Positions 1-64,000 of a DNA stretch of 64,000 bases are shown here, piece after piece (positions within the stretch are counted from its first letter, which is position 1; every line of letters begins with the position of its first letter). The translations under genes and the position numbers were made by a program. Source of the DNA: a virus. The DNA is taken from the IMG/VR virus record IMGVR_UViG_3300035152_000026, positions 22,002-86,001 of that record. The stretch is one strand, 5' to 3'. A model generated the notes under the pieces. That model saw only the letters and a list, made by a program, of their open reading frames with translations, was not told where the DNA came from and did not search any database.

Positions 1-351
1 ATCGTAACTCGTTTGTCGAAAGCTGATGCACAGAAGAAGGTCACCGAACTGGGCGCAGACGATATCCTCGAAGTCGTCAACGCTGAGAACCCGCGCATCT
101 CGCTCGTTCGATGCAAGATCCCCGTCGTTCGGCGTGGCCCCGAGCTAGACCGCGGCTACCAAGCACTGCAAGCTGTTGCAGACGCCGACTCTGCCATCGG
201 ACGTGAACGCCAGAAGGCCCGTGAGGCCAAGGAGAAGGCTGCCGAGAAAGCCGTAGCGGCTCTACCCAAGAAGCCGGCTGTCCCTGCTACCGCCCCCGCT
301 GAGCCAGCGCCTGCGCCGGCCAAACCAGGCCCGAACAAGCCCAAACCGTAG
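1..351 (+). CDS. hypothetical protein, probably 5'-partial; Pro/Ala-rich C-terminal tail
   Basis: ORF 13..351 (TTG) stays open back to window position 1 in the same frame. Protein-like composition. Convergent with the next gene. Confidence 0.4.
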   Translation: MVTRLSKADAQKKVTELGADDILEVVNAENPRISLVRCKIPVVRRGPELDRGYQALQAVADADSAIGRERQKAREAKEKAAEKAVAALPKKPAVPATAPAEPAPAPAKPGPNKPKP

Positions 352-353
352 GG

Positions 354-2013
354 CTAATCCAGGTAGCCGTACTCGTGCGCCATGTCGCGAAGCGCCTCGT
401 AGCAGTCAGGCGCCTCGCGCTTGATGTCTTCCCACGTCAGCTTTCCATGTGGACGCGTGTTGCTGGTGAATGGGCCCTCGGGGAATGGCTTCTGTGGCAG
501 TTTCAAGTAGTCGAGAAGCTCTGGCCACGCCGAGCCTTCACCGCCATGCAGATCCTCGACGCGATAACGGAACGACGTAAACGCCTCGATATAGCGGTTC
601 CATCGCAGAACGAAGAGGGCATAAGCCGCGACTGAGTCGAGGTTCGCGGGCCACTCCGGGTCCTGATTGGCGATGTGATCGTAGCGTTCGCGGTGTGAAC
701 GCAGCGCGTTGTGCGCTAACTCCCAACCAGAGTGCGCGCCGAAGTCGATCGTGGGCATCGATGCGATGACTTTCAGTGGGTCACGTACCTGGTGCGCGAT
801 GGCAGTCCACTTGTCGAACGTGTAGCTGTATTTTCCCGTGTAGCGGCCTACTGCTTCGTTCCAGTAGGTACGGTCGATGCCTGGGTTGATGTGGCACCAG
901 CTGACAGTCACGATGCTGCCCATCTGCTCGTGCTGCACGTCCGTGTCGTGCTCGGCAAACGCAGCGCGAAACACCGTGGTGGCATATACCGTGCCGCTTC
1001 GTGGCGTGCCAGTGATGAGCACGGGCGGCGGCCGATTCATGGCTGCGACAAGCCCGTCGATGTGCTTCTGCGCGTCCTCGATTTTCGGAGCTGGTCGCCC
1101 AATCGCAGGCTGTTCTGTGACTACCTCACGGCTTGGCTCAGACGCTTCGATCTTCGGCTCGTCGGGGGGCGCGGTTGGAGCATCCACGTCGGGTTTTGCA
1201 GGTCCTGCTGCTGCTGCTGGCTTCGTCAGATCGACGAGATCTTGCTTGCGTGCCACAGTCAAGATTCGGTCGATGCCCTCGACGGTTGGGAAGAGGGGCC
1301 TCGGCGGTTTGTCCGCGGGATACCATTCGCAGGTGTCGAAAACGCCGTCAGGGTCGATGATCTTCGGGGTGCCCTCGAATGCATCCGCGACGAGTACACA
1401 ACTCAGGAAGTGCTGCGCAGCCTGTTCGAGGAACGTGTTGACGTACGGCACGAGTCCGGGAATCTTTGGGTCGGTAATACGCAACCCGACTGTATCCTGG
1501 ACAGCACGGCGCGCAGCCCAGGTGACGGATTCGCCCACTTCAAGTCGTGCTTCTGGGAAAGTCCAGAGTTTGCTCTTTTTCAACCGGCAAAACAGTAGAT
1601 CATTCTCGCGGCGAACCATCACGACCACGCTGGCTTGCACGTCGAGGCGATCCGTCGAGTTGACGTTGCGGATCGTGTAGCCCTCCTCGCAGCCTTCGGG
1701 ACCACTTTCAGCCCATTGCCGTGCGTGGCCTTCCACAGCAAACGTCGCCAGAGGCTCCTGGCTGTCCGGCGGCGCAAAGACAGCAAACACGCGACGGTCA
1801 CCGCTGAGCAGCTCCGGCGGGTTCGGACCTACAGTGATGTACACCGGTCGCTTGTCTTGATCCTCCTCGACGATCAACACTGCTTCTGGGTGCTGATCTC
1901 GGATGTTTCCGAACGCCTCGACAAAGGCGCGAACTCCGAAGGATGAGAACTTTTTGGCCAGTTTGGCTTCTGGGCCCTCAACAACGTCTCCGATACGAAT
2001 GATGGTCTTCACG
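354..2013 (-). CDS. Nudix-like hydrolase / sulfotransferase fusion protein
   Basis: ORF 354..2612(-). The N-terminal ~200 aa are Arg-rich low-complexity, so the start was moved to GTG at 2013 (VKTIIRIGDV...). Nudix-box-like GESVTWAARRAVQDTVG. Pro-rich linker. C-terminal ITGTPRSGTVY PAPS-binding (5'-PSB) sulfotransferase motif. Confidence 0.55.
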
Positions 2014-2052
2014 GTGTAAGTTGTACTACATGACTCTGACGTACATGAAATT

Positions 2053-2068
2053 GATCGCGGACGCGATC
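2053..2068. promoter_or_regulatory. GATCGCG-GA-CGCGATC palindromic operator-like site (copy 1)
   Basis: Perfect 7-2-7 inverted repeat in the divergent intergenic region between 2013(-) and 2133(+). Confidence 0.5.
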
Positions 2069-2132
2069 TCGTGCTACGTTGAATCAGGCACGGCGGTCGC
2101 CGGCCATCTGAAGACAAACAAAGGGGTAATGT

Positions 2133-2690
2133 ATGGCCCTCGAACAGAATTCTGTTGTCCTTTTCGACTCCTCTGACGTAGAGACCGGTACAGCCGCCAA
2201 TCCACTCCGTGTTGACCCAACCGGTACAACCCCCCAACCGGTTACTGGTACCGTAACCGCGAATCAGGGCACACCGGCGGTTGTCGGCAACGCGTGGCCC
2301 ATCAAGGTCACCGACGGTGTGAGCACCGCAGGTATCGCGACGACTGCGCCGACAGCGAACGCTCCGGGCCTCGTAGTCCGTGTTGCGGGCGCTATCAGCG
2401 TCACTTTCTCGCAGCCAGCTACGGGCACGGTCACGTCGGTCAGCGTGACCAGCACGACCACTGCGACGACGCTTCTGGCAGCCAACGCAAACCGGCTCGG
2501 GGCAAGCTTCTGGAACGACGGCGCCCAGGTCGTTTACGTTCGGCTGAGTGCTGGCGCAACAACGGCGCTGTTCACGGTGCGCATCTCGAACAAGGGCTTC
2601 TACGAGCTTCAATTCCCCGCTTATACCGGCATCGTGACTGGAATCGTCGCGGCCGGCGTGGCCGTCGTGTTGGTCACTGAGTTGACCTAA
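2133..2690 (+). CDS. Thr/Ala-rich putative virion structural protein
   Basis: SD aaagggg 7 nt upstream of ATG. Thr/Gly/Ala-rich composition typical of fibre or decoration proteins. First gene of a plus-strand operon. Confidence 0.55.
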   Translation: MALEQNSVVLFDSSDVETGTAANPLRVDPTGTTPQPVTGTVTANQGTPAVVGNAWPIKVTDGVSTAGIATTAPTANAPGLVVRVAGAISVTFSQPATGTVTSVSVTSTTTATTLLAANANRLGASFWNDGAQVVYVRLSAGATTALFTVRISNKGFYELQFPAYTGIVTGIVAAGVAVVLVTELT

Positions 2691-2732
2691 ATTTCTTGAT
2701 CGTCACACCGATCAGGTAGACTACTCGCCGTC

Positions 2733-3299
2733 ATGGTTCCGCTTGAAGACGGCAACACGGGCATCGAAGACGACGCATCCGGTGCTCGTGTTCTCAGTGG
2801 CCGTTTACAAATCATTCCCACCGACGCGAGCGGAAACCCGGTCGATGTCATCTACGATAGTACCAGCGGCGGCTACATGCTCCGCATGGCAGGCCAAGTA
2901 GTCGTTTCGCCATCGCCCATCCCTGCTGGTGGAACTCCTATAACTGTTGCAGCGGATAACCCTCTCGAAATCACTGGTGGAACGAGCCCGCACGACACAG
3001 CGTACACCATCACGAACGGCAAAACGTTCTATCTTCAGCAATTCGTTGCTGGCTGTCAGGGCGATCCAACTGCGTCAGGTTCCGTGATCGAGTTGTATTT
3101 TGATGACGGTACAGAACATCTCGTAGATCGCATCTACATCGACGGGTTCACAAACTATGTAAGCTACGCCGATGTGTACAAGACCCGAGACGGAACAACG
3201 ATGGTAGGGAACGGCTCCAACCAAGTCATCGTCAGACGAAGACGCTTGTCCAACTCCGGGCAAGAAGTAGACGGCGTAGTTAGAGGGTACGAGGCGTAG
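2733..3299 (+). CDS. putative structural protein
   Basis: 188-aa ORF in the structural-like operon. Gly/Thr-rich. Confidence 0.5.
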   Translation: MVPLEDGNTGIEDDASGARVLSGRLQIIPTDASGNPVDVIYDSTSGGYMLRMAGQVVVSPSPIPAGGTPITVAADNPLEITGGTSPHDTAYTITNGKTFYLQQFVAGCQGDPTASGSVIELYFDDGTEHLVDRIYIDGFTNYVSYADVYKTRDGTTMVGNGSNQVIVRRRRLSNSGQEVDGVVRGYEA

Positions 3300-3301
3300 A
3301 C

Positions 3302-4147
3302 ATGGCAGGCGATACGATATTCAACGTCGAAGGGCTGGTTTCGACCAAATCCACACTTGATACAGGGCTTGTCACCCCAAGCGTGGGGCAGTCACTGAAG
3401 ATCGACGTGCAGGGATTCCTCTACGACATAGGTGGCCTTCGCGGAGCCTATGCGGGGGCTGTTACGCAAAGCGTTTCGGATGACGACACAAGCTACGTGT
3501 ACCTCGACAAATCGGCGTCACTGGTCATCAACACAACAGGCTTCCCCACTGGAGAGACCTACATTCAGCTCGCTCGTGTCGTTGCTGCTAATGGGGACAT
3601 TGCAGCCATCTACAACGAGAAAACCCTACTCGCTGCATCGAGTTCTTCGATCGGAACATGCCACATCAGCTATCCCGTTGACGGTGACGTGCGCGGTGGT
3701 GTGACATCGGCTAGCTCAAACAACGACTTTGCCGCAATTCGATTCGATTCTGGTGGCGACGGATGGAACCGAATCAACCGTAAACCCCCACAGAACTACA
3801 CGAGCGGCGATCTCAAGTTCCGCTTCTACTACTCCTGGCCCAGCGCCATCGGCAACAACAAAGAAGCGCGTTGGCGACTCGACTACGCGTTTCGATCTGC
3901 TTCTGACGCGCTGGGAACGTGGGACGGCTACGATCAACAAGATTTTGATGTTTCTGATGAAGCAGCTGATACGCTACTCTACAAAGAGCTTACGCTGCCA
4001 TCAGGAGACTTCGACATAACCGCTGATCTCATGCTGCTCAAGATCAGTCACCTGGGAACCGAGGACGACTGCCCAGAAAACTGCTACGTGCATCAGCAAG
4101 AGCTGATCTATACGGGCAGATTACTTGCCGGACAGGCAGGACAATGA
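3302..4147 (+). CDS. putative tail fibre / receptor-binding associated protein
   Basis: ATG 3 nt after the upstream stop. 281 aa. Its stop overlaps the next start (ATGA). Confidence 0.55.
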   Translation: MAGDTIFNVEGLVSTKSTLDTGLVTPSVGQSLKIDVQGFLYDIGGLRGAYAGAVTQSVSDDDTSYVYLDKSASLVINTTGFPTGETYIQLARVVAANGDIAAIYNEKTLLAASSSSIGTCHISYPVDGDVRGGVTSASSNNDFAAIRFDSGGDGWNRINRKPPQNYTSGDLKFRFYYSWPSAIGNNKEARWRLDYAFRSASDALGTWDGYDQQDFDVSDEAADTLLYKELTLPSGDFDITADLMLLKISHLGTEDDCPENCYVHQQELIYTGRLLAGQAGQ

Positions 4148-5055
4148 CGAAGATGAATAGAAAGGTGAAACCCCCCATGGCAATCAAGATTGATGTGCTC
4201 AAGGCCAGCTCGACGCAGGACTACTTGCTTGGCTATGCCGAGCGAATCTCGATGGACCCCGAGCTAGGTGACGACAACAACGTCATCTTGAAGCAGCAAG
4301 TGCGCGTCATTCACAAGAACGGCAAGTACGCCATCTACACGGTCTACGCCTGGTACCAGGACGGCACCGACGATAACGACATCAGGATGGCCCTCGCCGG
4401 CCGACAACGGCTCGACACTGACGACTCATTCAAAGGCACGATGGAAGTCGAAGCGCTCGCGCAGGACAAAGACGCGAGCTGGCTCCAGAGCAACAACGAG
4501 TACGGTGAGTTTCTCGACGAGACCGACGACCAGCAGACTGCCTTCGTTGTGTGTGCCCCACACGGTGGCATGATCGAGAACTACACTGACGAGCAGGCCG
4601 AGCGTGTCCAGGCCAACCTGGCTGGCCAATCCAAGAGCAGCTCGTGCTGGACCGCGAAGGGCTGGAATTCGGACGTCGGAGCCTATGACGCCTGGCATAT
4701 CACCTCGACGGAGATCAGTGAGGACTCGTTCCACAAGCTCGGGCAGCTTCTCAACCGTACGTTCACCCACGCGGTTGCCTTTCACGGCTACTCCGAATCC
4801 GACATCGCGGTCGGAGGTGGTGCGGCGCTCGCGCTCAAACAAGAAGTCGCTACTGCGATTCAGGCAGCGGTCGGCCAGGCATACAACGTCGTGGTCGTTA
4901 CTTCCGGCCCGTACGGTGGCACCGACCCAGACAACTTCATCAATCGGCTGTCCAACGGTAACGGCATCCAGATCGAGCAACCCTACGGAGCCCGCTCGAA
5001 CTACTGGCAAGCCATCGCTGATGCCGTCGCCAGCGTCTTCGCTGGAAAGCAGTAA
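4144..5055 (+). CDS. putative depolymerase; C-terminal poly-gamma-glutamate hydrolase (PghP)-like domain
   Basis: ATGA overlap with the upstream gene. C-terminal segment FVVCAPHGGMIENYTDEQAE...AVAFHGY resembles the zinc-binding PghP family, recalled from memory. Confidence 0.5.
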   Translation: MTKMNRKVKPPMAIKIDVLKASSTQDYLLGYAERISMDPELGDDNNVILKQQVRVIHKNGKYAIYTVYAWYQDGTDDNDIRMALAGRQRLDTDDSFKGTMEVEALAQDKDASWLQSNNEYGEFLDETDDQQTAFVVCAPHGGMIENYTDEQAERVQANLAGQSKSSSCWTAKGWNSDVGAYDAWHITSTEISEDSFHKLGQLLNRTFTHAVAFHGYSESDIAVGGGAALALKQEVATAIQAAVGQAYNVVVVTSGPYGGTDPDNFINRLSNGNGIQIEQPYGARSNYWQAIADAVASVFAGKQ

Positions 5056-5162
5056 TGGGTGAGGAGTACAAACGCCCATGGCCTTGGATCGTAGCCATAG
5101 GCTGCGTTGTTGCATTGCAGCTTGTGACGTTGGGCCTGGTCGTCTGGCTCCTAATCCGGTGA
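5055..5162 (+). CDS. small hydrophobic membrane peptide (35 aa)
   Basis: ATG overlaps the upstream TAA. Single predicted TM helix (WIVAIGCVVALQLVTLGLVVWLLI). Below the ORF-track cutoff. Confidence 0.25.
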   Translation: MGEEYKRPWPWIVAIGCVVALQLVTLGLVVWLLIR

Positions 5163-5212
5163 TCCCGGACGCGATATTGCCTTTCAACCCGGGGTCGGGA
5201 TAGACTGGGGCC

Positions 5213-5692
5213 ATGCACAAACGTGTGGCATGGCTCCTACCTGTCTTGCTACTTATAGCTGTCAGCAACTGCGGCCCGGATGCGAAGCAGAAAGCCCTTC
5301 GTACCACACTGACCGGGCTTAACGCTGCGCGTGACGGTTTCGTTGCTTGGGACTACGTGCATCAACAGGGCATTGTAGATAGCGCTGTCAGCCTCGAAGA
5401 CGGCAAGGCGAAACTCAAGGACTACCGCACGAAGCGCGAAAAGGTCGTCATCTCCTTCGAGCTGGCCTACCGCGCCCTGGCTGTTGCAGCCCTGGATATG
5501 ACCTCAGCGAACATCGGCGAGGCACTGCGTGCGGCTGGCGACCTCTTTGACCTGGTTCGGGCACTCATGGACAAGGACGCGCCTGAGTTGCCGTCAAATA
5601 CGACTGCGCCAGTAGAAGCACCCGCAGCTGCGGAAGAAGTGCCTCCTGCGCCTACCACAAGCGAGCCCGCAGCTACACCAGCGAGCCCTTAG
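5213..5692 (+). CDS. putative lipoprotein with Pro/Ala-rich C-terminus
   Basis: Signal peptide with LLLIAVSNC lipobox-like Cys. 159 aa. Confidence 0.5.
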   Translation: MHKRVAWLLPVLLLIAVSNCGPDAKQKALRTTLTGLNAARDGFVAWDYVHQQGIVDSAVSLEDGKAKLKDYRTKREKVVISFELAYRALAVAALDMTSANIGEALRAAGDLFDLVRALMDKDAPELPSNTTAPVEAPAAAEEVPPAPTTSEPAATPASP

Positions 5693-5693
5693 C

Positions 5694-6239
5694 ATGGAAG
5701 CCCGCGACAACTACTACTGCGTCGTCCATCCGATGCAAGGTGCGGATGGGCAAGTCATCCAGCCGGCGTGCACACCAAACACTGATGAGGCTGCGGAACG
5801 GTTTCGCGTATTCAAGGCTTCGATCAACAGAGCTGCGACCGTAATGGGTCTCAGCATGCAAATCGATGCCCAAGACCCGACGTTGGGAATGCCGGCCTAC
5901 CACTTGATGATCCACATCGCGCGGCGGCTAGCGAACCTTTGTCAGAGGCAGCGTACCGAAGTGCCGGAAATGGCAGCGACGTTGGCAGTTACCGATCCCA
6001 GAGATTTCCTGATTGTCGCAACGGACGTAGTGCGGCTAGAAGCGCTCATGACAGAAATCGAGCAGGGCGTCTACGGTCGTTGGATTCCCGCCCCCGCACC
6101 TATTGTAGGGCGCATGCCTCCACGTAAGTTGTTGACCATCGCAAGTGCGGGGTTGCTGTTTTCAACGGCGCTCTTCTTCACCCCCAAGGAGTGGACACTC
6201 TATGGCATTCGACCTAACGAAGTTCGACCAAGCGAGTGA
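5694..6239 (+). CDS. hypothetical protein
   Basis: ATG 2 nt after the upstream stop. 181 aa. Confidence 0.45.
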   Translation: MEARDNYYCVVHPMQGADGQVIQPACTPNTDEAAERFRVFKASINRAATVMGLSMQIDAQDPTLGMPAYHLMIHIARRLANLCQRQRTEVPEMAATLAVTDPRDFLIVATDVVRLEALMTEIEQGVYGRWIPAPAPIVGRMPPRKLLTIASAGLLFSTALFFTPKEWTLYGIRPNEVRPSE

Positions 6240-6501
6240 CGCAGATCAGTTCATAGAGATTTCACTCGCTGGGCTTTCGGCCATCAGCCATTTGATTGGC
6301 GGTGAAGTTGCGGGGTCTGCGGCAGCAGCGCTCAAGGCTGTACAGTCGATCGTTCAGTCCATTCAGGACACCTACGATGGCAAGCTCACATTCGATCAGG
6401 TACGTACAGAGTTCGCGGAGCTACTAGCCAACCTCGAAACCAACGACGCTGCCGCAGACGAGGCACTGCGCCAAAGGTTCGACACAGACAAGGAGAACTA
6501 G
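6202..6501 (+). CDS. hypothetical protein
   Basis: Internal ATG of ORF 6145..6501, preceded by aaggag SD. 99 aa. Confidence 0.45.
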   Translation: MAFDLTKFDQASDADQFIEISLAGLSAISHLIGGEVAGSAAAALKAVQSIVQSIQDTYDGKLTFDQVRTEFAELLANLETNDAAADEALRQRFDTDKEN

Positions 6502-6504
6502 AAC

Positions 6505-6948
6505 ATGGCTATCAACTTTACCCTTGCCGAAGTCACGCCGCACCGTCTGCGGTACCTCTGCCTCGACGATGGGGATGCGACAGTCACCCCTTCGACCGGG
6601 CAGATCGGAAACACCGGGGCAGGCACGCCAGATCTGCGTGCTGACGCGGCCGCGATTCACGATTCGCCGATCCACAAGCTGGTGTCCACTGCGGTGACCA
6701 GTCAGGCGGACGCGCGCAAGCTGCTTGCGGGCGAGGGACTGACCACCGATGCGGACATCGATACGCCGCGCGCGCATCTGAAGCTCACGCCCAAGAACAC
6801 GCAGGCAACACAGATTCCGTGGGCGGTCGATGCCGATCTTGGCGTCGGTGGATCCGCTGGCTACGCCGTCATCAACGTCTATGGTTCGACGCTCGCGGGA
6901 GCACTCTGTTTCCTCGATGTCGAGTTCGAGCACACCATCACGAGGTAG
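6505..6948 (+). CDS. paralog family A member 1 (TLAExTPHRLRYLC ... YLDIEFEHTITR)
   Basis: SD caaggag. 147 aa. Shares N- and C-terminal motifs with three other ORFs in this window. Confidence 0.6.
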   Translation: MAINFTLAEVTPHRLRYLCLDDGDATVTPSTGQIGNTGAGTPDLRADAAAIHDSPIHKLVSTAVTSQADARKLLAGEGLTTDADIDTPRAHLKLTPKNTQATQIPWAVDADLGVGGSAGYAVINVYGSTLAGALCFLDVEFEHTITR

Positions 6949-6966
6949 TCCTCACAGGAGAAGAAC

Positions 6967-7377
6967 ATGGCCATCACTTTCACACTCGCTGAATCCACGC
7001 CGCATCGCCTTCGCTACCTCTGCACCAACGCGGGCGATACGCTTTTCCCATCCACTGGCACACTCGACAACGCGACGTTGCAGACCGACGCAATCGACGG
7101 CACGCCGATGGCGGACATCATGGCAACGGCGACAGCTGACCAAGCTGCGGCGCGTGAGCTACTGCTCGGGGAGGGCCTGACCACCCAGGCGGACATCAAC
7201 ACGCCGCGCTGTCACTGCAAGCTCACTCCACGCAACCTGGTCGCCGATCAGGAACCGTGGGCAGTGGATGCGGATGCGGCGGCGAACCATCCGGTGCTAG
7301 TCGTCTACGCCTGCGATGCCAGCGGTCCGACGTACGCGTACCTCGACATCGAATTCGAGCACACGATCACGCGGTAG
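6967..7377 (+). CDS. paralog family A member 2
   Basis: SD caggag. 136 aa. Tandem paralog of 6505..6948. Confidence 0.6.
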   Translation: MAITFTLAESTPHRLRYLCTNAGDTLFPSTGTLDNATLQTDAIDGTPMADIMATATADQAAARELLLGEGLTTQADINTPRCHCKLTPRNLVADQEPWAVDADAAANHPVLVVYACDASGPTYAYLDIEFEHTITR

Positions 7378-7962
7378 CTGCGTCCAGCCAGCGAAGCAGT
7401 GACTGGTACGGTGTCGAGCATGCCGTACCATCACATAGTGCGGGCGGCCATCTAACCACTCGATCAGCTTCCGTGGTCGCGCTCGGATGAACGCGCTGTC
7501 CGCGCCAATATCCCGGTTGGGGTACGCTCCGTAGCCGTGGAATCGCCGTGTAAATGCCAGCGTGCCGGGCGCGAGCCATCGATCGGTGGGCGTCTCCCAG
7601 AACGTGTCTGTAGCCTCTTCGTAGCTCCGAATCCCCCCAAACACGGACGCTTCTTTTCCGTCTCGGATAGCAGCTACCTGCACCGACACGCGAGCCGGCC
7701 CGTGCCAGTCATCGTCATCCCAGGTAACCAGGATGTCACCTTGCGCTAGCTGGACTAGCGCTTCGCGTTTCCAACCAAGAATCTTGCGCTCTTCCTGACG
7801 AACTAGCCGAATACGTGAGTCTTTTGGAACCGTAATGGCTGGATCGCCGTCGTCCAGGACAACGAGTTCACGCTCTGTGTAGTCCTGTGCGAGGAAGTCT
7901 ACGATAGCCTGCTGGGCGCGTTGTGGACGGTCAGCAGTCGGCATCAAACAGGACACGAGCAT
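7297..7962 (-). CDS. GT-A fold glycosyltransferase-like protein
   Basis: N-terminal SCLMPTADRP and a WDDDDWH acidic motif. Paralog of 15196..15990. The C-terminus overlaps the convergent gene by ~80 bp. Confidence 0.5.
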   Translation of the reverse strand: MLVSCLMPTADRPQRAQQAIVDFLAQDYTERELVVLDDGDPAITVPKDSRIRLVRQEERKILGWKREALVQLAQGDILVTWDDDDWHGPARVSVQVAAIRDGKEASVFGGIRSYEEATDTFWETPTDRWLAPGTLAFTRRFHGYGAYPNRDIGADSAFIRARPRKLIEWLDGRPHYVMVRHARHRTSHCFAGWTQLPRDRVLEFDVEVRVRRTAGIAGVDD

Positions 7963-7975
7963 GCTACCTATCGTA

Positions 7976-7991
7976 GATCGCGGACGCGATC
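7976..7991. promoter_or_regulatory. GATCGCG-GA-CGCGATC operator-like site (copy 2)
   Basis: Divergent region between the glycosyltransferase (7962, -) and the fibre gene (8029, +). Confidence 0.5.
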
Positions 7992-8028
7992 ATTGATAGG
8001 CTAATCAAAGTACGCGAATGGAGCATGC

Positions 8029-11000
8029 ATGGCCACGCAACTGAAGAACATCATCGCGTTTACGGCAGTCGGAGCCGGCGCACAGCAAACTGTCGCTCAT
8101 GGTCTCAACATTGACGGTCGAGGGGTCACCCCCGACAAGCTGGAGTTCGACAACGGCGACTTCAGTTTTATCGCAGCCGACGCGACGAATGTGACAGTGC
8201 AAAACGATGGCGCAGGCGTTGCGAACTGCAATGTCATGTGTGAGCACTGGCTTACGGTCGAACGCACGTTCGGACCTGTTAGCATCACGTCACTTACACC
8301 ACAACCGTTCATCGTTGCAGGGTCTGGCGGCGGCGGCAGCAACGTAGCTGACTGGCTCGGTACAACGGGTGCGGATGTCAACGTTGGCAACGCAGCACCG
8401 CCCGTCGCTGGCCAGGTGCTCAAGGCGACAAATCCAACAACCGCAACCTGGCAAGCCGATAGCGGTGTGTCGAACCCGCTCATCCTCCAGACCGGCAACG
8501 GCACGGTCACAGCGCCCAATGCTTACGCGTCAGGCGCAATCGGACATGGCATCGACGGCGACGTGGGCACTGCCGATGTCCAGGTTGATCCTACCGCAGC
8601 CGGGCTCGCGATTGGTTGGACGGACTCTTATACGGGCGGGACGGCGAGAGTCAAAGCTGGTGGTTTCGGTGGTGGTGGTGGTGGTGCATTCGCTCATGGA
8701 TTCGCGACGCTTGGCGGGGCGTTCACTGCACTGATTGAAGCCGGGCATTCCGGATCGACTGCCTTCGGTTACGCGGATGGCAGTGGCGCAAACGCGTCGA
8801 TTCGATCACGGGGGCGAGGTTCACAGGCTTTTGGTTGGGTGAGTGGAGGAACCGATGCTGCATACATCTACGCCGATGGCAGCGGATCATTCGCGGGCGG
8901 CTTTGCTTACGGCGCGTACGGTGCGCTGACACGCATTCGTGCGCAAGTCAGCGGATCGATGGCCTTCGGCAAAGTGTTCGGAGGTTCTGTTCGCACGAGT
9001 CTCAATGGCGCTCTCGCTGTGGGCTGCGGCAACAACCAGGGTGACGTACATGCGAGCGGTCTCGGTGCTGTTGCGCTCGGCTACGGCACTTACGGAGGTC
9101 TTGTCGAGGCATCTGCCAGCGGATCTGGGGCGGCTGGTCACGCATATGGCGCGACTGGTACTGTGCAGGCGTCTGGCGCAGGTGGTTGGGCATTCGGATA
9201 CGCCTATGAAGGCGGTGTCTATGCGCTGGGTAGCGGATCATTCGCAGGTGGCTACGCCAAAGGTGTGGGCAGTGCCGTTCTTGCTACTCTTCGCGGCTCG
9301 GCTGCGTTCGGCGGTGCGTACGGTGGAGGAACCGTTGAATCGATCGATGCCGGTACGCTGGCCTCTGGCTACGCCTACTCCGGCGGTCTGATTCAGGCGG
9401 ATGGGCGTGGATCCCAGGCAATGGGTCTGGCTCAGAACAACGGTGACATCCTCACGAACGCCTACGGCGCGATGGCACGTGGTTTCTGTGACGGCAACAA
9501 CTCACAGATCACGGCGGCGGATCGTGGTGCGTTCGCGTCGGGTACCGCGTTGACGGATGGAGATCTTCTGGTTTTCGGCTACGGCTCACACGGTGTCGGC
9601 GATGTTCGTGACGGAGCCAAGATCGGTACAGCCGCTGCTAGCCATGGCTGCTTCGCTGGTGGCTATGCGAGCGATGGAGCATCGCTCATCTACTCGCGAG
9701 AAGGTGGCTGTTTCGCCTTCGGTCGAGCGCAGTTCGAGGGCGACATCACTGCACGTGGTGTAGGTGGCTTCGCGCTTGGGGCTGCGAACGGTACTGCGAC
9801 TTACGGCCACGCCAAGATCTACACGAACGCAACAGGCGGTCTCGCGCAAGGCTACGTACGCGACACCCAGCCTCTAGGCGTGCAGTTTTCACAGATCCTT
9901 TGCTACGGCAAGGGAGCGTTCTCCGCTGGTTACGTTAACCAGCGTGGTACGATCTCAGCGAGTGGTGGTGGAGCGCATGCAGGTGGCTACGCGTCATCAG
10001 CTGCTATCTATGCAGGCGGTGAAGTACCTGCAAGCATCGAAGCCAGCGCACTTGGCGCGTTTGCGCATGGATTTTCCAAGCGTCCAGTGACTGCTGGTGT
10101 AACTTCTTACATGCGTGCGAGTGCAGCGGGAGCCTGGGCCGGTGGTTACGCGATAGGATATCTTTCCACGAGTGCTATTGAAGCTCAGAGTAAAGGGTCC
10201 CTTGCGCATGGTTACGCCCTCTCAGGTACTATCTACGCTAGCGCGCAAGGCGCTTTCGCGTCCGGGTTCAGCTCACTCAACGGAAGTATCGACGCAAGTG
10301 GTTATGGCGCGCTCGCCGGTGGGAGCGCGTTAGCAGCGGGGATCAACAACGCCAACATACAGGCGCAAGGCGTTGGCGCGTTTGCATTCGGCACTGCTGC
10401 TACTGGATACCCTACTGTCGGTTACGAGAGCCGCCTTCGTGCCTACGGAAACGGATCTTGGGCGGGTGGCGATGCGATTGCTACCACCTATGGAATAGCA
10501 ACCTCGCGAATTCAGGCGCTTGATCACGGTGCTCTCGCACATGGCTACAACGTAGATAGCTACATCGAGGCGCAGTCGAAAGGTTCACAAGCGTTCGGCT
10601 TCGCGGACAGTGCTGGCTACATCTATTCGTCAGCGTATGGTGCGTTTGCGTCTGGCCACGCAAAAGACTCTGCATACATTTATGCGTCTGGCAAGGGCGC
10701 ACGTGCTCACGGGTACGGAAAGGGCGGGCTTGCTACAGCACGGATTGGAGCGAGTGGGGGAGGTGCATTCGCGTTCGGATACGTGACTGCTCTCGAAAGC
10801 GCGGCAGGAATTTTTGCAACTAGTCGCGGCACATTCGCTGGCGGTAGCGTGCAAGGAACCTACAACATCACCGCATCCTCATCCGGGGCGTTCGCGTTTG
10901 GTCGGGCCGACACAGGCAACATTCAAGCAACGGCTTCTAACGCTGTGCAGTTCGGTGTCGGTGTCAACAGTGCCTCGAACACGATGCAGATTGGCAGTGC

Positions 11001-11127
11001 GGGTCTGCGTTTCTGGGGCGCTGGTTATCCGGTAGCACCACAAGATGGTGACATCTGGGTCAACAACAACTACGTGTATATCAGATCGAATGGCGTCAGC
11101 TGCAAGTGCGTGAACGCCGCTATGTAG
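8029..11127 (+). CDS. Gly-rich hyper-repetitive tail fibre-like protein (1032 aa)
   Basis: Dozens of degenerate ~20-aa repeats (SGSFAGGFAYGA, GAFAHGYA, and similar). Very long ORF with strong coding bias. Confidence 0.8.
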   Translation: MATQLKNIIAFTAVGAGAQQTVAHGLNIDGRGVTPDKLEFDNGDFSFIAADATNVTVQNDGAGVANCNVMCEHWLTVERTFGPVSITSLTPQPFIVAGSGGGGSNVADWLGTTGADVNVGNAAPPVAGQVLKATNPTTATWQADSGVSNPLILQTGNGTVTAPNAYASGAIGHGIDGDVGTADVQVDPTAAGLAIGWTDSYTGGTARVKAGGFGGGGGGAFAHGFATLGGAFTALIEAGHSGSTAFGYADGSGANASIRSRGRGSQAFGWVSGGTDAAYIYADGSGSFAGGFAYGAYGALTRIRAQVSGSMAFGKVFGGSVRTSLNGALAVGCGNNQGDVHASGLGAVALGYGTYGGLVEASASGSGAAGHAYGATGTVQASGAGGWAFGYAYEGGVYALGSGSFAGGYAKGVGSAVLATLRGSAAFGGAYGGGTVESIDAGTLASGYAYSGGLIQADGRGSQAMGLAQNNGDILTNAYGAMARGFCDGNNSQITAADRGAFASGTALTDGDLLVFGYGSHGVGDVRDGAKIGTAAASHGCFAGGYASDGASLIYSREGGCFAFGRAQFEGDITARGVGGFALGAANGTATYGHAKIYTNATGGLAQGYVRDTQPLGVQFSQILCYGKGAFSAGYVNQRGTISASGGGAHAGGYASSAAIYAGGEVPASIEASALGAFAHGFSKRPVTAGVTSYMRASAAGAWAGGYAIGYLSTSAIEAQSKGSLAHGYALSGTIYASAQGAFASGFSSLNGSIDASGYGALAGGSALAAGINNANIQAQGVGAFAFGTAATGYPTVGYESRLRAYGNGSWAGGDAIATTYGIATSRIQALDHGALAHGYNVDSYIEAQSKGSQAFGFADSAGYIYSSAYGAFASGHAKDSAYIYASGKGARAHGYGKGGLATARIGASGGGAFAFGYVTALESAAGIFATSRGTFAGGSVQGTYNITASSSGAFAFGRADTGNIQATASNAVQFGVGVNSASNTMQIGSAGLRFWGAGYPVAPQDGDIWVNNNYVYIRSNGVSCKCVNAAM

Positions 11128-11141
11128 AAAGGTGAGACGAG

Positions 11142-11372
11142 ATGCCCAAGCAGAAATGGGAGTTGCGCGGAAACAAGCTGGCGGTAGTGACGCCGGCTGT
11201 GAAAGAGCAAGTTGAAGAGGTCGGAGTCGAGAGGCTCGACCGTGAAATCCAGCGTGTTCAACGACGCAAAGGAGTCACCGAGCAACGGCTTGCTGCTGTA
11301 CAGGCAGAGCTGGACAAGTGGACCACGAAAGAAGCTGAGCTTCTCGCCCTGCGTGCCCAACTCGGGGATTGA
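11142..11372 (+). CDS. small coiled-coil protein
   Basis: SD aaaggtgag. 76 aa. Charged heptad-like sequence. Confidence 0.5.
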   Translation: MPKQKWELRGNKLAVVTPAVKEQVEEVGVERLDREIQRVQRRKGVTEQRLAAVQAELDKWTTKEAELLALRAQLGD

Positions 11373-11439
11373 TGTCACAGTGACGTGCTAGAGTTCCGGC
11401 GCGAACGTGAAACACAAACGTCGGTCCAGGAAGCGCGTC

Positions 11440-12270
11440 ATGAAATTCAACGTCATCGCCGGGATGCCCCGCGCGGGGTCTACCCTCCTCTGCAATATTC
11501 TCAACCAGAACCCACGCTTCTACGCGTCGAGTACGAGCTGCATTGCGCAGACCGTACGGTCGATCAGCGGGTTCTGGTCGCGGTCTCCTGAAGTCAAATC
11601 CGAGCTGATCAACGACAAGGAGAAAACAGAAGCACGCATGATCGGAGCTGTACGTGCGTTGGTCGAGGGTTGGTACAAAGACCTCGACGCCGAGGTTGTG
11701 TTCGACAAGGGACGTTTCTGGAACCTGGGCGCACCACTCTTACGTCAGCTCTTCCCCGACGCGCACATGTTCGTCTGTGTTCGCGATTTGCGAATGATCT
11801 TCGCCAGCGTCGAGAAGCAGCACGAGAAGAACCCAATGATCGACGAGGCAGATAACGCCGCTGAGCTGACGAAGTACAACCGTGCGGATCGCATGTTCGG
11901 ACCGCAAGGGATACTAGGTCAGCAAATCATGGGCATCGAGGACCTGATGCGGCGTAATCTGCACGATGCGGACGGCAAGCCCTACGTGCACACGATCCAG
12001 TACGAGACGTTTGCGCAGAATCCCCAACTTGTCCTCGACCGAATCTACACAGTGCTGGGTGAAAAACCGTTCGAGCACGATTTCGAGAACGTGAAGCCTA
12101 GTGCCGGGTCCACTGACGTTGATGGCCTCTACAACTACAAATATCCCCACGAGGGCATCGGTAAGGTCGAGGCTCGGCCTGAAGACTGGCGTGAATACGT
12201 GCCGCCAGACATCGCGAGCCTAATCATGCAGAAATTCGCGGCCTACAACCGCGCTTTCGGTTACCAGTAG
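11440..12270 (+). CDS. sulfotransferase family protein
   Basis: Start moved to ATG 11440 (SD aggaag). GMPRAGSTLL 5'-PSB motif of PAPS-dependent sulfotransferases. Confidence 0.7.
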   Translation: MKFNVIAGMPRAGSTLLCNILNQNPRFYASSTSCIAQTVRSISGFWSRSPEVKSELINDKEKTEARMIGAVRALVEGWYKDLDAEVVFDKGRFWNLGAPLLRQLFPDAHMFVCVRDLRMIFASVEKQHEKNPMIDEADNAAELTKYNRADRMFGPQGILGQQIMGIEDLMRRNLHDADGKPYVHTIQYETFAQNPQLVLDRIYTVLGEKPFEHDFENVKPSAGSTDVDGLYNYKYPHEGIGKVEARPEDWREYVPPDIASLIMQKFAAYNRAFGYQ

Positions 12271-12292
12271 CATCTAGTCGCGGTAATCATTT

Positions 12293-12308
12293 GATCGCGG
12301 ACGCGATC
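12293..12308. promoter_or_regulatory. GATCGCG-GA-CGCGATC operator-like site (copy 3)
   Basis: Intergenic, upstream of paralog gene 12385. Confidence 0.5.
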
Positions 12309-12384
12309 ATTGATTCTGGACAATGCCTCGTATATCCTGGCAACAACGGGGGCGGAGCCTCCGACTGACACCAAGGAGAGAAGC

Positions 12385-12855
12385 ATGGCCCTCACCGCGA
12401 CCCTGGTCGAATCAACTGCGAATCGCCTCCGGTATCTTCTGGAGAACACATCTCCGCCAGGCACGACTGTCACCATCGCAAATGATGGTGGTGCCTCGCC
12501 AGACCTTCAAACGGACCTTGCAACCGACCCCTCGGGGCCACTTCGCAAGATCATTCGGGCGCGTCTCGATGGAATCGGCACAATCGCTGCTGGTACGCCA
12601 CTTACGCAAGCACAAGCTCGTGACATCCTCAACAGTGATGGCGGCGGCGCCAGCGTCGGCAACAATGCGGTCCCCCGTGCTATCTGCAAGGTGACGCCGC
12701 GTGCGGCAGGCACAACGGGCGTGGCCAACTGGGCAGTAGACGTGGACGTAGATGGCGACGGCGATCCGGTCGTGGTCATCACCACCCAGGACGCCGGCTT
12801 CGGCGACGGCGACGCCTATCTCGATATCCACGTTCGGCACAGTTACGATCTGTAG
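12385..12855 (+). CDS. paralog family A member 3
   Basis: Internal ATG with SD caaggagag. MALTATLVESTANRLRYL ... AYLDIHVRHSYDL. Confidence 0.6.
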   Translation: MALTATLVESTANRLRYLLENTSPPGTTVTIANDGGASPDLQTDLATDPSGPLRKIIRARLDGIGTIAAGTPLTQAQARDILNSDGGGASVGNNAVPRAICKVTPRAAGTTGVANWAVDVDVDGDGDPVVVITTQDAGFGDGDAYLDIHVRHSYDL

Positions 12856-12861
12856 GAGTCG

Positions 12862-13602
12862 ATGACCGCGCCGCGCATCTGGTGGGACAGGCTCTGGGAC
12901 CTTGTGCGAGGCTGCACGAAGGTTGGCGCGGGATGTGCGAACTGTTGCTCCCTTGATCGCTTCGTGAACTACTATGGCCCCGGACGGCCTTACACAGGCG
13001 GTGACATCCTCGACGTCGAGAAGGGTGTCTGGTCTGGGAACGTCGAGCTTCGTGAGGACTGTTGGGATCAGCCTGCGCTGCTTCCACGATCCATGCGTGT
13101 GTTTGTCGCTGGGATGGGCGACCTGTTCCACGCGAACGTACCAGACGCGTACATCGATCAGGTGTTTCGCATCATGGAAACGGTTACACAGCATCAGTAT
13201 CTCGTGCTGACCAAACGAGTTACGCGAATGCGTGACTACGTGCAGAAGCGCTCTACGGTACCCGATCACATCCTGCTCGGTGCGTCAGTCGAAAACCAGG
13301 AATGTGCAGACGAACGCTTGCCGGTACTCACCGACATTTCGCACGCCCATCTCTGGGTAAACTGCGAGCCCTTGTTGAGCCCTGTTGACCTTTGGCCTTA
13401 TCTGCCCAAGCTCGTGTGGCTGACAGCAGGGCCAGAGGAAGCTCGTCCTGGGGCACGTCCTATGAAACCGGAGTGGATACGTTCACTACGCGACCAATGC
13501 GCTGACGTGGACATTCCGTTCTTCTCGAAGGATTACTTGATCGACGGCGTTGCCTACGTCGATTTTTTCACGCCGCGGCAGAGGCAACGCGCGGCCTCGT
13601 AA
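12862..13602 (+). CDS. phage Gp37/Gp68-like (DUF5131) protein
   Basis: N-terminal WDRLWDLVRGCTKVGAGCANCCS matches the three-Cys motif characteristic of the Gp37Gp68 family. Confidence 0.6.
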   Translation: MTAPRIWWDRLWDLVRGCTKVGAGCANCCSLDRFVNYYGPGRPYTGGDILDVEKGVWSGNVELREDCWDQPALLPRSMRVFVAGMGDLFHANVPDAYIDQVFRIMETVTQHQYLVLTKRVTRMRDYVQKRSTVPDHILLGASVENQECADERLPVLTDISHAHLWVNCEPLLSPVDLWPYLPKLVWLTAGPEEARPGARPMKPEWIRSLRDQCADVDIPFFSKDYLIDGVAYVDFFTPRQRQRAAS

Positions 13603-13614
13603 AGGAGCACCCCG

Positions 13615-14112
13615 ATGGGTCTTGTCTACTCTGTCAATCTCACGCTCGTACATGCCACGCCATACACGCTTCGGTACCTCTGTGAGGATACGGGCCAGCC
13701 AGGCTCGACGACCATCGTGAACGCCGATACAGCCCCGGTCCTTCCTGACACAGCTGACCTGCGTTACGACGCCCTCAGCGCGGCAGGGCATGGCGCAGGG
13801 GGACTGCCTCTACGTGCACTGCTTGGTGTAGCCGTGACCAGTCAAGCAGAAGCTCGGCATCTCCTGATGGCAGACGCCGCTGCGGGGGTCACGCCGGGAA
13901 TCGCGAACCTGCACCGCGCGAAGGCTGAGGTGATGGCACGCAACGTTGCTGCCAGCGGTATGGGTTGGGCCATCGACGCAGACCTCGGAGTGGGTGCCAG
14001 TGCAGGTTATGCCGTCCTGGTGATCACGCCGCCTGGGGGCGGCGACGGCTTCGCCTACCTGACGTTGCACCTCGATCACAGCTACGACGACGGGCCGTAC
14101 TACAACATCTAG
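13615..14112 (+). CDS. paralog family A member 4
   Basis: LVHATPYTLRYLC ... AYLTLHLDHSYDD. SD aaaggagcac. Confidence 0.6.
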   Translation: MGLVYSVNLTLVHATPYTLRYLCEDTGQPGSTTIVNADTAPVLPDTADLRYDALSAAGHGAGGLPLRALLGVAVTSQAEARHLLMADAAAGVTPGIANLHRAKAEVMARNVAASGMGWAIDADLGVGASAGYAVLVITPPGGGDGFAYLTLHLDHSYDDGPYYNI

Positions 14113-14162
14113 TGTGTTGTGGTCCGCGTTTTGCGGGGTAGTGCCAAAAGGAGAACGAGTAC

Positions 14163-14258
14163 ATGGCTCGATACTGCATAAAGTGCCATAGGCGTGCGCC
14201 AGAAGTGAAGGAGTGCCCTAGCGGCTGGCGTGAAGTCCGGTCCCATGGGCGCCTGTAA
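14163..14258 (+). CDS. 31-aa zinc-ribbon micro-protein (CxxC...CxxxW)
   Basis: Strong SD aaaaggag. MARYCIKCHRRAPEVKECPSGW. Confidence 0.25.
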   Translation: MARYCIKCHRRAPEVKECPSGWREVRSHGRL

Positions 14259-14594
14259 GAAGAAACTTACTTGGGCCGCAGCCTGGAAGAGGCGTGAATC
14301 CCGTATGGGATTGCATGAGTAGATGGCACGAATACGAAGTGTGAGTAGGTAGGTGGCACGAATACGGAGATCGATATTGGAGTCGCGTTCGCGGGGTCCG
14401 ATTGGTGCTGAGACGAGCGTCGATGTACTCGTGTCAGAGCGTACATCTGGCCAGGAACCGACATACCGGATCATTTGCGGTGTTTCGCCGGAGAGTACGC
14501 GAACACAGCTTATTGGCGGCACGGTCTATCTGGAGACGCAAGACGTCGCCAAGGCACGCGCCGCTTGGCCGCGGAGCTGCAAGCGAAGAAAGGC

Positions 14595-14936
14595 ATGACA
14601 ATGAAACGCCGTGGGCTTGGCGGAGATGATGTGGATCATCTAGCACGTGCTGCTAACTACGTGCAGAAAGCGTGGCTCGACTTGGAGAGGATGCCACCGA
14701 CGTGCGAAGGCGGTATTCGTATCGCCAGCCGAGCGTTTAGTTATGCTGAGCGTGCACAAGCGGAGCTGAGTGCCGTTGAGGATCGGCAACTTCGCGCGCG
14801 GCATTCAGAGACGTTCAGGCAGGCAAATAGCGCCTCAAACGCTGCCTGGGAGACAATCAACTTCTACGCCGGTATCTGTCGAGCGCCCTACAACCAGACT
14901 CGCAAGGTACCGATGTTCTCACGTCGAAGAAAGTGA
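14595..14936 (+). CDS. hypothetical protein
   Basis: ATG with agaaagg SD inside ORF 14475..14936. Confidence 0.4.
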   Translation: MTMKRRGLGGDDVDHLARAANYVQKAWLDLERMPPTCEGGIRIASRAFSYAERAQAELSAVEDRQLRARHSETFRQANSASNAAWETINFYAGICRAPYNQTRKVPMFSRRRK

Positions 14937-15199
14937 CGATGGCTAGAACACGCACATTGCGCTACGGAGACTTCTACACGAACAAAGAGTTAATGGCGGA
15001 AGCGCGTCGTCAATGCAAGCTACACAAAGTGGGACGTGCTCGCCAGTGGGCGATCGGCATCGGCAAGGAGGTCTACTTCAACGTGTCGTGCGCTCGCGGA
15101 AAGCTCGATTTCGTGCTTCCCAAACGGCGTGACCTTCACGACCCAATAAACCGCCCGTTCACACCGCGGCTGGTCTCCAAGATCCGCAGCGGTTCTTAG
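14933..15199 (+). CDS. hypothetical basic protein
   Basis: ATGA overlap with the upstream gene. 88 aa. Confidence 0.4.
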   Translation: MTMARTRTLRYGDFYTNKELMAEARRQCKLHKVGRARQWAIGIGKEVYFNVSCARGKLDFVLPKRRDLHDPINRPFTPRLVSKIRSGS

Positions 15200-15990
15200 C
15201 CCACATCACCACGAAGCAAGTAGGCGGCTTCGTACTTCGCGAGGTCGTCACCCATCAGCTCACTGAGATCTCCGTCCCACTGTCGCCACACAGGATCACG
15301 TTCAGCGTCCCGACTACAGATTCGATTCGAGACGTTTTGTCCGTGGGCAAAGGCCACGTAGAGATACGGCGGCTGACGAAGCCGCGCAAGCCGCGCACCG
15401 TATTGCGTAAGAAGCTTGTAGACAAATAGGTCGTCGCTGCCGCGAGCTTTCGCGGGGAAGCCGATCATCAGGCCGAGCTTTCGTCGAAAGCACATCGTAC
15501 CCGATATCAAGTAGGAGGGCGGATCGGTGACACAGCGAAGCTGGTATTGGCCCGTGAAGCGTTCCTTGTCGCTCAGGATGTGCAACAGGAAGGTCCAATC
15601 ACCGACAACGTCAACGTCGTCCGTAATCAACGCGGCGGTCGCTTCGAGGCGCGTCGGTGCATGCCAGTCGTCGTCAGCCCAGAGTGCTACCCACTCGGAG
15701 CGTGCCGCTTCAATGCACGCGTTGTATTTCTCGCCGAGCGTTCGAGTGCCTTCCAAACAGAGGTATCGGACCCGGCCGTTGGCATCGAAAGGGATCAGGT
15801 TGGAGACGTGTTCTTGCTCGCCGTCAGGACGCGTTGGATCTCGTGGGATCAGTAGAGGACCGTCTACCACCACTACCAGCTCAGAGTCAGCGTAGGTCTG
15901 GCGTTGCCAGCACTCGATGGCCAGCGGCAGGCACCACCAGCGTGACGCGGTGGTAGGACAGACGCACGATATTTGGGGTCGGCGCCTCAA
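15196..15990 (-). CDS. GT-A fold glycosyltransferase-like protein
   Basis: ISCVCPTTASR N-terminus and WADDDWH motif. Paralog of 7297..7962. Confidence 0.55.
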   Translation of the reverse strand: MRRRPQISCVCPTTASRWWCLPLAIECWQRQTYADSELVVVVDGPLLIPRDPTRPDGEQEHVSNLIPFDANGRVRYLCLEGTRTLGEKYNACIEAARSEWVALWADDDWHAPTRLEATAALITDDVDVVGDWTFLLHILSDKERFTGQYQLRCVTDPPSYLISGTMCFRRKLGLMIGFPAKARGSDDLFVYKLLTQYGARLARLRQPPYLYVAFAHGQNVSNRICSRDAERDPVWRQWDGDLSELMGDDLAKYEAAYLLRGDVG

Positions 15991-16238
15991 CGGCCAAAGT
16001 CCGGTGGGGGCTGTCTGGGCAGCAGTGCTAACGCCGCCCGGAAATGCCCGCGGAGGTGCTCACACGCCGCCGTGTAGGCCTCTCGCCAGGCCCGGTCCCC
16101 GACGTCGGCGACCTGGTAATAGGCCCTCAGCGCGTCCCTGACGGCCGCTGACGCGCCGATCCCGCGGAGCCGGGCATCCTCGCGGACCAGCGCGGCCAGC
16201 TCTTCGTCGAGTACGACATGGACCTTCACTGCGGACAT
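15987..16238 (-). CDS. ribbon-helix-helix (CopG-like) DNA-binding protein
   Basis: MSAVKVHVVLDEELAALVREDARLRG N-terminal beta-strand plus helix. ATGA overlap with the downstream glycosyltransferase. Paralog of 44905..45162. Confidence 0.5.
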   Translation of the reverse strand: MSAVKVHVVLDEELAALVREDARLRGIGASAAVRDALRAYYQVADVGDRAWREAYTAACEHLRGHFRAALALLPRQPPPDFGR

Positions 16239-16324
16239 TCGCGCTATCATACAGTAATTACAGGCACTTTGCAGCATGGCGTTGTGTTGAATATCCAGGC
16301 CTCGTAGAGTGTCTTACAACGTGA

Positions 16325-16337
16325 GGCCCCGAGGGGC
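16325..16337 (+). promoter_or_regulatory. GGCCCC-GA-GGGGC start-proximal motif
   Basis: 15 nt upstream of ATG 16353. Confidence 0.5.
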
Positions 16338-16352
16338 GACGAGGAGTGGCAG

Positions 16353-16562
16353 ATGAGCAAAGCCGAGCCGAAGACCTGGAAGGAGCTGAAGGCGCAGGGC
16401 GTACAGCGTTGCTGCGCAACGTTTACGGGAGGCAGGCAGTGTCGGCGTAGGGCTGTCGCCAACGGTTTCTGCCGGAAGCACCAGTGGGTCCACAAGACCG
16501 CGCACGACCTGAACAAGGCGGCGCTCGACTCCCTTGCGCTCGACGATGAAGAGGACAAGTGA
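16353..16562 (+). CDS. small Cys-rich zinc-finger protein
   Basis: Preceded by a GGCCCCGAGGGGC motif and gaggag SD. CCATFTGGRQC...CRKH. Confidence 0.5.
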   Translation: MSKAEPKTWKELKAQGVQRCCATFTGGRQCRRRAVANGFCRKHQWVHKTAHDLNKAALDSLALDDEEDK

Positions 16563-16729
16563 TGAAGACCAGGAACAGGATCGAGCTGGAGGCACTGTCC
16601 ACGGCCCTCACTCAGTACATCGAGAACACCGCAGAGGACGAACTCGGTCACAACGACCAAGAGGAGCTACAGGCAATCAGATCCATGCTCGAACGGGTCA
16701 ACCTCGAACTCGTGAGAGTTTGGTGCTGA
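16562..16729 (+). CDS. small hypothetical protein (55 aa)
   Basis: TGATG overlap with the upstream gene. Below the ORF-track cutoff. Confidence 0.3.
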   Translation: MKTRNRIELEALSTALTQYIENTAEDELGHNDQEELQAIRSMLERVNLELVRVWC

Positions 16730-16744
16730 AGAAGATAATAAACG

Positions 16745-16951
16745 ATGCCACGGCAACACTGCGATAGCACCTGCTGGCACTGCGCAAGGCACTTCTTCGC
16801 CTGGCTGCGTGACCGCAATCGGCGCCCCAAGGACGGCCGGAGCGGCCCAGGCGACTTCTACGTCGAGGCTATCGCGAGCCGGCGCATCGCCGAGCTGGCT
16901 GATGAGGCGGCTGCACTGGAGATTTTCGAGCGTCAGAGCAGTGTGCGATAA
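16745..16951 (+). CDS. small Cys/His-rich protein
   Basis: 68-aa ORF with a weak SD. Confidence 0.3.
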   Translation: MPRQHCDSTCWHCARHFFAWLRDRNRRPKDGRSGPGDFYVEAIASRRIAELADEAAALEIFERQSSVR

Positions 16952-16956
16952 CAAGC

Positions 16957-16969
16957 GGCCCCGAGGGGC
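16957..16969 (+). promoter_or_regulatory. GGCCCC-GA-GGGGC start-proximal motif
   Basis: 12 nt upstream of TTG 16982 (MoxR). Confidence 0.5.
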
Positions 16970-16981
16970 GATGGAGGAAAC

Positions 16982-18082
16982 TTGTCCAAGTATCTCATTC
17001 CCGTGTTGAACTACACACAAGCAGCCGCCGCGGTGGCCGCTGCCCTTCGCGCGAGGCGAACCGCACTGCTGCTAGGTTCGCCAGGCGTTGGCAAAACGGC
17101 CCTCGTGCGTGATGCTGCGGCCGCCATTGGGTTGCCTTGCCACGATCTGATCGCGTCCAACATGGACCCGACAGACGTCGCGGGGCTGCCATACCGCGAT
17201 CTACAGTCGGGTCGGGTGCTGCGCGAGCTGTTTCCCGAGATTCGGGCCGTCGTGGACGCTGCGGGTGTCTTATTCATCGACGAGGCGACCGCGATGCCGA
17301 AATCGGTCGAGGGCCCGATGCTACGTGTTGCGATGGAACGCAACGCAGGCGGCACGCCGTTGCACCCGGGCAGCCCCGTAGTACTCGCGTGCAACCCGCC
17401 GGAACAGGCACCGGGCGGCATCGAGCTGTCGGCGGCATTCATCAACCGGATCGTGCTGCTTCGCTATCAGCCCTCATTCGCGGAAGTGCAGTCCTACTTC
17501 AACGGTGAGGCGGTTCACGCTTCTCCCGTAGTGCTCGACGAGGACGCCTTCCAGGCCGCATGCGTTGCGGAGTTCGCTGACTTCGCCGCGACGCTTTCCC
17601 ACGCTACTGATCTGCTCGTTTATGATCCGCCGCGTGCAAGCGTTGATCAGGGCGAGCCGTGGGCATCCCCTCGCGGCTGGGAGATCGGCCTCTCCTGCCT
17701 GGCAGCGCATGGCGGTAAAGAGGATGACGTTGGCTACGCGCTCCTGACAGGTGCCGTAGGACCGTCCGCTGCTGGCGCGTACCTGGCAATTCGCAAGCTC
17801 CGTCTGCACCTGCCATCCATCGATGAGATCGCGGCCAACCCAACCAAGGCACGGCTGCCCGAATCGCTCGATCAGCAGATCGCTGCCCTGGGTCTCCTGG
17901 CCCGAGTCGCGCAGACCGATGTCTGGGCCGCGTGGACCTACGCGGGCCGGCTGCGGAAAGAGATTGGAGCTGCCTGCGGACGGTTCCTAATGAACAAGGT
18001 GCCGCAGGCCTCTAAGTTCGCCACCGTCGGGCGCAAAGCCCAAATCCAACTGCTGGCAAGAGTGCAGCGTGGGGCAGCATGA
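16982..18082 (+). CDS. MoxR-like AAA+ ATPase
   Basis: Walker A GSPGVGKT, Walker B LFIDEA. TTG start after a GGCCCCGAGGGGC motif and ggagga SD. Confidence 0.8.
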   Translation: MSKYLIPVLNYTQAAAAVAAALRARRTALLLGSPGVGKTALVRDAAAAIGLPCHDLIASNMDPTDVAGLPYRDLQSGRVLRELFPEIRAVVDAAGVLFIDEATAMPKSVEGPMLRVAMERNAGGTPLHPGSPVVLACNPPEQAPGGIELSAAFINRIVLLRYQPSFAEVQSYFNGEAVHASPVVLDEDAFQAACVAEFADFAATLSHATDLLVYDPPRASVDQGEPWASPRGWEIGLSCLAAHGGKEDDVGYALLTGAVGPSAAGAYLAIRKLRLHLPSIDEIAANPTKARLPESLDQQIAALGLLARVAQTDVWAAWTYAGRLRKEIGAACGRFLMNKVPQASKFATVGRKAQIQLLARVQRGAA

Positions 18083-19311
18083 CATCAGCGACCAGACAGC
18101 TCATCCAGCGTGCCCGAGGGCTTTTGTTGGGCCTTGGTTGGCGACACCCATTCTTTGCTCTACCCGGTGCGAAGATCTACCTGCGTGTGTCCATCCACAT
18201 CCAGACTGCTTGTGCTGACGTACGTGGATGCGTGTACCTCAATCCGAGTTTCTGCGATCAGCTCTCGGACAAGCAGCTTACCTTCGTTCTGGCGCACGAG
18301 ATCATGCATCTGCTGCTGTTTCACTTTGGGCGGCGAATGAACCGCAAGCCGTTCCGCTGGAATCGTGCCGCGGATCGCGCAATCAACTTCGGTCTCGTGC
18401 AAATAGGGCTGGAAATGCCGCCCATGGGGTTACTTCCCACCGACCCGGCGCATAACGAGTACACAACAGAAGAACTCTACGAGGTCGAGGAAGAACAGCC
18501 AGGCGATGACGGTCAAGCCTCGCTGGGCAAGATGCCCGGAGCAACCGGTGGTTGTGGCGTGCTTCCACCTCAGGGTGGTGATGGCGATGGTGATGACGAT
18601 GGCGCCGAGGGTGAAGCACCAGAAGACGGCGCGGCGTTTCCCTCCACAGCTGAGTCAGCACGGACCTGGCGGCAGCTTGCTCACAGCGCTGAGCAGAACG
18701 CGCGCTCGGCAGGCGACTGCTCTGGAGATCTGCTTGCACGCGTGCTCCGCGTTCCACCATCCAAAGTGGCGTGGACTGCGGTGCTACGCAACGCATGTGC
18801 ACGTGCAATCGCTGAACGCGGCAACGACGACGTTAGTTGGCAGCGACGCAACCGGCGGTCGTTCGCGGGCGACTTCATTCTCCCAGGTGGAATCACGTCC
18901 AAGGCACTCGTCGCTGTGGCGGTAGACACCAGCGGTTCTGTCTCTGACGAAGACCTCGAACAAGCACTCAGCGAGGTGGAAGCAATCAGCCGTGCGACGG
19001 GTGTGGCCATATTTCTGGTCACACACGACGCGGAGGTGCACTTCGCCGACTGGATCCGTCCCGGCACACGACGAGCTGCTCTCGCCAAGACTCTGATCGG
19101 TCGCGGCGGAACGCTATACACGCCTGCGTACGCGGCCATCGAGAGCGCCAGCAAGAAGTTCGACTACGCGATCCATCTGACAGACGGTATGCCGTGTGAG
19201 ACGTGGCCTGAACGGCCGCGCAACTGCCGTAAGCTGACCGTCGCCTTGATCGGTTACGCGAGCAGAAAAGAAATTCCTGAGTTCGCTGATGTCATCGAGA
19301 TAGAAATCTGA
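18079..19311 (+). CDS. VWA-domain protein with N-terminal putative metallopeptidase domain (DUF2201-like)
   Basis: HEIMHLLLFH HExxH motif. VAVDTSGSVS MIDAS-like motif. ATGA-coupled to the MoxR ATPase. Confidence 0.75.
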   Translation: MTSATRQLIQRARGLLLGLGWRHPFFALPGAKIYLRVSIHIQTACADVRGCVYLNPSFCDQLSDKQLTFVLAHEIMHLLLFHFGRRMNRKPFRWNRAADRAINFGLVQIGLEMPPMGLLPTDPAHNEYTTEELYEVEEEQPGDDGQASLGKMPGATGGCGVLPPQGGDGDGDDDGAEGEAPEDGAAFPSTAESARTWRQLAHSAEQNARSAGDCSGDLLARVLRVPPSKVAWTAVLRNACARAIAERGNDDVSWQRRNRRSFAGDFILPGGITSKALVAVAVDTSGSVSDEDLEQALSEVEAISRATGVAIFLVTHDAEVHFADWIRPGTRRAALAKTLIGRGGTLYTPAYAAIESASKKFDYAIHLTDGMPCETWPERPRNCRKLTVALIGYASRKEIPEFADVIEIEI

Positions 19312-19314
19312 AAC

Positions 19315-19328
19315 GTCCCCGAGGGGAG
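19315..19328 (+). promoter_or_regulatory. GTCCCC-GA-GGGGAG start-proximal motif
   Basis: 7 nt upstream of ATG 19336. Confidence 0.5.
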
Positions 19329-19335
19329 AATAGAC

Positions 19336-20235
19336 ATGGGTTACAAAGCACGCACCAACAAGAAGGGCAACAAAGCAGGCAAAGCCAACAAGGCCAAGAA
19401 GCTACAACACGTAGAGCGCGCACCTTCGCGGGGCGCGCCACCGATCAAGATCCAGCCCGGGTATCTCGTGGTCTCGACGAGCAAAGTGACTGGCGGAATC
19501 AGTTACGACCGCGAGTACGGTGAGGAGCTGAGAATCAACGAGAACCAGGGTGTGCAGATCTCGCTGCATACAGTCAAGACCGTGGATCATGTCGAGATCG
19601 CGGCCGCGCTCGACGCGCTGAAAAAGAAGGCGGACTACGCTTTCAAAAAGCACTGTGCACACAGCGCATTCAACTGGTGGTACGCGGACGACGTCTCACT
19701 CAAAGCTCTGGAAAAGGAGATCGCCGAGCTACAACGCGAGGAACGTGTGCTCAATGCCGCAGCAAAGGCTGTAGGTTCGGCACGCCGCGCCCATATCGGG
19801 ATCATCGCCGGAAAGATCGATGTGGCGACACCGCTTGTCGCGGCTGAGATAGCGCGTACGATTTGTGACGTGCTTTCGGACGTGATTGCAGCGTTTCGTA
19901 CAGGGCAAGTCAAACGCGTCCTCGATGACGACGGCAAGGTGATTCAACAGAACGCGCTACACGCGCCGTTGCTACGTTGCAAGAACCTAGACCGCCTTGC
20001 AGTCGGGACCGCCGGAGAAGCCGTGAAGATCGCGTTGCAGCACGTGCCGCATGTCCGAGCTGAGATCATCGAAGCCATCGAGAAAGATGGTATGGAGCCT
20101 GCTGAAGCAGGTGCACGCGTCGATCTCGAACCGTTCGAGAACGCTATCACATGGTTTGAGGAGGGCAGTATCGGCACCGATCTGGTAAGCCCTGATGAGG
20201 TTGCCGCCGCGTTGCAAGATGCGATGAAAGGTTAG
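19336..20235 (+). CDS. hypothetical protein (Lys-rich N-terminus)
   Basis: GTCCCCGAGGGGAG motif 7 nt upstream. 299 aa. Confidence 0.6.
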   Translation: MGYKARTNKKGNKAGKANKAKKLQHVERAPSRGAPPIKIQPGYLVVSTSKVTGGISYDREYGEELRINENQGVQISLHTVKTVDHVEIAAALDALKKKADYAFKKHCAHSAFNWWYADDVSLKALEKEIAELQREERVLNAAAKAVGSARRAHIGIIAGKIDVATPLVAAEIARTICDVLSDVIAAFRTGQVKRVLDDDGKVIQQNALHAPLLRCKNLDRLAVGTAGEAVKIALQHVPHVRAEIIEAIEKDGMEPAEAGARVDLEPFENAITWFEEGSIGTDLVSPDEVAAALQDAMKG

Positions 20236-20237
20236 TC

Positions 20238-20251
20238 GTCCCCGAGGGGAG
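20238..20251 (+). promoter_or_regulatory. GTCCCC-GA-GGGGAG start-proximal motif
   Basis: 6 nt upstream of ATG 20258. Confidence 0.5.
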
Positions 20252-20257
20252 CGTGCC

Positions 20258-20983
20258 ATGAAGCCATTTGAGGAAGTTGAAGTCCGTGTTCGATGCCAGC
20301 ACAAGGTGCACTACATTCGGTTGCAGAAATCTGGTCGGTTGACGTTGTGTGATCACGAGGAGTCTGTAGCTACCCTGATCGACGCAGCGAAGGCTGCCAG
20401 AACGATTGGTAGCAACCTGGTTCGTTGCGGTGAGGTAGCTGCTGCCTGGCGTGTAGGAGATTATCGTCGGCTGCCTGACCCATTGCGCCAACCGTGTCAG
20501 CAGGCGTTTCAGCGTGCTCTGGATCGGCAAGCTATCGCGTATATGCCCGCACCGCGGACTCTCCACGAACGGTTGGTTGGTCGAACACGCGCTGCTGCGA
20601 TGTATGTTCTCCAACACCGCGCGGAGTACAGGCGAGCGCAGAGTAGCTGGGTCGGCGGTGAACACGCCATAGACGTGACTGTAGGCCCGACCGTGAGCGC
20701 GGAAGGGGGCAGTGAAAAGGTCTGGCACGCCAAGCATACGTGGTCAGGCACGAACAGCCACCTACGAGTCTGTGTCCGCCGTGATTGGCTGTTCCAGGTC
20801 TTCGATAGAGGCTTGGCGAACATCGACGGGGTTTTTGTCCTCGACGTGTTGGACGCCGAACAGCCGAACGCAATCGAGGTCGTAGCCGTACGACAAAGTC
20901 GCGGATTCTCGGTGCGAGCTGCGAACGCTGTGATCCGTACGCAGCCAGACGGTCAACGGAAGCTGCATTGGAGGCGTGCATGA
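20258..20983 (+). CDS. hypothetical protein
   Basis: GTCCCCGAGGGGAG motif 6 nt upstream. Confidence 0.55.
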   Translation: MKPFEEVEVRVRCQHKVHYIRLQKSGRLTLCDHEESVATLIDAAKAARTIGSNLVRCGEVAAAWRVGDYRRLPDPLRQPCQQAFQRALDRQAIAYMPAPRTLHERLVGRTRAAAMYVLQHRAEYRRAQSSWVGGEHAIDVTVGPTVSAEGGSEKVWHAKHTWSGTNSHLRVCVRRDWLFQVFDRGLANIDGVFVLDVLDAEQPNAIEVVAVRQSRGFSVRAANAVIRTQPDGQRKLHWRRA

Positions 20984-21342
20984 CTGATCGCAAGTTGGTA
21001 ATCGCTGCGTTGGCTACCACAATTGCCATCGCATCAGTAAGCGCGGTCGGGGTGGTCCTCGTGTATCAACAAAACGTCCAGCTCCAACAGAAGCTGCGTA
21101 GTGAGGCACATGAACGCGCTGACGCGAACGCTGTCTATGAGTTGGCGTGGCGTCAGCTGCTAGGGGTGCAGTTCCTGCTGATGGACTTGAAGGGAGACGT
21201 GGAGAGGGTGTGCAAACAGCACGACCCGGACGAGGTCGAGATACTCCTGCGTGCGCTCAAAGTGGCCGCGTTTCACACACAGAACTGTGACTTCGCCGAA
21301 CTGGCTACAAGACAACAAGCCGTGGACGGGAGCACACCATGA
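20968..21342 (+). CDS. membrane-anchored coiled-coil protein
   Basis: N-terminal TM helix LVIAALATTIAIASVSAVGVVLVY. Confidence 0.45.
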   Translation: MEACMTDRKLVIAALATTIAIASVSAVGVVLVYQQNVQLQQKLRSEAHERADANAVYELAWRQLLGVQFLLMDLKGDVERVCKQHDPDEVEILLRALKVAAFHTQNCDFAELATRQQAVDGSTP

Positions 21343-22631
21343 GCCGCGAACGAGACCGCCGCGCGCCAGGGGCACTACCCCATGCGACACCGCAACGTGG
21401 TGGCGGATCACCCGGCAAGCGTACGCGCGTGCAGGCGCGTTACGGCAACGTTCCACCACCAATGCTGCCGCGACCTGAGATCGCGCAAGCAACCGTTCGA
21501 GCGCAATCCTGGGACGGCGAGCCCAAAGACATCTCGAATCTTCGCGAGGGGGACCTCGTGGACGTCACACTGCAACTCGATAGCCCTGACTGGCGTGATA
21601 TGTACGTGACGCCTTACGTTGTCGGTGCGAGTCCCGTACTCGAATCCATCGAGCACATGGCTCCCTGGGAGGGAACGCGTGACACGTACCACTTCGCGTT
21701 GCGCGCCACAGGAAAGCTGGGCACGGTTACCCCAAAAGCCGTGCTTGCGTTCAGCGGCACCGACGAAGACACCGAGTACGAGTTCATGGCCAGCTGCACG
21801 ATGGACCTAGCTCAGTTCGAGGATCAATGCCATGTCGCCTCAGAACACGCTATGCTGGCGTTCCATCGCATGGCTGAAATTCTGACCGCCGAGGGCGCAG
21901 CGTATTTCAAGGCGTACAAGCAATTCGAGACTGTGTTGGAGACGCCGCCTGATGACTCTCTGGCGGAAACGCTGCTGCTTGCCGCGCTCACACTGCTAGC
22001 CGGTGCTGGCGGTAGCACGGTTGGAAGTCTCCTCAAAGGTGGCAGCAAAGAGATTGGCCGCGTGGCGTTCGCGGACAGCATGAAGGACCTGGTGAAGTTC
22101 AGCATCAAGAAAGGCGCGGGCGATCTTGGTAGTGAGCCGCCGTCGCTAGAAGGGGGTCCCGCAGAGCCCTTCCAGTGGTATATGCACATGTCCGGTCAGC
22201 TGCACGGTCAAATGCAGTTCGTGCAGGAGGTCATCGACAGTTGGCGGCGTTCGGTTCGAGCGCATCGAATGCTCGCGGACTTCGATCCCGCGGTCGTCAT
22301 TCAAACGCATTTGCAGTTTGACGGCGCACCTATGACTACTCGTCCGATGCCGGACGTGGCGCAGCTTGAACGCAGTTTCGAGCTTGCGATCTGGCAAGCG
22401 TGGTTGACTGACTATGGGTATGTCCTCGCGCGCTCTCCAGTATACGTTCCGCAGACCGGTCGTGGGGCGCTCACAGTGCAACAGAACTTCAACGACGCTG
22501 TCATCGAGCGCTTGGACGCCCTGGGTGTTGATGGCGCTGCTTGGGTCGTACGCTTCAGTGGCCACGCGAAGGCTGCCGTAGAAAAGACGTTGAAGAAACG
22601 CAGCCTGGAAGAATACGAAAACAACCGTTGA
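21339..22631 (+). CDS. hypothetical protein (430 aa)
   Basis: ATGA overlap. Long ORF with coding bias. Confidence 0.6.
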   Translation: MSRERDRRAPGALPHATPQRGGGSPGKRTRVQARYGNVPPPMLPRPEIAQATVRAQSWDGEPKDISNLREGDLVDVTLQLDSPDWRDMYVTPYVVGASPVLESIEHMAPWEGTRDTYHFALRATGKLGTVTPKAVLAFSGTDEDTEYEFMASCTMDLAQFEDQCHVASEHAMLAFHRMAEILTAEGAAYFKAYKQFETVLETPPDDSLAETLLLAALTLLAGAGGSTVGSLLKGGSKEIGRVAFADSMKDLVKFSIKKGAGDLGSEPPSLEGGPAEPFQWYMHMSGQLHGQMQFVQEVIDSWRRSVRAHRMLADFDPAVVIQTHLQFDGAPMTTRPMPDVAQLERSFELAIWQAWLTDYGYVLARSPVYVPQTGRGALTVQQNFNDAVIERLDALGVDGAAWVVRFSGHAKAAVEKTLKKRSLEEYENNR

Positions 22632-22640
22632 GAGGTTGAC

Positions 22641-22961
22641 ATGTTCGAGAAAGACTTCGACGCGCTGAACTGGAATGACAACGACTGGCCAACGATCTTC
22701 TACGAGATCGCTGAGGCTGTCGATGACGTCACAGCCAAAGACGTCCGTGATGCTGTTCTCGCGGCGTTCACTGCTTGTCCAGACAACGTATCACCGGAAC
22801 AGCGGCGCCAGGCTTATCGAAGCCTGCTACGCTACATCGTCGAAGACTACGCAAAGGTTGCCGGCGTAGATGCGGACCTGGCGTGTGATGCCCTCGTAGG
22901 TGCTGCACAGGCCAGCGAACCAATCAAACAAGAAGTGATTCGGCGACGAGTCATTACGTAA
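22641..22961 (+). CDS. hypothetical protein
   Basis: SD gagaggttgac. 106 aa. Confidence 0.5.
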   Translation: MFEKDFDALNWNDNDWPTIFYEIAEAVDDVTAKDVRDAVLAAFTACPDNVSPEQRRQAYRSLLRYIVEDYAKVAGVDADLACDALVGAAQASEPIKQEVIRRRVIT

Positions 22962-22985
22962 ATCGACATGTCAAAGGAATCTAGT

Positions 22986-23576
22986 ATGATGGCCGCGCAC
23001 ACACAAAACCTCTGGGCGTTGACTAACGCCTACAAATCTCGGGGAGAGCCGATGAACAAACAGATCACTCTTGAGGAGCTTTTGGACGAGATCGCGGCAG
23101 CGACACGCAGCGCTGAGCACTCACAAGACAGCGCTGATGATGTCATCCGAGCGATACGCGCTCTTGAACGAGCACTGCAAGAAAAGCTCGACGGCAACAC
23201 GTTGCGTGGACTGAAGAACCTCGGGCACAGCCGAGATCCTCTCTACGGGGCCCGTATCCGAGGTCAGTCAGACGCCCGCGTGAAATGGCCTGACCGAGAA
23301 AACGCGATGAGCGAAGCGCTCTTCCTGTCTCCTCAAGGGATACTTCGGGTCGCAGCTTGCCGCACTGACGAACATGGTGACATGTTCGACCTCGAAGTAC
23401 GTGATGCGGTAGACGACGACTTCGTCATCGAAGACCTGGCCGACTTCCTCAAGACGCTGATCGACGTAGGCCCTCGGACGGTTACCTACGCGACCAAGGC
23501 CCGTGAGCGGTACGCGGGCATTCGTGAGCTGGCCATCAACGCGATGCGACTTCTCACTGGCGGCACCCATGAATGA
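22986..23576 (+). CDS. hypothetical protein
   Basis: ATG preceded by an aaagga SD. An alternative start lies at 22968. Confidence 0.5.
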   Translation: MMAAHTQNLWALTNAYKSRGEPMNKQITLEELLDEIAAATRSAEHSQDSADDVIRAIRALERALQEKLDGNTLRGLKNLGHSRDPLYGARIRGQSDARVKWPDRENAMSEALFLSPQGILRVAACRTDEHGDMFDLEVRDAVDDDFVIEDLADFLKTLIDVGPRTVTYATKARERYAGIRELAINAMRLLTGGTHE

Positions 23577-23871
23577 TACACGTGAGAAGGCACGGGTAGC
23601 ACACGCAGAAGCGCTGGATGCACTTCAGAAGTGGTCTACTGCGAACGAAAAGCGTATGCAGCTAGCAGCTCAAGTAGCGCAAGCGGAGACGTTGAATACC
23701 AGTAACGCGAACATCGCCACGATCTATCAGCAGCTGTGTGATGAGGAGATGTTATGCGCGGGATGGGCTATCGTCGCCATGGCCAAAGCACAGCAGCTAA
23801 CGATGCAAGCCTACGATGAGTTGGCCCCCGAACCGCTTTTGTCAGTCTCGCATGGTACTACCGAGGAATGA
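23569..23871 (+). CDS. hypothetical coiled-coil protein
   Basis: Internal ATG overlapping the upstream stop. Confidence 0.4.
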   Translation: MNDTREKARVAHAEALDALQKWSTANEKRMQLAAQVAQAETLNTSNANIATIYQQLCDEEMLCAGWAIVAMAKAQQLTMQAYDELAPEPLLSVSHGTTEE

Positions 23872-24857
23872 CTGATTCACCAAAGCTGGCTGCGGACTCC
23901 GGTGACGTAGACTCCAACGACCCCGAAGTCGTGCTTGTCGATGGACGTAAACTCACGTTCGAGAACCTGACACCACGTCAGTCTTGGGCAGCTTTGGCAC
24001 GGGTTCATCTACAACAAGCCAATTTCCAGCGACGTAACTACGCTGGCTTCGAGCTAGCGGGACTCGACTTACGACACTCAAACTTGGCCGCGTGCGACTT
24101 CGCAGGTGCGAATCTTAGTGCCGTGAATCTAGACAACGCAAATCTCGACAGCGCGCTTTTCGTCAGCGCGAAAATGCAGGCCGCTGAGTTGGGTACGACG
24201 AATCTCCCTGACACCGACTTCAGCAGCGCGGATCTACGTGGTGCAACATTCATTAACTGCAACGCGTTCGGTGCAATATTCGACAAGGCCAAGCTACGCA
24301 AGGCGAAATTCACGCATAAGTCACGTTTCGCCTTCACGTCGTTTGAGTATGCGGATCTGCGTTACGCGGAGCTGAACGAAGTCGATTTCTCCGGTGCGTG
24401 CTTGGACAACGCAGACCTGAGTCATGCAGTAATCAAGGAAGCAGACTTCACCGGCGCCTCACTGTGTGGCGCCAAGCTGCACCACACAGTACTGGGGAAT
24501 GCAATCTTCGCGAATGCAGACCTCTCCAACGTAGACTTCGACTTTCTTTCACGCCTGTCGGTTGGTGCGTACTCCGACTTCACTGGGATGAAACTCAACG
24601 GCGCGCGAAACGTCCCCGAGGATTTTCATCAATGGGGGGTGCTGAACGAGTTGCAGCCGCTACTTCGACGTGTACCCCAGCCGCTACTTCGCACTAGCGA
24701 GGTTGGTCTCGATCACGTAACGACAGGCTTACGCAAGCTGTGGCTCGACCGTGCTGTCAGCGGCGTGGATTTCTTGCTCGAACCCTTAGATGAGCTGATG
24801 GACGCAGCTTACGCGATAGCGATTGCAATCGCGCCGAAGAATAAATCCAGGTTCTAA
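23868..24857 (+). CDS. pentapeptide-repeat protein
   Basis: Tandem A(D/N)LxxAxL pentapeptide repeats over ~200 aa. Confidence 0.7.
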   Translation: MTDSPKLAADSGDVDSNDPEVVLVDGRKLTFENLTPRQSWAALARVHLQQANFQRRNYAGFELAGLDLRHSNLAACDFAGANLSAVNLDNANLDSALFVSAKMQAAELGTTNLPDTDFSSADLRGATFINCNAFGAIFDKAKLRKAKFTHKSRFAFTSFEYADLRYAELNEVDFSGACLDNADLSHAVIKEADFTGASLCGAKLHHTVLGNAIFANADLSNVDFDFLSRLSVGAYSDFTGMKLNGARNVPEDFHQWGVLNELQPLLRRVPQPLLRTSEVGLDHVTTGLRKLWLDRAVSGVDFLLEPLDELMDAAYAIAIAIAPKNKSRF

Positions 24858-24859
24858 GT

Positions 24860-25528
24860 ATGAAGAAACCAAGCAACAACCGCGCGCATCCGTCCTACGG
24901 AATGATCTCGTGCGCTCGCTGTAACGGGCGTAGTGGCCGGCTGTTCGGCAGCTCGATCAAAGACCACCATGCGACCGTTCGGCTGACGATCAGCGAGGGC
25001 GAGGTCCACTTCGATCTGAGCAAGGAGTGGTACCACTCGACTGACCAGTACATCGAGGTCGAGATGTCAGCAGTTCAGTTTGCTGAGATGCTCACGTCAC
25101 TGAACTACGGCAACGGCGTGCCGTGCACGATTCGGTTCGTGCGCGGTACGGACCGTATCGAGGATCCTCCCGATGACGAGACGGAGGTCGAGCGCGTCCA
25201 CAACGGTTTCGAGGAGTACACCCAGGAGATCAGCGACCGCTACAAGAAGCTGACTGACGTTGTCGCGAAGGCCCTCAAACGTAGCTCGAAGAAGACCTGC
25301 GAAGAGGTCGAGAAGGCGGTCCAACTCCTTCACCAGGCCATCGTGGCCGACATGCCGTTCGCGGTTACGCAGTTTCAGCGGGCGACCGACAAGGTGGTTG
25401 CAGCCGCAAAAGCTGAGGTCGAGGCGTTCATCCAGAACGCGATCAACAAGACCGGCCTTCACGCACTGAACCACCCCGAGGCCCGCGCGATGCTCGAAGG
25501 CCACGAGGAGAAAAACATCGAGGAATAG
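24860..25528 (+). CDS. hypothetical protein
   Basis: ATG 3 nt after the upstream stop. 222 aa. Confidence 0.55.
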   Translation: MKKPSNNRAHPSYGMISCARCNGRSGRLFGSSIKDHHATVRLTISEGEVHFDLSKEWYHSTDQYIEVEMSAVQFAEMLTSLNYGNGVPCTIRFVRGTDRIEDPPDDETEVERVHNGFEEYTQEISDRYKKLTDVVAKALKRSSKKTCEEVEKAVQLLHQAIVADMPFAVTQFQRATDKVVAAAKAEVEAFIQNAINKTGLHALNHPEARAMLEGHEEKNIEE

Positions 25529-25532
25529 CCTG

Positions 25533-26240
25533 ATGAGAGAGGACATCGCACACGAAGACCTGAAACGTGCTGTGCTCGAAGCGGGCATTGAACACGCGGA
25601 CGTTGCGTTGCGCGTGCTCTCGCGGATAGATGGCGATCCTGACTTCCGAGACGCTGTAGCGGCCGCGGTGATGACCAAGGACTCGCAAGCCATCGTGACG
25701 CTTGCCTACGCGCACTTTAATCCCATCCCGGAGAGGCGAAATCCTCACGGCCAGAAACTGGAGCCGGAGTTGCCCAAGCTGGTCCCGTCCGTAAGCGTGG
25801 GCCAACTTGTACAGATGCTCAACGACCGAGCAGTGCTGGTTGCCTCGAAGTTGCTGAGCGATGGTGCTATCGACGCGACGGTCATGGGCTGCGTCAAAAA
25901 TCGCCTCTCAGCTATCATCGATTTGGTGCTCGGTATCCAGGACGATGGCTTCAACCGTGTCCGGTTGGAGAGCTGCAATCGGAACAACACTGTCATGATG
26001 GCGATCCGGGCGCGCATCGAGAAGGTTGCCGCACCCGTAGTGGATAAGGCACTTGCTACAATAGACTTCTCAGACCTTACCGAACGGATCGCTGTGAAGG
26101 CCCGGGCGGAAATCCGGGATGCCTACGACCGCACCGCCCGTGACTACATCAGGGAGCGTGTGAAATTGTGGGCTGAGACAAAAGCGCGGCTCGATATCGA
26201 TAAGCTGTTCGCGCAAACTGAGGCCGAACTGGAAGCATAG
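25533..26240 (+). CDS. hypothetical protein
   Basis: 235-aa ORF in the same operon. Confidence 0.55.
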   Translation: MREDIAHEDLKRAVLEAGIEHADVALRVLSRIDGDPDFRDAVAAAVMTKDSQAIVTLAYAHFNPIPERRNPHGQKLEPELPKLVPSVSVGQLVQMLNDRAVLVASKLLSDGAIDATVMGCVKNRLSAIIDLVLGIQDDGFNRVRLESCNRNNTVMMAIRARIEKVAAPVVDKALATIDFSDLTERIAVKARAEIRDAYDRTARDYIRERVKLWAETKARLDIDKLFAQTEAELEA

Positions 26241-26302
26241 CCGAATTCCTGCGGCTAGCGCATGATCAACGGACCGCTAAACTTTTTTTTGAGAGGGTAG
26301 CT

Positions 26303-26638
26303 ATGAGTAAACAGATAACCAACCTGACCGACGACACGTTCGACGCCTTCCTCGATTCAGAGCTGCCCACACTCGTGGACTTCACTGCGCGATGGTGTGG
26401 TCCGTGCAAGCAGATCAAACCCATCATCGAGAAGCTGGCGCGCGAGTACGAAGGGCGAGCCCAGGTCGCAGCTGTCGATGTGGATCAGTGCGAGAAGATC
26501 ACTGACCGCTACAGAATCCAGGCAGTCCCAACGTTGTTGATCTTCCGCAAAAAGGAAGTGGTCGCGCATCTCGTAGGCCTACTGCCGAAGCAAGAGATCA
26601 CCGACGAGCTGAACAAGTTTCTACCTTCTGAAGACTGA
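26303..26638 (+). CDS. thioredoxin
   Basis: WCGPCK active-site motif. 111 aa. Confidence 0.8.
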   Translation: MSKQITNLTDDTFDAFLDSELPTLVDFTARWCGPCKQIKPIIEKLAREYEGRAQVAAVDVDQCEKITDRYRIQAVPTLLIFRKKEVVAHLVGLLPKQEITDELNKFLPSED

Positions 26639-26710
26639 CCGTGTAGAGTGGTATGACCCACAGGCAGGCACTGTGACTGCTTGTGGGCTATGGGAACAAA
26701 GGAGCACAAG

Positions 26711-27580
26711 ATGAGTCATCGAACCTTTGGATTGGTATTGGTAGCGACCTCGGCCTGTGGAACAGTATCAACGAATTATGATGCTGACCCTGTGGATGCA
26801 CGACACGCCGACGCAACGATCGAAGCGGACGCACTTCCCGCCGTGGACAGTTCGCCGGCAGATGCAGACAACATCGACAGCACCGTGGCAGATGCTGCGG
26901 ACCTGACTGCCATGGTGGCTGTTCCCGCAGGCGTTTTCTGGATGGGCTGCAACGTCACCAGCGACCCGTGTGCGGACCCGAACGAGTTGCCTATACACGA
27001 GGTCACACTGGGGGATTTTCTGATCGATGCTACTGAAGTCACCGAGGCCGCGTATGGAGAGTGTGCAGCGGCCAGTGTTTGTGCGATACCGTTGATCTCG
27101 GATGGGCCAGAGAATCCAGTCCGGGGCGTTACGTGGGCGCAAGCGCAGACATACTGTGAATGGCGCGGTAAACGTTTACCCACAGAAGCAGAGTGGGAGA
27201 AGGCAGCGAGAGGAACAGACGCACGACGCTATCCTTGGGATTCAGGGGCAATCAGCTGTGACTTCGCCAACTACACCTCCTGTCAATCGCCGGTAGATCA
27301 CGCTGTCGCTGTCGGTCAGTACCCAGATGGTGTGAGTCCGTACGGCGCGTACGACATGGCGGGGAATGCCGCTGAGTGGGTCCACGATTGGTACTCAGCG
27401 ACCTACTACGAAGAATCCCCGGATGCCGATCCGAAGGGCCCCGTGACCGGTACAGAGCGCGTCGTGCGCGGCGGCTCGGCGACCTCCTCCTCTCCGTATC
27501 TACGGACTGCGGCACGCACGTCACGTGAGCCCGGCGTAGCCAGCAACGACGTCGGATTTCGTTGCGCGAAGGATGACTGA
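26711..27580 (+). CDS. formylglycine-generating enzyme (FGE/SUMF1)-like lipoprotein
   Basis: Start at ATG with aaaggag SD. Signal peptide LVLVATSAC. FGE-sulfatase domain motifs YDMAGNAAEWV and RVVRGGS. Confidence 0.75.
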   Translation: MSHRTFGLVLVATSACGTVSTNYDADPVDARHADATIEADALPAVDSSPADADNIDSTVADAADLTAMVAVPAGVFWMGCNVTSDPCADPNELPIHEVTLGDFLIDATEVTEAAYGECAAASVCAIPLISDGPENPVRGVTWAQAQTYCEWRGKRLPTEAEWEKAARGTDARRYPWDSGAISCDFANYTSCQSPVDHAVAVGQYPDGVSPYGAYDMAGNAAEWVHDWYSATYYEESPDADPKGPVTGTERVVRGGSATSSSPYLRTAARTSREPGVASNDVGFRCAKDD

Positions 27581-27611
27581 CTGGCACTCCGGCCGATCAA
27601 GGAAGAATCGT

Positions 27612-28010
27612 ATGAAGTTCGCTTTCGATATCGGAGGGGTCATTTCCAAGTACCCTGACGTTTTCTACGAATTGATGCTGGCCCTGCTGGTAGCTGGTCA
27701 CGAGGTTCACGTCATCACTGACATGCACGACAAAGTCCACTCATTGGACATGTTGAGCAAGAACGGGTTCAGTTTCATCCCTTCACGTATGGTCCACAAC
27801 GCCAACTACACAGAGCATGGTGAACTGTGCAAAGCGGTGCTCTTGAAGGAGTTGGAGATCGATATGTTCTTCGACGACTTCCCTGGGTACTTGACGGAGG
27901 GCTGCCCTGTGCGTTGCCAAGTTCTCCCAGATCCAAGACGCCCTTACTACGCACCCTCCTGGAAAACGGACGGGTCGGAGGGGAATTTCGGTAGGAGAAC
28001 TCCGAAATGA
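27612..28010 (+). CDS. hypothetical protein
   Basis: SD aggaag upstream of MKFAFDIGGV. Confidence 0.5.
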   Translation: MKFAFDIGGVISKYPDVFYELMLALLVAGHEVHVITDMHDKVHSLDMLSKNGFSFIPSRMVHNANYTEHGELCKAVLLKELEIDMFFDDFPGYLTEGCPVRCQVLPDPRRPYYAPSWKTDGSEGNFGRRTPK

Positions 28011-28159
28011 TCGAGGTCATTATCGCTCTCGCAACGCTTGGTGTTGCCTTCGCAGTCGCGGCCTTCAACGTGCTTCGTCAGAAGAAACCGCAACAGAAGC
28101 CCGTGTCGAAGAAGGTCCCGCAGGTAGTTCATCAAAGCAACGAAGAGCTACTACGATGA
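28007..28159 (+). CDS. small membrane protein (50 aa)
   Basis: ATGA overlap. One TM helix followed by a Lys-rich tail. Confidence 0.3.
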   Translation: MIEVIIALATLGVAFAVAAFNVLRQKKPQQKPVSKKVPQVVHQSNEELLR

Positions 28160-28190
28160 TTCGCTCCCACGTGAAAGGTTGGAAACACTG

Positions 28191-28424
28191 ATGGCTTACT
28201 TCATTCTCCACAGCAGCGAAGATGGCTTCCACACCGAGGAGGTATCGAAAGAGGAGTTGTTGGAGCGGGTATCGGACCCGGACTACTACGGGCGTGTAGA
28301 GATTTGCACCGAAATGCCGGAGAAGTCAGATCCCAACTACTGGGGCAGCAAGCTCGTCATCATCAAGGGTAAAGTGGTCGTACCGCATGCCAAGAAAGTC
28401 GTGACCGAGTACGAGGTGGACTGA
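28191..28424 (+). CDS. hypothetical protein
   Basis: ORF 28179..28424. Acidic. Confidence 0.4.
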   Translation: MAYFILHSSEDGFHTEEVSKEELLERVSDPDYYGRVEICTEMPEKSDPNYWGSKLVIIKGKVVVPHAKKVVTEYEVD

Positions 28425-28475
28425 TCACTGGGCTGTGTCACGGTCGGAGACAAGCACGCAGTGGGGAGGTATGTG

Positions 28476-28853
28476 ATGGTCAATGACCCGGAAGACCAAC
28501 GTGTCCGTAAAGAAATGCGCCGACGCGTAGCGTCGATGCGCATCCCCTCACTGGAACAGCGTGTACGAGAACTCGAAGAGTTCGTCGCCCGTTGGCTTTC
28601 GACGACGGAACCTCGGGGGGAAGTGGTGAGTTTCTGCGTGGCAAGAGGAGACATAATGGAAGACGCACGCATGTCAGATCGAAACTGGGAAGCCTTGTTG
28701 CTTGCGACGCTGGAGCGTGCCCGAAGGCACTTTCCGTCCGGCCCTTTCGAGAAGGAGGACCTGGAGAAGATGTCTACCACCGAGCGCAGGCAAGCCGCAC
28801 TTGGGGCGGACATCGACAACATCCTATCAATAGCCGATGAGCGCGCCGCGTAA
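28476..28853 (+). CDS. hypothetical protein
   Basis: SD ggggagg upstream of ATG 28476. Confidence 0.45.
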   Translation: MVNDPEDQRVRKEMRRRVASMRIPSLEQRVRELEEFVARWLSTTEPRGEVVSFCVARGDIMEDARMSDRNWEALLLATLERARRHFPSGPFEKEDLEKMSTTERRQAALGADIDNILSIADERAA

Positions 28854-29052
28854 AATCACGGTCACGATGACCTCCAAGGTGAGGCGCGGGCTCAAAATGC
28901 TGCTTCACCCGTTGGTCGTTGACGGTCTCGATTGTGCTGTCAGCCGCGACGAATTGCTCGACTTTGGCATTACCCAACGCATGCTCGACGACGCACGATC
29001 AGCAGCAGCATGGATTCGCGCACTGCCCACCGCCGAGGTAGCCGATGACTGA
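28837..29052 (+). CDS. hypothetical protein
   Basis: Overlapping ATG. 71 aa. Confidence 0.3.
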   Translation: MSAPRKITVTMTSKVRRGLKMLLHPLVVDGLDCAVSRDELLDFGITQRMLDDARSAAAWIRALPTAEVADD

Positions 29053-29058
29053 TGTGAA

Positions 29059-29106
29059 GAAGCTGGCGGAAGCCACCGTTACCAAGCTGGCGGAAGCCAC
29101 CGTTAC
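29059..29106 (+). repeat. 24-bp tandem duplication (AAGCTGGCGGAAGCCACCGTTAC)
   Basis: Two adjacent copies inside a 21-codon micro-ORF (KLAEATVT x2). Confidence 0.7.
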
Positions 29107-29311
29107 GTGAGGCGGCTTCGCGCCCGCGTCGAGGAGTTGGAGAGGACGCTTAGGATCGAGGAGGAGCGAGAAGAAGCCACTCCCTGAGCGAGATTAGAGC
29201 AGTACACAGGTTATCCACAGGGACAATAGTGGTTGTGGTGCGGCGCCTAGATCAGTATAACCCTAGGGCGCGCTACAGAAGACCGAGGTCGTAGAGCGCG
29301 AGAGACACAAA

Positions 29312-29704
29312 ATGAAAACTACGGCACTAGCTGCGTTGCTCGACGAATTCCATCGATTCGGAACGCCCTCGCACCCGGATCAACAGATTTGCTGCTGCAA
29401 CGAACGTGACATCGAGCTAGCGCGTGCAGAACTCGACGAAATCCAGGCCTATGCCGATCTGCCGTGCTACCTGTGTGCCGTTCCCGGAAAGGACGAACGC
29501 TGTCGGACATCTGTGTGCGCGAACTGCGGGCACAAGCTACTGGTCGAGCGCGATCAGCTGCGGGCCGAGAACAGAAAGCTCAAGCTGGAACGAGCCATCG
29601 CGATAGCCGAGCTACATTACGCCAACGCAGTTACTGGCGATGAGGAGGATCGATGGCTCGCCGAGTGCGACCGTTTGCATGATTGCTTGAGGGAAGAAAC
29701 GTAA
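29312..29704 (+). CDS. Cys-rich hypothetical protein
   Basis: 130 aa with several CxxC motifs. Confidence 0.5.
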   Translation: MKTTALAALLDEFHRFGTPSHPDQQICCCNERDIELARAELDEIQAYADLPCYLCAVPGKDERCRTSVCANCGHKLLVERDQLRAENRKLKLERAIAIAELHYANAVTGDEEDRWLAECDRLHDCLREET

Positions 29705-29880
29705 TGAACCCGATGACGGTAAAAGAGCTAATCAAAGCACTCGAAAACGCGGCTGAAGACATGACTGTGTGGACTACGTGCATTAGCTACTCTGGCAAAG
29801 TAGCTGATAGTCCAGTGCTGAAGGTCGAAGCCGTGGAAGACGGATTGCGTCGCGTCTACTTGCGCATCGAGGACTGGTAG
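29704..29880 (+). CDS. small hypothetical protein
   Basis: ATG overlaps the upstream TAA. Confidence 0.4.
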   Translation: MNPMTVKELIKALENAAEDMTVWTTCISYSGKVADSPVLKVEAVEDGLRRVYLRIEDW

Positions 29881-29892
29881 AAAGGAACGGCC

Positions 29893-30189
29893 ATGAGTGG
29901 AGGAGACGACTTCCGAACGCAGTACCGCGATCTAGGTATGGGCGAACCCCGCGAACGTGAGGCTCCTGAGGAAGCCCCCAAGCACACTATCCTGCGGCTC
30001 ACTCAGCAGTACGGAGTTCGCAAGGTCGAGGTGTGGGTGAAGCAAGCGGCCAAGAAGGTAGAAGCGGAGGCGCGCAGTCAAAAGGAGCAGCATCGCCGCG
30101 AGGAAATCAGGCGCCTTCAGGCTGTGGCAGATCAGGGTGAGAAGGCCAAGAAGCGCATCCGCGAATTGGAGAGAGAGAGTGATGCCTGA
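29893..30189 (+). CDS. charged coiled-coil protein
   Basis: SD aaaggaacgg. 98 aa. Confidence 0.45.
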   Translation: MSGGDDFRTQYRDLGMGEPREREAPEEAPKHTILRLTQQYGVRKVEVWVKQAAKKVEAEARSQKEQHRREEIRRLQAVADQGEKAKKRIRELERESDA

Positions 30190-30841
30190 TAGAGAGTGGA
30201 GAGTGGATCTCAATCATCCACCGCACAGCATCAGGAAGCCCGATCCAACACCGCATGATGCAGTTTGTTTGTTCGATCTCGACGGCACGCTCGCGGACTA
30301 CGATGCAGCGATGGGTCAACAGATGCAGCGTTTGTGCTCGGAGGCCGAGGTTGCAGTACTCAGAAGCGGCGAGCTGAAGGATTCCTGGTGGCACGCTACT
30401 ACACCGTGGATGAGCGCGCGGCGAAAGCTCATCAAGGCCCAGCCGGGGTTCTGGCGCAACCTTCAACCTGTCAAACGTGGCTTCGACGTCCTGGAAGTCG
30501 CTCGCGAGCTGAGCTTCGAGAACCACGCGCTGACCAAGGGGCCCACCAACGCGGCCGCGTGGATGGAGAAGGTAGAGTGGTGCCAAGAGCACACGCCCGA
30601 TCTACACATCACCATCGGGCAGAAAAAGTCACTGGTCTACGGCAAGGTGCTCGTCGATGACTGGCCGGCGTACTTCCTGCCCTGGCTCGAAGTGCGACCG
30701 CGTGGACTGGTCGTCGCGATCAAGCAACCGTGGAACGCCGACGTCAAGCATCCGAACCTGGTTATCTACGACGGTACCAACCTCGACCAGGTTCGTGAGC
30801 GCATGTTCAAGGCTCGCGCCTCAGCGCAGAGAAAAGATTAG
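30182..30841 (+). CDS. HAD-superfamily 5'(3')-deoxyribonucleotidase-like protein
   Basis: FDLDGTLADYD motif I. SD ggagagagag. Confidence 0.65.
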   Translation: MPDREWRVDLNHPPHSIRKPDPTPHDAVCLFDLDGTLADYDAAMGQQMQRLCSEAEVAVLRSGELKDSWWHATTPWMSARRKLIKAQPGFWRNLQPVKRGFDVLEVARELSFENHALTKGPTNAAAWMEKVEWCQEHTPDLHITIGQKKSLVYGKVLVDDWPAYFLPWLEVRPRGLVVAIKQPWNADVKHPNLVIYDGTNLDQVRERMFKARASAQRKD

Positions 30842-30862
30842 AAGGCGGAAAGGACGGAGAAA

Positions 30863-31186
30863 ATGAAGAAGCTAGCGTTTTGGGTGATTACGTTCACCCT
30901 GGTGATGTCTTGCAAGATGGGCAGTGGAGATGCTCCTGGCCATGCCCGAGAATGGGCTCAGAAACACTACGCTGGTGAGTTCAGCGACGTGGAGTGTCAG
31001 TCGTCAGACAGTGATGACGATGGTTACGTGTCCTGCACCGTCTTCTTCAAGAAGCAGGAAGCCTCGGCTAGCCGTTCACCGGATCCAATCGCCATCGAGT
31101 GCGCCCACGGTCATGGCAACTTTTTCAAGTGCAACAAGCAGACAGGCTGTCGGATGGCGACTGGCAAAGGTGTTCGGAGGAAGTGA
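30863..31186 (+). CDS. putative lipoprotein
   Basis: Signal peptide with LVMSC lipobox. SD aaaggacggag. Confidence 0.5.
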   Translation: MKKLAFWVITFTLVMSCKMGSGDAPGHAREWAQKHYAGEFSDVECQSSDSDDDGYVSCTVFFKKQEASASRSPDPIAIECAHGHGNFFKCNKQTGCRMATGKGVRRK

Positions 31187-31375
31187 TGGGGTTCAAGAGT
31201 CGAAAGCATGGACCTAGGAGATCCCCTCCGTATGTCTTGTGGGCTCGCTTGCGATCACGTCGAAGGCGGGACCGGAAGCGAAGTTGCGCATCCGTAGGGA
31301 CGATGGGAGCGCCTTACGCCTCCCTTGAGTTGGAGGAGGCGTGAGCAGCGAACATGCCGTGACGGAGCTACAGTG

Positions 31376-32221
31376 ATTCGCCGTATCGACATACCACCCG
31401 ACGCCGTCGTGTTCATTCACAGCGCATCCAAGAGCCAACTCCCACGGGATCACTGGTTCTGTATAGAGTGCCGCAAGCCGCCGAACATTATGGAGCTACG
31501 CACGTCGGGGGTAATCTATGACAGGGAAGCGGTCGATAAGATCGCCGCAGCCGCAGACGCTCGTGACTGGAAGACTGTATTCGCTGTCGCGGCGACTCGA
31601 TCGCAGATCTACAACCTCAATCAATGGCCTAAGTCGGGGCTGAATCTAACGGCCGCGTTTCACAACACACATATCGAGGACGGTATTCTTTACTATCGTC
31701 CGGTTCGCCCGGTTCCTGACCCTACGCCACGCCCTCCGCGTCGTCCACGAATTGGCGCGTGGACGTCCTTTAGTGAAGCGGTACGGAGAATCCGCGAGAT
31801 TATGGGCGTCGAGCTGACGGTCGAGCTGACGGTCGCGCGGCACCGTGCTGCACTGGAAGATGCTGGGGTCCTCAAAGTGATGTGGCGTGGCAAGGCGCGC
31901 CGGTGTCGTATCATCTCAACAGACAAAACGAAGATTCAGGCAGCGATTGACAGTGCGCCAGCCCTCCCAGACCCTGAGCTTCAAAAGGCAGCTCTTCGTC
32001 GCATCGAAAAGTCGATCGCGGGCATCCGCGCTGACCCGCAAGGCGACTTGGCGTGCGCTACAGCCGAGATACTGTCGAGTAGACCGTCTGTGTGCGATCC
32101 AGTTTTTCACCCGCCCGTCGATGTGCCCTCACTTGACAGATACGAAGCGGCTCACTGGCCGGAGATACGTCCTGGCACTGCTCACTGGTTTCTCGACGGA
32201 GAACCACAAAGGGGCTACTGA
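31376..32221 (+). CDS. hypothetical protein
   Basis: ORF 31325..32221. GTG at 31376 preferred because of an SD. The start is uncertain. Confidence 0.45.
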   Translation: MRRIDIPPDAVVFIHSASKSQLPRDHWFCIECRKPPNIMELRTSGVIYDREAVDKIAAAADARDWKTVFAVAATRSQIYNLNQWPKSGLNLTAAFHNTHIEDGILYYRPVRPVPDPTPRPPRRPRIGAWTSFSEAVRRIREIMGVELTVELTVARHRAALEDAGVLKVMWRGKARRCRIISTDKTKIQAAIDSAPALPDPELQKAALRRIEKSIAGIRADPQGDLACATAEILSSRPSVCDPVFHPPVDVPSLDRYEAAHWPEIRPGTAHWFLDGEPQRGY

Positions 32222-32239
32222 CTACAACAAGGAGACAAT

Positions 32240-32452
32240 GTGGCGATGACAGCGTTTTGCAAGTGTGCCGTTTGCGGCGATACGTGGGATGACGCTAAGG
32301 GTGAACACATCTGTTGTGGAAGGAAGAAGCCATCCGCCTGCAAGGACTGCGCACTGACAACAGTGTGTGTGATTCTGCAAGCCGTTCCTCGCGCAGCTAC
32401 TGTAGAGATCACGGAGTGTAGCGCGCGCATTCCGTGGTCAGCGGTGCGATAA
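32240..32452 (+). CDS. Cys-rich small protein
   Basis: 70 aa with 9 Cys. Confidence 0.4.
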   Translation: MAMTAFCKCAVCGDTWDDAKGEHICCGRKKPSACKDCALTTVCVILQAVPRAATVEITECSARIPWSAVR

Positions 32453-32697
32453 TGGAACGCAACACAGCTGCGACAAACGTCGATGGGTTGCCAGTAATTC
32501 AGAGCCCGGTCGTGCGCGAGTTTCTCGACGCGCTCGAAGCGATCTATCGACCGAACCTGAACTACCTGGCGCTCGAACCCGATACGGCGCTCAACAAAGA
32601 CGGGTTGCGGCTCAAGCGTGCCTATTTGGCGCTGCGTGAGTGTCGTGTGTGTCACGACCTACGCGATGTTGTTCCTGAAGCGCGGGTGGAGAAGTAA
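32452..32697 (+). CDS. hypothetical protein
   Basis: Internal ATG 32452. Confidence 0.4.
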   Translation: MERNTAATNVDGLPVIQSPVVREFLDALEAIYRPNLNYLALEPDTALNKDGLRLKRAYLALRECRVCHDLRDVVPEARVEK

Positions 32698-33089
32698 TGG
32701 GTAGCAAGCCGAGACAGGAACGCGTTCTGGTCAGGTCCGCGATCCCGCCATGTCATGGCCACAACTACCACGTGTTTGGACTCGGTGAGTCCAAATGCAG
32801 TGTGTGTGGTTGGAATCGCGATACGTACTACGAGCTGCTTCTCAATCAGCATAAGACCTGCCCGCACTGTGGCGAGACGTGGAACGACTGCCTGACCGAT
32901 CACTACTGTCAATCGCTACTCGGCGTTGTTCACCGCGTTGTCGAAAACAAAGAGTGGGATCCGGCTGGCCAAACGTTACGTCTCGCAGAGGCGCTTTTGC
33001 GTATCGAACAGCTTGCGCGCGAGCACGATCCGTTCAGTGCTGATGGTGAGCTGGCTCGCAACATTCTTGACGTCTTGGAGGCACGGTGA
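32697..33089 (+). CDS. zinc-finger protein
   Basis: ATGG overlap. CSVCG...CPHCG motifs. Confidence 0.5.
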   Translation: MGSKPRQERVLVRSAIPPCHGHNYHVFGLGESKCSVCGWNRDTYYELLLNQHKTCPHCGETWNDCLTDHYCQSLLGVVHRVVENKEWDPAGQTLRLAEALLRIEQLAREHDPFSADGELARNILDVLEAR

Positions 33090-33349
33090 GACTGAGCACG
33101 CCGAATATGTCGGACGGTGATTACGTTCTTCGTATCCACCCCATGGACGATAATCTTCGGGGCTACTGCGAGTGTTGCGGGACATGGGTAAGGCAAAATG
33201 ACTCGGAGATCTCGGCGTGTCCTATGCGCTGGCTGAGCGAGCATGGCATGGAATGGCGGTGCAAGTGCCGTGAGGAGATTAGAAAAAACCGCCCGCGCAC
33301 GGAAGCGGAACTTCGTGCCATCCACACCAGATTGCGGAGCCAACCGTAG
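33086..33349 (+). CDS. Cys-rich hypothetical protein
   Basis: GTGA overlap. 87 aa. Confidence 0.45.
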   Translation: MRLSTPNMSDGDYVLRIHPMDDNLRGYCECCGTWVRQNDSEISACPMRWLSEHGMEWRCKCREEIRKNRPRTEAELRAIHTRLRSQP

Positions 33350-33369
33350 ACGGCAGGAGACGGCCAGCG

Positions 33370-33675
33370 ATGAGACCTACCCGTGACTGGCGCGAGATCG
33401 ACAAAGCCACAGCTCGTTTTCTGCACCGTCACGGCGTTCGCACGAAGAAGGTCTTGTCAGAGGATCAAACACGTGTAGTTCACCTCGTGGCACCCTGGGC
33501 AGACGATGTCTGGCGACGTTTGCGCCGTCACCGTCACGGCGATTACCTACCAGGAGTTTTTCGCCGTGCGTTACGACGCGCAGTGCACGACAGCGAATTC
33601 CGTCAGGCGCTGCATGCAGCTTGTGACATCTACATGGAACGCAAGTTCCTCAGGGATCAGGAATTCAATGGCTGA
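33370..33675 (+). CDS. hypothetical basic protein
   Basis: 101 aa. Confidence 0.45.
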   Translation: MRPTRDWREIDKATARFLHRHGVRTKKVLSEDQTRVVHLVAPWADDVWRRLRRHRHGDYLPGVFRRALRRAVHDSEFRQALHAACDIYMERKFLRDQEFNG

Positions 33676-33916
33676 AGTCGATCGTGGGCTAGCGATGAGA
33701 CAAAACATCTACACAGTAGAAGTTCAAGATAGTAGCGGCAAGTGGCATCCAGGTCCCACATTCAACGGTCTGGATTGCCTTACTGGCTATGTCGGTGGTC
33801 ATTTTACTGGCAGCTACGAGCGCGCTAAACAGCACGCGGTCAACATAGCTAGGCTAAGAAAACCTGACACCACGCGTATCTGCCACTACCGGCAAAAGCG
33901 GGTAGAGAAAATATAA
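33668..33916 (+). CDS. hypothetical protein
   Basis: ATG with aggaa SD inside ORF 33506..33916. Confidence 0.4.
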   Translation: MAEVDRGLAMRQNIYTVEVQDSSGKWHPGPTFNGLDCLTGYVGGHFTGSYERAKQHAVNIARLRKPDTTRICHYRQKRVEKI

Positions 33917-33934
33917 ACCACCAAGGAGAACGAC

Positions 33935-34126
33935 ATGCCCAACAAGCTGCTGCTATTCGAGCTGGATGGCGACGACGAAACCCAGATTCCCTACCTCGTG
34001 CCGGCTGAGAACTGGCGAGAAGCCTGTGAGCAGCTCTCTGGCATAGGTGCACACACCCGGCTCGTGAACGCGCTCGAAGCACTCGGCATCGAGGTGTTTA
34101 CTCAGGACAAGCCAGATGAAAACTGA
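33935..34126 (+). CDS. small acidic protein
   Basis: SD aaggagaacg. Confidence 0.5.
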   Translation: MPNKLLLFELDGDDETQIPYLVPAENWREACEQLSGIGAHTRLVNALEALGIEVFTQDKPDEN

Positions 34127-34811
34127 GCTGATTGACAACATCCTCGACGGCTACGCTGAGATCATTCGCGACCTGCTCGACAGCCCTGATCGACTGCGAT
34201 TCGAGCGCATCACGCGCATTGCCAAGCTCGCGCATGCGCTGCATCAGCAAACCGCAATGCGCGTCGGCGAAATGGCAATTGACTACGAGGCTGGTGTGGT
34301 TCACTACGCTGAAGACGGCGCCAACTACGTGCTTGGTGGTGGTGACCACACAACAAACCAGGCTGACGTAATCCGTGAAGTCGTTGGTGCGTTTCATCCG
34401 GTCATCCGCCTCTACATGGAGCGTGAGCAGGAGACGCGGCTACGTAAGCTCTTCGACCTGCGTGCACTGATGGAAGAGGCTGATCAAGACATCTCAGTTA
34501 TTGACGAGCGGATCGCCAAGCTAACAGCCGATCTACAGAAGGAGAACAGTCATGCACATTCCGGTGTGGTACATCCCGAGCTTCTACGGGGACATCCGAG
34601 TGGAGCCGACGGGCCCGGAGAGCTGCAAGGTGATCGCAGAGAATCTGAGCGTCCAGGAAATGGCAGCGCTGGACCGGCTGCGGAAGACAGCTACGAAGAA
34701 GGGTTGGCTTGCTGCGACGGAGAGGCTGGACTGGACGGGCACGACGATGGTGGGAGCACCCATCGACAAGGTTGCCGGCGTCATTGCACGTTTCCTGAAA
34801 CCGGAGCGTAA
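34116..34811 (+). CDS. hypothetical protein; 3' end uncertain
   Basis: N-terminal ~150 aa are protein-like. The tail is Gly-rich low-complexity and overlaps the next gene by 260 nt. Confidence 0.35.
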   Translation: MKTELIDNILDGYAEIIRDLLDSPDRLRFERITRIAKLAHALHQQTAMRVGEMAIDYEAGVVHYAEDGANYVLGGGDHTTNQADVIREVVGAFHPVIRLYMEREQETRLRKLFDLRALMEEADQDISVIDERIAKLTADLQKENSHAHSGVVHPELLRGHPSGADGPGELQGDRRESERPGNGSAGPAAEDSYEEGLACCDGEAGLDGHDDGGSTHRQGCRRHCTFPETGA

Positions 34812-35475
34812 GGTCATCTCTGCGGTCAAGTTCTCCGACGGCACCATCGAAGAGATTCGCACCGCAGACTTCGAGGACGAGTCACCCAAGGACGAGGCCA
34901 ATAGCGGTCCGTACCGCGAGCCGGTAACACCAGACAAGATCATCCCGGCGAGGAAACCGGAGGCTGCGACCAGCATTGCCGCACCGACGCGTGGTTGTCC
35001 ATTTCCTGACTTCGAGAACGCTGAAATTCAGGCCCGCCGCGTGTTGACCGCGTTCCTCGACGCGGGCCAGCTCGAAGACTTCCGGCGCTACCAACGCTTC
35101 CTCAGTGTCGGCCAGACGACAGGACATCGCTACCTCATCACGAGCCGTCATGCGAACGACGAGTTGGCCCTGCGACGTACCGTACTCTACGACGTGGATG
35201 ACTCGCGGTCGGTCTGCACCCACGATTGGGATATCCCAGCCGCGGAGGAGATGCTCGCGCTACACATCTACCTCCAAATTCCCGGCGGCGAGCGGTTCCT
35301 GCGTTCGTTCCCAGGCGACGTTTTGTGGGACGGCGAAATCTACGACATCGACGGCGCGGTCATTTACCAGGACCCCGGAGTACGCGTCACCTACTACGAA
35401 GATGAGCCTGCTGAGACCGTGTCAGTTGCAGTCCGGCGCGCTGTCAACCAAATCCTGCACAAGAGTGAGAAGTGA
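34552..35475 (+). CDS. hypothetical protein (307 aa)
   Basis: SD gaaggagaac. Confidence 0.55.
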   Translation: MHIPVWYIPSFYGDIRVEPTGPESCKVIAENLSVQEMAALDRLRKTATKKGWLAATERLDWTGTTMVGAPIDKVAGVIARFLKPERKVISAVKFSDGTIEEIRTADFEDESPKDEANSGPYREPVTPDKIIPARKPEAATSIAAPTRGCPFPDFENAEIQARRVLTAFLDAGQLEDFRRYQRFLSVGQTTGHRYLITSRHANDELALRRTVLYDVDDSRSVCTHDWDIPAAEEMLALHIYLQIPGGERFLRSFPGDVLWDGEIYDIDGAVIYQDPGVRVTYYEDEPAETVSVAVRRAVNQILHKSEK

Positions 35476-35477
35476 AA

Positions 35478-35818
35478 TGCAGTACACAAAAGAAGATGTA
35501 GCCAAATGGCTCGCCGATCATATCGAGCGTCGTGAGAATCCCCCGCTCGCTGAGACGCTCCAGCAGATCCACGAGCGGACCAAGGACAACACACCGCTTC
35601 AGAGCCGCGTGAAGATCTTCCTGCACCGCGTGGACAACTTCGCGGTCCCGCTCACTGAAGCATTCGAGGGCTACAGCCACACTGACAGGCTGTACGCCTA
35701 CCATCTCGTCAAGGGCTGGTGCTCGACCTTGGTTGGCTGGGACGCGCCATCGAGTGAGTACGTCGAGGGTGGATTCGACGTCCTCATGGACTGGGTCATC
35801 GACCGCTTGGGTGTTTGA
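35478..35818 (+). CDS. hypothetical protein
   Basis: ATG 35478 within ORF 35105..35818. Confidence 0.45.
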
Positions 35819-35819
35819 G

Positions 35820-36014
35820 ATGGGCCGTCGCCGAATACCGTTGCACAACATTCCGGTCCGTACGGAGCTGGGCCATAAGATCCGTGAAGCGTTCCGTGAA
35901 GCGTTTTGTGATTCCGCGTTGCTGACGATCGACTATTCAAGCATCGAGCCACGCATCCTAGAGCACCTCGAACGCCAAGGCGTACGGGCAGTGTGGCCAA
36001 AAGAACGCCTGTGA
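35820..36014 (+). CDS. small hypothetical protein
   Basis: ATG overlapping the upstream TGA. Confidence 0.35.
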   Translation: MGRRRIPLHNIPVRTELGHKIREAFREAFCDSALLTIDYSSIEPRILEHLERQGVRAVWPKERL

Positions 36015-36274
36015 ACACCTCTGACCATTACTCGAAGGAGGCCATCGGCCTACGTGTGTTCGGCCGCAGCTCGATGTTCGGCGACAACGTTGAGCCTCAC
36101 TCCTACCACACCGTTGAGGATTACGTCTACGAGATCCGCGCGGCCGGTGACACAGGCGATATGGACTTCTTGCAGCGAGTCGCGCACTGCCTCATCCGTC
36201 GCGTGAGGGAGCGGTACTACAACAAGGGCATCGAGGACACCAAGAACGACATCCGCAACAAGTTAGGACTCTGA
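35993..36274 (+). CDS. hypothetical protein
   Basis: 93 aa. Confidence 0.4.
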   Translation: MAKRTPVNTSDHYSKEAIGLRVFGRSSMFGDNVEPHSYHTVEDYVYEIRAAGDTGDMDFLQRVAHCLIRRVRERYYNKGIEDTKNDIRNKLGL

Positions 36275-36302
36275 CAGTTAGCAGGGCGGAAAGCGAAACA
36301 CT

Positions 36303-36548
36303 ATGGCAGGACCGACAAACGCCGATCTACGCAAACAGATCACGAGCCTGGCAACTGAGAAAGCCAACCTGATAAGTGAGGTTTCCCGGCTAAACGGAGA
36401 GGTCACCCAACTGAAAAACCAGTTGGAGCACGAACGCAGACTCCACAAAGGTTACTCGCTGCAACACGAAAAACTGTGTCGAGCCTTCGACGGTTCACTC
36501 GCGTTGCTGCACTTCTTCACAACCCCAGATACGGCGCACCCTCGATGA
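36303..36548 (+). CDS. coiled-coil protein
   Basis: SD ggcggaaagcg. Heptad-like sequence. Confidence 0.45.
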   Translation: MAGPTNADLRKQITSLATEKANLISEVSRLNGEVTQLKNQLEHERRLHKGYSLQHEKLCRAFDGSLALLHFFTTPDTAHPR

Positions 36549-36775
36549 TGAGGCCGAGTAGCATCTCGATGGAGCGCCTGTTTGTGGTTGACCTACCTGT
36601 ATCCGTCGTCTACATCCCGGCTGCTGTGATGACGAAGACGGATGAGGAGGCGTTCGTCGTAATCCTCAAGATGGGTGAGCATACAGTCGGGTCCCTCGTC
36701 GCGAAAAAGACGCGGACGGAGATTCGTCTGCATCGAGAGGTCTTCACAGAAGAGGAGACCGAAAACGGTGATTGA
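36545..36775 (+). CDS. hypothetical protein
   Basis: ATGATG overlap with the upstream gene. Confidence 0.35.
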   Translation: MMRPSSISMERLFVVDLPVSVVYIPAAVMTKTDEEAFVVILKMGEHTVGSLVAKKTRTEIRLHREVFTEEETENGD

Positions 36776-36793
36776 TCGAGGAGAAGCACCTCG

Positions 36794-37573
36794 ATGAACC
36801 TGCCCCACAGCTTGTCACAGCCAGGGTGTATCATGCGCGACGTGAGTATAGAAACCGTCACCAACAAGAGTAGTGTTGTCTGGACCGGAGAACTTCGCGG
36901 CGAAGCTCTCAGACTCGTCGAGGACGCAGAAGGTACGACCGTTGTTGAACGGCTGACTGGACACGATGCATTGGGCAACGAGCGATGGGATCCTGTCATG
37001 ACCAAACAGGCGCTCGATGACGTCCGCGCGATTCTGCCCGCAGGGCTGGAGATCGGGGAGCGTCGGGCAGCGCAGCAAAAAAAGCTCCCCTACGGGTTGG
37101 TTGTGCTTCCCAAAGGGCTTACGTTCCGCGACCTGACCCGTGTCAACGAAGCTGGCGAGCGTGCACTTCTCCTCATGTTCCCCGCAGGTTTCAGCGACGA
37201 AGCGGACAACACAGACGCTGTTGAGCACGCGTTGTGTGGTCAGCATGTCAAGCTGATTTTGGAGGGCAACTACGAGCGTGGATCGTTCTACGTGCGTACG
37301 GCTTCCTACTATCCAGCGGAAGCACAACCTGTCGTCGAAGAGCGCGGCTGCGCGATGGTGACTGCGGCGCTGCGCAACTATCTACGGCGCGGCGATCCAG
37401 AAGAACGGTTCGGACTCGCGAACGCAGCGCACAGCGTGACAGCAACGAGACTTTTGGAGCTGCTAGAAAACGGCGACAAGCGCGCGCTCAGCTTCGTCCA
37501 GGATATGCACAACGCAGCACTGCGTGCTATTCGTCAGCGTACACGCAAGCCGCCCAAGAGCCCGCGGTGGTAG
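36794..37573 (+). CDS. hypothetical protein (259 aa)
   Basis: SD ggagaagcac. Confidence 0.55.
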   Translation: MNLPHSLSQPGCIMRDVSIETVTNKSSVVWTGELRGEALRLVEDAEGTTVVERLTGHDALGNERWDPVMTKQALDDVRAILPAGLEIGERRAAQQKKLPYGLVVLPKGLTFRDLTRVNEAGERALLLMFPAGFSDEADNTDAVEHALCGQHVKLILEGNYERGSFYVRTASYYPAEAQPVVEERGCAMVTAALRNYLRRGDPEERFGLANAAHSVTATRLLELLENGDKRALSFVQDMHNAALRAIRQRTRKPPKSPRW

Positions 37574-37995
37574 TCTGTGTCGTCATAATCGCAGCCGCGA
37601 TTTTCTGGTACGCACTCATTCTGTGGTGTTGGTCGTATTGGGTCGGCGCGGGTCAGCGTGATGGTCGCGGGCTTACACCGACGAGTTGGTGGGCTGTGTT
37701 CACGATGCCCTGGTGGACCGGACGTCTGTGGCTCGAAGTCCAGTGGACGTACTTCGTGGAGCGTCAAAGGGCACGACGGCACCTACGCAAGTTGGAGGCA
37801 ATGGAGCGTGACGCGCCGCCCGGCGTACCACCTGAGTTGATGCAGCGGCTACAAAGTGAAATTGATCGGCTACGCTGCCAATTCGATCCCGACTACCAGC
37901 GTGCTCAGTTGGCTACCAGACAATCTGAGCACCGTCAGGCCAATGTAATAGGATTTCGACATGGACATTCCCGCGATCGACATCGCGAAGATTGA
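37567..37995 (+). CDS. membrane protein
   Basis: GTG start. Trp-rich TM segment VVVCVVIIAAAIFWYALILWCWSYW. Confidence 0.35.
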   Translation: MVVCVVIIAAAIFWYALILWCWSYWVGAGQRDGRGLTPTSWWAVFTMPWWTGRLWLEVQWTYFVERQRARRHLRKLEAMERDAPPGVPPELMQRLQSEIDRLRCQFDPDYQRAQLATRQSEHRQANVIGFRHGHSRDRHRED

Positions 37996-38584
37996 ACAAA
38001 CACTCACGGCCGGCCGTCAGGCAGTAATGCTCGAAAGAGCCCGCCACGCAGCTTTCGTACGCGCTAAAGCCGTGTTGGAGCAACTGTTGCGTAGCATTGC
38101 AGGCGCAGCAGGAGGCATCCGTGGAACGTCGGCTACACGTGTCGGAGGTGTTTTGGTGATCTACCCCGACGAGCACAACCAGGACCTGCAAATTGTAGCC
38201 AATACAGGAGAGTTGAAAGGCTGCGCACAGATGAGTCATTTGCAGGCGGTTTGGCTTGCGCTTCCCATCATACTTGATGAACACATTGCAGCTTGTGAGT
38301 TTGCTTCTGCTGCGGCTGCTGCTCAATGCGACAATGCGAATGCGTTGAGTAACGGTATCGAAGCCGTTAGCGCGCTACTGCAAGTAGCCGCACCGCTGAC
38401 ACGCAAGCGCGCCTTGGTCAAGCGCGTATTCGAGGACGCTGAAATGCAGGCCGCACTCGGTGCTGCAATAAGCACGGAAGACCCGCATGCGATTGCGAAA
38501 CTGATGCATGATCAGGTGGACGACAGCGGCGACGGCGCTGCCAGCGACTTCGAGCGAGAGACGCAAGAATGCAGTCTCACATAG
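37961..38584 (+). CDS. paralog family B member 1
   Basis: 207 aa. Shares ...WLALPIILDEHIAAC...KRALVKR... with the next gene. Sits in a lower-GC segment. Confidence 0.55.
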   Translation: MDIPAIDIAKIEQTLTAGRQAVMLERARHAAFVRAKAVLEQLLRSIAGAAGGIRGTSATRVGGVLVIYPDEHNQDLQIVANTGELKGCAQMSHLQAVWLALPIILDEHIAACEFASAAAAAQCDNANALSNGIEAVSALLQVAAPLTRKRALVKRVFEDAEMQAALGAAISTEDPHAIAKLMHDQVDDSGDGAASDFERETQECSLT

Positions 38585-39240
38585 TGGTAGAAATGGCCAG
38601 TGATAACACTTGGGATTGGGGCGCAGACGAGGGGGCAGGCCACGACTTGGACTTTGATGTGCTCTGCCTTTGCGATGAAGCGTTGGAAGTTTCTCGCAAG
38701 GTGACAAAGCGGGAGCATGAAGTAGAACTAGAATTTCTCCGTGCGAAGGACGCGCTAGAGGTCGTACTCCAAGCGATCGTCAAGTGCTCGAAGGATGGAA
38801 TTCGGGGCCACGCCACATGCGACGCGTCTGGGTACGGTGGGAAGACTCGTCTAATCTATGCTACCGACCCCAACGAGAGAGCACATATAGAAGGCCTTAC
38901 GGGCGCGGTCCACTGTGGCAATGCGCACGAACTCATCTTGCTCTGGCGCGCTTTGCCCGGAATTCTTGCACGGCATATTGCGGCGTGTAGAGCTGATATC
39001 AAAGCGGCTGAGATGCAGAAAAACGCGCTCGCGAGGATATGGCACGGCAGCCAAACACTCCAAGCATTCGTGCAGGAAGTAATGCCGACGAAGTGGAAGC
39101 GCGCACTCATGCGCCGTGCGCTTACTGACGCTGACTTGCAGGACGCGCTCGCAGCGGCTGCCGCAACCGGTGATCCCAAAGCGTCCACAAAGTTACTCTG
39201 TGAGCAAATCGATCAAGCCGAAGAGGCGAGTAAGGAATGA
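38569..39240 (+). CDS. paralog family B member 2
   Basis: 223 aa. Tandem paralog of 37961..38584. Confidence 0.55.
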   Translation: MQSHIVVEMASDNTWDWGADEGAGHDLDFDVLCLCDEALEVSRKVTKREHEVELEFLRAKDALEVVLQAIVKCSKDGIRGHATCDASGYGGKTRLIYATDPNERAHIEGLTGAVHCGNAHELILLWRALPGILARHIAACRADIKAAEMQKNALARIWHGSQTLQAFVQEVMPTKWKRALMRRALTDADLQDALAAAAATGDPKASTKLLCEQIDQAEEASKE

Positions 39241-39434
39241 CCAGAGACTGGCAGGGACTAGGCCGTAAAATTGAACTCCCCGACTACTGTCATCCTATGA
39301 CTGGCCGCAGTTCGGGTGGCCGCAACGATTGCGATCATGACTATCCACCAGAATCCAAAGAAGAGCACGCGGAGTACGTCATCTGGAGGTGCTCTCGATG
39401 CGGGATGCGGCGAAGCTACGAGGTATTCGACTGA
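39237..39434 (+). CDS. zinc-ribbon small protein
   Basis: ATGA overlap. CSRCG motif. Confidence 0.4.
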   Translation: MTRDWQGLGRKIELPDYCHPMTGRSSGGRNDCDHDYPPESKEEHAEYVIWRCSRCGMRRSYEVFD

Positions 39435-39469
39435 ACATGGGCCCTGTCTTACGGCTCAAGGAGACAACA

Positions 39470-39775
39470 ATGCTTCACGGAATCAAAGCTATCATTACAG
39501 TCGGCGTCATTGCTGTTCTGTTGACTGCCATCGGTTTGGGCACGCGGTACTTCGGGCTTTGGGGTGAGACGCGTATCGAGCGGAAGGTCTTCGAGGAGAG
39601 CTATCAGCGCTCAGAGGGCTTGAAGGCGCAGATCGCGAATGACGAGGCGGTGCTTGCTGAGATCAACGCCCAGCTCGAAAACCCCGAGCTGGATACGACA
39701 ACCCGCGCCAACCTGGAAGCTCAGGCGCGGGCAACTCGAATTCGCCTTCGCACTGCGAGGGCTCAACAGAACTGA
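39470..39775 (+). CDS. membrane-anchored coiled-coil protein
   Basis: SD aaggagaca. N-terminal TM helix. Confidence 0.5.
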   Translation: MLHGIKAIITVGVIAVLLTAIGLGTRYFGLWGETRIERKVFEESYQRSEGLKAQIANDEAVLAEINAQLENPELDTTTRANLEAQARATRIRLRTARAQQN

Positions 39776-39785
39776 GGAGAAGACG

Positions 39786-40391
39786 ATGAGGATGATGCGA
39801 CAGGACTGGATAGCTGCGTTGGCCGTGCTGGTGCTCTTCGGCTGCAAGAGCGATGGCGGTTGTGAGGACGAGGGCGGATGTGGTGATGACACAGCATCGT
39901 CTGAAGACACAAAAGTGGTCGCGCGACAACAGGCGCAGTACGCCAAAGCGCAGCCCATCCCTGTTTTCAACTGGTCGTTGGAACGTCAGCTCGTGATCGA
40001 GCTGTACAAGGTACGCAACCAGAAGGCCAACACTCACTCGGTCTGGCGCTCAGACTACGGTATGGTTGAGGGCGATTGCCCGTCCTACGGTTATGGTATT
40101 CCCTACGACACGAGCTTGACCAATCCGCTGGTTGCCACTGACATCGACGACGAAGGCGAGGAGAATGGTAGTGGCGCACTTACGTCCATCGAACAGCCAG
40201 AACCCAACGGCATCTTCGCCTCGAAGAACACGGCCGCAACCTGGGTACTCTGCCTCGGTGAGTCTGGCCAGCTCGAACCCGTCTATGTCGAGACCAAGGT
40301 TACGGTCTACCCGGGACCGGTGGTAGTAGACTACGCAACCAACCGCGTGACCCGGTCTGGTGCCTCCAACGTCTTGATCCCGAAGAGATGA
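39786..40391 (+). CDS. putative lipoprotein
   Basis: SD gaggagaag. LVLFGC lipobox. Confidence 0.55.
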   Translation: MRMMRQDWIAALAVLVLFGCKSDGGCEDEGGCGDDTASSEDTKVVARQQAQYAKAQPIPVFNWSLERQLVIELYKVRNQKANTHSVWRSDYGMVEGDCPSYGYGIPYDTSLTNPLVATDIDDEGEENGSGALTSIEQPEPNGIFASKNTAATWVLCLGESGQLEPVYVETKVTVYPGPVVVDYATNRVTRSGASNVLIPKR

Positions 40392-40591
40392 CCAAGAAGC
40401 TGACAAGCCGCTACTGTTGCTGGGACTGCAACCACAAGTGGCGAGCGCGAAGTACGGATCGCGGTGAACTCTACTGGGAACAGCACGTCGAGAAGTGTCC
40501 GAAGTGCGGTAGCTGCCAGTTCGAGGAGCACTTCCCGGACGGCTGCGTGATGCAGCCCTACGTGCCGAAGAGCCAGCGCGGCGCAGCGTAA
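40388..40591 (+). CDS. zinc-finger small protein
   Basis: ATGA overlap. CCWDC...CPKCGSC. Confidence 0.45.
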   Translation: MTKKLTSRYCCWDCNHKWRARSTDRGELYWEQHVEKCPKCGSCQFEEHFPDGCVMQPYVPKSQRGAA

Positions 40592-41166
40592 TGTCTAACG
40601 AGACTACAAAGCTGGTGCAGCTCGCTGCTGAGAAGCTTGGCTTCGATCCGTCGATGACACGTCCACGCAAACTTATCGCGGCGTATATCGCTTGGGAAGC
40701 CTTGACGATGACGGCCAACGCGAAATCGCATAGCGCCTTCCGGCCTGGCAGCTGGGCTCGGGATATCCGTGCCGAGGCAAAACGGTTAGCGCGTCGAACT
40801 ATTGCCTACCTAGAAAAGCAAGGCTACTCACCTGAAGCGTTGTACGCGACGCCTGATAGCCTTGATGCGATCTCAGCCGTTGTCATTGCGTTGGGTGCGC
40901 AGCCGAATGACGTGTTGGAACCCCCAAAGTACCTTGCCGACGACGAAACCGTCCCGCTGGTATACCGGGTGACTACACTACCGTGGAAGTGGACTACGCT
41001 GATCACTATCAATCTGATCCTCAAGGCCGTGCTAACGGTCCGTGCCGATCACCGTACTGTGGTTGCAAACTGGGGCTCCGACTCCATCGACTGGTCGCGC
41101 GAAACCGCTGATGAGCTGGAACAGATAACCACTGCTGAGCTGGCACAGATGGGGCCGGTGCGATGA
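40591..41166 (+). CDS. hypothetical protein
   Basis: ATG overlapping TAA. 191 aa. Confidence 0.5.
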   Translation: MSNETTKLVQLAAEKLGFDPSMTRPRKLIAAYIAWEALTMTANAKSHSAFRPGSWARDIRAEAKRLARRTIAYLEKQGYSPEALYATPDSLDAISAVVIALGAQPNDVLEPPKYLADDETVPLVYRVTTLPWKWTTLITINLILKAVLTVRADHRTVVANWGSDSIDWSRETADELEQITTAELAQMGPVR

Positions 41167-41239
41167 GCTGATCCCGTGATGACTCGACAACTCCTGTGAG
41201 TTGCCCAGTGACTGCGAAATGGAAAGTTGAAGGAGAGAA

Positions 41240-41497
41240 ATGGCTGAGTATGAGGATGTAGAGATCGTCTGTGCGGATTGCAAGAAGGCCTTCCTGTTCA
41301 CTGCTGGCGAACAGCAGTTTTTCGCCGAACGCGGTTTCACACCACCAAAGCGGTGTAAACCATGCCGTGACCAACGCAAGGCACGACGGAACGCAGCACA
41401 ACACTCAACGGAACGCCCCCAACAACATGCAGCACTCGGCGACTGGCACGACGTGTGGGAAGAGGATCACAAGCCCCGACGGAGGCGTCGTCGATAA
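41240..41497 (+). CDS. conserved small zinc-ribbon protein (CxxC...CxxC)
   Basis: SD gaaggagag. VEIVCADCKKAFLFTAGEQQFFAERGF motif resembles a widespread zinc-ribbon family. Confidence 0.55.
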   Translation: MAEYEDVEIVCADCKKAFLFTAGEQQFFAERGFTPPKRCKPCRDQRKARRNAAQHSTERPQQHAALGDWHDVWEEDHKPRRRRRR

Positions 41498-41997
41498 TGC
41501 CCGATTGGATCAGCGAGGAAGGCGTTGAAGCCGCGCCGCACGCGGTACGTGAAGTCATGCGTAAACTCATCGAAGACAGTGGCCCGACACGTCGGCGTCA
41601 GATCGGCGAGCGCAGAGAGAAGCTGTTCATCGTGGCTCCCGGTTTTTATCCTCCGGTGGAACGAGACAGCAAAGCGGAACTGATTGAGGTTGCGGACAAC
41701 GCTGCGCCACTTGTTCGCGTTGATGTCCTCAACTACAGGAACCCATTCACGCGCAGCGATCCGGGTTGGCTACTTATAGGTTGGCGAGAACCGACAGAGG
41801 AGGAGCTAGCTGAGCATTACCAGACAGTGGCCACCAGGATTGCCTACCACCCGGAAGTGGGTACGAAGCAAGCACCGCAGAGAACGTGGCTGCGCCGACT
41901 CTGGTGGCGTATGTGGCTGCGCCAACTTTGGTGGCGTATCCGTCATCCTCACTACAGTGTTCTGCCGGTAGCAAGAATCATTCAAAGGGATCAGTGA
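41497..41997 (+). CDS. hypothetical protein
   Basis: ATG overlapping the upstream TAA. Confidence 0.5.
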   Translation: MPDWISEEGVEAAPHAVREVMRKLIEDSGPTRRRQIGERREKLFIVAPGFYPPVERDSKAELIEVADNAAPLVRVDVLNYRNPFTRSDPGWLLIGWREPTEEELAEHYQTVATRIAYHPEVGTKQAPQRTWLRRLWWRMWLRQLWWRIRHPHYSVLPVARIIQRDQ

Positions 41998-41998
41998 C

Positions 41999-42160
41999 AT
42001 GGTGGAGAAGAACCGCCTCATCACCTTTGGGGTCTGGTTCGTATCGATCCAGGTTGCCCTGGTTAGCGGCTTCCTGTCGGGGGTCGGGGCCTTCCTGGTC
42101 TCGACAGCCGGAGCCTCTCTCCTCCATCGACTGATCAAAGGCAAAGGGCTGTACGAGTAA
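41999..42160 (+). CDS. small membrane protein (53 aa)
   Basis: Two hydrophobic segments. Below the ORF-track cutoff. Confidence 0.3.
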   Translation: MVEKNRLITFGVWFVSIQVALVSGFLSGVGAFLVSTAGASLLHRLIKGKGLYE

Positions 42161-42181
42161 CCTACATAGGGAGTTCATGAC

Positions 42182-42781
42182 ATGAGTGGAGGCAGCTTCG
42201 ACTATCTGTATCGGAAGGAACCGGGTGAGGTACTCGCGTGCTCTTACGGAGTGCGCGAGATGCGCGATGTGTGCATACGCGAAGGACTGCACACGGCAGC
42301 AGAGTTGCTGGCCGCATACGTGACCGTTCTCGACACCTGCCGAATAGAAATTGAGGCATGGCACAAGCGGCTTCAGCCGTTGTTGCAGGCCGTCGAGTGG
42401 TGGCGGTCGGGCGACTGGGGAAGAGAAAGCGTGGAGGAGGCCTTGGTGCAGATGCATGGCTCCCCTGCCGGTGGCGAAAGGGATCAACCAGTCGGTGGCG
42501 AAAGGAATCGGCCAGGTAGCAGAAGCGCACCTGACTGTGGGTTGAACGACGACTGTCGGCGATTGGAAGAGGCAGCTGCCGAAGCCAACGCTTTGGTGCT
42601 TTTTCATGAGAAGCGCATCACGAAGTTGGAAGCAGCTCTCGACGCGATGGCGCACTACTTCTTGCCTGAGGTTCACCGAGGCCCGGACGACGATGGTTGG
42701 CTAGAAGCTGTCGGGCTATTCCTCGCTGTGCGGCCGCAACACGAGCTGAGTGAGGACCTACACTTCTACGTTGATGGCTAA
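42182..42781 (+). CDS. hypothetical protein
   Basis: SD agggagttc. 199 aa. Confidence 0.5.
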   Translation: MSGGSFDYLYRKEPGEVLACSYGVREMRDVCIREGLHTAAELLAAYVTVLDTCRIEIEAWHKRLQPLLQAVEWWRSGDWGRESVEEALVQMHGSPAGGERDQPVGGERNRPGSRSAPDCGLNDDCRRLEEAAAEANALVLFHEKRITKLEAALDAMAHYFLPEVHRGPDDDGWLEAVGLFLAVRPQHELSEDLHFYVDG

Positions 42782-43682
42782 GTGGCGAACGTGGCGAGGG
42801 AGGTGGCGAGTGGCGTGCCCTGAAGGACCGCCTGAGACGTGGGGCCGCGGAAAACGGCGCTATCCTACGCGTGATGAGAAGCGTGCTCGAACGAAGGCTG
42901 CGTCCAACACATTCCGCCGGAGTTGCCCGTTCTGTGGTAACCGGACGATGGACGCTGACATCGATGACGACACACTCGCACGTATCGTCTGGCGTTGCCC
43001 GTTCGGCTGCGGCCTTGAGTACCCGCTCTGCCACACGTGTTTTCCGCATGTGCACCATCAGCCGCAGGACCAGGAGCTGATACGTTGGGACGCGCTGCAT
43101 TTGCATGACGGTTGCTGGAGCGCGACGCATTTATACGACGGTAGTGAGGAGGATGGCGGAGCGACTCATGCAGCGTTGCAGACCAACAAAGATCTGCGTC
43201 GCTACACGGCGTTGTTGGCTGCTGAAGTTTGGCCACAGGACGCGCAGGAGCCTGGCTACGACCTCCATTGTTGGATTCGTGTAGCCGCTCGCGGACAGTT
43301 CGTGCAGGCAGTAGAGTGGCGCCATGCCTTGACCAAAATCGCAGAGCCGGGTAGGCAAAGTGCATTCTCCTGTGCTGTCAGCGCAGCCGCAGTACATGTC
43401 CTCACGCAAGTTAAGATCCACGGTAGGCGTCACACGAATCAAGCAAGCCGCTATGCGACCGCCGTCGAGGCCGCTGCAACAGCCTCTGGCGTGTCCGACG
43501 CACGCCGGGCGCAGCTGGTGGCCACTGTCCTGACCGACCGGTGGAGCCGCGGAGAACGCGTCTCGCAGGACGTCCGGGACGCAGCCGCGGCCGCGATCTC
43601 GATAGGCCGGCGCGAGTTCGCGCAAAATCTGGTCGAGATGTGGGTAAATGACCAGCGAAAACGGCGATCTACCGGAGCATAG
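42774..43682 (+). CDS. Cys/His-rich hypothetical protein
   Basis: ATG overlapping the upstream stop. Several CxxC motifs. Confidence 0.5.
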   Translation: MAKWRTWRGRWRVACPEGPPETWGRGKRRYPTRDEKRARTKAASNTFRRSCPFCGNRTMDADIDDDTLARIVWRCPFGCGLEYPLCHTCFPHVHHQPQDQELIRWDALHLHDGCWSATHLYDGSEEDGGATHAALQTNKDLRRYTALLAAEVWPQDAQEPGYDLHCWIRVAARGQFVQAVEWRHALTKIAEPGRQSAFSCAVSAAAVHVLTQVKIHGRRHTNQASRYATAVEAAATASGVSDARRAQLVATVLTDRWSRGERVSQDVRDAAAAAISIGRREFAQNLVEMWVNDQRKRRSTGA

Positions 43683-43734
43683 GCGTCAGCACCGGATTTG
43701 AGGCCTGGTGGCTGGGCTCGGGGTCAGATCCAGC

Positions 43735-43830
43735 CAGATCTGAGCCCTTGAGGCGCCCAGAGCGAGATATGCGCTAAGTACTTGATAATATTAAGATATT
43801 ATAGGTAAATTTGCCAGTTGACGATAATAC
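43735..43830. promoter_or_regulatory. AT-rich island upstream of int (candidate attP / int promoter)
   Basis: tacttgataatattaagatattataggtaaatttgcc is strongly AT-rich against a ~62% GC background and contains imperfect inverted repeats. Confidence 0.35.
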
Positions 43831-44914
43831 CGGTTGTCGGGCAAGCTCTCAGATCATGTCCGAGGGAACCGACCTGATCCCGCGCCCACCCTGGCAAATT
43901 AGGCCCTCAGACGCTGCTCTGAGCCCCGATCTGCAAGACCGCCTAGAGGAGGCACTCCTGGCGTTCCGGCGCACCCTGGACTCCCCAGAGAGCGTACGCG
44001 GCTACCGTGACGACTGGCGCCGCTGGGTGGCTTGGCTCTCCGCCGAAGGGGTCCATCCACTGCACGCGCTGCCCCTGCACGTTCTGCGCTATCTCGTGAG
44101 CATGCAGGACGCTGGCAGGGCGAAGACGACGCGCTCACGCGCACTGGCCGTGATCCGTTCGACCTACGCCGCGCTGGTAGTTGCGTTCTCGGAGGTGCCT
44201 GGGGTGCTAGACGCAAACCCCGCGCGCGAGGTCCGAAACATCAAAGTGGATCACGAGCCGAAGACGCCCTGGCTCGCAGAAGACGAAATGCGCCGTCTCC
44301 TAATACGGCCGCCGTCAACCGCGCCGTGGGTAGAACGTCGCGATTGGGTTATCTGCGCCACGCTAGCAGGTACGGGTTGGCGTCGAGCGGAGATCGCACG
44401 CCTTCGTCGTGATGCGCTCCTCGACACCCCTGGTGGCTTCGCTGCGCAAGTGCACGCGAAAGGTGGCAAGGATGCCATCGTGCCACTTCCAGTTTGGTTG
44501 TCGCACGAGCTGGCGGAATGGTGCCAAGCCAATCGTATCGACGCAGGGCCAATATTCCCGCGACGCGAAGGCGCCGACGTGGCCGTTGGCCCCACGACAG
44601 TCAGGAACGCCGTGAAGCGATCAGCGGAACGCGCAGGGCTCGACCTGACACGCGCAACACCTCATGCGATTCGGCGTTCGTTCGCGACGATTACAGGTCA
44701 GCGTGGCGTCTCAATCGAAGATCGTCAGGCGGCGATGCTACATGCCTCAAAGGCGACAACAGAGCGCTACGACAAAGCGAGCAAACTGCCAGCACAAGCA
44801 CCCGGCGAAGTGCTTCGCGATCTTGTCGAGCCATCGAATGGCGAAGCAAACGCCGCCGCATCAAATGACACGCAGCCAAAAACTTGGCCGCCGCGTCGAG
44901 CTGATTACGAGTGA
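43811..44914 (+). CDS. int: tyrosine recombinase / phage integrase
   Basis: C-terminal catalytic motifs HAIRRSF and TTERYD (R...HxxR...Y). Preceded by an AT-rich region. Confidence 0.85.
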   Translation: MPVDDNTGCRASSQIMSEGTDLIPRPPWQIRPSDAALSPDLQDRLEEALLAFRRTLDSPESVRGYRDDWRRWVAWLSAEGVHPLHALPLHVLRYLVSMQDAGRAKTTRSRALAVIRSTYAALVVAFSEVPGVLDANPAREVRNIKVDHEPKTPWLAEDEMRRLLIRPPSTAPWVERRDWVICATLAGTGWRRAEIARLRRDALLDTPGGFAAQVHAKGGKDAIVPLPVWLSHELAEWCQANRIDAGPIFPRREGADVAVGPTTVRNAVKRSAERAGLDLTRATPHAIRRSFATITGQRGVSIEDRQAAMLHASKATTERYDKASKLPAQAPGEVLRDLVEPSNGEANAAASNDTQPKTWPPRRADYE

Positions 44915-45162
44915 AATGTATCGTCAGGATAGACGGGTGAGACTTGCTCAACGGCGTCCAGCGCAGCGCGGCGAACCGCTGCCCACGCCGCGGTGTAGCC
45001 CTCTCGCCATCCTGCGTCCTCGCCTGACGCGACGATGCCGAGACCGTGGCGTAGTAGATCGCGGAGCGCAGCAGACAGGGATATGCCGCGGGTCTGCGCA
45101 TGCTGTACCAGGTACGTGTGTAGCTCGTCGTCAAGAAGCACGTTGATGTGGTGTGACGCCAT
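44905..45162 (-). CDS. ribbon-helix-helix (CopG-like) DNA-binding protein
   Basis: INVLLDDELHTYLVQHAQTRGISLSAALRDLL. Convergent with int. Paralog of 15987..16238 (shared WREGYTAA motif). Confidence 0.55.
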   Translation of the reverse strand: MASHHINVLLDDELHTYLVQHAQTRGISLSAALRDLLRHGLGIVASGEDAGWREGYTAAWAAVRRAALDAVEQVSPVYPDDTFHS

Positions 45163-45200
45163 GAAAATATGCTAGCAATGTTCAAGGGTTATGTAAAATT

Positions 45201-45216
45201 GATCGCGGATGCGATT
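45201..45216. promoter_or_regulatory. GATCGCG-GA-TGCGATT degenerate operator-like site (copy 4)
   Basis: Divergent region between the RHH gene (45162, -) and 45304 (+). Two mismatches. Confidence 0.4.
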
Positions 45217-45277
45217 TTCTTGAAGATTCGGAGGGTGCCAGCGTCCAAGTTGTGGAGGCGCTAAGAGCGCCACTACG

Positions 45278-45291
45278 GACCCCGAGGGGTC
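45278..45291 (+). promoter_or_regulatory. GACCCC-GA-GGGGTC start-proximal motif
   Basis: 12 nt upstream of ATG 45304. Confidence 0.5.
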
Positions 45292-45303
45292 GAATGGGAT
45301 AGG

Positions 45304-45555
45304 ATGATGAAGCTCAGCAAGCCGCAAGAGAGATTCCTGTTAGTGCTGGAGGCGTGCTCGACAAGCGTACCTCCGGCGGACGGACAGCGGGACGCTGGGC
45401 GGCGCTGTAGCGCCTGGCACCGGACGGCTGAGAGCCTCCGAGACCGTGGCCTGGTGCACGTACGCCGTAAAGGCAACGGGTACGTGGCTACCCTCACGCC
45501 GCTCGGTCAGCAGTGGCTGAAGAGCCGCTGGAACCGTGCGGAGGATCTCGCATGA
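45304..45555 (+). CDS. hypothetical protein
   Basis: GACCCCGAGGGGTC motif 12 nt upstream. Confidence 0.45.
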   Translation: MMKLSKPQERFLLVLEACSTSVPPADGQRDAGRRCSAWHRTAESLRDRGLVHVRRKGNGYVATLTPLGQQWLKSRWNRAEDLA

Positions 45556-46679
45556 AGCCAAAGACAAAACGAGTGCGGTGGGAGTGCCCGAACGGCGAGC
45601 ACCCGGGTGTGCTCGGCTCGACTCGTCCACCCAAGGATTCCATCGTGCGCTACTGCCTTCCCTGCTCTGAGGCGAGCGGTCGCCTGGTCGAGCGCGTGGC
45701 GCCGGCTCTGGAACGCAAGCGCGCTGCGAAGACCGCAGCTCGGAAGACCAAGGCGCAGAAGCAGCAGGAGCGCGAGGCCGCGAGGATGCGCGAGTGGCCA
45801 AACGCGCTCCACTTGATCTTCGAGCACGCGAAGCGGCTCAAGTGCTGGCGCAAAGAGGTCAAGCACGCGAAGCTAGAGCTGCGCCACTCGAAGACGCGCT
45901 CCTTCAGTCCAGGACATGCGCACTACCTCAGCGGCCGCATCACGATGACTGCCGGCAGCGACGTCGGTGGCGCCATCGAGACGCTGGTCCACGAGCTGGC
46001 ACACATCGCTCACTTCGAGCGCTACGAGCGCAAGACCTATTTCAACTACGACCTGGAAAGCAGCAAGCGCAAGCCGCACGGGTCGCGCTTCTACGGCGTC
46101 CTGTTCGAGGCCAGCGCTGAGCTGCTCGGCGAGCAGTACATGGGAGGCATCCGCGCTGCGGCCCGCGAGCGCAACCAGCGCGAAAGCGGCGGTAGCCGAG
46201 CAACAGCACCACACATCGACGCCGAGCTGAGCCGACGCTACAACCGGGCTGTCGCCGACGGCGTGTTTGCTGACTTCGGTCTGACCGAGACACGCATCAA
46301 GGCCGCGCCGTCGAAGTCGCGTGCCAAGGAGACCACGCCGGGCCGCGTGACCTTCACGATCCCGTCGCCCATCGAAGCTCCCCTCGGACTCGACGACACA
46401 GCCCGTGAATGGCGTCAGCGCTTCCCCGAGCTGCGCGAGGCCTACGACAACGGGAAGCGGGGCCGTGCCGGCCGTGGCTACTACACGCGCGTCGAGGGCC
46501 CATTCATCATCCTCGATCAACTGGCCGCCCTGATACGTGACACTGTTGACGCATACGGTTGCCGCGCAGCGGATTGTCTCTATGAGCGGTTGAAGACCCA
46601 CAAGCGTGCAGCTGATCGAGAAGCCTCAGCCGTCGTACAGCTCTTCGTCACGCTCGGCAAACTAAAGGATGCGCGATGA
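45552..46679 (+). CDS. zinc-ribbon plus HExxH (SprT-like?) protein
   Basis: ATGA overlap. N-terminal CPNGEH...CLPC. LVHELAHIAHF motif. Confidence 0.55.
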   Translation: MKPKTKRVRWECPNGEHPGVLGSTRPPKDSIVRYCLPCSEASGRLVERVAPALERKRAAKTAARKTKAQKQQEREAARMREWPNALHLIFEHAKRLKCWRKEVKHAKLELRHSKTRSFSPGHAHYLSGRITMTAGSDVGGAIETLVHELAHIAHFERYERKTYFNYDLESSKRKPHGSRFYGVLFEASAELLGEQYMGGIRAAARERNQRESGGSRATAPHIDAELSRRYNRAVADGVFADFGLTETRIKAAPSKSRAKETTPGRVTFTIPSPIEAPLGLDDTAREWRQRFPELREAYDNGKRGRAGRGYYTRVEGPFIILDQLAALIRDTVDAYGCRAADCLYERLKTHKRAADREASAVVQLFVTLGKLKDAR

Positions 46680-46840
46680 AACAGCAAATCCCCACCATCA
46701 ACTGGACCCACACAAAGCTGGAGCGCTTCGCCAAGCTCGTGGAGGCCACCAAGGGCGATACCCTGGTGTTCGAGGGCCACACGTTTGACAAGCGCTACGC
46801 GGAGTACCTGATCGAGTTTCTGCGAGCCCAACTGCTATGA
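46676..46840 (+). CDS. small hypothetical protein (54 aa)
   Basis: ATGA overlaps at both ends. Confidence 0.3.
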   Translation: MKQQIPTINWTHTKLERFAKLVEATKGDTLVFEGHTFDKRYAEYLIEFLRAQLL

Positions 46841-47076
46841 ACGACGCCACAACCAAGCTCAAAGTACGTGTGCACAAAGCACTCGATACCCTCCTGCATG
46901 ACGTGCTCAAGAACGTGTCCGTGAGTGACGAGCTACAGGTGCGTCTCGTTGTGACACTCGCGATCCGTGAGTGGACGCTCACACAAGTAGACTACCTGAC
47001 CAAATCCCAGACGCTGATCGACGCGTACAAAGAGAAGCGTGACCGCGAAGTAGCAGATAACTGTCCACCGAAGTGA
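46837..47076 (+). CDS. hypothetical protein
   Basis: 79 aa. Its 3' end lies inside a 57-bp direct repeat. Confidence 0.4.
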   Translation: MNDATTKLKVRVHKALDTLLHDVLKNVSVSDELQVRLVVTLAIREWTLTQVDYLTKSQTLIDAYKEKRDREVADNCPPK

Positions 47077-47115
47077 TCGAACGGCCCCGAGGGGTGAAAA
47101 GGATCAACGATGAAA
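47059..47115 (+). repeat. 57-bp direct repeat, copy 1 (second copy at 47336-47392)
   Basis: aactgtccaccgaagtgatcgaacggccccgaggggtgaaaaggatcaacgatgaaa against the second copy, with 3 mismatches. The pair flanks ORF 47110..47331. Confidence 0.8.
47083..47095 (+). promoter_or_regulatory. GGCCCC-GA-GGGGT start-proximal motif
   Basis: 14 nt upstream of ATG 47110. Inside 57-bp direct repeat copy 1. Confidence 0.5.
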
Positions 47116-47331
47116 CATAACATCCTGTACGTCGTCACCTACCGCACGCCGCACCTACCAGGCGTTGCTATCGTGTACGCAGCGTCGCCCGCTGAAGCGG
47201 TTGCGCTGGCACGCAGCGCGCCCGATCCAAACGACCCGAACTGCAAGCTGGAGCGTGAAGACCTCGACGTTGAGCCGCTCACCAAATCAGATAGCTCGGC
47301 TGTCCTCTACGACTTCTGCCACGAGGAGTAG
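47110..47331 (+). CDS. hypothetical protein
   Basis: GGCCCCGAGGGGT motif plus aaagga SD. Flanked by 57-bp direct repeats. Confidence 0.45.
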   Translation: MKHNILYVVTYRTPHLPGVAIVYAASPAEAVALARSAPDPNDPNCKLEREDLDVEPLTKSDSSAVLYDFCHEE

Positions 47332-47359
47332 TACAAACTGTCCACCGAAGTGATCGAAC

Positions 47360-47372
47360 GGCCCCGAGGGGC
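47360..47372 (+). promoter_or_regulatory. GGCCCC-GA-GGGGC start-proximal motif
   Basis: 14 nt upstream of ATG 47387. Inside 57-bp direct repeat copy 2. Confidence 0.5.
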
Positions 47373-47386
47373 AAAAAGGATCAACG

Positions 47387-47539
47387 ATGAAATCCGTAGC
47401 ATTGGACCTCGATATTCACGAAGCGAACGCGCTAATCGCGCTGCTTTCTGTGGCCGCGGACGATGACCTGGAGACTCTTGCGCGACTGCTCGCAGTACGC
47501 AACCGGCTTCGACAGCTCACTAGGTGGGCGCAACGCTAG
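47387..47539 (+). CDS. small hypothetical protein (50 aa)
   Basis: Same motif plus SD as 47110. Confidence 0.3.
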   Translation: MKSVALDLDIHEANALIALLSVAADDDLETLARLLAVRNRLRQLTRWAQR

Positions 47540-47551
47540 GGAGCCTAATCG

Positions 47552-47773
47552 ATGAGCGAGAACTACTGGGACAAGCAGCAGGTCAAGATGTTCGTGGGAG
47601 ACGTGCGCAAGCAGGTGGGTAACGGTTGGAGCTACCTCGGCCGGCCGGTACAGGAAGCCCTCATCGCCGCCAGGGCTTTCCAAGTGTGCCGTAGCCAGGC
47701 AAGCGAGACGGTCCCGGTGGAAGCGATGGACGAACTCTACGATCGCATGATGACTGAAGCAGGACTCAGCTAA
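47552..47773 (+). CDS. hypothetical protein
   Basis: SD gggagcc. 73 aa. Confidence 0.45.
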   Translation: MSENYWDKQQVKMFVGDVRKQVGNGWSYLGRPVQEALIAARAFQVCRSQASETVPVEAMDELYDRMMTEAGLS

Positions 47774-47958
47774 TGTTTCTTGTGATCTGTATAAACGACG
47801 GCGCGTACCACCTTGCTACCCACACGGTGTTCCGTAGTCGGCGTTTGGCCAATTGGTACAGGTCCACCATCTCCCCCGACCGCCGGGCCATCGTCGTGCA
47901 CTACGATGGCAGGTTTCTTCGCGACGACGCAGAGGAACGCTTCGGCAAACATGGCTAA
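47773..47958 (+). CDS. hypothetical protein
   Basis: ATG overlapping TAA. Confidence 0.35.
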   Translation: MFLVICINDGAYHLATHTVFRSRRLANWYRSTISPDRRAIVVHYDGRFLRDDAEERFGKHG

Positions 47959-49033
47959 GCTACCACCAGATTGGCACCGCCGAAGTTTCGCGCAGAAGCT
48001 CTCGTTCGTCGCGTGTGCCATGCGGCATGGTCCGCGACCGTCAGCGAGCCACCGCGAGTGGCTCTACGATCTCGCCAAGGATCAAGCGAAGCTTCGCCTC
48101 ATCTTGGATGCTGGTAAACGGTTCCAGAACGGCCCGCTGCTCGCCACTGTCAAAGGCAGCGAGATGGACAGTTGGGACGTGGCTGTCAGCGAGGCAGCTG
48201 TGCGCTACCACGCGCACGAGCGTTGGGCAGACTACGGCTGCCAGACGTTTCAGGTCGGCGAGTCCCTTGCTGCACTGCTCGCGCTCACGGACGCGACCGT
48301 GGGCTACGACGCCATTGAGTGGCCGTTTCCGGCGTTCCTACTAGAAGTGCCCGCAGGCTATCTACCGGTGCTCGATCTGCCAGCATATCGTGAGCGCCCC
48401 GTACGCATCCTCGTGCACGACCACCTGCGAGCACAAGGTTACGGACCTGATCATGACGTACCCGAGGAGCGGTGGCTTCACATCGAGGCGTTCTTTGGGG
48501 ACCACACACTTGCTAGTTGCGCCATCAACAAACGGGTAGAAGACCTGGCCGACGGCATCGCCAAAGATCTGCTCAAGACCTACGGCGACGGCTACTCACC
48601 AGAGTTGGTCGAGGTGCGTAACGGTGGCAAATCGCAGCAAGTCATGGAAGCGATCCTCAGCTTCGTATGTGGCTTCGCGCTCTGGTTCACTAGTACGGGA
48701 GGCACTGAGCATCGAACGCCAACCTCCAAGCTGAACAAGCGCAAGGTGAAGAAAACCAAGATTGGTTGGCCCACAGTATGGATCGTCGGACGCTCTGTGA
48801 AGCTCGACCGCGCGTTGCGAGAGGCTGCAAAAGAAGCAGCGTTGACTGCGCGTACCCGTAGTGGGTGGCGCTTGAAAAAGCAACAGTTGGTCAGCGGGCA
48901 CTGGAAGCAACAGCCCCACGGTCCCGGCCGCAAACTGCGAAAACTGATCCACGTCGCGCCCTATCTACGGGGTCCTGACGGCGATGAAGCGTGGACTCGC
49001 GTCTACAAAGCAACGAAGGAAGACGAATCATGA
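47951..49033 (+). CDS. hypothetical protein (360 aa)
   Basis: ATG 47951 within ORF 47813..49033. The upstream part is antisense-like. Confidence 0.55.
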   Translation: MAKLPPDWHRRSFAQKLSFVACAMRHGPRPSASHREWLYDLAKDQAKLRLILDAGKRFQNGPLLATVKGSEMDSWDVAVSEAAVRYHAHERWADYGCQTFQVGESLAALLALTDATVGYDAIEWPFPAFLLEVPAGYLPVLDLPAYRERPVRILVHDHLRAQGYGPDHDVPEERWLHIEAFFGDHTLASCAINKRVEDLADGIAKDLLKTYGDGYSPELVEVRNGGKSQQVMEAILSFVCGFALWFTSTGGTEHRTPTSKLNKRKVKKTKIGWPTVWIVGRSVKLDRALREAAKEAALTARTRSGWRLKKQQLVSGHWKQQPHGPGRKLRKLIHVAPYLRGPDGDEAWTRVYKATKEDES

Positions 49034-49218
49034 AACGCTGCGGCGTCTGCAAGAACTGCGTAGAGCTGGCGAAGGTGCAACGGTCGGTGCTGCGTGTTGT
49101 GAACCCGCCCTTCTCACACGCCGACGATGACGCTGTGAGGCTCTGGAACGCCGAGCTGGAGAAGCTGCCGTGCCTCAAGGAGACTGAGCGATTCGAGCAC
49201 TCCGGGCGAGCCCATTAA
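49030..49218 (+). CDS. Cys-rich small protein
   Basis: ATGA overlap. CGVCKNC. Confidence 0.4.
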   Translation: MKRCGVCKNCVELAKVQRSVLRVVNPPFSHADDDAVRLWNAELEKLPCLKETERFEHSGRAH

Positions 49219-49282
49219 GCGGTAAGTATTCAACGGGTTACGCTGGTGAATAACACAGCAGCACACCGCGTCGAACACGAAA

Positions 49283-49295
49283 GGCCCCGAGGGGC
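49283..49295 (+). promoter_or_regulatory. GGCCCC-GA-GGGGC start-proximal motif
   Basis: 12 nt upstream of ATG 49308. Confidence 0.5.
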
Positions 49296-49307
49296 ACTGG
49301 GAAAGCT

Positions 49308-49541
49308 ATGAAAACGGTCATCGACTACACCACCTGCTGCGATGACTGTCTGTGCAGCTACCTGCGTATCCACACTCCCGAGCAGCGGTTCACGCATCCG
49401 AAACCCTTCTACTGCCTCCACCCGAAGTTCGAGCACGAGAACAAGAAGGTGACCCAAGAGGACAAGCCATTCTCCCAGCGACCCGACTGGTGCCCTCTTG
49501 CTGAAGAATCAGTACTCATTACAGTGAAGCCGAAAGACTAA
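49308..49541 (+). CDS. Cys-rich small protein
   Basis: GGCCCCGAGGGGC motif 12 nt upstream. Confidence 0.45.
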   Translation: MKTVIDYTTCCDDCLCSYLRIHTPEQRFTHPKPFYCLHPKFEHENKKVTQEDKPFSQRPDWCPLAEESVLITVKPKD

Positions 49542-49568
49542 CGATGCGGAACGATGCGGAGGTTTGAT

Positions 49569-50447
49569 ATGCGGTTTGCTATCTGTAGTACGATTTGCAC
49601 TGTCTGTGCGTGCAGTACGGACACACTTGCTACGGATGTGGACGCGGCATTTGTAGACGCTGGCACAGACGACGCGGACAGTACAGACGACGCGGATGTT
49701 GACGCGACCGCGGATGTTGACGCGACTATCGTATTGTCAGACGCACTATTCATCGTAGACGCAGCAGTGGATGCTGTGTTGTCGCCGGATGCCGACGTGC
49801 CGCCGGATGCAGTACTGCCACCGGATGCTGCTCCACTACCGGATGCGTATGCTTCACCGGATGCGTATGCTTCACCGGATGCATATGCTTCACCAGATGC
49901 GTATGTTCCTCCGGCGGACGCTATTGCGCTTCCAGATGCAGTACCGCCGTCAGACGCGTACGTACCGCTGCCAGACGCGTACGTACCGCCGCCAGAGCCC
50001 TGGAATCCACTCCCCGAGCACTTCGACGTGGTCTGGACTTACACTGGCAACTGCGCGGGAGACCCGATTCCGGCGAACGGAATTTTCGACTTCCGTGACT
50101 ATACGGAGCTGACCGTTATCGACCACGGTTACGAGAATATCGATATGGTCTTCTCGAAGCCAGGTAGTAGCAGCAGCAAGTACTTCGACGCGGAGCTATT
50201 TGTTGGATGGGAGTTCGAGTGGGACGTCGAGGAAGCGTACCTTCGGCCGTTTTCCAATGGCGCGTGTCCGTGGCTTCCATCCACGATCCGATTTGCTGCA
50301 CACACAGCCGAACAAGTCTCGGACACACAGCTCGTAGGAGAGTCCCGTGTGATCGGCTGGACGATTTGTTTTCCCGCAGGGCAGCCGCCCGGCACGCCAC
50401 CTGGGTGCCGCAACGACTGGCAGTACGTTGCTACTGTAGCTCCGTGA
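49569..50447 (+). CDS. secreted/lipoprotein-like Asp/Ala/Pro repeat protein (PDAYAS x4)
   Basis: SD ggagg. Cys-rich N-terminal signal-like region. 18-bp tandem DNA repeats. Confidence 0.5.
   Translation: MRFAICSTICTVCACSTDTLATDVDAAFVDAGTDDADSTDDADVDATADVDATIVLSDALFIVDAAVDAVLSPDADVPPDAVLPPDAAPLPDAYASPDAYASPDAYASPDAYVPPADAIALPDAVPPSDAYVPLPDAYVPPPEPWNPLPEHFDVVWTYTGNCAGDPIPANGIFDFRDYTELTVIDHGYENIDMVFSKPGSSSSKYFDAELFVGWEFEWDVEEAYLRPFSNGACPWLPSTIRFAAHTAEQVSDTQLVGESRVIGWTICFPAGQPPGTPPGCRNDWQYVATVAP
49840..49911 (+). repeat. 18-bp tandem repeat x4 (CCGGATGCGTATGCTTCA)
   Basis: Encodes PDAYAS x4 within CDS 49569..50447. Confidence 0.8.
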
Positions 50448-50454
50448 GGCAACA

Positions 50455-50895
50455 ATGACGAACGCGCAACGTATCAGCTCAGCGATCTCCTCGCGCGCCA
50501 TAGGCGTCGTCGAGGCACTCTGGAGCACGGACCTCCCCGAGGAAGTGCTCGCTGACGCCATCACGGACGCGCTCTACGAGTCTGCACGCGTCGTAGTTGG
50601 TTGGAGTGATTTCGGCATCGGCAGCTACGAATGCCGCGGAGCACGTGGCACGGACATCAATTGGCAGCCTGAGGTCGATGACGAGGAGAGCTATGCGGTC
50701 GTCGCGATCCGTGCTCCCGCAGGCCTGACGTTGCCGTCGCTGCGCCTAACAATGCATGGCGGCGGCTGCACGGGAGATCATCCCGGACCGTGCCACTTAG
50801 GGTGCCGGTCGTGGGACACCGATGTCCGATGGCGCCCGATCTACACTGAGAAACGCGATGACGGATGGCTTTACGCCATCTACCAAGGAAGCTAG
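50455..50895 (+). CDS. hypothetical protein
   Basis: 146 aa. Confidence 0.45.
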   Translation: MTNAQRISSAISSRAIGVVEALWSTDLPEEVLADAITDALYESARVVVGWSDFGIGSYECRGARGTDINWQPEVDDEESYAVVAIRAPAGLTLPSLRLTMHGGGCTGDHPGPCHLGCRSWDTDVRWRPIYTEKRDDGWLYAIYQGS

Positions 50896-50930
50896 TCCGT
50901 TAGTCCGTAACCTACAACACAGGAGCAGAA

Positions 50931-51521
50931 ATGAGACACGCAATCGCAATCACAATCGTACTCGGAATCACAGGTCTGGAAGGAATCGCGTCCGCGGATT
51001 ACGGCGCGAAGGGGGTCATCGAGGTCGGCGGCTCGATCAGCACGTCGCATATGACGACCACGATGGAGTTCGACGCCACAGGTCAGGAGGCAGAGATCAC
51101 AAAGACCTCGATCGAGGTCGCGCCGATGGTTGCGTACTTCGTGGCACCCGGCGTGTATGTCGGCGTCGCGCCTTTCATATCGCATGACATCACAGACTCC
51201 GACGGCGATACCTCAACAGAGACGACTCTCGGTGTGCGTGTTGCCGGTGCGTACCTGATCAACGGCGGCAAAGTCTACTACGGCCCGATTCTCGCAGTTG
51301 GTGTTGAGAACCTCGGCGTGGACGAGAGCGAGTCCATGACCATGTCTGGATTCGACGTCGGTGGTGGCCTGCTGCTGCGTGTTCCAGTCGGCAAACACGG
51401 CCTCGTGGGTGGTGGCGTCACGTACAACTTCATGTCACTGTCCGGCGAGTACGCCGACATGGACCTGTCCTCGTCCGTCTCGGGCCTGGACGTGTCGCTA
51501 GAATTCGGGCTATTCTTCTAA
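50931..51521 (+). CDS. outer-membrane beta-barrel-like protein
   Basis: Signal peptide. Alternating hydrophobic beta-strand pattern. C-terminal ...LEFGLFF ending in Phe. Confidence 0.55.
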   Translation: MRHAIAITIVLGITGLEGIASADYGAKGVIEVGGSISTSHMTTTMEFDATGQEAEITKTSIEVAPMVAYFVAPGVYVGVAPFISHDITDSDGDTSTETTLGVRVAGAYLINGGKVYYGPILAVGVENLGVDESESMTMSGFDVGGGLLLRVPVGKHGLVGGGVTYNFMSLSGEYADMDLSSSVSGLDVSLEFGLFF

Positions 51522-51554
51522 GAGAAGGCCCAAGACCAAGAACCGACGACCGAC

Positions 51555-51567
51555 GGCCCCGAGGGGC
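51555..51567 (+). promoter_or_regulatory. GGCCCC-GA-GGGGC start-proximal motif
   Basis: 13 nt upstream of ATG 51581. Confidence 0.5.
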
Positions 51568-51580
51568 GAGGAGAACATCG

Positions 51581-52315
51581 ATGCAGCCATTCACCAGGAC
51601 CGTAGAGGAATTTCTCAAAGGCGAGGCGCGCACGTACAAGAGCGCGAAAGGTCGCTACTCGACCGACGGTCAATACTTCTACAGCTACCAAATGGCCATC
51701 GCATGGCGACGAGGCCATGCGCACGTCGAAGTTCTCCACGACGACCGCCTACCCTCGCTCACCACACTGCGCCACGCGGAACAGCTGTGCCAGCTAATAG
51801 GTGGTTATGGAACGGCTCAGCTTACTGTCGTGTACGACTTCGACGCGACACGGTGTGAGACGTGTGGTGAGTATCATAAAGACCACGCTTACCCCTCCTA
51901 CGGCTATGGTACGCGCGACACGTTTCGTAGCGGCCAAGACGTGTGCGCGTACCATCAGGCTCTCCGCGAGGAGGATGCGTTGGAGGCTCGCGGTCTCGTA
52001 CAAGCGTCTCACCTCCAACAGCTCGCTGCCGTACGAGATGCAGCGCTCGACTACAACGTCGTCACCATCCCATGCAAGAGTGAATGCAAACGTACATTGT
52101 GGATCGAGCCGCTGGCCCGGACGATCCTCGAACTGCCCACGTCCGTGCCCTACAAACACAAGCGTGCGCTCCTAAAACGGATCGGCCGCGATTCGGAGTT
52201 CCGCCAGGCAGTAGAAGCGCTAGCTGCCGCGCCGAGGGCGCTGCTAGCATTCGCGAAGAACTACGCGGAGGAACATCTACCGCTACCCCGACAGCTCACC
52301 CTCGATCTAGAGTAG
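51581..52315 (+). CDS. hypothetical protein (244 aa)
   Basis: GGCCCCGAGGGGC motif plus gaggag SD. Confidence 0.55.
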   Translation: MQPFTRTVEEFLKGEARTYKSAKGRYSTDGQYFYSYQMAIAWRRGHAHVEVLHDDRLPSLTTLRHAEQLCQLIGGYGTAQLTVVYDFDATRCETCGEYHKDHAYPSYGYGTRDTFRSGQDVCAYHQALREEDALEARGLVQASHLQQLAAVRDAALDYNVVTIPCKSECKRTLWIEPLARTILELPTSVPYKHKRALLKRIGRDSEFRQAVEALAAAPRALLAFAKNYAEEHLPLPRQLTLDLE

Positions 52316-52328
52316 ACTGGGAAGGAAG

Positions 52329-52571
52329 ATGAGACAGTACGTGCGCATCAAGTTTCAGCCTGTGGGTAAACGTCCCCGTTGGTATTGGGCGATCAAGCTA
52401 AGACAGGGTCGCTACAAGCGCACGACCAAAGAGGGTGATCCATGCATTGCTGAACGGCGACGCCCTGACGGAGTCATCGTCTGTACTGAGGAGCTTCTGA
52501 TCGGCGAGCCTATCGAGGAGCGGCCAGCCCGCATGAACCTCCACTACGCGTGGCTTGAGGAGATCAAATGA
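52329..52571 (+). CDS. hypothetical basic protein
   Basis: SD ggaaggaag. Confidence 0.4.
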   Translation: MRQYVRIKFQPVGKRPRWYWAIKLRQGRYKRTTKEGDPCIAERRRPDGVIVCTEELLIGEPIEERPARMNLHYAWLEEIK

Positions 52572-53065
52572 GAATTCCATGTAACCCAGGCCCGCATCAC
52601 TGGGCAGGACCCCACGGTGGCTGTTTCCGCCCGGCCGGCCCCATTCACAAGATTGATGACGGCGCCCTCGCGGGCTTCCTCGACGGCTACGCCTGGTCGA
52701 GCAGGAGCACGCTGTCAGCGCGCATCATCGTCGGCTTCAGCGTCGGGGATACGCCGACCTGGGACATCGACGATCTGATCCCCATCGTCCAGGAGATCCG
52801 CCTCGCGCAAGGCGCGGCGCCCAACGCAAGCTTCCTCGCGCAGCGGGGCATCTACCAGCACCGGGATCCGCGAAAGGGGATCGTAGTCGAGGACGGCGCG
52901 CAGATTCTCATCATCAACATGGAGGACCTCTCCGAGGCTGAGTTCGAGCAGCAGATGGCCGACCTCGCCGCGGACCTCGCCGAGCAACTGAAGCAGGAAG
53001 AGGTGATCCTGGAGATCCAGCGCAACGGCGTGACGCTGCAAACCCACGGCATCGTCCCCGACTAG
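52568..53065 (+). CDS. hypothetical protein
   Basis: ATGA overlap. 165 aa. Confidence 0.5.
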   Translation: MRIPCNPGPHHWAGPHGGCFRPAGPIHKIDDGALAGFLDGYAWSSRSTLSARIIVGFSVGDTPTWDIDDLIPIVQEIRLAQGAAPNASFLAQRGIYQHRDPRKGIVVEDGAQILIINMEDLSEAEFEQQMADLAADLAEQLKQEEVILEIQRNGVTLQTHGIVPD

Positions 53066-53078
53066 ATGGAGAGTGCTG

Positions 53079-53420
53079 ATGCGACCACTCACACCCACTA
53101 TGAAGCGCGCGCTCTGCGCGATCAACAACGCCCGCGGACCAGTGATCTCGGCCTACAGTGGGCGCGCAAGTGACCGCACGCCCGCATACGCGGCCGGCGT
53201 AGACATCACGCACCGAACGCTCAATGCGCTCAAGCGCCGCGGGCTCGTCAAGGTCGTCCGCACTGACCCTGGCCGCCACGTGTTGCAGTATGGACAACGT
53301 GGACACCGGGTCGTGCACTGGGTGGATCTCTACTGGGAACTGACCGACGCCGGTCGAGCAGCTACAACCTGTACAGAGAGTGCTGAGGCCAAACCGCGCA
53401 AGCGAAAGGCGAGACGATGA
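53079..53420 (+). CDS. putative winged-helix DNA-binding protein
   Basis: NALKRRGLVKVV helix-like segment. Basic C-terminal tail. Confidence 0.4.
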   Translation: MRPLTPTMKRALCAINNARGPVISAYSGRASDRTPAYAAGVDITHRTLNALKRRGLVKVVRTDPGRHVLQYGQRGHRVVHWVDLYWELTDAGRAATTCTESAEAKPRKRKARR

Positions 53421-53468
53421 GGATTCTGCGAGAGCGCACCTGGCAAGTCACAAGCAAAGAGCCGTGCG

Positions 53469-53651
53469 ATGACGACACTGAATGAGGATTTGACGGAGCT
53501 TGTCGGTGTGTTCTCTGGTGAGGACGGCGGTGTGACGTTCGTGCTTGTGCGCCAATTTGTCGAGCAGTGCGAGGCGGAGGGACGCGACCTACCGTTTCTT
53601 CGTCAGATGGCGCGTATGTGTCGGATCTTGCGTTTGCGTATGGAGGGATGA
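53469..53651 (+). CDS. small hypothetical protein
   Basis: 60 aa. Confidence 0.3.
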   Translation: MTTLNEDLTELVGVFSGEDGGVTFVLVRQFVEQCEAEGRDLPFLRQMARMCRILRLRMEG

Positions 53652-54001
53652 GGTTGGACGCAACGGAAAGGCAGGTGACGCTAGACATGGCGAACCTGCG
53701 ACCGAGTGTCACTGGCATAGGCGCATACGTCCACGTCTATCAGAATCTCGATCAGCGAGCCCGACACTGCCCGCGGATCAAGGTGTACCCGGGTAGTCCG
53801 GGCGCAGGCGACGCTACCACAATTGCGATCCCTCACCATGCCGATCCGTACGTGTTGGGCAGCATCACAGTGTCGCAGGCTGTGCTGCGACGGGCTCTGG
53901 AGTTCGCCGAGCTGAATCGTGAGGCACTGACACAGTACTGGGTAGATCCTGACATGGGCACCGACGAGCTGATCGACGAGCTGATGGCTGTGGACGAATA
54001 G
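53648..54001 (+). CDS. DUF4160-like divergent paralog (HxPRIKV ... LNxEAL..YW)
   Basis: ATGA overlap. Paralog of 54567..54890. Confidence 0.45.
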   Translation: MRLDATERQVTLDMANLRPSVTGIGAYVHVYQNLDQRARHCPRIKVYPGSPGAGDATTIAIPHHADPYVLGSITVSQAVLRRALEFAELNREALTQYWVDPDMGTDELIDELMAVDE

Positions 54002-54019
54002 GGGTAAAGTAGGTAGAGG

Positions 54020-54271
54020 ATGCTGGGCTCACCACAGGTATATCGCGAGCGGAACTTCTCGTTCCAAGTGTTCTTCAATGAGGGGAGTGAACCTCCGCAC
54101 GTACACGTCGTTCGAGGTGATGGGGCTGCGAAAGTGTGGCTCGATCCCGTCAGCCTGTGTTGGAACCGGGGGTTCAATCGCAGCGAACTGCGCTGGATTC
54201 TCCAGCGGATTGCCGAGCTGCACACCTTCTTCATGGAGCAATGGAATGCCATCCAAACGCAAGCTCGGTAG
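54020..54271 (+). CDS. DUF4160-like protein
   Basis: FFNEGSEPPHVHVVRGDGAAKVWL matches the DUF4160 signature. Confidence 0.55.
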   Translation: MLGSPQVYRERNFSFQVFFNEGSEPPHVHVVRGDGAAKVWLDPVSLCWNRGFNRSELRWILQRIAELHTFFMEQWNAIQTQAR

Positions 54272-54524
54272 ACGCAAGCCGCCGCCTTTCGCCCGCAGCG
54301 CTAAGGTCATTGGCACGACGTTGGAGATTTCGCTAGACAACGGAACGACAGCCGTCTGCCCACTCGACCCTTATCCTGGAATCAAGCTCGCGCCGGAGCG
54401 TGCACGCCGCCGGGTGCGTGTAATTCGGCCCGGAATCGGGCTTCGGTGGCCTGACCTTGGCTATGAGCTGGGTATCGAGGGACTCCTGCGAAACTGCACG
54501 ATTACGAGCCGGCGGCGTAGGTGA
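54246..54524 (+). CDS. DUF2442-like protein
   Basis: Internal ATG of ORF 54078..54524. ...LRWPDLGYELGIEGLL matches the DUF2442 C-terminal signature. Confidence 0.5.
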   Translation: MPSKRKLGRRKPPPFARSAKVIGTTLEISLDNGTTAVCPLDPYPGIKLAPERARRRVRVIRPGIGLRWPDLGYELGIEGLLRNCTITSRRRR

Positions 54525-54566
54525 GCGGAAGGGCGACGCGCAGCGGGCCAAACACGGAGACACGCA

Positions 54567-54890
54567 ATGTTCGGAATGGCAAACCTGCGACCGGAGCACA
54601 CAGGAGTCCCGGTCATTCTGCACGCGCTCAAAGACGTCGAGCACCGCGCCAGGCACGCGCCGCGGGTCAAGGCGTTCCCGGGGAGGCCCCACGAGGGACA
54701 CGCAACGATTATCGCGATCCCAACTCACGACGAGGACTACGCCAAAGTCGTGGGCAGCGCGACGATCCGCGGCGCCGCACTCCGCCGGGCGCTGGAGTTT
54801 GTCGATCTGAATTGGGAGGCGCTGCTTCTCTACTGGTATGAGCCAGAGTTTGGCGAGGCGGAGCTACGCAATCGACTTGAGGAGGTCTGA
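54567..54890 (+). CDS. DUF4160-like divergent paralog
   Basis: MANLRPEHTG...HAPRVKAFPG...RRALEFVDLNWEALLLYW. Confidence 0.45.
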   Translation: MFGMANLRPEHTGVPVILHALKDVEHRARHAPRVKAFPGRPHEGHATIIAIPTHDEDYAKVVGSATIRGAALRRALEFVDLNWEALLLYWYEPEFGEAELRNRLEEV

Positions 54891-54891
54891 G

Positions 54892-55389
54892 ATGCCGATG
54901 GGAGAAGGCTTCTGGATTCATTCGCGGAGCGGGCGCTGGGAGCCCGTCTACGAGCACCTGGACGCGATCCTCGAAGATCCGTCAACGTATGGCTTGTCCG
55001 AAATCCAGGTCAGGATGAAGCGTGGTGAGAGCGCTGAGGACCGCCGCGAGCGAGTGCTGGTCGCCGCGATGAAGAAAGGCTGGATCCGTGCCCGGAGCCA
55101 CCGAGGCTACACGGTGTTCGAGTACTGGACACTCAACCGAAGAATCGCAGACGCGATTTTTGACTTCATCGTTGAGGTGCTCGGTGCGGGGCCTGCGGCA
55201 AGCTACCAGCTCAACGAGATCCGCAGTGGACGTGGTTTCAGCGTCAACGCGCGGGACTTCTACGATCAAGTCGAGGCACAGCTCGCAGGCGCGTGCGCTG
55301 ATCCCGAAGATGCTGGTGGTGAGACGCTCTATCTGCTAGGGTGCGCCATGGGTCAGGGCCGCTGCGCTGACCACCACCCCGAGGGGTAA
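54892..55389 (+). CDS. hypothetical protein
   Basis: SD ggagg. 165 aa. The stop lies inside a CCCCGAGGGG motif. Confidence 0.5.
   Translation: MPMGEGFWIHSRSGRWEPVYEHLDAILEDPSTYGLSEIQVRMKRGESAEDRRERVLVAAMKKGWIRARSHRGYTVFEYWTLNRRIADAIFDFIVEVLGAGPAASYQLNEIRSGRGFSVNARDFYDQVEAQLAGACADPEDAGGETLYLLGCAMGQGRCADHHPEG
55375..55388 (+). promoter_or_regulatory. CACCCC-GA-GGGGTA motif (no start codon follows)
   Basis: Overlaps the stop of 54892..55389. First of two motifs flanking a 54-bp segment in a noncoding region. Confidence 0.4.
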
Positions 55390-55438
55390 ATCGCAAAAGG
55401 ACTTGAATACACGTGCAGTCAAGCCGTCTTTACCTGTG

Positions 55439-55451
55439 TGCCCCGAGGGGC
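55439..55451 (+). promoter_or_regulatory. TGCCCC-GA-GGGGC motif (no start codon follows)
   Basis: Second motif of the pair in noncoding region 55390-55672. Confidence 0.4.
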
Positions 55452-55672
55452 TTTGAGGATTTCTGGAGAGGAGCGACCAGTAGTGTTCAACCGCCTGGCG
55501 GCTGCGGGAAGGGAGGAACGGTGCTGACCACACCGGGGTGCCTGGAACGCCACGGATTGGTCATTCGTGAGCCTGTAGCTTGTGAGTTTCCTACAGGCGA
55601 GGACGGGTTCGATTCCCCGAAACGTTAGTCCGGCGCTGGTCGCTCTTCTTCACTTTGCTAAAGGAAATGATC

Positions 55673-55831
55673 ATGGCACGCGCACGCATCAAAACCGAAA
55701 TGACCGGAACCGGCGGTAGCCGCCGCACCACCCGCCACAAAGCAAAAACAGGCGCACGCAAGCTCCGCCGCGCAAACGACAAGGCAGCTTGCGCAGACGA
55801 CAACGGCGACGACGACGGATCTGCTGCGTAA
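55673..55831 (+). CDS. small basic protein (52 aa)
   Basis: SD aaagga. Arg/Lys-rich. Confidence 0.3.
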   Translation: MARARIKTEMTGTGGSRRTTRHKAKTGARKLRRANDKAACADDNGDDDGSAA

Positions 55832-55852
55832 TACCGCGTCAGGGGGGATGCA

Positions 55853-56209
55853 ATGGACGTGCTCGTGAACAGCTTCGTGTACCGCTCTGGGCTCTCCTGG
55901 GAAGAGGCGAACCGAGAAGCGTCTCGCCTACTTCAGCACGCCTGCCGAGCGTTCGTAGTAGTAGTACGACCCACCGACCATTCCCGCCATCCCTACTCTG
56001 GCTATTCCCACCACCCCTACTCCGACGTTGGACACTTCAACCCAGTGTTCGAGAACACGGTTACCGGTGAGCTGGCGGAAGTGTTACTCGTCGATGATCC
56101 GCACGTGGAGATCCATTTGCTCACAAGCGAACACGAATGCGAGCGCGAGCGCGAGCGCGAGCGTATACCGATCTCGGTCTTCAATCGCACTTATGTGCCG
56201 TGCAAGTAG
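55853..56209 (+). CDS. hypothetical protein with ERERER tract
   Basis: SD gggggatgca. 118 aa. Confidence 0.45.
   Translation: MDVLVNSFVYRSGLSWEEANREASRLLQHACRAFVVVVRPTDHSRHPYSGYSHHPYSDVGHFNPVFENTVTGELAEVLLVDDPHVEIHLLTSEHECERERERERIPISVFNRTYVPCK
56139..56162 (+). repeat. (GCGAGC)x4 microsatellite
   Basis: Encodes ERERERER in CDS 55853..56209. Confidence 0.7.
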
Positions 56210-56372
56210 ACGATGCAACTCTGCTACTTCTATCGTATGACGAGCTAGGGCTCGTATGGGATGCCTTGATGATACGGTACTCGATGTTGGACGTCGGCGA
56301 CCCGGAATACGTAGACGTGAAACGGCTCCTGGAACGCGTCGGCGACCTGCTAGCTGCACGGTTTAGAGCACT

Positions 56373-56603
56373 ATGAAACGCGTCTACAAACAAGGCTACG
56401 CGGTCAAGCGCGACAACTCGCCGATTTGGGTACTCCATCTTCACTCAGGTCAGATCGTCGGAACGTGTCGGCGGGCTGGCAAGAAGTACGGTCATCGCTG
56501 GCGCGTCTCGCCGTACGATCCACAGCCTGCACATCGGCTCTTTGCTGACACGCTGGGCGACGCCATCGAAACAGCCGCGAAGTGGTGGTGTGGTGTAGAA
56601 TGA
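56373..56603 (+). CDS. hypothetical protein
   Basis: ATGA overlap. Confidence 0.4.
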   Translation: MKRVYKQGYAVKRDNSPIWVLHLHSGQIVGTCRRAGKKYGHRWRVSPYDPQPAHRLFADTLGDAIETAAKWWCGVE

Positions 56604-56866
56604 GCCGACGGTTGGCAACCATCGCCCGCGAGATCAACGAGCACTGCTCGGGGATCACAGCCAAGATCGTGCAAGGTTACTGCGACACTGACCGCAAGAT
56701 CGGCCGGCTGCGCGTACCGGGAAAAGGGCGCTACGGCAATCGCATTATCATTCACGACGACGCGACCGGCCGCGTGTTGTTTGACCATAACGCGGCGGAG
56801 ACGTACCGCTGCAATGCCGAGGTCGAGTACTGGCTCGCGGACTGGAAGCGCAGGAAAGGCCGATGA
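56600..56866 (+). CDS. hypothetical protein
   Basis: ATGA overlap. The 3' end lies in a 28-bp tandem repeat. Confidence 0.4.
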   Translation: MSRRLATIAREINEHCSGITAKIVQGYCDTDRKIGRLRVPGKGRYGNRIIIHDDATGRVLFDHNAAETYRCNAEVEYWLADWKRRKGR

Positions 56867-56924
56867 GCTACGGAAGCGCAGGAAAGGCCGATGAGCTACG
56901 GAAGCGCAGGAAAGGCCGATGAGC
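56845..56924 (+). repeat. 28-bp tandem repeat, 2.9 copies (GAAGCGCAGGAAAGGCCGATGAGCTACG)
   Basis: Exact copies at 56845-56872 and 56873-56900, partial copy at 56901-56924. Spans the stop of 56600..56866 and the start of 56919..57473. Confidence 0.8.
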
Positions 56925-57473
56925 TACTGTCGCTGGGGAGCGCACTCTGACGTGTACGTGTTCGGCACGCTTGATAACAGGCTCGAATGTTGTAACTGCG
57001 GCCTGGTAGCAGATTTCGATGATTTCTGTGCGGCGACCGCCGCTGAGATGATCACACATCTCGAAGAGCATGTTGCACGCGGCGACAAGGTACTCCATTA
57101 CGCGTTCGAGCGTCTACGTATCGAGGCACGTGCTGAGACACTGCTTGCAGCTGGCTACGTTCGGCAGGAGTCTCGCTGGCAGCTACCGCGACAGCTCGGG
57201 TTGGCACGCGTAGCATGCACTCATGCGGTCAGCCGCGGTGTGTACCCGGACGACCCTGACGAGTATCCGGCTGACTATCACTACGTCGGCTGCCCCGAGC
57301 AATGGGTGCTGGCATGGGCGGAGCGAATCGCACAGCAGCCGGCACCCATCGACGAGCGCCGACGAATGCTGCGGTTGGCCGTCTCGGACCGAGATCGCCA
57401 GGATGCGTTGCTGGCAGCGCTGCGAATCGGCCACGCCCCAAACCACGTGATCATGAACCTACTTGCAGTCTAA
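56919..57473 (+). CDS. Cys-rich hypothetical protein
   Basis: The start lies in the last copy of the 28-bp tandem repeat. Confidence 0.5.
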   Translation: MSYCRWGAHSDVYVFGTLDNRLECCNCGLVADFDDFCAATAAEMITHLEEHVARGDKVLHYAFERLRIEARAETLLAAGYVRQESRWQLPRQLGLARVACTHAVSRGVYPDDPDEYPADYHYVGCPEQWVLAWAERIAQQPAPIDERRRMLRLAVSDRDRQDALLAALRIGHAPNHVIMNLLAV

Positions 57474-57560
57474 CAGTCTAACTACTCAAAACAGCACGGG
57501 TTTATTTTTGATCGCAGCTGCGAATATCTGGCACGTCCACACGTCTGACTTTATGAGGAC

Positions 57561-57573
57561 GGCCCCGAGGGGC
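57561..57573 (+). promoter_or_regulatory. GGCCCC-GA-GGGGC start-proximal motif
   Basis: 19 nt upstream of ATG 57593. Confidence 0.5.
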
Positions 57574-57592
57574 AAACGGAGACAAGAAGACA

Positions 57593-57817
57593 ATGACGAC
57601 TGAGCGATTCAAGACTGTGGCCGCGAGCGCCCACTTCCAGCACGGCATAACTACCGACAGCTGGGCCGACGCTCTGGCCTACGCCCGCACTCACCAGGGC
57701 ACCTACTGCGTCGTGGTCGAGGACTGCGACTCCAAGCAGGTGCTCTACCTGCGGCACTGTGCGGACTGCGCGTGCTGTAACCCGGCTCCCGAAGTCTGCG
57801 CCGAGCTGGGGCTCTAG
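57593..57817 (+). CDS. Cys-rich small protein
   Basis: GGCCCCGAGGGGC motif 19 nt upstream. Confidence 0.4.
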   Translation: MTTERFKTVAASAHFQHGITTDSWADALAYARTHQGTYCVVVEDCDSKQVLYLRHCADCACCNPAPEVCAELGL

Positions 57818-57887
57818 GTCACCTACGAGATGGACGCGCTCGATACGTACTCCTCACGTTCACGGCTTCGTAGCCGTTAGGTAGACC

Positions 57888-58280
57888 ATGAGCCCCACCA
57901 AACCACAACGCGTAGACGACGCTACGACCTACTGGACAGACGTCTGGGCAATAGTTGCTGGTTTCATGGCGCTTTGCTGCGCCGAGGGGCTAGCGTGTGA
58001 GCTGACAAAGAAGAAGCACTCTCACTCTCCCCGGTCTCTCGTTGCGAGGCGTCTATCTGCGCTTCACCAGCGCGCACTATTGTTGGCTGCGAAGCGTCTG
58101 GGGAGCCAGGGGACCCTCCTAAATGGGTATCCCTGCGACCGCCGCTTGTGTGACTGGTGGGGGCCTGTGAACGGGGCAACAGTAGGTTGTTGTGATGCCT
58201 GCTGCAAAAAGTATGTGAGCCCCGTAATCGCCGCGCGCGAGGCACGGGCACGCAAAGTGCGGATCAATTGGAGTCGCTGA
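57888..58280 (+). CDS. Cys-rich hypothetical protein
   Basis: 130 aa. Confidence 0.4.
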   Translation: MSPTKPQRVDDATTYWTDVWAIVAGFMALCCAEGLACELTKKKHSHSPRSLVARRLSALHQRALLLAAKRLGSQGTLLNGYPCDRRLCDWWGPVNGATVGCCDACCKKYVSPVIAAREARARKVRINWSR

Positions 58281-58293
58281 CGTCAGTCAGCAT

Positions 58294-58306
58294 GGCCCCG
58301 AGGGGC
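58294..58306 (+). promoter_or_regulatory. GGCCCC-GA-GGGGC start-proximal motif
   Basis: 15 nt upstream of ATG 58322 (GHKL ATPase). Confidence 0.5.
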
Positions 58307-58321
58307 GAACGGAGGACCAAA

Positions 58322-59644
58322 ATGAGGATCGAGACCACTATCGAGGAGCCGTACGTCGATCATTGGGGCGCCATCGAAGGCATCCGCGAGATCGTCCAGA
58401 ACGGCAAAGACGCCGAGACCGAATTCGGCGCCAAGCTCGTTGTGCGTTGGAGAAACAACGTGCTGCGCGTCGAGAACAACGGCGCTACGCTCGACAAGAG
58501 CGCTATCCTGATGGGCCGCACCTCGAAGCGCAGCCGCGCCGATATGATCGGCAAGTGGGGCGAGGGCCTGCCTGTCGGCTGCCTCGCGCTCGTCCGTGCA
58601 GGCTACGAGGTCCGCATCCGCACCGGCGCTGAGGTCTGGATTCCGCGCGTCGAGGAGTCGAACAAGTTCGATGGCGCCCGCGTACTGGTTTTCGAGATCC
58701 TCAAACGCAAGCACCGCGACCGTGTGTGCGTCGAGATCCGCGGCGTGGACAAAGCGGAGTGGGCGACCATCCGCTCGCGTTTCCTCTTCCTGGCCCGGCC
58801 GAGGCCAAACGAGATCATCGAGACGGACTACGGCGACCTGTTGCTCGCTTCACGCTATCGCGGCGATCTGTTCATCAAGGGCATCTTCGTCCAGCACGAC
58901 GATACGTTGACTCACGGCTACAACTATCGCAACGCGGACTATGACCGCGACCGGCGCATGGTGGAAGATTTCGATAAGCGGAGCAACAACCGCCACATCT
59001 GGGAAGAGGCTGTTGCGCGCCGCCCGGACCTATTCCGTACCTACTACGATCTTCTTACCGCAGGCGCACGCGACCTCGATGGCGTAACTCAGTACAGCGT
59101 CCCGTATATGCAGGACGCTGCCCTCGACGGCGTTGCCGAGGCGTTCATCGCGCAACACGGCGAGAAAGCCGTCCCCTGCGAAAACCTTGGCGAGTGTCAG
59201 GACCTGGAACATCTCGGTCGAATGGGCGTCATCGCGCCCGAATCACTGCGCGCAATCGTCGCGCACAAGATCGGATCCGTGGAGACGGTGAAGGCTGCGC
59301 TGGCAAAAGAGGTCGTCAGGAAATACTCGTGGCATGAGCTGGACGCCACTGAGCGCGCGCACCTGACCGCTGCCATCGAGTTGGTAGCAGCCGCAACTGA
59401 GTGCGCCCTCGCGGATGTGGACGTCGTGGACTTCCGCTCTGAGACCCTGCAAGGTCAATACAAGGACGGTCGCTTCGCTATCGCAAAGCGGGACCTCGCA
59501 GACCGTGATCTGACGCTCGAAATCCTCGTGCATGAGGTCGCCCACCGTGCTGGCAGTGACGGCGAGAAATCACACGTGGCGACCATCGAGAACATCTGGT
59601 CCAAGATCGTCGCAGCGCTCCGCAACCAACTGCCGAAGCCATGA
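58322..59644 (+). CDS. GHKL-family (HATPase_c-like) ATPase with C-terminal HExxH segment
   Basis: N-box EIVQNGKDA, G1-like NNGATLD, G2-like IGKWGEGL. Later ILVHEVAHRAG. GGCCCCGAGGGGC motif plus ggagga SD. Confidence 0.6.
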   Translation: MRIETTIEEPYVDHWGAIEGIREIVQNGKDAETEFGAKLVVRWRNNVLRVENNGATLDKSAILMGRTSKRSRADMIGKWGEGLPVGCLALVRAGYEVRIRTGAEVWIPRVEESNKFDGARVLVFEILKRKHRDRVCVEIRGVDKAEWATIRSRFLFLARPRPNEIIETDYGDLLLASRYRGDLFIKGIFVQHDDTLTHGYNYRNADYDRDRRMVEDFDKRSNNRHIWEEAVARRPDLFRTYYDLLTAGARDLDGVTQYSVPYMQDAALDGVAEAFIAQHGEKAVPCENLGECQDLEHLGRMGVIAPESLRAIVAHKIGSVETVKAALAKEVVRKYSWHELDATERAHLTAAIELVAAATECALADVDVVDFRSETLQGQYKDGRFAIAKRDLADRDLTLEILVHEVAHRAGSDGEKSHVATIENIWSKIVAALRNQLPKP

Positions 59645-59952
59645 GCCGACCACCGACCACTGCTTACCTTCTCCATGTAGACGAGCACCCGAGTCATTGG
59701 GTCGCGTTCGTACCGTTCTGCACGAACCCCAACAATCGCCGGCAGTGGCTTTGGATGCGCACCGAGGCTTGCGCGCTGCTCGTTGCGTGCCCGAATTGTG
59801 GATCTACGCCAGGCATGTTGTGTCGCAGCGCTCGGGGATCTCCCTGGGGCTCAACACACAGCGCCCACCGCGACGCTTTCCGTAAGATGGTCAAGGACGA
59901 CATCACGACCGTGCGAGCGTTGGCCTTCAAATTCAAGGTGGAAGGCGTCTGA
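59641..59952 (+). CDS. zinc-finger small protein
   Basis: ATGA overlap. CPNCG...C. Confidence 0.45.
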   Translation: MSRPPTTAYLLHVDEHPSHWVAFVPFCTNPNNRRQWLWMRTEACALLVACPNCGSTPGMLCRSARGSPWGSTHSAHRDAFRKMVKDDITTVRALAFKFKVEGV

Positions 59953-60047
59953 GAACCCATGTTGGCATCTGTCACACGCGCCTGCTATAGTAGGCGTCCA
60001 CTCGGGCCGGAGGCCACAGAAACTACCAGCTCGACGAGGCAAAATCT

Positions 60048-60704
60048 ATGCGCTACAAACGAGGCGAGAGCGAAGAACCAGGGCTGCGTGAACGACGCGT
60101 ATCGAGGACGACAGGAACGACCGTTTCGATCTACGACGCCGACGAGCTGGATGCCCAACAACTAGCCCGCTGGAGGGGACAAGCACCCAAACACCGCTGG
60201 ATCGTCTGCTGCGAAGATCACTGCACCGTAGGCAGCGTCCCAACGCTTGCCGAGGCGCGCGCATTGCTATCCAGCTGCGGTTGGTGCTACGACTGTCGGC
60301 TCACCATGTTCGGCGCTGAGCTGCCTTGTGATGCTTGTGGCCGTCCCGTAGTGTGGTGCACGGAAGACGACATCACGCTCTGTGACGTCTACGATGTACA
60401 CGATACGGCGTTGCTCGACGACGACGACGCACTGGTTGGCCTGCGTGTCGGTCACGCAATCTACTGCGATATGTGTGCTCCGCTGGCAATCCATGACCGG
60501 TGCCAAAACTGTGCGCGCGGCCCCGAGGCAATCACTCCGCAAGGTCCCGTACCGGTCCCGGTCCTGACAACGAGGTCTGAGCTTCCTGCGCTGTCCGCAG
60601 CAGGCCCCATCGAAGTGATAGACCTCGTACAAGCGCCAGTGCAGCCCGGAAGCTGGGCTGCGGTACTCCGTGCGGGGCTACAACATCGCAGAGGACGCAA
60701 CTGA
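60048..60704 (+). CDS. multi-zinc-finger hypothetical protein
   Basis: 218 aa with about 16 Cys in CxxC pairs. Confidence 0.5.
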   Translation: MRYKRGESEEPGLRERRVSRTTGTTVSIYDADELDAQQLARWRGQAPKHRWIVCCEDHCTVGSVPTLAEARALLSSCGWCYDCRLTMFGAELPCDACGRPVVWCTEDDITLCDVYDVHDTALLDDDDALVGLRVGHAIYCDMCAPLAIHDRCQNCARGPEAITPQGPVPVPVLTTRSELPALSAAGPIEVIDLVQAPVQPGSWAAVLRAGLQHRRGRN

Positions 60705-60747
60705 ACTGATTTCGATGGATAGCGAAGGCTCCGAGGAGCAGCGCATT

Positions 60748-61017
60748 ATGAACAACAACAAGCTGAGACCAACTGTCGAGGACGCTCACGCCGCTTCCAG
60801 GTGGGGATTTGCTAACACATTCACTGCTCGCTCGGTCGCCTTAGCGGTAGCGCAACGGCTCGGCCCCGATGACCGTGAAGGCGCTTGGTGGTACGCAAAG
60901 GTTCGGGTGTGTGCGCGAAATGCCCTTGAAGAGTGGCTACGTGAAAAAGTAATCGAGGCGGCCCCCCGATCAGGACAACCGACCGAATATCGATTCGTGA
61001 AGAAGGAGAGAACATGA
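60748..61017 (+). CDS. hypothetical protein
   Basis: SD aggagcag. Confidence 0.4.
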   Translation: MNNNKLRPTVEDAHAASRWGFANTFTARSVALAVAQRLGPDDREGAWWYAKVRVCARNALEEWLREKVIEAAPRSGQPTEYRFVKKERT

Positions 61018-61838
61018 GGGCAATCGTATTGGCTGAGATCAACAGTGACGGCACGCAAGGTGAGGTGCACACCTGCCGCGGCAGTGTGATCAAGATTGGA
61101 AAAATGAAACGCTCGGGGTTGAAGCTCAACCATCCTTCAGTCAGTCGGATGCACGCGGTGTTCGAGTGCGAGCCTGGAGGCATTGTCCACCTAGTCGATC
61201 TGGGTAGCGTGCAAGGTACGTTCATCAACGAGAAGCAGATCAACAAAGCAGCCGTCAAAGTCGGCGACACGGTTCGTTTTGGTGACGTGATGCTCGCGGT
61301 TCGTGAGATTACGGACGAGGATGACACAGATGAAGCTGAAGCTGAAGCTGAAGCTGAAGCTGAAGCTGAAGCTGAAGCTGAAGCTGGTACCGCAGATGCA
61401 GCCTCTACAGGGCTCAGCGATCTCGCGGCCCGTATTGATCGGCTCAAACGTATCCGCAACATATACAGTGCAGGAGCTGCGCAGAGCAGCGCCGAGGTAC
61501 CGAGCATAGGAAAGCTGGCCAGTACTGCCATCGTCCACAGCGTACTCGACGCCAACGCGCCAAAACAAATCGCTGACGTGATCAACGATGTCTGTGACAA
61601 CGTTGCCGAGCTGCGCAAAATCGCGTCCGCTGACCGTGTTACGCAAGCGCTGGACGGTCTCATCCAAGACTGGGCGCCTGTGTTGCAGGTCATCGGTAAG
61701 TACAGGGAGGCGAACGTCGAACGTACTGCGTTGTTCCGTGCCGGCTTGATCAAGAAGCTCAAGGACGAATTCGATCTGAGCGAGGCCAACGCAGTGGAGA
61801 TCGTTCAATCAGCGTCGGAAACGTCCAACCTGACTTGA
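61014..61838 (+). CDS. FHA-domain protein with (EA)n linker
   Basis: N-terminal FHA signature (GSVIKIGK...VSRMHAVFE...LVDLGSVQGTFIN). Then (EA)x13 encoded by a GAAGCT tandem repeat. Confidence 0.7.
   Translation: MRAIVLAEINSDGTQGEVHTCRGSVIKIGKMKRSGLKLNHPSVSRMHAVFECEPGGIVHLVDLGSVQGTFINEKQINKAAVKVGDTVRFGDVMLAVREITDEDDTDEAEAEAEAEAEAEAEAEAGTADAASTGLSDLAARIDRLKRIRNIYSAGAAQSSAEVPSIGKLASTAIVHSVLDANAPKQIADVINDVCDNVAELRKIASADRVTQALDGLIQDWAPVLQVIGKYREANVERTALFRAGLIKKLKDEFDLSEANAVEIVQSASETSNLT
61332..61386 (+). repeat. (GAAGCT)n hexanucleotide microsatellite, about 9 copies
   Basis: Encodes the (EA)n linker in the FHA-domain protein. Confidence 0.85.
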
Positions 61839-61883
61839 GGAGAGATAGCGAAGACGCTATCGATGAGGAGGAGGAAAACGCTG

Positions 61884-62192
61884 ATGACAGATGATCCCGC
61901 ACACGAATACACGGTTCCTGGCGGTGCTGCGGCAGCCCTCTCGACAATGCGCCCTGAGATGGCCCGTATCGTGGCCACACAGCTTCGTGAGGGCATCCTG
62001 CAACCGCTGTCGCCAGAAGAGCAAGCTGGCCTTCTCGACCTGGTAGCTGACCTCATTCAGCGTGTCAGCGATGACCAGGATCAACTCCGCGATATTCTAC
62101 TCACGGTGCGTGGAATCCGCGAATACGGTAAAGGCCTACAAGGCATGTCGGAGAAGATCATTGCAGCTCTAGCTGCTTGCAACGTTGGTTGA
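61884..62192 (+). CDS. hypothetical protein
   Basis: SD gaggagg. 102 aa. Confidence 0.45.
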   Translation: MTDDPAHEYTVPGGAAAALSTMRPEMARIVATQLREGILQPLSPEEQAGLLDLVADLIQRVSDDQDQLRDILLTVRGIREYGKGLQGMSEKIIAALAACNVG

Positions 62193-62196
62193 ATGG

Positions 62197-62210
62197 GGCT
62201 CCGAGGAGCC
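62197..62210 (+). promoter_or_regulatory. GGCTCC-GA-GGAGCC variant motif upstream of the Cas12-like gene
   Basis: Perfect 6-2-6 inverted repeat with the same GA centre, 16 nt upstream of ATG 62227. Confidence 0.4.
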
Positions 62211-62226
62211 AAGCAAAGGAGCATGT

Positions 62227-63810
62227 ATGCCAGCACGCGTTTACAAGTATGGAGCCCGCCCTAGCCAAGATCCGAACTTGCTCAGGCAGATGAGGCTAGG
62301 CCGTCAGTACTACAACGCGCTCGTTGAAGCGGAGAACAAGCGGCGCCAAATCGGATGGGGCGGCGAATCTCCGCCACCACCACCGCACCGAGGTAGATGT
62401 CAGTGCGAGAAGTGCCAAGATGCATGGGCGAAGACGTCGCCTCCCCACGAGAAGTACGACTGCGACTGCGCTGAGTGCGAAAAGCACCGCGAGGCGCACC
62501 CGGCAGAGCACGACAACTGTAAGTGTGCGGCTTGCCGCGCGCACTGGAATGCAGTGTGGGCAGCTACCCGTGCTATACCGCTACTCGACGTTCGTCCATT
62601 ACGAACTACATGGGCGGCGAAAGGACTCTACTGGGGAACCTACAACGTGATCGAACAGGCCTTCTCGGCAGCCTGGCAACACACGTCTCTGCTCCGCCCG
62701 GTGAAATTCCGGTCGTGGCGCAAAGGAGACGTCGCGGCCGTCCAAATTCAACCCGGAAGAGATCCTCATCGGTACGTACAGACTCACAAAGCGCCAGACG
62801 CACGGACAGGAAGACGTACACGTAACGGACTTGGACGGCACACGGTAGAAATTAGGATCGGCAGCAATGGGGCTACACCCATTTTCTGCACCCCGATCCG
62901 CATAGAAAAGCACCGCGAGCTGTCTGGACAAATCACACATGTCCATGTGCGGCGGCGTTACAATGCCGATCAGCAGGTTTGGTCGGTCGCGTTCACTTGC
63001 AAGGATGCTGACCCAAGGACGGACGCGGCCGAGGAAGGCGTCGTTGCGGTAGACGTCAGCTGGCGCAAGATGCCTGACGGCTCCTGGCGATTGGGCTACG
63101 CGCGTGATGCGGCCGGTCACGTGAGTGAGCTACGCATGCCAGTCAGTTGGACGGCACGCGCTGACCGTGCGGAGAAGATCCACTCACACCGTGACAAGCG
63201 CCTCAACGAAGTACGGGCGTGCTGGCCTGTAGTCGGTAAGACGAAATCCTGCCAAAAGGCTGTACGAAGACTACGTAGTCTAGGAGTACTCACCGCGGAT
63301 CAAGACGCGTGGGTTGCACGCGAAATGCATCTCTGGCGGTATGAGTGCGGTTGCTGGCGGCGTAGCCGAACCGGACGTCGCGCAGCGCTGCGTGAATGGG
63401 TGCGTGAGCTACGCTGTCAATACGCGGCTGTCATCGTCAAGAATACAGGGCACAAGAAGATCAAGGAGGAACACGGGCTGCCTCAGAAGGCTCAACGGCA
63501 AGGACAACATGCGGCACCAGGAGAAACAGTGGAGGTGCTACGGGAAGTGTTTGGCGCCGATGGAATGCGGATCGTAGAAGCGAAGCACACGAGTGCGCGT
63601 TGCCCCGATTGTGGCACAATCACTCCCGTGAACGGACAACGCATGCTTCGTTGCGAGGGGTGTGGTACGCAACGAGACTGCGACGACATAAGCACCCGAA
63701 ACATGTGGGCCCTCTACCAAGCCGGCAAATGGAAAAAACCTACCGCTCGAAAAACGACCTCCAGGTTCGCGAAACGGCACAAGAAAAACGAGGTGCCCCC
63801 GGAATGCTAG
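62227..63810 (+). CDS. compact TnpB/Cas12-like RNA-guided nuclease homolog (527 aa)
   Basis: SD aaggag. RuvC-I-like VVAVDVS. Conserved VEAKHTSARCPDCG...CEGCG zinc finger followed by RDCDDISTRNM RuvC-III-like segment. Stop codon embedded in the first CRISPR-like repeat. Confidence 0.8.
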   Translation: MPARVYKYGARPSQDPNLLRQMRLGRQYYNALVEAENKRRQIGWGGESPPPPPHRGRCQCEKCQDAWAKTSPPHEKYDCDCAECEKHREAHPAEHDNCKCAACRAHWNAVWAATRAIPLLDVRPLRTTWAAKGLYWGTYNVIEQAFSAAWQHTSLLRPVKFRSWRKGDVAAVQIQPGRDPHRYVQTHKAPDARTGRRTRNGLGRHTVEIRIGSNGATPIFCTPIRIEKHRELSGQITHVHVRRRYNADQQVWSVAFTCKDADPRTDAAEEGVVAVDVSWRKMPDGSWRLGYARDAAGHVSELRMPVSWTARADRAEKIHSHRDKRLNEVRACWPVVGKTKSCQKAVRRLRSLGVLTADQDAWVAREMHLWRYECGCWRRSRTGRRAALREWVRELRCQYAAVIVKNTGHKKIKEEHGLPQKAQRQGQHAAPGETVEVLREVFGADGMRIVEAKHTSARCPDCGTITPVNGQRMLRCEGCGTQRDCDDISTRNMWALYQAGKWKKPTARKTTSRFAKRHKKNEVPPEC

Positions 63811-64000
63811 CTCGATGGCTACTCAATCGAGACAGTCGGGTGTGCGTTTCAAACCACTGGCGCAGCCGCCCCGGAATGCCAGCTCGATGACTACTCAATC
63901 GAGACAGCTCGCGTGCAATTGCCGCGGCCAAAGCTTTCTGCCACCCGAAATGCTAGCTCGATGGCTACTCAATCGAGACGCGTAGCGGAAGCCAGTTCGC
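63798..64000 (+). CRISPR. CRISPR-like array (at least 3 repeats of 36 nt; continues past window end)
   Basis: Repeats at 63798-63833, 63870-63905 and 63944-63979 (CCCGGAATGCTAGCTCGATGGCTACTCAATCGAGAC with 1-2 substitutions). Spacers 36 and 38 nt. Internal hairpin CTCGAT/ATCGAG. Confidence 0.6.

Follow-up and report, generated by a model that had tools for sequence, protein, structure and literature searches.

A 16-base inverted repeat of the general form GATCGC-N4-GCGATC recurs in the 64-kb window (the whole stretch of 64,000 nucleotides analysed here) and is probably the DNA operator of an RHH2-type repressor, acting at the promoter of the repressor's own gene and at those of virion and accessory genes. 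The sites are real and non-random, lie in non-coding DNA, are conserved in the clade, and co-occur with RHH genes of the H-x-N-V kind at a fixed distance. From the sequence we infer the positions of the promoters, the identity of the binding protein, and the sign of the regulation.

Copies of the palindrome in the window

A perfect 16-bp palindrome at three places and a degenerate fourth copy had been reported in a first-pass annotation of this DNA. The window scan returned exact copies of GATCGCGGACGCGATC at precisely these three places, far above chance and in one shared orientation, and the fourth is present as the near copy GATCGCGGATGCGATT, with one stem mismatch. Both 7-nt arms of GATCGCGGACGCGATC are perfect inverted repeats around a GA centre, and since this centre is not self-complementary, the palindrome is interrupted and has an orientation. 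The candidate operators and the weaker members are as follows (no strand is assigned).

2053-2068: operator copy 1, GATCGCGGACGCGATC, exact match, between the NUDIX gene (minus strand) and the 185-aa gene (plus strand)
7976-7991: operator copy 2, exact match, between the GT2 gene (minus strand) and the 1032-aa fibre-like gene (plus strand)
12293-12308: operator copy 3, exact match, between the sulfotransferase gene and the gene at 12385-12855
45201-45216: operator copy 4, GATCGCGGATGCGATT, in the divergent region between RHH2 and the gene at 45304
2698-2713: variant GATCGTCACACCGATC, 3 nt upstream of aggTAGACT, before gene 2733, non-coding
5161-5176: degenerate variant GATCCCGGACGCGATA, upstream of gene 5213, non-coding, repeat family D4
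37587-37602: symmetric variant AATCGCAGCCGCGATT, non-coding, 14 nt after the stop at 37573
57510-57525: variant GATCGCAGCTGCGAAT, two mismatches, upstream of gene 57593, non-coding
55143: weaker member AATCGCAGACGCGATT, inside an ORF

With up to three mismatches allowed on both strands, 18 matches were observed against 1.85 in shuffled sequences, while Markov simulation gave 0.015 expected occurrences of exact GATCGC-N4-GCGATC (three observed) and 0.18 of ATCGC-N4-GCGAT (six observed). All four main copies are non-coding by our gene list, under which the non-coding share of the window is about 13.6%. The longest stretch common to any two copies is 22 nt, GATCGCGGACGCGATCATTGAT, which is shared by copies 2 and 3 (repeat family D4), and the flanks are unrelated; a longer duplicated region, the explanation that the annotation had offered as a possible refutation, therefore fails to account for the count. 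The extended context TTGATCGCGGACGCGATCATTGAT quoted there is complete at 12291-12314, whereas the copy at 7976 has TAGATC on its left and that at 2053 a different right flank. The left flank of copy 4, AAATTGATCGCGGA, is identical to that of copy 1. Three of the four sites do lie between divergent genes (2053, 7976, and 45201), the one at 12293 being placed between co-directional genes. In the 37587 variant, the outer G..C pair is replaced by A..T in both arms (AATCGC..GCGATT). Whether the 5161 and 57510 variants belong to the family is uncertain. The copy adjacent to RHH2 (45201) is the weakest among the four main sites of the window.

Genes and promoters around the sites

The genes that flank the four main sites, together with the promoter elements assigned to them, are listed below.

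354-2012, minus strand: NUDIX gene, flanking site 1
2133-2690, plus strand: gene for the 185-aa protein, flanking site 1
7297-7962, minus strand: GT2 glycosyltransferase gene, flanking site 2
8029-11127, plus strand: gene for the 1032-aa repeat-rich, fibre-like protein, flanking site 2
11407-12270, plus strand: sulfotransferase gene, flanking site 3
12385-12855, plus strand: gene of 156 aa, flanking site 3, in agreement with the JGI gene call
43811-44914: integrase gene, convergent with the RHH2 gene
44905-45162, minus strand: RHH2, candidate operator-binding protein, 85 aa, beta-strand SHHINVLLD
45304-45555, plus strand: gene for an 83-aa product, flanking site 4
2075-2080, plus strand: predicted -10 hexamer TACGTT with upstream TGc, promoter of gene 2133
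7997-8002, plus strand: putative -10 hexamer TAGGCT with upstream TGa, promoter of gene 8029
45169-45197, minus strand: predicted leaderless RHH2 promoter, comprising TTTACA, 17 nt, TGcTAGCAT, 6 nt, and ATG

The -10 and -35 assignments were read by eye from the sequence, and a strict sigma-70 scan recovered none of the assigned boxes. In the rightward promoter, the conserved extended -10 cgTGcTACGTT follows 6 nt after copy 1, which on the minus strand lies 3 nt upstream of the -35-like TTCATG of a predicted leaderless NUDIX promoter. Copy 2 ends 5 nt upstream of tTGaTAGGCT on its rightward side, TGaTAGGCT being present in the promoters of the related loci L125 and L128 as well; on its leftward side, it abuts TACGAT followed by 7 nt and ATG, which may be read as the -10 of the GT2 gene. 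Copy 3 is found 22 nt past the stop at 12270 and 76 nt ahead of the ATG at 12385. The layout of the RHH2 promoter recurs, as read from the sequence, in L182, L183, and L184, and the NUDIX promoters of the window and of L124 share it, with the putative operator abutting the -35 and a leaderless start.

The 185-aa protein is modelled with a confident C-terminal beta-sandwich that, in structure prediction and fold search, matches only uncharacterised tailed-phage proteins, so the label “structural operon” given to this region in the first-pass annotation is plausible rather than established. The same holds for “tail fibre”, Pfam and PHROGs both being blank for these genes. Most window proteins have no match in Pfam or PHROGs, and other DNA-binding candidates were thus not found in the window.

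Conservation of the element among relatives

No close relative of the window turned up among deposited phages: positions 1-20000 and 40000-64000 (44 kb), compared by Megablast with 50,697 phage records, were without a match. In IMG/VR, 117 loci contain the exact motif, essentially as single chance-like matches (one locus carried two), and none of them encodes a window protein; protein-seeded IMG/VR scans that used the 185-aa protein or the RHH alignment as query likewise found no match. The sole match in a scan of genome contigs was a 4.3-kb contig from a Panacagrimonas MAG, and a literature search for the half-site strings yielded primer-type matches only.

The 185-aa protein has more than 100 metagenomic homologs, and the divergent arrangement of NUDIX and 185-aa genes is conserved. 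Alignment of the intergenic regions shows in the rightward 185-aa promoter a -35-like hexamer followed, about 18 nt further on, by an extended -10, TGnTAnnnT, with the forms cgTGcTACGTT, gTGaTAGGCT, and TGtTAGTCT; this extended -10 is kept in eleven loci, namely the window, L124, L125, L127, L128, L130, L131, L133, L138, L142, and L143. In the window and in L124, whose 185-aa protein shows 81% amino acid identity and which carries GATCGCGGCCACGATC at the same place as copy 1, the palindrome occupies the -35/spacer part of the promoter. The same promoter and extended -10 are present without a palindrome in L125, L127, and L128, which makes the element a regulatory overlay rather than a part of the core promoter.

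The window and the related metagenomic phage loci were put through an unbiased census of inverted repeats whose arms measure 6 bp. In the window, L134, L136, L137, and L138, GATCGC with a 4-nt gap heads the list of recurrent repeats or is alone on it, so that the check for conservation in related phages proposed in the annotation came out in favour of the element. L129 carries the symmetric variant GATCCC..GGGATC, again with a 4-nt gap, twice, and no recurrent inverted repeat was detected by the census in L125, L127, or L128. Nearly all sites in the relatives are intergenic. The half-sites are invariant, apart from symmetric double changes such as those in L129 and at 37587, whereas the 4-nt centres include GGAC, GGCC, TGCT, TCCA, GGGA, TCCT, GCAA, ATAC, TCAC, GGCT, and AGCC. 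As the centre varies freely among relatives, GA is a trait of the window's lineage only, and the kinship that the annotation had drawn through it between the palindrome and the CCCCGAGGGG family is not supported. Immunity operators seldom stay the same across very divergent phages, as these half-sites do, and this may hint at a conserved host factor.

The element recurs at comparable positions in several of these genomes. It is found upstream of the orthologous 185-aa gene, 15-16 nt upstream of the starts of homologs of the N-terminus of the 1032-aa protein (L134, L136, and L138), and upstream of a gene for a small two-TM, holin-like membrane protein (L124, position 56), by which a degenerate copy is also seen in the window's own phage just left of the window (approximately L119 position 385). 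GATCG-N6-CGATC-aggTAGACT follows the 185-aa gene in the window, L124, and L125, the 2698 variant being kept at the same place as GATCGTCACTGCGATC at position 4800 of L124 and GATCGTGCACGCGATC at position 10569 of L125. The element ends 3, 5, 6, or 10 nt upstream of the -10 hexamer, and in the L134-L141 subclade it starts 7-8 nt downstream of it; such a variable distance suits a steric repressor better than a fixed-register activator.

RHH proteins and their link to the palindrome

The first-pass annotation had put forward two RHH paralogs of the window as candidate regulators. RHH2 is indeed the best candidate, and the second paralog is the following.

15987-16238, minus strand: RHH1, beta-strand AVKVHVVLD, co-oriented with the GT2 gene at 15196-15990

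RHH1 matches Pfam RHH_1 with 26.4 bits against a cut-off of 20.5. For RHH2, the Pfam matches (FitA-like_RHH and RHH_1) are weak and below the cut-offs, and the protein is 45% identical to P0112, the RHH1-type homolog of L182, to which RHH_1 (PF01402) had been assigned in precomputed Pfam results. The family profile matches the RHH structures VapB26, AvtR, NikR, and CopG; the similarity to AvtR (PDB 4hv0) is marginal (E = 0.011). The AF2 model of RHH2 has residues 1-9 unstructured and helices at 11-25, 29-40, and 50-73, with low confidence (pLDDT 63), the extra C-terminal helix at 50-73 reaching a pLDDT of about 70.

RHH1-type homologs with genomic context are available from L182, L183, and L184, where they form RHH-GT2 cassettes like that of RHH1 and GT2 in the window. 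RHH proteins contact DNA through their paired N-terminal strands; in the protein alignment, this predicted DNA-reading strand is GRH(L/R)NVILD in the three cassette proteins, and each gene is preceded by the palindrome: GATCGTGCCCGCGATC and GATCGTGGCTGCGATC in L182, GATCGCGGCTGCGATC in L183, and GATCGATACCACGATC and GATCGCAGCCGCGATC in L184, the tandem operators of L182 and L184 starting 23 bp apart. The centre of the proximal palindrome lies at -47.5, -50.5, and -46.5 relative to the first base of the start codon in L182, L183, and L184, respectively, and at -46.5 for RHH2. All four H-x-N-V RHH promoters share one order, namely the palindrome, 3 nt, TTxxxx, 17-18 nt, TAnnnT, 6-9 nt, and the start; for RHH2, the palindrome is 3 nt upstream of the -35 TTTACA. 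The autoregulation that the annotation had suggested from the copy directly before the RHH gene at 44905-45162 is strengthened by this matching spacing in three other H-x-N-V genes. As the sites of L182-L184 stand upstream of the RHH promoter, they are not transcribed from it. At an orthologous site, moreover, the centre AGCC of L184 is the reverse complement of the GGCT of L182 and L183, an inversion that argues for symmetric recognition of double-stranded DNA.

Upstream of RHH1, whose strand has diverged, there is no GATCGC palindrome in the promoter, and a GTAATTAC palindrome at 16254-16261 adjoins its -10. The strand sequence and the upstream palindrome hence change together, which is the best available, albeit indirect, indication that H-x-N-V RHH proteins read GATCGC, and the two paralogs of the window probably differ in specificity, as the annotation had proposed. 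Its pairing of the other paralog with CCCCGAGGGG was not borne out: CCCCGAGGGG is found on the sense strand 4-20 nt upstream of starts and contains the Shine-Dalgarno-like GAGGGG.

There is one exception. P0110 of L180/L181 resembles RHH2 more than any other homolog does (72% identity, strand SNHVNVLLD), yet its upstream region has a half-site only and no full palindrome. RHH homologs are rare in the database (2 and 4 clusters), an hmmsearch with the RHH profile against the six-frame ORFs of all related loci revealed no further RHH genes, and no RHH of the RHH1/RHH2 family was found within the +-10 kb examined for the relatives that have the palindrome. Taken as a member of the RHH-operator class, the system shows two 6-bp inverted half-sites with centres 10 bp apart, an autoregulatory placement at RHH2, L182, L183, and L184 (with P0110 as the exception), and a beta-strand/helix/helix fold according to Pfam, the family profile, and AF2.

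Proposed mechanism and rival explanations

In the mechanism that we favour, one RHH2 dimer would bind each of the two inverted GATCGC half-sites, whose centres are 10 bp apart, so as to form a tetramer on one face of the helix, with the 4-bp centre probably uncontacted. At 45201, the operator would stand just before the predicted leaderless RHH2 promoter, 3 nt from its -35, with the proximal half-site centred at about -41.5, and would mediate autoregulation, which could be positive or negative; it would also overlap the start region of a divergent rightward promoter. At 2053 and 7976, it would cover the -35/spacer just upstream of the extended -10s of the rightward genes, whose products are the 185-aa virion-type protein and the 1032-aa fibre-like protein, and at 7976 it would additionally abut the presumed -10 (TACGAT) of the leftward GT2 gene. 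As the operator covers or abuts the promoters at 2053 and 7976, a bound protein should shut them. At 12293 (ahead of 12385-12855), 2698, and 5161, it would be placed before further rightward genes. A more elaborate version, which we regard as unlikely, casts RHH2 as a bifunctional master regulator of an uncultivated temperate phage clade. From a site exactly 3 bp upstream of the -35, with the proximal dimer at about -41.5, it would activate its own leaderless leftward promoter and that of the conserved NUDIX gene, while the same bound tetramer would occlude the opposing early/virion promoters.

The most serious competitor, although still clearly less probable than the RHH2 repressor, is a DNA operator read by some other binder, either another phage regulator, for example the 83-aa protein encoded at 45304-45555 just past site 4, or a transcription factor conserved in hosts, with the association with RHH genes being incidental. 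The invariance of GATCGC among phages that have as little as 35-65% identity in their shared proteins would suit a host factor; the motif is widespread in the clade while RHH homologs are confined to those few clusters, P0110 is without a full site, and the 83-aa product has a faint winged-helix-like Pfam match (E = 0.008). Against this stand four RHH genes from two paralog groups with a fixed geometry and a paralog that has lost the site along with a changed beta-strand. No host regulator is known to have the consensus GATCGC-N4-GCGATC, and the nearest known consensus would be that of ClgR (TCGC-N5-GCGA), which differs in spacing. Improbable, and more so than either of the foregoing, is an RNA stem-loop with a stem of 6-7 bp and a 4-nt loop, situated at the 5' end of late transcripts or between their cistrons and serving in mRNA stabilisation or in recognition by an RNA-binding protein or nuclease. 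Such a role would fit L134-L137, L139, and L141, in which the element starts 7-9 nt after the TAGACT -10 and ends 8-17 nt before the start, placing a 5'-terminal hairpin by the Shine-Dalgarno sequence, and also the sites in short gaps between co-directional genes of L134, L136, and L138; the three exact window copies are oriented like their downstream genes, several variants allow G-U pairing, and the predicted hairpins range from -6.5 to -13 kcal/mol. The stem, however, is conserved in sequence instead of covarying, the loop is inverted between orthologous sites, the folding z-scores are modest (-1.3 to -3.5), and neither the L182-L184 sites nor the window sites before a conserved extended -10 would be transcribed from those promoters. 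Rfam 15 likewise gave 0 matches at the gathering score over the entire window.

A bidirectional intrinsic terminator or insulator between transcription units has very little to commend it, despite a scan that flagged 12292-12309 (plus strand) and 2068-2053 (minus strand) and the location of the 12293 site shortly after a stop codon. The tails TTGATTCTGG and AATTTCAT are not U-rich, and terminator-like matches in the region are at background (15 against 12.9 in shuffles), for which reasons the element is not taken to be a terminator; furthermore, two of the sites lie between divergent gene starts, where there is nothing to terminate, and those of the relatives run directly into Shine-Dalgarno sequences. 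Least credible of all is a methylation-sensitive element, by which the two GATC tetranucleotides, 12 bp apart, that each full site brings into a promoter region would respond to Dam/SeqA-like or other methylation-dependent factors. The frequency of GATC in the window is normal (415 observed, 443 expected) and the AATCGC..GCGATT variants lose both GATC symmetrically, which speaks against a methylation switch, as does conservation that reaches past GATC to take in all of GATCGC; among the window genes, no methyltransferase was recognised.

Three further candidates were considered and rejected. A MerR-type spacer operator is at odds with predicted spacers of 17-18 bp rather than 19-20 bp and with a distance to the -10 that varies from 3 to 10 nt, and there is no MerR-family match in the window. 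A site for a late activator that needs a set position, as with Mu C, P2 Ogr, or T4 MotA, was dismissed. So was the cyanobacterial HIP1; GCGATCGC occurs 0 times in the window.

Comparison with known systems

The RHH2 repressor proposed here resembles the immI region of P22, which has two small paralogous RHH proteins, Mnt and Arc; the two paralogs of the present phage, too, apparently differ in operator specificity. In both systems, the operator is short and symmetric, its half-sites are spaced by about one helical turn, as suits a dimer of dimers, and it lies between divergent promoters, so that one bound protein can shut one of them and affect its own; the predicted extra C-terminal helix of RHH2 may correspond to the tetramerisation helix of Mnt. 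Arc and Mnt control the antirepressor locus only, unlike the present element, which has at least 4-8 sites before virion-type and accessory genes. The operator sequence is also unrelated to theirs, and no relation between the proteins is detectable beyond the RHH fold.

The system also resembles the RHH proteins of archaeal viruses (SvtR of SIRV1, AvtR of AFV6, and F55 of SSV1), which act on their own gene and on structural-gene promoters from several genomic sites; SvtR represses the gene for a large terminal-fibre protein. They differ in belonging to another host domain, with archaeal TATA/BRE promoters, and in having unrelated operators. The stoperators of mycobacteriophage L5, bound by gp71, are comparable in that many copies of a repressor site are spread over short intergenic gaps, including co-directional ones. 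Stoperators are asymmetric 13-bp sites for an HTH protein, lie in early and late genome parts of a temperate phage, and act on elongation in an orientation-dependent manner, whereas the element described here is symmetric, only its 4-nt centre being asymmetric and inverted in L184 relative to L182/L183.

Site 4 invites comparison with lambda cI at OR: both are divergent regions by integrase/immunity genes with a leaderless regulator mRNA (predicted here), and in both the operator is near the regulator's own -35, with the proximal half-site at about -41.5 and the opposing promoter overlapped. Lambda cI has an HTH fold, uses three tandem operators, and does not bind before late structural genes; the candidate regulator here has an RHH fold instead. 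CopG, VapB, FitA, ParG, and omega belong to the same Pfam families or are PDB relatives and are autoregulated through short promoter repeats. Unlike these plasmid and toxin-antitoxin RHH proteins, those described here adjoin no toxin or partition partner, their neighbours being a glycosyltransferase (RHH1 type) or an integrase (RHH2).

Significance

The RHH repressor-operator type is already known and this example of it is new; most likely, we are dealing with a commonplace type of switch, here in phages of which little is known, and general concepts are left unchanged. The RHH proteins and their sites would provide a natural specificity series, in which H-x-N-V goes with GATCGC, K-x-H-V with GTAATTAC, and the GATCCC variant of L129 may stand as a third member. 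Were the bifunctional reading true, a single RHH protein would keep structural, lysis, and surface-modification genes under lysogenic control. In a phage group with almost no gene annotation, the operator and its candidate regulator offer a first handle on the organisation of transcription, together with a recognisable promoter grammar of extended -10 elements (TGnTAnnnT) and many predicted leaderless starts.

Palindromes near the RHH genes

A short inverted repeat distinct from the GATCGC palindrome lies just upstream of the gene for RHH1 (15987-16238, minus strand), one of the two ribbon-helix-helix paralogs:

16254-16261 (context 16239-16275): GTAATTAC palindrome (ACAGTAATTACAGG), directly upstream of a TATGAT -10 element

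Between the -10 element and the start codon of RHH1 there are 7 nt. The palindrome has no second copy in the window and probably serves as the operator for RHH1 itself. In L180, a locus that encodes the RHH2 homologue P0110, a perfect 9-1-9 palindrome, ACCAGATCATTGATCTGGT, was observed at approximately 2925-2945, about 170 nt upstream of P0110; its core, GATCATTGAT, is identical to the right flank of the window's GATCGC-type sites at 7976 and 12293.

A recurrent element before start codons

The string CCCCGAGGGG is found in 13 exact plus-strand copies in the window, against about 3.6 expected when up to one mismatch is allowed:

16327, 16959, 19317, 20240, 45280, 47085, 47362 (plus strand): exact copies of CCCCGAGGGG
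49285, 51557, 55377, 55441, 57563, 58296 (plus strand): the remaining exact copies

A start codon follows 4-20 nt downstream in 11 of the 13, the element contains the Shine-Dalgarno-like GAGGGG, and it is kept in related contigs carrying an RHH gene with a GT2 glycosyltransferase gene (L182 at ~660 and L183 at ~785). It has the appearance of an element of the 5'-UTR or of translation initiation, and not of an operator for the second RHH protein, the paralog other than the candidate GATCGC binder. Two upstream regions of ~50 nt (47060-47125 and 47337-47402; sequence actgtccaccgaagtgatcgaacggCCCCGAGGGG.aaaaaggatcaacgATGaaa) are near-identical, each preceding one of two small neighbouring genes.

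The NUDIX start region and putative leaderless promoters

An 11-nt block, GTTGTACTACA, adjoins the start codon of the NUDIX gene at 2020-2030 and is almost invariant among relatives, being present at the same place in L124, L125, L127, L129, L130, L138, L142, and L143. Read on the minus strand, its TACAAC, followed by 7 nt and the start codon, is the predicted -10 of a leaderless NUDIX mRNA; its plus-strand reading, TTGTAC, is the predicted -35 of an upstream rightward promoter, TGgTAAAAT. L125 and L129 retain this promoter in good form; in L127 it reads TAAATT without the TG, and in the window it has decayed to TGAAAT.

Many genes appear to be leaderless, lacking a Shine-Dalgarno sequence and having a TAnnnT -10, often preceded directly by TGn or agg, at a distance of 6-10 nt from the start codon:

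2717-2735 and 5203-5215: leaderless-type starts
~400-423 of L119 (the same phage, just left of the window): leaderless-type start
7960-7975, 45160-45174, and 16236-16250 (minus strand): leaderless-type starts

In other genes the leader is long and includes a Shine-Dalgarno sequence of the GGAG type. As to the host, the sole genome match was a contig of a Panacagrimonas MAG.

Other genes in the window

A ~140-aa gene is duplicated in tandem (6505-6948 and 6967-7377); at either end the two copies are 75-86% identical in nucleotide sequence (repeat families D3 and D7). The 541-aa protein of 62185-63810 combines a Cas12f1-like TNB domain (Pfam) with weak PHROG transposase matches, and the locus is a TnpB/IS200-605-type element within the phage region. 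Downstream of the switch region, a 388-aa protein (45513-46679) recalls the ImmA/IrrE-type anti-repressor proteases, which adjoin repressor genes, although its matches to metallopeptidase families (DUF6782, SprT-like) are very weak. A pentapeptide-repeat gene (23868-24857; Pfam, E = 3e-29) sits in a block of plus-strand genes otherwise devoid of annotation.

Virion-type and fibre-like proteins

The 185-aa protein (2133-2690), the next product of 188 aa (2733-3299), and the 130-aa protein encoded upstream of NUDIX (L119 1992-2384) are paralogs sharing a C-terminal beta-sandwich that ends in ...YTG..TG.....TELT. The 1032-aa protein (8029-11127) consists of many degenerate Gly-rich repeats (families D1, D2, D5, D6, D8, and D13), and its conservation in relatives is confined to the first ~95 residues, a pattern as expected for a fibre that recognises the host and is anchored through a conserved N-terminus.

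Follow-up and report, generated by a model that had tools for sequence, protein, structure and literature searches.

A start-associated repeat in an uncultivated phage is best read as an mRNA hairpin with a YNMG-type c(CGAG)g loop

A short self-complementary motif recurs just upstream of start codons in the uncultivated phage of IMG/VR record IMGVR_UViG_3300035152_000026, and is also found in its close relatives. In the window (the whole 64,000-nucleotide stretch analysed here, positions 22,002 to 86,001 of that record), the motif is best read as an mRNA hairpin that is start-associated, clade-specific and capped by a c(CGAG)g loop of the YNMG type. Judged from sequence, it seems reasonably likely that this hairpin acts in translation control rather than as a protein site on duplex DNA, and it would probably serve as an operator for that control.

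The 10-mer CCCCGAGGGG occurs as 14 exact matches in the 64-kb window, against 0.14 expected from 100 dinucleotide shuffles in which the highest count was 2, placing its frequency well above a shuffled background. The 14-mer with up to two mismatches is similarly over-represented in the window (12 matches vs 0.62 expected). Allowing one mismatch in the 10-mer adds just four sites, with 3.6 expected in total, and the core is therefore essentially invariant. Among perfect palindromes (5 bp or longer, 2-nt centre), 25 have GA in the middle, compared with 1-8 for each other dinucleotide. Thirteen of the 14 exact copies lie on the coding strand. The other, at 12528-12537 on the minus strand, falls inside coding sequence (DPSGP), has no minus-strand gene downstream and is not conserved in the relative L217; it is most likely a chance occurrence. 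Two variants, CTCC-GA-GGAG, lie upstream of genes 60748 and 62227. The copies reported in the first-pass annotation are real and its coordinates are all correct, but it overlooked one of these variants, at 60728-60739, 9 nt before start 60748.

The copies are listed below, with distances to the start codon counted from the end of the 10-mer unless stated otherwise (SD, Shine-Dalgarno sequence; L217 and L220 are relatives).

16326..16337, plus strand: GCCCC-GA-GGGGC, 16 nt before ATG 16353 (a Cys-rich protein of 69 aa); the SD, GAGGAG, is separate; gene 16353 is the first after the divergent RHH gene 15987-16277 (minus strand); orthologous copies conserved at L217 7063 and L220 305
16958..16969, plus strand: GCCCC-GA-GGGGC, 13 nt before TTG 16982 (MoxR-like AAA ATPase), with SD GGAGGA and an upstream stop 7 nt away; orthologous copies at L217 7587 and L220 1175
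19316..19327, plus strand: UCCCC-GA-GGGGA (U:A outer pair), 9 nt before ATG 19336 and 5 nt past a stop; the 3' arm with the following AG (GGGGAG) serves as the sole SD, which is partly within the stem; U:A variant kept at the orthologous L217 9978 and L220 3565
20239..20250, plus strand: UCCCC-GA-GGGGA, 8 nt before ATG 20258 and 4 nt past a stop; the 3' arm is the SD; orthologous copies at L217 10912 and L220 4462
45278..45291, plus strand: GACCCC-GA-GGGGUC (A:U then G:C, six pairs), 14 nt before ATG 45304, the first gene after the divergent RHH gene 44905-45162 (minus strand), which adjoins the integrase
47084..47095, plus strand: GCCCC-GA-GGGGU (G:U wobble outer pair), 15 nt before ATG 47110
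47361..47372, plus strand: GCCCC-GA-GGGGC, 15 nt before ATG 47387
49284..49295, plus strand: GCCCC-GA-GGGGC, 13 nt before ATG 49308
51556..51567, plus strand: GCCCC-GA-GGGGC, 14 nt before ATG 51581, with SD GAGGAG 1 nt past the hairpin
55376..55387, plus strand: ACCCC-GA-GGGGU (A:U outer pair), overlapping the last codons and TAA of 54898-55389, with no convincing start adjoining
55440..55451, plus strand: GCCCC-GA-GGGGC, in a gap of 283 nt that has no convincing ORF, upstream of a possibly structured non-coding stretch (55464-55652)
57562..57573, plus strand: GCCCC-GA-GGGGC, 20 nt before ATG 57593, with SD GGAG
58295..58306, plus strand: GCCCC-GA-GGGGC, 16 nt before ATG 58322, the start of a conserved 440-aa protein; GGCCCCGAGGGGCGAACGGAG is a conserved stretch
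60728..60739, plus strand: GCUCC-GA-GGAGC variant, 9 nt before ATG 60748, with no SD other than the 3' arm, GAGGAG; third pair changed from C:G to U:A, compensatory
62197..62210, plus strand: GGCUCC-GA-GGAGCC variant (six pairs), the end of the 14-mer 16 nt before ATG 62227, with a separate SD, AAGGAG

The two arms vary in concert. Across 29 copies from the window and the relatives L006, L007 and L217, all 116 pair cells hold standard pairs, double changes fall in 12 cells vs 2.5 in shuffles, and none of 500 shuffles reaches the observed pairing; when the pairing register is slid, only 29-80% of positions pair. The outer pair is G:C in 18 copies, U:A in eight, A:U in two and G:U in one, while the third pair is C:G in 27 and U:A in two, CCCC/GGGG changing to CUCC/GGAG jointly. 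With orthologues collapsed to 19 independent sites, the chance of all outer pairs matching is about 2.5e-6. The variant types are few (four for the outer pair, two for the third), some were inherited by orthologues, and at least one copy of the 47084/47361 pair arose by duplication of 58 nt. The repeat had been described as 6-2-6, but the conserved pairing is 5-2-5: the outermost G is present in 27 of 29 copies, and its partner may be G, C or A. The resulting 12-base form, 5'-N CCC[CGAG]GGG N'-3', has a stem of four to six pairs capped by a c(CGAG)g loop.

Folding predictions give the hairpin a stability of -5.8 to -9.3 kcal/mol and an occupancy of 67-99% in isolation, and predict it in 13 of 14 native contexts, usually with the SD unpaired. 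Relative to shuffles the context folds gain no stability (z from -2.1 to +0.4), and the short stem has a modest energy. YNMG tetraloops are defined by Y = C or U, N = any base and M = A or C (PMC2346598, PMC5633025), and the loop reads CGAG in 34 of 35 copies and CAAG, which still fits, in one (L007 8174). The closing pair is always C-G, and the Watson-Crick stem expected to close a YNMG loop is kept by compensatory changes, with 100% pairing. No Rfam family reached the gathering threshold anywhere in the window. The motif does not behave as an intrinsic terminator: the terminator scan recovered no copy, none is followed by a T-tract, and purine-rich sequence (CGA or CAA, then GGAG) makes up the 3' flanks.

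The motif is tied to translation starts. For 11 of the 13 plus-strand copies, the end falls 8-20 nt ahead of a called start (binomial p ~3e-17, with about 2% of positions qualifying). The short spacing first reported was recovered, 6-18 nt when counted from the 14-mer being the same as the 10-mer distances given above. The 3' end of the hairpin lies 1-6 nt upstream of the SD, or the SD is contained in the hairpin, and the centre of the loop is 13-25 nt from the start codon and 8-12 nt from the SD. It had been claimed that a separate SD follows; this is true for most copies, but those at 19317, 20240 and 60729, together with their orthologues in relatives, have the 3' arm as their only SD. Every non-coding copy shares the orientation of its gene. 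Of two copies that had been placed in noncoding sequence, the one at 55441 does lie in a gap, but the one at 55377 covers the last codons and stop of 54898-55389 (CCC GAG GGG TAA).

Within the window the motif falls in two blocks, where it marks 13 of 26 gapped gene starts, against 0 of 23 at 20.5-45 kb (Fisher p = 7e-6). Its reported absence from the 1-16 kb module is confirmed, and the 20.5-45 kb region likewise lacks it. From this block-wise distribution it is plausible that the motif genes form a temporal class. Many of the marked genes are small ORFs of unknown function. Both blocks start 50-118 bp from the divergent RHH genes listed above. Where gaps are long, the motif lies near the downstream start and away from the upstream stop, and the copies at 16327, 45280, 49285, 57563 and 58296 head gene strings after such gaps; some others sit within the 22-30-nt spacers of obviously co-transcribed strings.

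Comparison with related phages showed the motif core to be invariant at orthologous sites while the proteins are 52-82% identical; more distant relatives lack the motif. Four sites, including the U:A variant, are shared by the window, L217 and L220, where the proteins are 52-76% identical and the adjacent intergenic bases diverge. The site before the 440-aa gene is kept at L006 9976 and L007 9976 (82% and 75% identity), with a scrambled upstream flank. L217 (18534) and L220 (12518) also carry the motif on the minus strand ahead of a gene of that strand, its distance to AAGGAG-N7-ATG being unchanged. A conserved -10-like element, TATAAT in L217 and TACAAT in L220, lies 21-23 nt upstream of this copy, with an extended -10 TG present in L217 and absent in L220. 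Because the -10-like element is upstream of the motif, the hairpin would lie about 15 nt into the 5' UTR. The element is known as a sequence match only, a sigma-70 scan requiring a -35 having found nothing there, and sigma-70-type promoters are not enriched in the window.

The covariation, the gene-following orientation, the SD spacing and the upstream -10-like element together argue for a hairpin in mRNA. What separates RNA from single-stranded DNA here is position, orientation and the single G:U pair. The first-pass annotation had instead seen the footprint of a dimeric DNA-binding protein. On that account the motif would be a stoperator-like operator on duplex DNA for a phage regulator (one of the two RHH proteins or a winged-helix protein), a repressor bound there blocking early or lysogeny-controlled transcription, which we consider unlikely. 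Such a site would suit the invariant, near-palindromic 10-bp core and the nearness of both blocks to RHH genes, and the position downstream of the -10-like element in L217 and L220 would be a possible place for a roadblock. However, a dimer on a palindrome explains neither the covariation by which the arms stay complementary (the 12 double-change cells vs 2.5 in shuffles) nor the G:T combination, and a symmetric site leaves unexplained why the asymmetric GA centre follows the downstream gene, including on the minus strand in L217 and L220. Nor does this account give a reason for the constant 1-6 nt distance to the SD or for the copies whose 3' arm serves as SD, and the -10-like element lies upstream of the motif. 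Half-sites of 4-5 bp set 2 bp apart, as found here, are unusually short for RHH or HTH dimers. The many intergenic, one-orientation copies in non-structural blocks do resemble the 13-bp L5 stoperators (PMC3203893).

Orientation and a covarying hairpin would also suit an N4-type promoter. In this alternative, which appears very improbable, each motif would be a compact promoter for a phage-specific RNA polymerase or sigma factor, perhaps as an extruded DNA hairpin, and each gene would have its own transcription start. The copies that head gene strings after long gaps fit such a role, as does the lack of sigma-70-type enrichment in the window, and the distant relatives L093/L079 and L022/L008 have long, highly repeated promoter-like cassettes before many genes. 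Yet a start about 11 nt downstream would put the SD at the extreme 5' end of the transcript, copies occur inside the short spacers of co-transcribed strings, and TATAAT or TACAAT precedes the motif in L217 and L220. Furthermore, the proteins of the 64-kb window (the contig is at least 150 kb) yielded no RNA polymerase or sigma domain, and N4 loops are of 3 nt, compared with a 2-nt centre or 4-nt loop here.

The motif can also be gained and lost, because the orthologue of one marked gene lacks it. The 527-aa protein of gene 62227 has a TnpB/Cas12f-like match just under the Pfam threshold, and the perfect GGCTCC-GA-GGAGCC variant reported 16 nt upstream of this Cas12-like gene is confirmed; its L007 orthologue (75% identical) has no motif at all upstream. 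The suggestion that this gene belongs to the same regulon is weak, as it has the CUCC/GGAG variant only and the orthologue is without the motif. Such gain and loss would be expected of a short hairpin-plus-SD module passively duplicated with shuffled genes, or serving as their recombination joint, with no regulatory role, as proposed for T4-type promoter-stem-loop cassettes. This is the least probable of the explanations weighed here, although the identical core in all copies and the many marked small ORFs of unknown function would agree with it, and the 47084 and 47361 copies do belong to a paralogous 58-nt cassette duplication with two mismatches, which takes in the 3' end of the gene upstream. 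Outside this 47 kb pair, however, the flanks of the copies have no mutual similarity, and the compensatory variants maintain pairing. The core is invariant at the four orthologous sites although the adjacent bases have diverged, and purifying selection is therefore needed.

Under the mRNA-hairpin reading, the hairpin would occupy the 5' UTR, or the spacer between cistrons, in a defined group of non-structural genes. It would work in cis, affecting how translation of about 15 genes is initiated and possibly also how stable their mRNA is locally. Where the 3' arm is the SD, translation of the upstream gene may open the stem; such translational coupling is suggested by an upstream stop codon 4-5 nt away in two of these three copies. 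As the core is identical amid scrambled intergenic bases, it is probably read sequence-specifically by a trans-acting factor, which may be a phage- or host-encoded RNA-binding protein or the ribosome. If so, the marked genes would constitute a translational regulon. Among RNA-level roles we lean modestly towards an operator for a trans-acting factor, and rate a role of structure alone (RBS insulator, 5' stabiliser or coupling device) as somewhat less probable. A structure-only role predicts more stem variety among the 35 copies, and their near-invariance also fits sequence-specific DNA recognition.

A more specific version is tentative and rather doubtful: that a phage-encoded protein reads the c(CGAG)g hairpin by the SD of about 15 genes as a dedicated translational regulon, switching a temperate-phage module. 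The copies at 55377 and 55441 are without a convincing adjoining start; heading a possibly structured non-coding stretch, these orphans might act in that case as decoy or titrating RNA. No RNA-binding protein candidate was identified in this work; possible binders include the 69-aa Cys-rich basic protein 16353, the 83-aa protein 45304 and the two RHH proteins. To our knowledge, no translational regulon of this multi-gene, structure-specific kind has been described in phages. If true, the regulon reading would hint at the role of start-associated sequences in other phages.

Of known systems, the motif most resembles the start-associated sequence (SAS) of cluster K mycobacteriophages, to which it had been likened; the genomic behaviour is indeed alike, but the motif is not a member. 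SAS occurs in about 11-19 copies per genome, is absent from unrelated phages, lies a few bases before starts in one orientation, precedes non-structural genes only and is conserved with gene families across subclusters, and a role in translation initiation has been suggested (PMC3203893). It is a 13-bp asymmetric, non-palindromic sequence, GGGATAGGAGCCC, which contains the SD and lies 3-7 bp from the start (PMC3203893; 2025 survey); this consensus has no match with up to two mismatches in the window. Both elements share multiple copies, a single orientation, a position directly upstream of starts, a restriction to non-structural genes and conservation with gene families. The present motif, in contrast, is self-complementary and its arms covary; it is found 8-20 nt from the start, mostly with a separate SD, and host and phage lineage are unrelated to cluster K. 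According to Pope et al. 2011 (PMC3203893), departures from the ESAS inverted repeats linked to SAS give no support to RNA pairing, whereas variation here keeps it.

Cluster A stoperators (L5 gp71 sites) are likewise numerous 13-14-bp sites in short intergenic spaces with one orientation to transcription. They are, however, asymmetric duplex-DNA repressor sites without pairing covariation or SD-linked spacing, in contrast to a self-complementary motif with compensatory changes. The N4 virion RNA polymerase uses three promoters with 5-7-bp stems and 3-nt loops and requires the giant virion polymerase. These resemble the motif as short G+C hairpins with a purine-containing loop, oriented with transcription upstream of genes, but here there are 15 copies, 13-25 nt from starts and downstream of a -10-like element in two relatives, and no polymerase gene in the window.

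Intercistronic C(UUCG)G hairpins were reportedly described in phage T4 mRNA by Tuerk et al. in 1988. They too have small G+C stems and a C-G-closed UNCG/YNMG tetraloop and recur between cistrons, the likeness of the present loop to the UUCG type being one of loop sequence. The T4 stems vary in sequence and keep no fixed distance to the SD, whereas here the 10-base core is invariant, the SD spacing is fixed and only some blocks carry the motif. Hairpin operators near the ribosome-binding site are known for MS2 and PP7 coat protein, T4 gp43 and the Mu Com target, all single-copy, and RegA of T4 controls many transcripts through unstructured, degenerate sites. Like these, the phage motif would be an element of the RNA located at the SD or immediately 5' of it, and in those systems a protein reads the element to control initiation; the phage motif differs from them as one invariant hairpin repeated before about 15 genes.

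In the 64-kb window, dinucleotide-preserving shuffles predict 0.14 copies of the 10-mer core CCCCGAGGGG (maximum 2 in any shuffle); 14 are present, which confirms the earlier observation, and the 10-mer tops all repeated 9-12-mers of the window by a wide margin. The 14-mer with up to two mismatches gave 12 sites (0.62 expected), and allowing one mismatch in the 10-mer added just four sites, which is chance level. Thirteen copies lie on the plus strand, as do nearly all genes in a codon-usage gene map. In 11 of these 13 the 10-mer ends 8-20 nt upstream of a start codon (binomial p ~3e-17), at the 11 positions listed in the first-pass annotation. The remaining copies, and two variants of the stem, are as follows.

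55377, plus strand: overlaps the last codons and stop of gene 54898-55389
55441, plus strand: within a 283-nt gap that lacks a convincing ORF
12528-12537, minus strand: the 14th copy, inside a coding region
CTCC-GA-GGAG variants (two): before gene 60748 and before the TnpB/Cas12f-like gene 62227

Two orphan copies had been described as noncoding, which is true of 55441 and not of 55377. The minus-strand copy is probably due to chance, since it is coding, has no minus-strand gene downstream and is not conserved in the relative L217. The variant before 60748 is an addition to the original list.

The distribution of the motif along the window is strongly uneven.

Motif at gene starts, counting plus-strand genes with a preceding gap of at least 20 nt
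1-16 kb: 0 starts with motif, 6 gapped starts
16.0-20.5 kb: 4 starts with motif, 5 gapped starts
20.5-45 kb: 0 starts with motif, 23 gapped starts
45-64 kb: 9 starts with motif, 21 gapped starts

The reported absence from the structural module (0 of 6 gapped starts) and the class-specific distribution both stand, the latter with Fisher p = 7e-6 for the two motif blocks against the rest. Two RHH-like genes, 15987-16277 and 44905-45162, are divergent from the two blocks, each of which begins directly past one of them. Based on this confinement, it is reasonable that the motif marks a gene class.

At 47 kb, a 58-nt direct repeat with 2 mismatches (47059-47118 and 47336-47395) spans the final 18 nt of gene 46837-47076 together with the hairpin, its SD and ATGAAA, so that the whole start cassette is duplicated before two small, unrelated ORFs of 73 and 50 aa. 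The motif as a passive duplication or recombination cassette is nevertheless very unlikely, as visible duplication is limited to this 47084/47361 pair. Separately, a 28-nt unit GGAAGCGCAGGAAAGGCCGATGAGCTAC is present in three tandem copies (56844-56930); the array enters the start of gene 56919-57473, giving several in-frame ATGs with identical upstream context.

For a closer view of the element, we aligned 29 copies from the window and its relatives L006, L007 and L217. The ten bases of the core vary little or not at all, and the bases flanking the core pair in every copy (G:C in 18, T:A in 8, A:T in 2 and G:T in 1). The next outer 5' base is G in 27/29, and the base opposite is non-complementary. 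Counting perfect palindromes of 5 bp or more around a 2-nt centre, we found 25 with GA and 1-8 with each other dinucleotide. Purines dominate the 3' flank (CGA or CAA), and the SD begins 1-6 nt past the stem. This motif-SD distance is fixed whereas the distance to upstream stops is not, and the motif adjoins the start even in gaps of 89-504 nt.

The first-pass annotation had described a separate SD after most copies. This holds, but at 19317, 20240 and 60729, and in their orthologues, the 3' arm with its following bases (GGGGAG, GAGGAG) forms the sole SD; at 19317 and 20240 an upstream stop codon lies just 4-5 nt 5' of the stem. We rejected the motif as simply the RBS on the basis of the separate SDs and of the normal SDs without motif at the 23 gapped starts between 20.5 and 45 kb. 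A terminator was dismissed because no T-tract follows the motif, which keeps its position relative to the downstream start and not to the upstream stop. An AvaI-type restriction site (CYCGRG within the core) was also dropped: enrichment runs counter to the usual avoidance of such sites, and CYCGRG is missing from the CUCC variant.

A covariation model of four pairs and a CGAG loop was then evaluated over 116 pair cells. All 116 are paired, with 12 double changes compared with 2.5 in shuffles; 500 shuffles yielded no pairing or covariation score as high as that observed, and sliding the register lowered pairing to 29-80%. Compensatory changes affect the outer pair (G:C to U:A or A:U) and the third pair (C:G to U:A, giving CUCC/GGAG). 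When orthologues are collapsed to 19 independent sites, the exact chance that all outer pairs match is ~2.5e-6. The sole non-Watson-Crick pair, a G:T in a paralogue of a G:C copy, pairs on the sense strand only.

The GA centre runs with gene direction in every non-coding copy. In the relatives L217 and L220, a minus-strand gene carries a minus-strand motif at the usual spacing (CCCCGAGGGG-cgag-AAGGAG-N7-ATG), with a conserved block GATCGCGTTTG(G/A)TA(T/C)AATGGGACATGAAGTCGAACAA upstream. The TATAAT/TACAAT of this block, a sequence match only, lies 21-23 nt upstream of the motif, which would put the start of the hairpin ~15 nt into the 5' UTR. A sigma-70 scan, which requires a -35, reported nothing at these two loci. 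It appears very unlikely that the motif serves a phage polymerase as a compact or hairpin promoter, because the SD would fall at the extreme 5' end of the transcript, a -10-like element already lies upstream of the motif, and such a polymerase was not found in the window.

Of the 14 native contexts folded with ViennaRNA, 13 were predicted to form the hairpin, usually leaving the SD open, and isolated hairpins were predicted at -5.8 to -9.3 kcal/mol and 67-99% populated. The stability of the native-context folds is unremarkable, so the case for structure is based on covariation, not energy. Given the pairing covariation, strand co-orientation and fixed RBS spacing, this conserved, SD-linked element is most simply read from its sequence as a hairpin in mRNA. 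Contrary to this, the first-pass annotation had proposed the footprint of a dimeric DNA-binding protein. Such a protein on duplex DNA explains none of four features (covariation, orientation, transcript position and SD spacing), all of which favour a sense-strand hairpin; a duplex-DNA operator of the stoperator type is unlikely. The C-G-closed CGAG loop, and its single variant CAAG (L007 8174), fit YNMG (Y = C/U, N = any, M = A/C), the consensus of UUCG-like tetraloops; natural loops of enterovirus oriL domain d, which is bound by protein 3C, include CGAG (PMC2346598, PMC5633025).

We infer an effect of the hairpin on translation initiation. At copies whose 3' arm serves as the SD and that have an upstream stop 4-5 nt away, upstream translation would melt the stem, giving classical translational coupling; at the remaining copies, the hairpin would border a free SD. 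Structure alone seems insufficient, because stem and loop are invariant while neighbouring intergenic bases have been replaced between lineages. For this reason we favour recognition by a putative trans-acting factor; the element would then be a translational operator and its genes a regulon. Alternatives at the RNA level are that the element stabilises the 5' end or a processing site, or that it insulates the RBS.

Conservation was followed through the relatives. L006 and L007, in which the 440-aa product of gene 58322 is 82% and 75% identical, carry four and five exact copies, respectively (plus the CAAG variant in L007), all before SDs; at their 440-aa genes GGCCCCGAGGGGCGAACGGAG is retained and the sequence upstream of it is unrelated. 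In L217 and L220 (52-76% identity for proteins encoded around the MoxR-like ATPase gene), the motif is kept at 4/4 orthologous sites (window 16327, 16959, 19317 and 20240), as is the U:A outer pair of 19317 and 20240. The motif is absent from L218 and L219 (47-49% identity) and from 80 further relatives of the 440-aa protein (37-50%). An IMG/VR scan for GCCCCGAGGGGC-N1-9-GGAG gave only single-copy matches among those listed, which we take to be chance. Being kept in close and absent from distant relatives, the motif is, as judged by sequence comparison, under strong purifying selection within one clade; it is unnecessary for expression of the same genes elsewhere, which fits a lineage-specific regulatory layer.

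Several of the 80 further relatives carry repeated cassettes of their own. L218 has another start-proximal pattern, GGGGAGAnnTAGACC-ATG, and its start cassettes read RGGGAGAnnTAGACC-ATG, where TAG can double as the upstream stop codon. In L022/L008, inverted repeats of the form GAAAACTCCCA-N5-GGGAGTTTTCC number 12 in 15 kb and often have a G+C hairpin before them. GA-centred palindromes in L027 were dismissed as they lie in coding sequence. The distant relatives L093/L079 carry 12-18 copies per 10-20 kb of a ~60-nt gene-upstream cassette, often preceded by a tRNA-3'-end-like GGTTCGAGTCCTGGCAGGAGCA, at which ARAGORN found no tRNA.

L093/L079 cassette (e.g. L093 1032, 4548, 7069, 16039): TTCTCCGGTTTCACT-N7-CCCGTAGARGGG-N12-CACAAGGAGGTT-N4-ATG

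This looks like a lineage-specific promoter plus leader. We rejected homology of the L093/L079 cassettes (TTCTCCGGTTTCACT-N-CCGTAGA-N-CACAAGGAGGT) with our motif, as RNAalifold gave no conserved local hairpin in them and the layout resembles a two-block promoter and leader. With several relatives bearing their own repeats, expression signals that evolve fast and differ between lineages may be characteristic of the family.

The source contig, which recurs in several metagenomes, has a length of at least 150 kb. Searched by megablast against 50,697 phage records, 40 kb of the window gave no match, and scans of the window found no Rfam families or tRNA genes. The principal protein features are listed below.

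43856-44914: tyrosine integrase (Pfam)
16982-19311: MoxR-like AAA ATPase and DUF2201/VWA partner (Pfam)
62227-63810: TnpB/Cas12f-like protein, 527 aa (Cas12f1-like TNB domain, 25.5 bits vs cut-off 26.3)
6505-6948, 6967-7377, 12385-12855 and 13615-14112: four paralogous proteins of 136-165 aa in the structural/fibre module

Further Pfam matches were to DUF5131, FGE-sulfatase, thioredoxin and FHA; the Cas12f1-like TNB hit listed above is weak. The four paralogues have in common the N-terminal MAxTFTLxExTxxRLRYLC and the C-terminal YAYLDIEFEHTITR (or a similar sequence), match no Pfam family and have homologues in L217. The 440-aa protein belongs to a large environmental family whose cultured-phage homologues are hypothetical proteins only ~25% identical to it; an IMG/VR protein scan found no relatives. 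An isolated 64-aa ORF (35820-36014) aligns with an interior segment of family A DNA polymerase (PF00476 positions 127-170), with E = 2.8e-7 and a score short of the gathering threshold. No full polymerase gene is adjacent, and the ORF may be a fragment of a gene or belong to a split polymerase.

The TnpB/Cas12f-like protein has a Cys- and His-rich N-terminal insertion. Its proposed place in the regulon is weak: the CTCC-GA-GGAG variant precedes 62227, but a 75%-identical orthologue (L007 18225-19823), in a different neighbourhood after a PARP-like gene, lacks the motif. That orthologue, and the same variant before the unrelated 60748, also led us to reject an IS200/IS605 end hairpin.

A different palindrome with a GA centre, GATCGCG-GA-CGCGATC, whose symmetry continues into the flanks, occurs three times (2053-2068, 7976-7991 and 12293-12308), 46-85 nt upstream of structural-module genes 2133, 8029 and 12385, and may be an operator or late-promoter element of these genes. 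In L217 and L220, its half-site GATCGCG lies just 5' of the -10-like TATAAT/TACAAT; the distant relative L043 has one full copy (4293). Following motif copy 55441, the non-coding stretch 55464-55652 may be a structured small RNA: GGAGAGGAGCGACCAG (55466-81) is able to pair with CTGGTCGCTCTTCTTC (55637-52), and 55605-17 holds a perfect tRNA/tmRNA-type T-arm GGGTTCGATTCCC, with a partial Rfam tmRNA match (E = 0.02); ARAGORN found no tRNA or tmRNA there.

Repeated start-associated motifs are already known from the start-associated sequences (SAS) of cluster K mycobacteriophages, described ~14 years ago. Our motif is an independent case, unrelated to SAS, whose sequence itself carries mechanistic information, and it would show how a phage marks a gene subset for joint post-transcriptional control. 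The element is unusually clean and gives a directly testable model, yet is of a known genre. In practice, NCCCCGAGGGGN' followed by an SD is a signature by which this uncultivated phage clade can be recognised and start codons fixed in its annotation.

The suggested analogy to SAS holds for genomic behaviour, namely copy number, start association, a single orientation, restriction to non-structural genes and conservation with gene families. It fails for the defining sequence features, the SAS consensus being absent from the window. SAS are asymmetric, contain the SD and lie 3-7 bp from the start, and for the SAS-linked inverted repeats (ESAS) the authors saw no support for RNA pairing (PMC3203893). 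Our motif, unlike SAS, is a covarying hairpin. T4 has intercistronic C(UUCG)G hairpins, and hairpin translational operators are also known; the motif resembles both. We have filed it as a start-associated conserved motif, set apart by its covarying hairpin and outside every named family.

What the first reader, a model, noticed from the sequence alone, without database searches (positions are those of the whole stretch)
62227..64000. Phage-borne miniature TnpB/Cas12-like gene whose stop codon is embedded in the first repeat of a CRISPR-like array
A 527-aa ORF carries the hallmarks of TnpB/Cas12: a RuvC-I-like VVAVDVS, the conserved xxxHTSxxCxxCG segment, a CxxC...CxxC zinc finger, and a DxDxxxxxN(I/M) RuvC-III-like segment. 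It ends at 63810. Its TAG lies inside repeat 1 of at least three 36-nt direct repeats (63798, 63870, 63944) separated by unique 36- and 38-nt spacers. The array runs off the window. Each repeat ends with a 6-bp stem, 9-nt loop hairpin (CUCGAU...AUCGAG) followed by AC and then the spacer on the plus strand. This is the 5'-handle architecture of self-processing type V effectors such as Cas12a and Cas12j/CasPhi, and it implies co-directional transcription with the effector gene. There is no leader between the gene and the array, and no cas1, cas2 or cas4 within about 2 kb upstream. The protein is smaller than Cas12j. The ORF-end/repeat overlap resembles the TnpB-omegaRNA arrangement. This is a candidate undescribed hypercompact phage-encoded type V-like system, or a TnpB-to-CRISPR evolutionary intermediate.
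Basis: partly seen in the sequence, partly recalled or inferred. Interest (0 to 1): 0.95.

Follow-up and report, generated by a model that had tools for sequence, protein, structure and literature searches.

The report
Phage-borne miniature Cas12m CRISPR system
This is a real single-protein CRISPR system, probably carried by a phage, but it belongs to the known Cas12m (type V-M) family, as a small, probably non-cutting side branch whose gene runs straight into its repeat array.

Summary
A 527-aa ORF (62227-63810, +) ends with its TAG inside the first of three 36-nt repeats (63798, 63870, 63944). The spacers are unique, and the array runs off the window.

- A profile of 35 homologs matches solved Cas12m structures over the full length (E 4.7e-44 and 3e-24).
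- The AlphaFold model (pLDDT 87) matches Cas12m2 and GoCas12m best.
- PADLOC calls it Cas12u1 (V-U1, now V-M).
- It aligns end to end with the characterised MsCas12m (26% identity), whose repeat is visibly related.

What is new is the clade.
- Members are 472-531 aa and were found only in metagenomic and viral contigs. One lies next to terminase, portal and head genes.
- An invariant Lys replaces the RuvC-II Glu or Asp, giving a D-K-D triad that is not among the published Cas12m triads.
- The REC insertion is shortened.
- Repeat 1 overlaps the ORF end in all nine distinct clade loci whose DNA I could examine.

Relatives carry arrays of up to 32 repeats. Covariation across 41 repeat types supports a hairpin plus pseudoknot handle. 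I found no cas1, cas2 or cas4 and no spacer targets.

The most likely function is crRNA-guided DNA binding and silencing without cleavage. Moderate interest; new variant of a known kind.

The parts
62217..62221 (+). Ribosome-binding site (AGGAG) 5 nt upstream of the ATG
   Evidence: Read directly from the sequence.
62227..63810 (+). cas12m-like effector gene, 527 aa, with the domain order WED-REC-RuvC-TNB
   Evidence: PADLOC Cas12u1 E 1.1e-35. Family profile against PDB: Cas12m 23vw_A E 4.7e-44, Cas12m2 E 3e-24. AF2 model pLDDT 87.3. Foldseek top hits are Cas12m2 8hhl (TM 0.64) and GoCas12m 8pm4. 26% identity over the full length to MsCas12m.
62404..62544 (+). Cys/His-rich REC segment (residues 60-106). 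It holds three CxCxxC motifs; most clade members have one. It sits where canonical Cas12m has its long coiled-coil REC2 ('Roof') insertion. Possibly binds zinc.
   Evidence: C100, C103 and H106 are nearly invariant. This is the lower-confidence part of the model, pLDDT 57-71. The distance from N37 to G133 has a median of 60 aa in the clade, about 107 in the D-E-D relatives and 81 in MsCas12m.
63052..63054 (+). RuvC-I Asp (D276)
   Evidence: Invariant in 35 homologs. Aligns with D274 of MsCas12m (PMC11013384).
63439..63441 (+). RuvC-II position occupied by Lys (K405) instead of Glu or Asp
   Evidence: K is invariant in 35 of 35 clade proteins. It aligns with the E of 23vw_A and MsCas12m and with the D of Cas12m2. 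All but two of the more distant relatives compared keep E there (one has Thr, one is truncated).
63601..63663 (+). TNB zinc ribbon (C459, C462, C476, C479)
   Evidence: Pfam PF07282 Cas12f1-like_TNB, 26.6 bits. The four cysteines are invariant.
63682..63684 (+). RuvC-III Asp (D486) in the motif DxDxxSTRN
   Evidence: Invariant. Aligns with the DQD motif of Cas12m proteins.
63798..63833 (+). CRISPR repeat 1. It encodes the last four residues (PPEC) and contains the TAG stop at 63808-63810.
   Evidence: The same overlap (3-28 nt) occurs in all nine distinct clade loci examined.
63834..63869 (+). Spacer 1 (36 nt)
   Evidence: Unique. No match in the window, in the loci fetched up to that point (the later L088 is L003's own contig), in GenBank phages or in IMG/VR.
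63870..63905 (+). CRISPR repeat 2 (2 mismatches; TAG becomes CAG)
63906..63943 (+). Spacer 2 (38 nt)
   Evidence: Unique, no target found.
63944..63979 (+). CRISPR repeat 3 (1 mismatch)
63980..64000 (+). Start of spacer 3, cut by the window end

Best explanation
The locus is a minimal type V-M-like CRISPR system. It consists of one miniature Cas12m-family effector and a CRISPR array fused to the 3' end of its gene, carried by a probable phage.

Proposed mechanism:
1. Inferred: gene and array are transcribed as one RNA. There is no intergenic space, and the stop codon lies inside repeat 1.
2. Inferred from characterised Cas12m proteins: the effector cuts the pre-crRNA within the repeats without a tracrRNA.
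3. Shown by covariation: the repeat-derived handle of about 33 nt folds into a 6-bp hairpin whose loop pairs with an upstream GCN triplet, forming a pseudoknot. The 5' part of each 35-38-nt spacer follows as the guide.
4. Inferred: the RNP binds PAM-flanked double-stranded DNA but does not cut it. The RuvC-II carboxylate is an invariant Lys (D-K-D), and even D-E-D Cas12m proteins do not cleave. The result would be blocked transcription or replication of the target, probably a rival phage or plasmid, or possibly host genes.
5. New spacers must come from recombination or from a host adaptation module acting in trans, because the locus has no cas1 or cas2.
For: Family identity:
- PADLOC Cas12u1 E 1.1e-35.
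- Profile of 35 homologs against PDB: Cas12m 23vw_A E 4.7e-44 over profile positions 8-465 of 491, Cas12m2 E 3e-24, UnCas12m4a E 1e-15, TnpB no better than E 3e-10.
- Foldseek top four hits are all Cas12m (E 3e-21 to 2.5e-17, TM 0.61-0.64), ahead of TnpB at E 2e-12.
- The only plasmid-database hit is MsCas12m on pMESIL02, with 26% identity end to end.

Array is genuine:
- A 62%-identical relative (L027) has almost the same repeat (one nucleotide different), in 13 units.
- P0014 phages have 21 and 30 units. Nearly every relative with downstream sequence has an adjacent co-oriented array.

RNA structure (41 distinct repeats, MsCas12m included):
- 85.5% of cells are paired, against 57% in shuffles and about 40% when partners are slid.
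- All 10 pairs show compensatory changes. The hairpin is 93.9% paired.
- This matches the pseudoknot handle of the GoCas12m crRNA (PMC11013384).

No cleavage expected:
- K405 is invariant.
- Cas12m proteins with D-E-D, H-D-D and N-D-D triads all bind and do not cut (PMC11013384, PMC10442227).

Phage context:
- 18 IMG/VR viral contigs carry relatives, and none was found in 185,579 species genomes.
- In L009 the clade gene and array sit about 420 bp upstream of the terminase large subunit, portal and head protease genes.
- The window shares three genes with a viral contig.

No adaptation genes were detected in the window.
Against: - No protospacer was found for any spacer, so the target class and the PAM are unknown.
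- Nuclease inactivity is inferred from one residue and from relatives. It was not tested.
- The window itself has no virion genes, so its phage origin is indirect.
- Only three repeats are visible here, and repeat 2 weakens the pseudoknot.
- Co-transcription is inferred. The promoter scan is a crude sigma-70 consensus.
- The clade largely lacks the REC2 coiled coil that Cas12m2 uses to hold the PAM-distal duplex (PMC10442227). Binding strength and usable guide length may therefore differ from characterised Cas12m.
Confidence: 0.72

Rival explanations
1. It is an active RNA-guided DNA nuclease, like Cas12j or Cas12f, that cuts rival phage or host DNA. Another acidic residue (for example E433 of the invariant APGE motif) would stand in for the missing RuvC-II glutamate.
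For: D276 and D486 are invariant, and E433 is nearly invariant. The TNB zinc ribbon is intact. Published work notes that catalytic-site rearrangements occur in TnpB and Cas12 (PMC10691335).
Against: E433 aligns with a Glu that is also present in the D-E-D relatives, so it is not a clade-specific replacement. A Lys at the metal-binding position is invariant. No characterised Cas12m cuts dsDNA, not even the D-E-D forms. Converting H-D-D to D-E-D did not restore cutting (PMC11013384, PMC10442227).
Confidence: 0.1
2. It works as a phage-encoded RNA-guided transcription regulator of host or own-phage genes, like the TldR repressors, rather than as interference against rival elements. Under this reading the arrays are fixed sets of regulatory guides.
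For: The effector is nuclease-dead by prediction. There are no adaptation genes. No spacer matches any phage or plasmid sequence searched. Some relatives carry very short 11-17-nt spacers (L007). Phages are known to use TldR in this way (PMC10705468).
Against: Arrays differ between phages that have an identical effector: 21 against 30 units, with the gene-proximal spacer replaced. That looks like turnover rather than a fixed regulon. Spacers are not conserved between relatives. No match to the window itself within 3 mismatches. The host genome is unknown, so host targeting could not be tested.
Confidence: 0.15
3. It is an IS605-family TnpB with an omega-RNA, and the 'spacers' are transposon-end sequence.
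For: The ORF end overlaps the RNA element, as in tnpB with its omega-RNA. PHROGs gives weak 'transposase' hits (E 3.9e-06). Pfam sees only the TNB domain.
Against: NCBIfam guided_TnpB scores 12.3 bits against a cutoff of 100. Relatives have up to 32 repeat-spacer units with unique spacers. The best structural and profile matches are Cas12m, with TnpB far behind. The locus is single-copy in the window.
Confidence: 0.02

Closest known systems
Cas12m / type V-M CRISPR-Cas (formerly V-U1): MsCas12m, GoCas12m, MmCas12m2, PmCas12m
   Same: Homologous effector by profile, fold and pairwise alignment. Same domain order and a CCCC TNB zinc ribbon. Effector-only locus with a co-oriented array of 36-nt repeats and no tracrRNA-like anti-repeat. 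The repeat is homologous to the MsCas12m repeat and has a hairpin plus pseudoknot handle. The RuvC triad is altered. Carried on mobile elements.
   Different: Only 18-26% identity to characterised members. The D-K-D triad is not among the published ones (HEK/HQK, HDD, DED/NED, DND; PMC10442227). Size is 472-531 aa against about 540-660. The REC2 'Roof' coiled coil is cut down and replaced by a short Cys/His-rich segment, and the RuvC helical insertion is about 25 aa shorter. Repeat 1 overlaps the ORF, whereas the MsCas12m array starts about 150 nt after the stop. Found only in viral and metagenomic contigs.
MvCas12m, reported in 2026 as the first phage-encoded Cas12m (bioRxiv 10.64898/2026.09.14.751636)
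   Same: A phage-borne Cas12m with an adjacent array, no adaptation genes and no identified targets.
   Different: MvCas12m is 610 aa with an intact D-E-D triad. The protein here is 527 aa with D-K-D and an ORF-array overlap.
TnpB with omega-RNA (IS200/IS605 OMEGA systems)
   Same: The guide-RNA scaffold begins inside the 3' end of the protein gene. The REC lobe is minimal. The scaffold has a pseudoknot core. TnpB is known to process its own mRNA into omega-RNA (PMC10278001).
   Different: There are multiple repeat-spacer units rather than one scaffold and guide. No transposon ends or TnpA were found. The TnpB model scores far below its cutoff. RuvC is probably inactive.
Cas12j (CasPhi) of huge phages
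   Same: Phage-encoded, effector-only and tracrRNA-free. The repeat ends in a hairpin plus GAC directly before the spacer (the CasPhi repeat is recalled from memory).
   Different: Cas12j is only a distant structural match (Foldseek rank 25, TM 0.37; profile E 0.009 limited to the TNB domain). Cas12j is 700-800 aa and cuts DNA.
TldR, TnpB-like nuclease-dead repressors used by prophages (PMC10705468)
   Same: A phage-borne, nuclease-dead, RNA-guided DNA binder descended from TnpB. A possible functional analogue.
   Different: TldR uses a single omega-like guide aimed at a conserved host promoter. It has no CRISPR array and belongs to a different branch of the family.

Membership tests
Cas12m / type V-M | Effector homologous to Cas12m over its full length | tested here: met
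   Profile against PDB: Cas12m 23vw_A E 4.7e-44, Cas12m2 E 3e-24. PADLOC Cas12u1 E 1.1e-35. BLASTP against MsCas12m E 5e-24, 26% identity, residues 4-493.
Cas12m / type V-M | Cas12m fold: WED, REC, RuvC with a helical insertion, and a TNB zinc ribbon | tested here: met
   AF2 model pLDDT 87.3, pTM 0.77. The Foldseek top four hits are all Cas12m, TM 0.61-0.64. The four zinc-ribbon cysteines are invariant.
Cas12m / type V-M | Long arginine-rich coiled-coil REC2 insertion ('Roof' or 'sickle') | tested here: not met
   The segment between N37 and G133 has a median of 60 aa in the clade, against about 107 in D-E-D relatives. The HMMER alignment to 23vw_A shows a long insertion in the PDB chain that is absent here. 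A Cys/His-rich segment takes its place.
Cas12m / type V-M | Adjacent co-oriented CRISPR array, no tracrRNA, no adaptation genes | tested here: met
   Three repeats in the window and 4-30 in clade relatives. The only inverted match to the repeat is a 15-nt chance-like match that is half spacer. None of the other 98 ORFs hits a PADLOC model.
Cas12m / type V-M | Repeat-derived 5' handle with a hairpin and pseudoknot | tested here: met
   Covariation over 41 repeat types, including MsCas12m. The hairpin is 93.9% paired. The three core pseudoknot pairs are each 80-90% paired, with compensatory changes. 0 of 500 shuffles reach the observed score.
Cas12m / type V-M | One of the described RuvC triads (HEK/HQK, HDD, DED/NED, DND) | tested here: not met
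   The triad here is D276-K405-D486, and K is invariant in the clade. The list of described triads is from PMC10442227.
Cas12m / type V-M | PAM-dependent dsDNA binding without cleavage; self-processing of pre-crRNA | not testable with these tools
   Needs biochemistry or in vivo assays.
TnpB / IS200-IS605 OMEGA | Passes the TnpB family model; single omega-RNA with one guide; transposon ends; often TnpA | tested here: not met
   NF040570 scores 12.3 bits against a cutoff of 100. Relatives have multi-unit arrays. The repeat occurs only in the array. No Y1 transposase appears among the 25 listed of 29 Pfam families for the window ORFs.
Cas12j (V-J) | Homology to CasPhi over its full length | tested here: not met
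   Profile E 0.009, TNB region only. Foldseek TM 0.37, rank 25.
Cas12f (V-F) | Homology to Cas12f/Cas14 over its full length; tracrRNA | tested here: not met
   Solved Cas12f chains match only in the TNB region (E about 0.04). Foldseek TM 0.39-0.43. PADLOC model PDLC01692, labelled Cas12f, does score E 2e-33. Its length and matched coordinates are almost identical to the Cas12u1 model, so I infer it represents the same V-U1 family.

The most novel reading that the evidence does not exclude
This clade could be a phage-specific, minimal natural CRISPRi module in which effector mRNA and guide precursor are one molecule.
- Processing within repeat 1 would cut the cas12m mRNA at or before its own stop codon. 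In PmCas12m, cleavage falls 2-3 nt into the repeat, which here would be about 8-10 nt upstream of the TAG.
- That would couple guide production to negative autoregulation of the effector, as TnpB does with its own mRNA.
- With the REC2 coiled coil lost, the enzyme may work with very short guides. One relative carries only 11-17-nt spacers.
- Together these features would make it a TnpB-like architecture surviving inside a CRISPR system.
Probability: 0.2. Interest if true: 0.65.

Novelty: new variant of a known kind. Interest (0 to 1): 0.42.

Why it matters
For classification it matters little: it extends type V-M and does not add a new type.

It matters somewhat more in three other ways.
1. 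It shows that a whole miniature, Lys-substituted Cas12m lineage lives on phages. About 15 clusters at 50% identity sit inside a superfamily of about 1,600 clusters with E ≤ 1e-30 to the clade profile, of which only the top 150 were inspected. A 2026 preprint still describes a single phage Cas12m as the first.
2. At 472-531 aa with a crRNA of about 50 nt and no tracrRNA, these would be among the smallest natural candidates for nuclease-free DNA targeting (CRISPRi, base and epigenome editors).
3. The fusion of gene and array offers a testable link between the way TnpB makes its omega-RNA and the way CRISPR arrays are expressed.

Tried and rejected
Searches that found nothing:
- Single-protein search of IMG/VR. 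The alignment-based search was needed.
- tblastn against GenBank phages.
- GTDB species genomes: no relative, with patterns specific to this clade and its near relatives.
- The exact protein occurs only on a 2.5-kb Logan contig that breaks in repeat 1, so the array could not be extended.
- The repeat core is not in IMG/VR.
- Rfam: no family at E ≤ 1.
- Sigma-70 promoter scan of 61.8-64 kb: none. The two terminator-like sites are on the minus strand and at chance level.

Spacer targets:
- 347 unique spacers were compared with the window and all fetched loci. Only the same arrays in duplicate contigs matched.
- 23 spacers (the window's three, the third partial, plus those of three close relatives) against GenBank phages: no match at E ≤ 1.
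- Window spacers 1 and 2, plus two P0014 spacers, against IMG/VR as exact 22-mers: none, or only the phage's own array.
- No self-target in the window within 3 mismatches.
- The full spacer set was not run against the plasmid database.

Ideas considered and dropped:
- Single-sequence folding of the repeats is not better than shuffles, so I relied on covariation instead.
- Strand choice from G-U pairs is only weakly informative: 349 cells paired on the plus strand against 334 on the minus.
- E433 as a substitute catalytic Glu: rejected, because it aligns with a Glu also present in the D-E-D relatives.
- The 15-nt inverted match 62914-62928 / 63899-63913 as an anti-repeat: rejected, because half of it is spacer 2 and it lies inside the coding region.
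Full report
**1. The observation**

The region reads as the first-stage reader described it.
- An ORF starts at ATG 62227, five bases after an AGGAG, and ends at TAG 63808-63810, giving 527 aa.
- It contains VVAVDVS (D276), AKHTSARCPDCG, a CxxC...CxxC ribbon (C459, C462, C476, C479) and RDCDDISTRNM (D484, D486).
- Three 36-nt direct repeats lie at 63798, 63870 and 63944, with 0, 2 and 1 mismatches to the consensus. They are separated by unique 36- and 38-nt spacers, and a third spacer is cut by the window end.
- The 24-nt repeat core occurs three times in the window against zero in 100 shuffles.
- The stop codon is positions 11-13 of repeat 1, so the repeat encodes the last residues (PPEC*).
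- Repeats 1 and 3 fold into the 6-bp stem and 9-nt loop hairpin followed by AC. The folding energy alone is no better than shuffles.

**2. What the protein is**

General libraries see little.
- Pfam finds only the TNB zinc ribbon, at 26.6 bits.
- The NCBIfam TnpB model scores 12.3 bits against a cutoff of 100.
- PADLOC matches its Cas12u1 model at E 1.1e-35 over residues 131-495.

V-U1 is the former name of type V-M, whose effector is Cas12m (PMC11013384, PMC10442227).

A database search gave 36 clear homologs (35-76% identity). All are metagenomic and none carries an informative name. Three lines of evidence tie the family to Cas12m.
- A profile of 35 of these proteins matches solved Cas12m chains over almost its whole length: 23vw_A 'DNA-binding protein Cas12m' E 4.7e-44, Cas12m2 (8hio, 8hhl) E 3e-24 and UnCas12m4a E 1e-15. 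The best TnpB or TnpB-like chains reach only E 3e-10, and Cas12f and Cas12j match only in the TNB domain.
- The AlphaFold2 model is confident (pLDDT 87.3, pTM 0.77). Its four best Foldseek matches in the PDB are all Cas12m: Cas12m2 at E 3e-21 and TM 0.64, and GoCas12m 8pm4 at E 2.5e-17. TnpB follows at E 2e-12, and Cas12j is rank 25 with TM 0.37.
- The only tblastn hit in 72,556 plasmids is the gene for MsCas12m (WP_013159911, 536 aa) on Allomeiothermus silvanus pMESIL02. This protein has been characterised biochemically (PMC11013384). It aligns with the window protein from residue 4 to 493 at 26% identity.

**3. The repeats are Cas12m repeats**
- The MsCas12m repeat is GTAGCAATGCCTAGCTCAGGGGCTTGAAGACTGAGAC.
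- The window repeat is CCCGGAATGCTAGCTCGATGGCTACTCAATCGAGAC. The two are visibly related.
- I collected consensus repeats from 41 loci encoding relatives and aligned them almost without gaps.
- A structure with the 6-bp hairpin plus a pseudoknot, between the first loop bases and an upstream GCN triplet, is 85.5% paired. Shuffles give 57% and slid partners about 40%.
- All ten pairs show compensatory changes, and no shuffle out of 500 reaches the observed covariation score. The hairpin is 93.9% paired. The three core pseudoknot pairs are each 80-90% paired. RNAalifold independently predicts the hairpin.
- GoCas12m crRNA is reported to form a triplex-pseudoknot core from about 30 nt of repeat (PMC11013384).
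- Window repeat 2 carries two substitutions that weaken the pseudoknot.

**4. The array is real and extends in relatives**

The window's own contig could not be extended. The identical protein is on record only on a 2.5-kb contig that breaks in repeat 1. The relatives are informative.
- L027 (62% identity) has almost the same repeat as the window (one nucleotide different), in 13 units that run to the contig end.
- Phages encoding P0014 have 21 and 30 units.
- Nearly every relative with downstream sequence has a co-oriented array, of up to 32 units.
- Two contigs with the identical P0014 effector differ in repeat number and in the gene-proximal spacer, so the arrays turn over.

**5. What is distinctive about this clade**

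The RuvC triad is different.
- In all 35 proteins the RuvC-II position is Lys (K405, in the motif vIKd). It aligns with the Glu of 23vw_A and MsCas12m and with the Asp of Cas12m2.
- RuvC-I (D276) and RuvC-III (D486) are kept, so the triad is D-K-D.
- The published Cas12m clades have HEK/HQK, HDD, DED/NED and DED/DND/NED (PMC10442227).
- All but two of the more distant relatives I collected keep D-E-D; one has Thr and one is truncated. The Lys therefore looks like a derived state.

The clade is also smaller and closely fused to its array.
- Members are 472-531 aa.
- The REC insertion between N37 and G133 has a median of 60 aa, against about 107 in the D-E-D relatives and 81 in MsCas12m.
- The RuvC helical insertion is about 25 aa shorter.
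- In place of the coiled-coil 'Roof' there is a short segment with nearly invariant C100, C103 and H106. This motif is triplicated in the window protein.
- Repeat 1 overlaps the ORF end by 3-28 nt in all nine distinct clade loci examined. In D-E-D relatives the array usually starts 4-42 nt after the stop, and sometimes 150-200 nt, as in MsCas12m.
- Recurrent C-terminal tails such as DNASPAA are simply translated repeat.
- An exhaustive profile search puts this clade at about 15 clusters (50% identity). They sit within a superfamily of about 1,600 clusters at E ≤ 1e-30, of which only the top 150 were inspected.

**6. Context**
- None of the other 98 ORFs of the window hits any PADLOC defence model, so no cas1, cas2 or cas4 was detected.
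- The window has no recognisable virion, plasmid replication or conjugation genes. It does have an integrase, an AAA ATPase with a DUF2201 protein, glycosyltransferases, thioredoxin and nucleotide-metabolism genes, nearly all on one strand.
- Phage origin is therefore indirect for the window itself. It shares three genes at 31-40% identity with an 81.5-kb IMG/VR contig that carries a clade member.
- It is direct for the clade. Eighteen IMG/VR viral contigs (13-245 kb) encode relatives, and none was found in 185,579 species genomes.
- In L009 the gene and its 4-repeat array lie about 420 bp upstream of the terminase large subunit (E 9e-112), portal (E 9e-123) and head protease genes.
- The literature already says that V-M is enriched on plasmids and present in some prophages (PMC11656645). 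V-U1-like effectors occur in landfill viromes (PMC12607003). A 2026 preprint reports a 610-aa D-E-D 'first phage Cas12m' (10.64898/2026.09.14.751636).

**7. How it most likely works**

Shown:
- Family membership.
- The array architecture.
- The conserved handle structure.
- The Lys at RuvC-II.
- The absence of detectable adaptation genes.

Inferred:
- Gene and array are transcribed together, because there is no space for a leader and no promoter-like site was found (weak evidence).
- The effector processes the pre-crRNA itself, within the repeats. This is Mg-dependent and RuvC-independent in MsCas12m. In PmCas12m the cut is 2-3 nt into the repeat, and the guide is about 17 nt (PMC11013384; 10.64898/2026.03.26.714355).
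- The RNP binds PAM-flanked dsDNA and silences it without cutting, as all tested Cas12m proteins do.

Targets are unknown. No protospacer was found in the window, in the loci fetched, in GenBank phages or in IMG/VR.

**8. Rivals**
- An active nuclease is unlikely, given the invariant Lys and the behaviour of the family.
- A TldR-like regulator of host genes cannot be excluded, because the host is unknown. Array turnover argues against a fixed regulon.
- An IS605 TnpB with an omega-RNA is refuted by the multi-unit arrays and the model scores.

**9. Verdict**

The finding is real and correctly described. Its claim of an undescribed system, or of an evolutionary intermediate, is overstated. It is a divergent, miniature, phage-associated variant of type V-M, with a new RuvC triad (D-K-D) and a gene-array fusion. 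The fusion raises a testable idea: repeat-1 processing may truncate the effector's own mRNA, much as TnpB does (PMC10278001). Interest is moderate.

Noticed in passing
L003 11533-13000 vs L004 3843-5963: Two contigs encode the identical effector (P0014) but carry arrays of 21 and 30 repeats. The gene-proximal spacer differs, and one spacer is duplicated in tandem. The arrays therefore turn over, although no cas1 or cas2 appears in the Pfam annotations of the genes called on these contigs.
   Followed up: partly
L007 6916-7185; also L004, L018, L027 and L069 arrays: Many arrays contain very short 'spacers'. In L007 all five are 11-17 nt, and elsewhere isolated ones of 5-25 nt occur, mostly toward the distal end. 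They could be decay products, or usable short guides for an effector that lacks the REC2 domain.
   Followed up: no
A1 C-termini; L033 and L038 repeats: At least 10 of the 35 clade proteins end in NASPAA-like tails (DNASPAA, RNASSAA, DNASATD). These tails are simply the translation of repeat 1 (GAC AAT GCC AGC CCA GCG GCC TAG). The model's C-terminal 19 residues have pLDDT below 50.
   Followed up: partly
window 62404-62544 (residues 60-106): The CxCxxC...H motif is triplicated in the REC region of the window protein and of its 76%-identical relative P0002. Most clade members have one copy. It may be an extra zinc knuckle. This part of the model has lower confidence.
   Followed up: partly
window 61316-61405: A tandem (GAAGCT)n repeat encodes a run of alternating Glu-Ala inside the FHA-domain ORF 61014-61838, just upstream of the cas12m gene. 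A homologous FHA gene lies downstream of the array in L002.
   Followed up: no
window 16982-20235: A block of an AAA ATPase, a DUF2201 metallopeptidase/VWA-like protein (PHROGs labels this family 'HNH endonuclease') and a third gene is shared at 31-40% identity with viral contig IMGVR_UViG_3300005253_000051. That contig also carries a clade Cas12m.
   Followed up: partly
window 43811-44914; L007 4503-5297; L033 5672-7375: Tyrosine integrase genes occur in the window (18 kb upstream) and close to the cas12m gene in two relatives, directly upstream in L007. This suggests temperate phages or integrative elements.
   Followed up: no
L079 (relative, 24% identity): One D-E-D-type relative has Thr at the RuvC-II position (VVLTD), and P0045 has an altered RuvC-III motif. 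The catalytic site seems to have been lost several times independently in the viral Cas12m-like superfamily.
   Followed up: no
PADLOC models PDLC00930 and PDLC01692: Two PADLOC models, labelled Cas12u1 and Cas12f, have nearly the same length (533 and 532) and match the same residues with similar scores. Solved Cas12f proteins match only the TNB domain. The 'Cas12f' label on PDLC01692 probably covers V-U1/V-M sequences.
   Followed up: no
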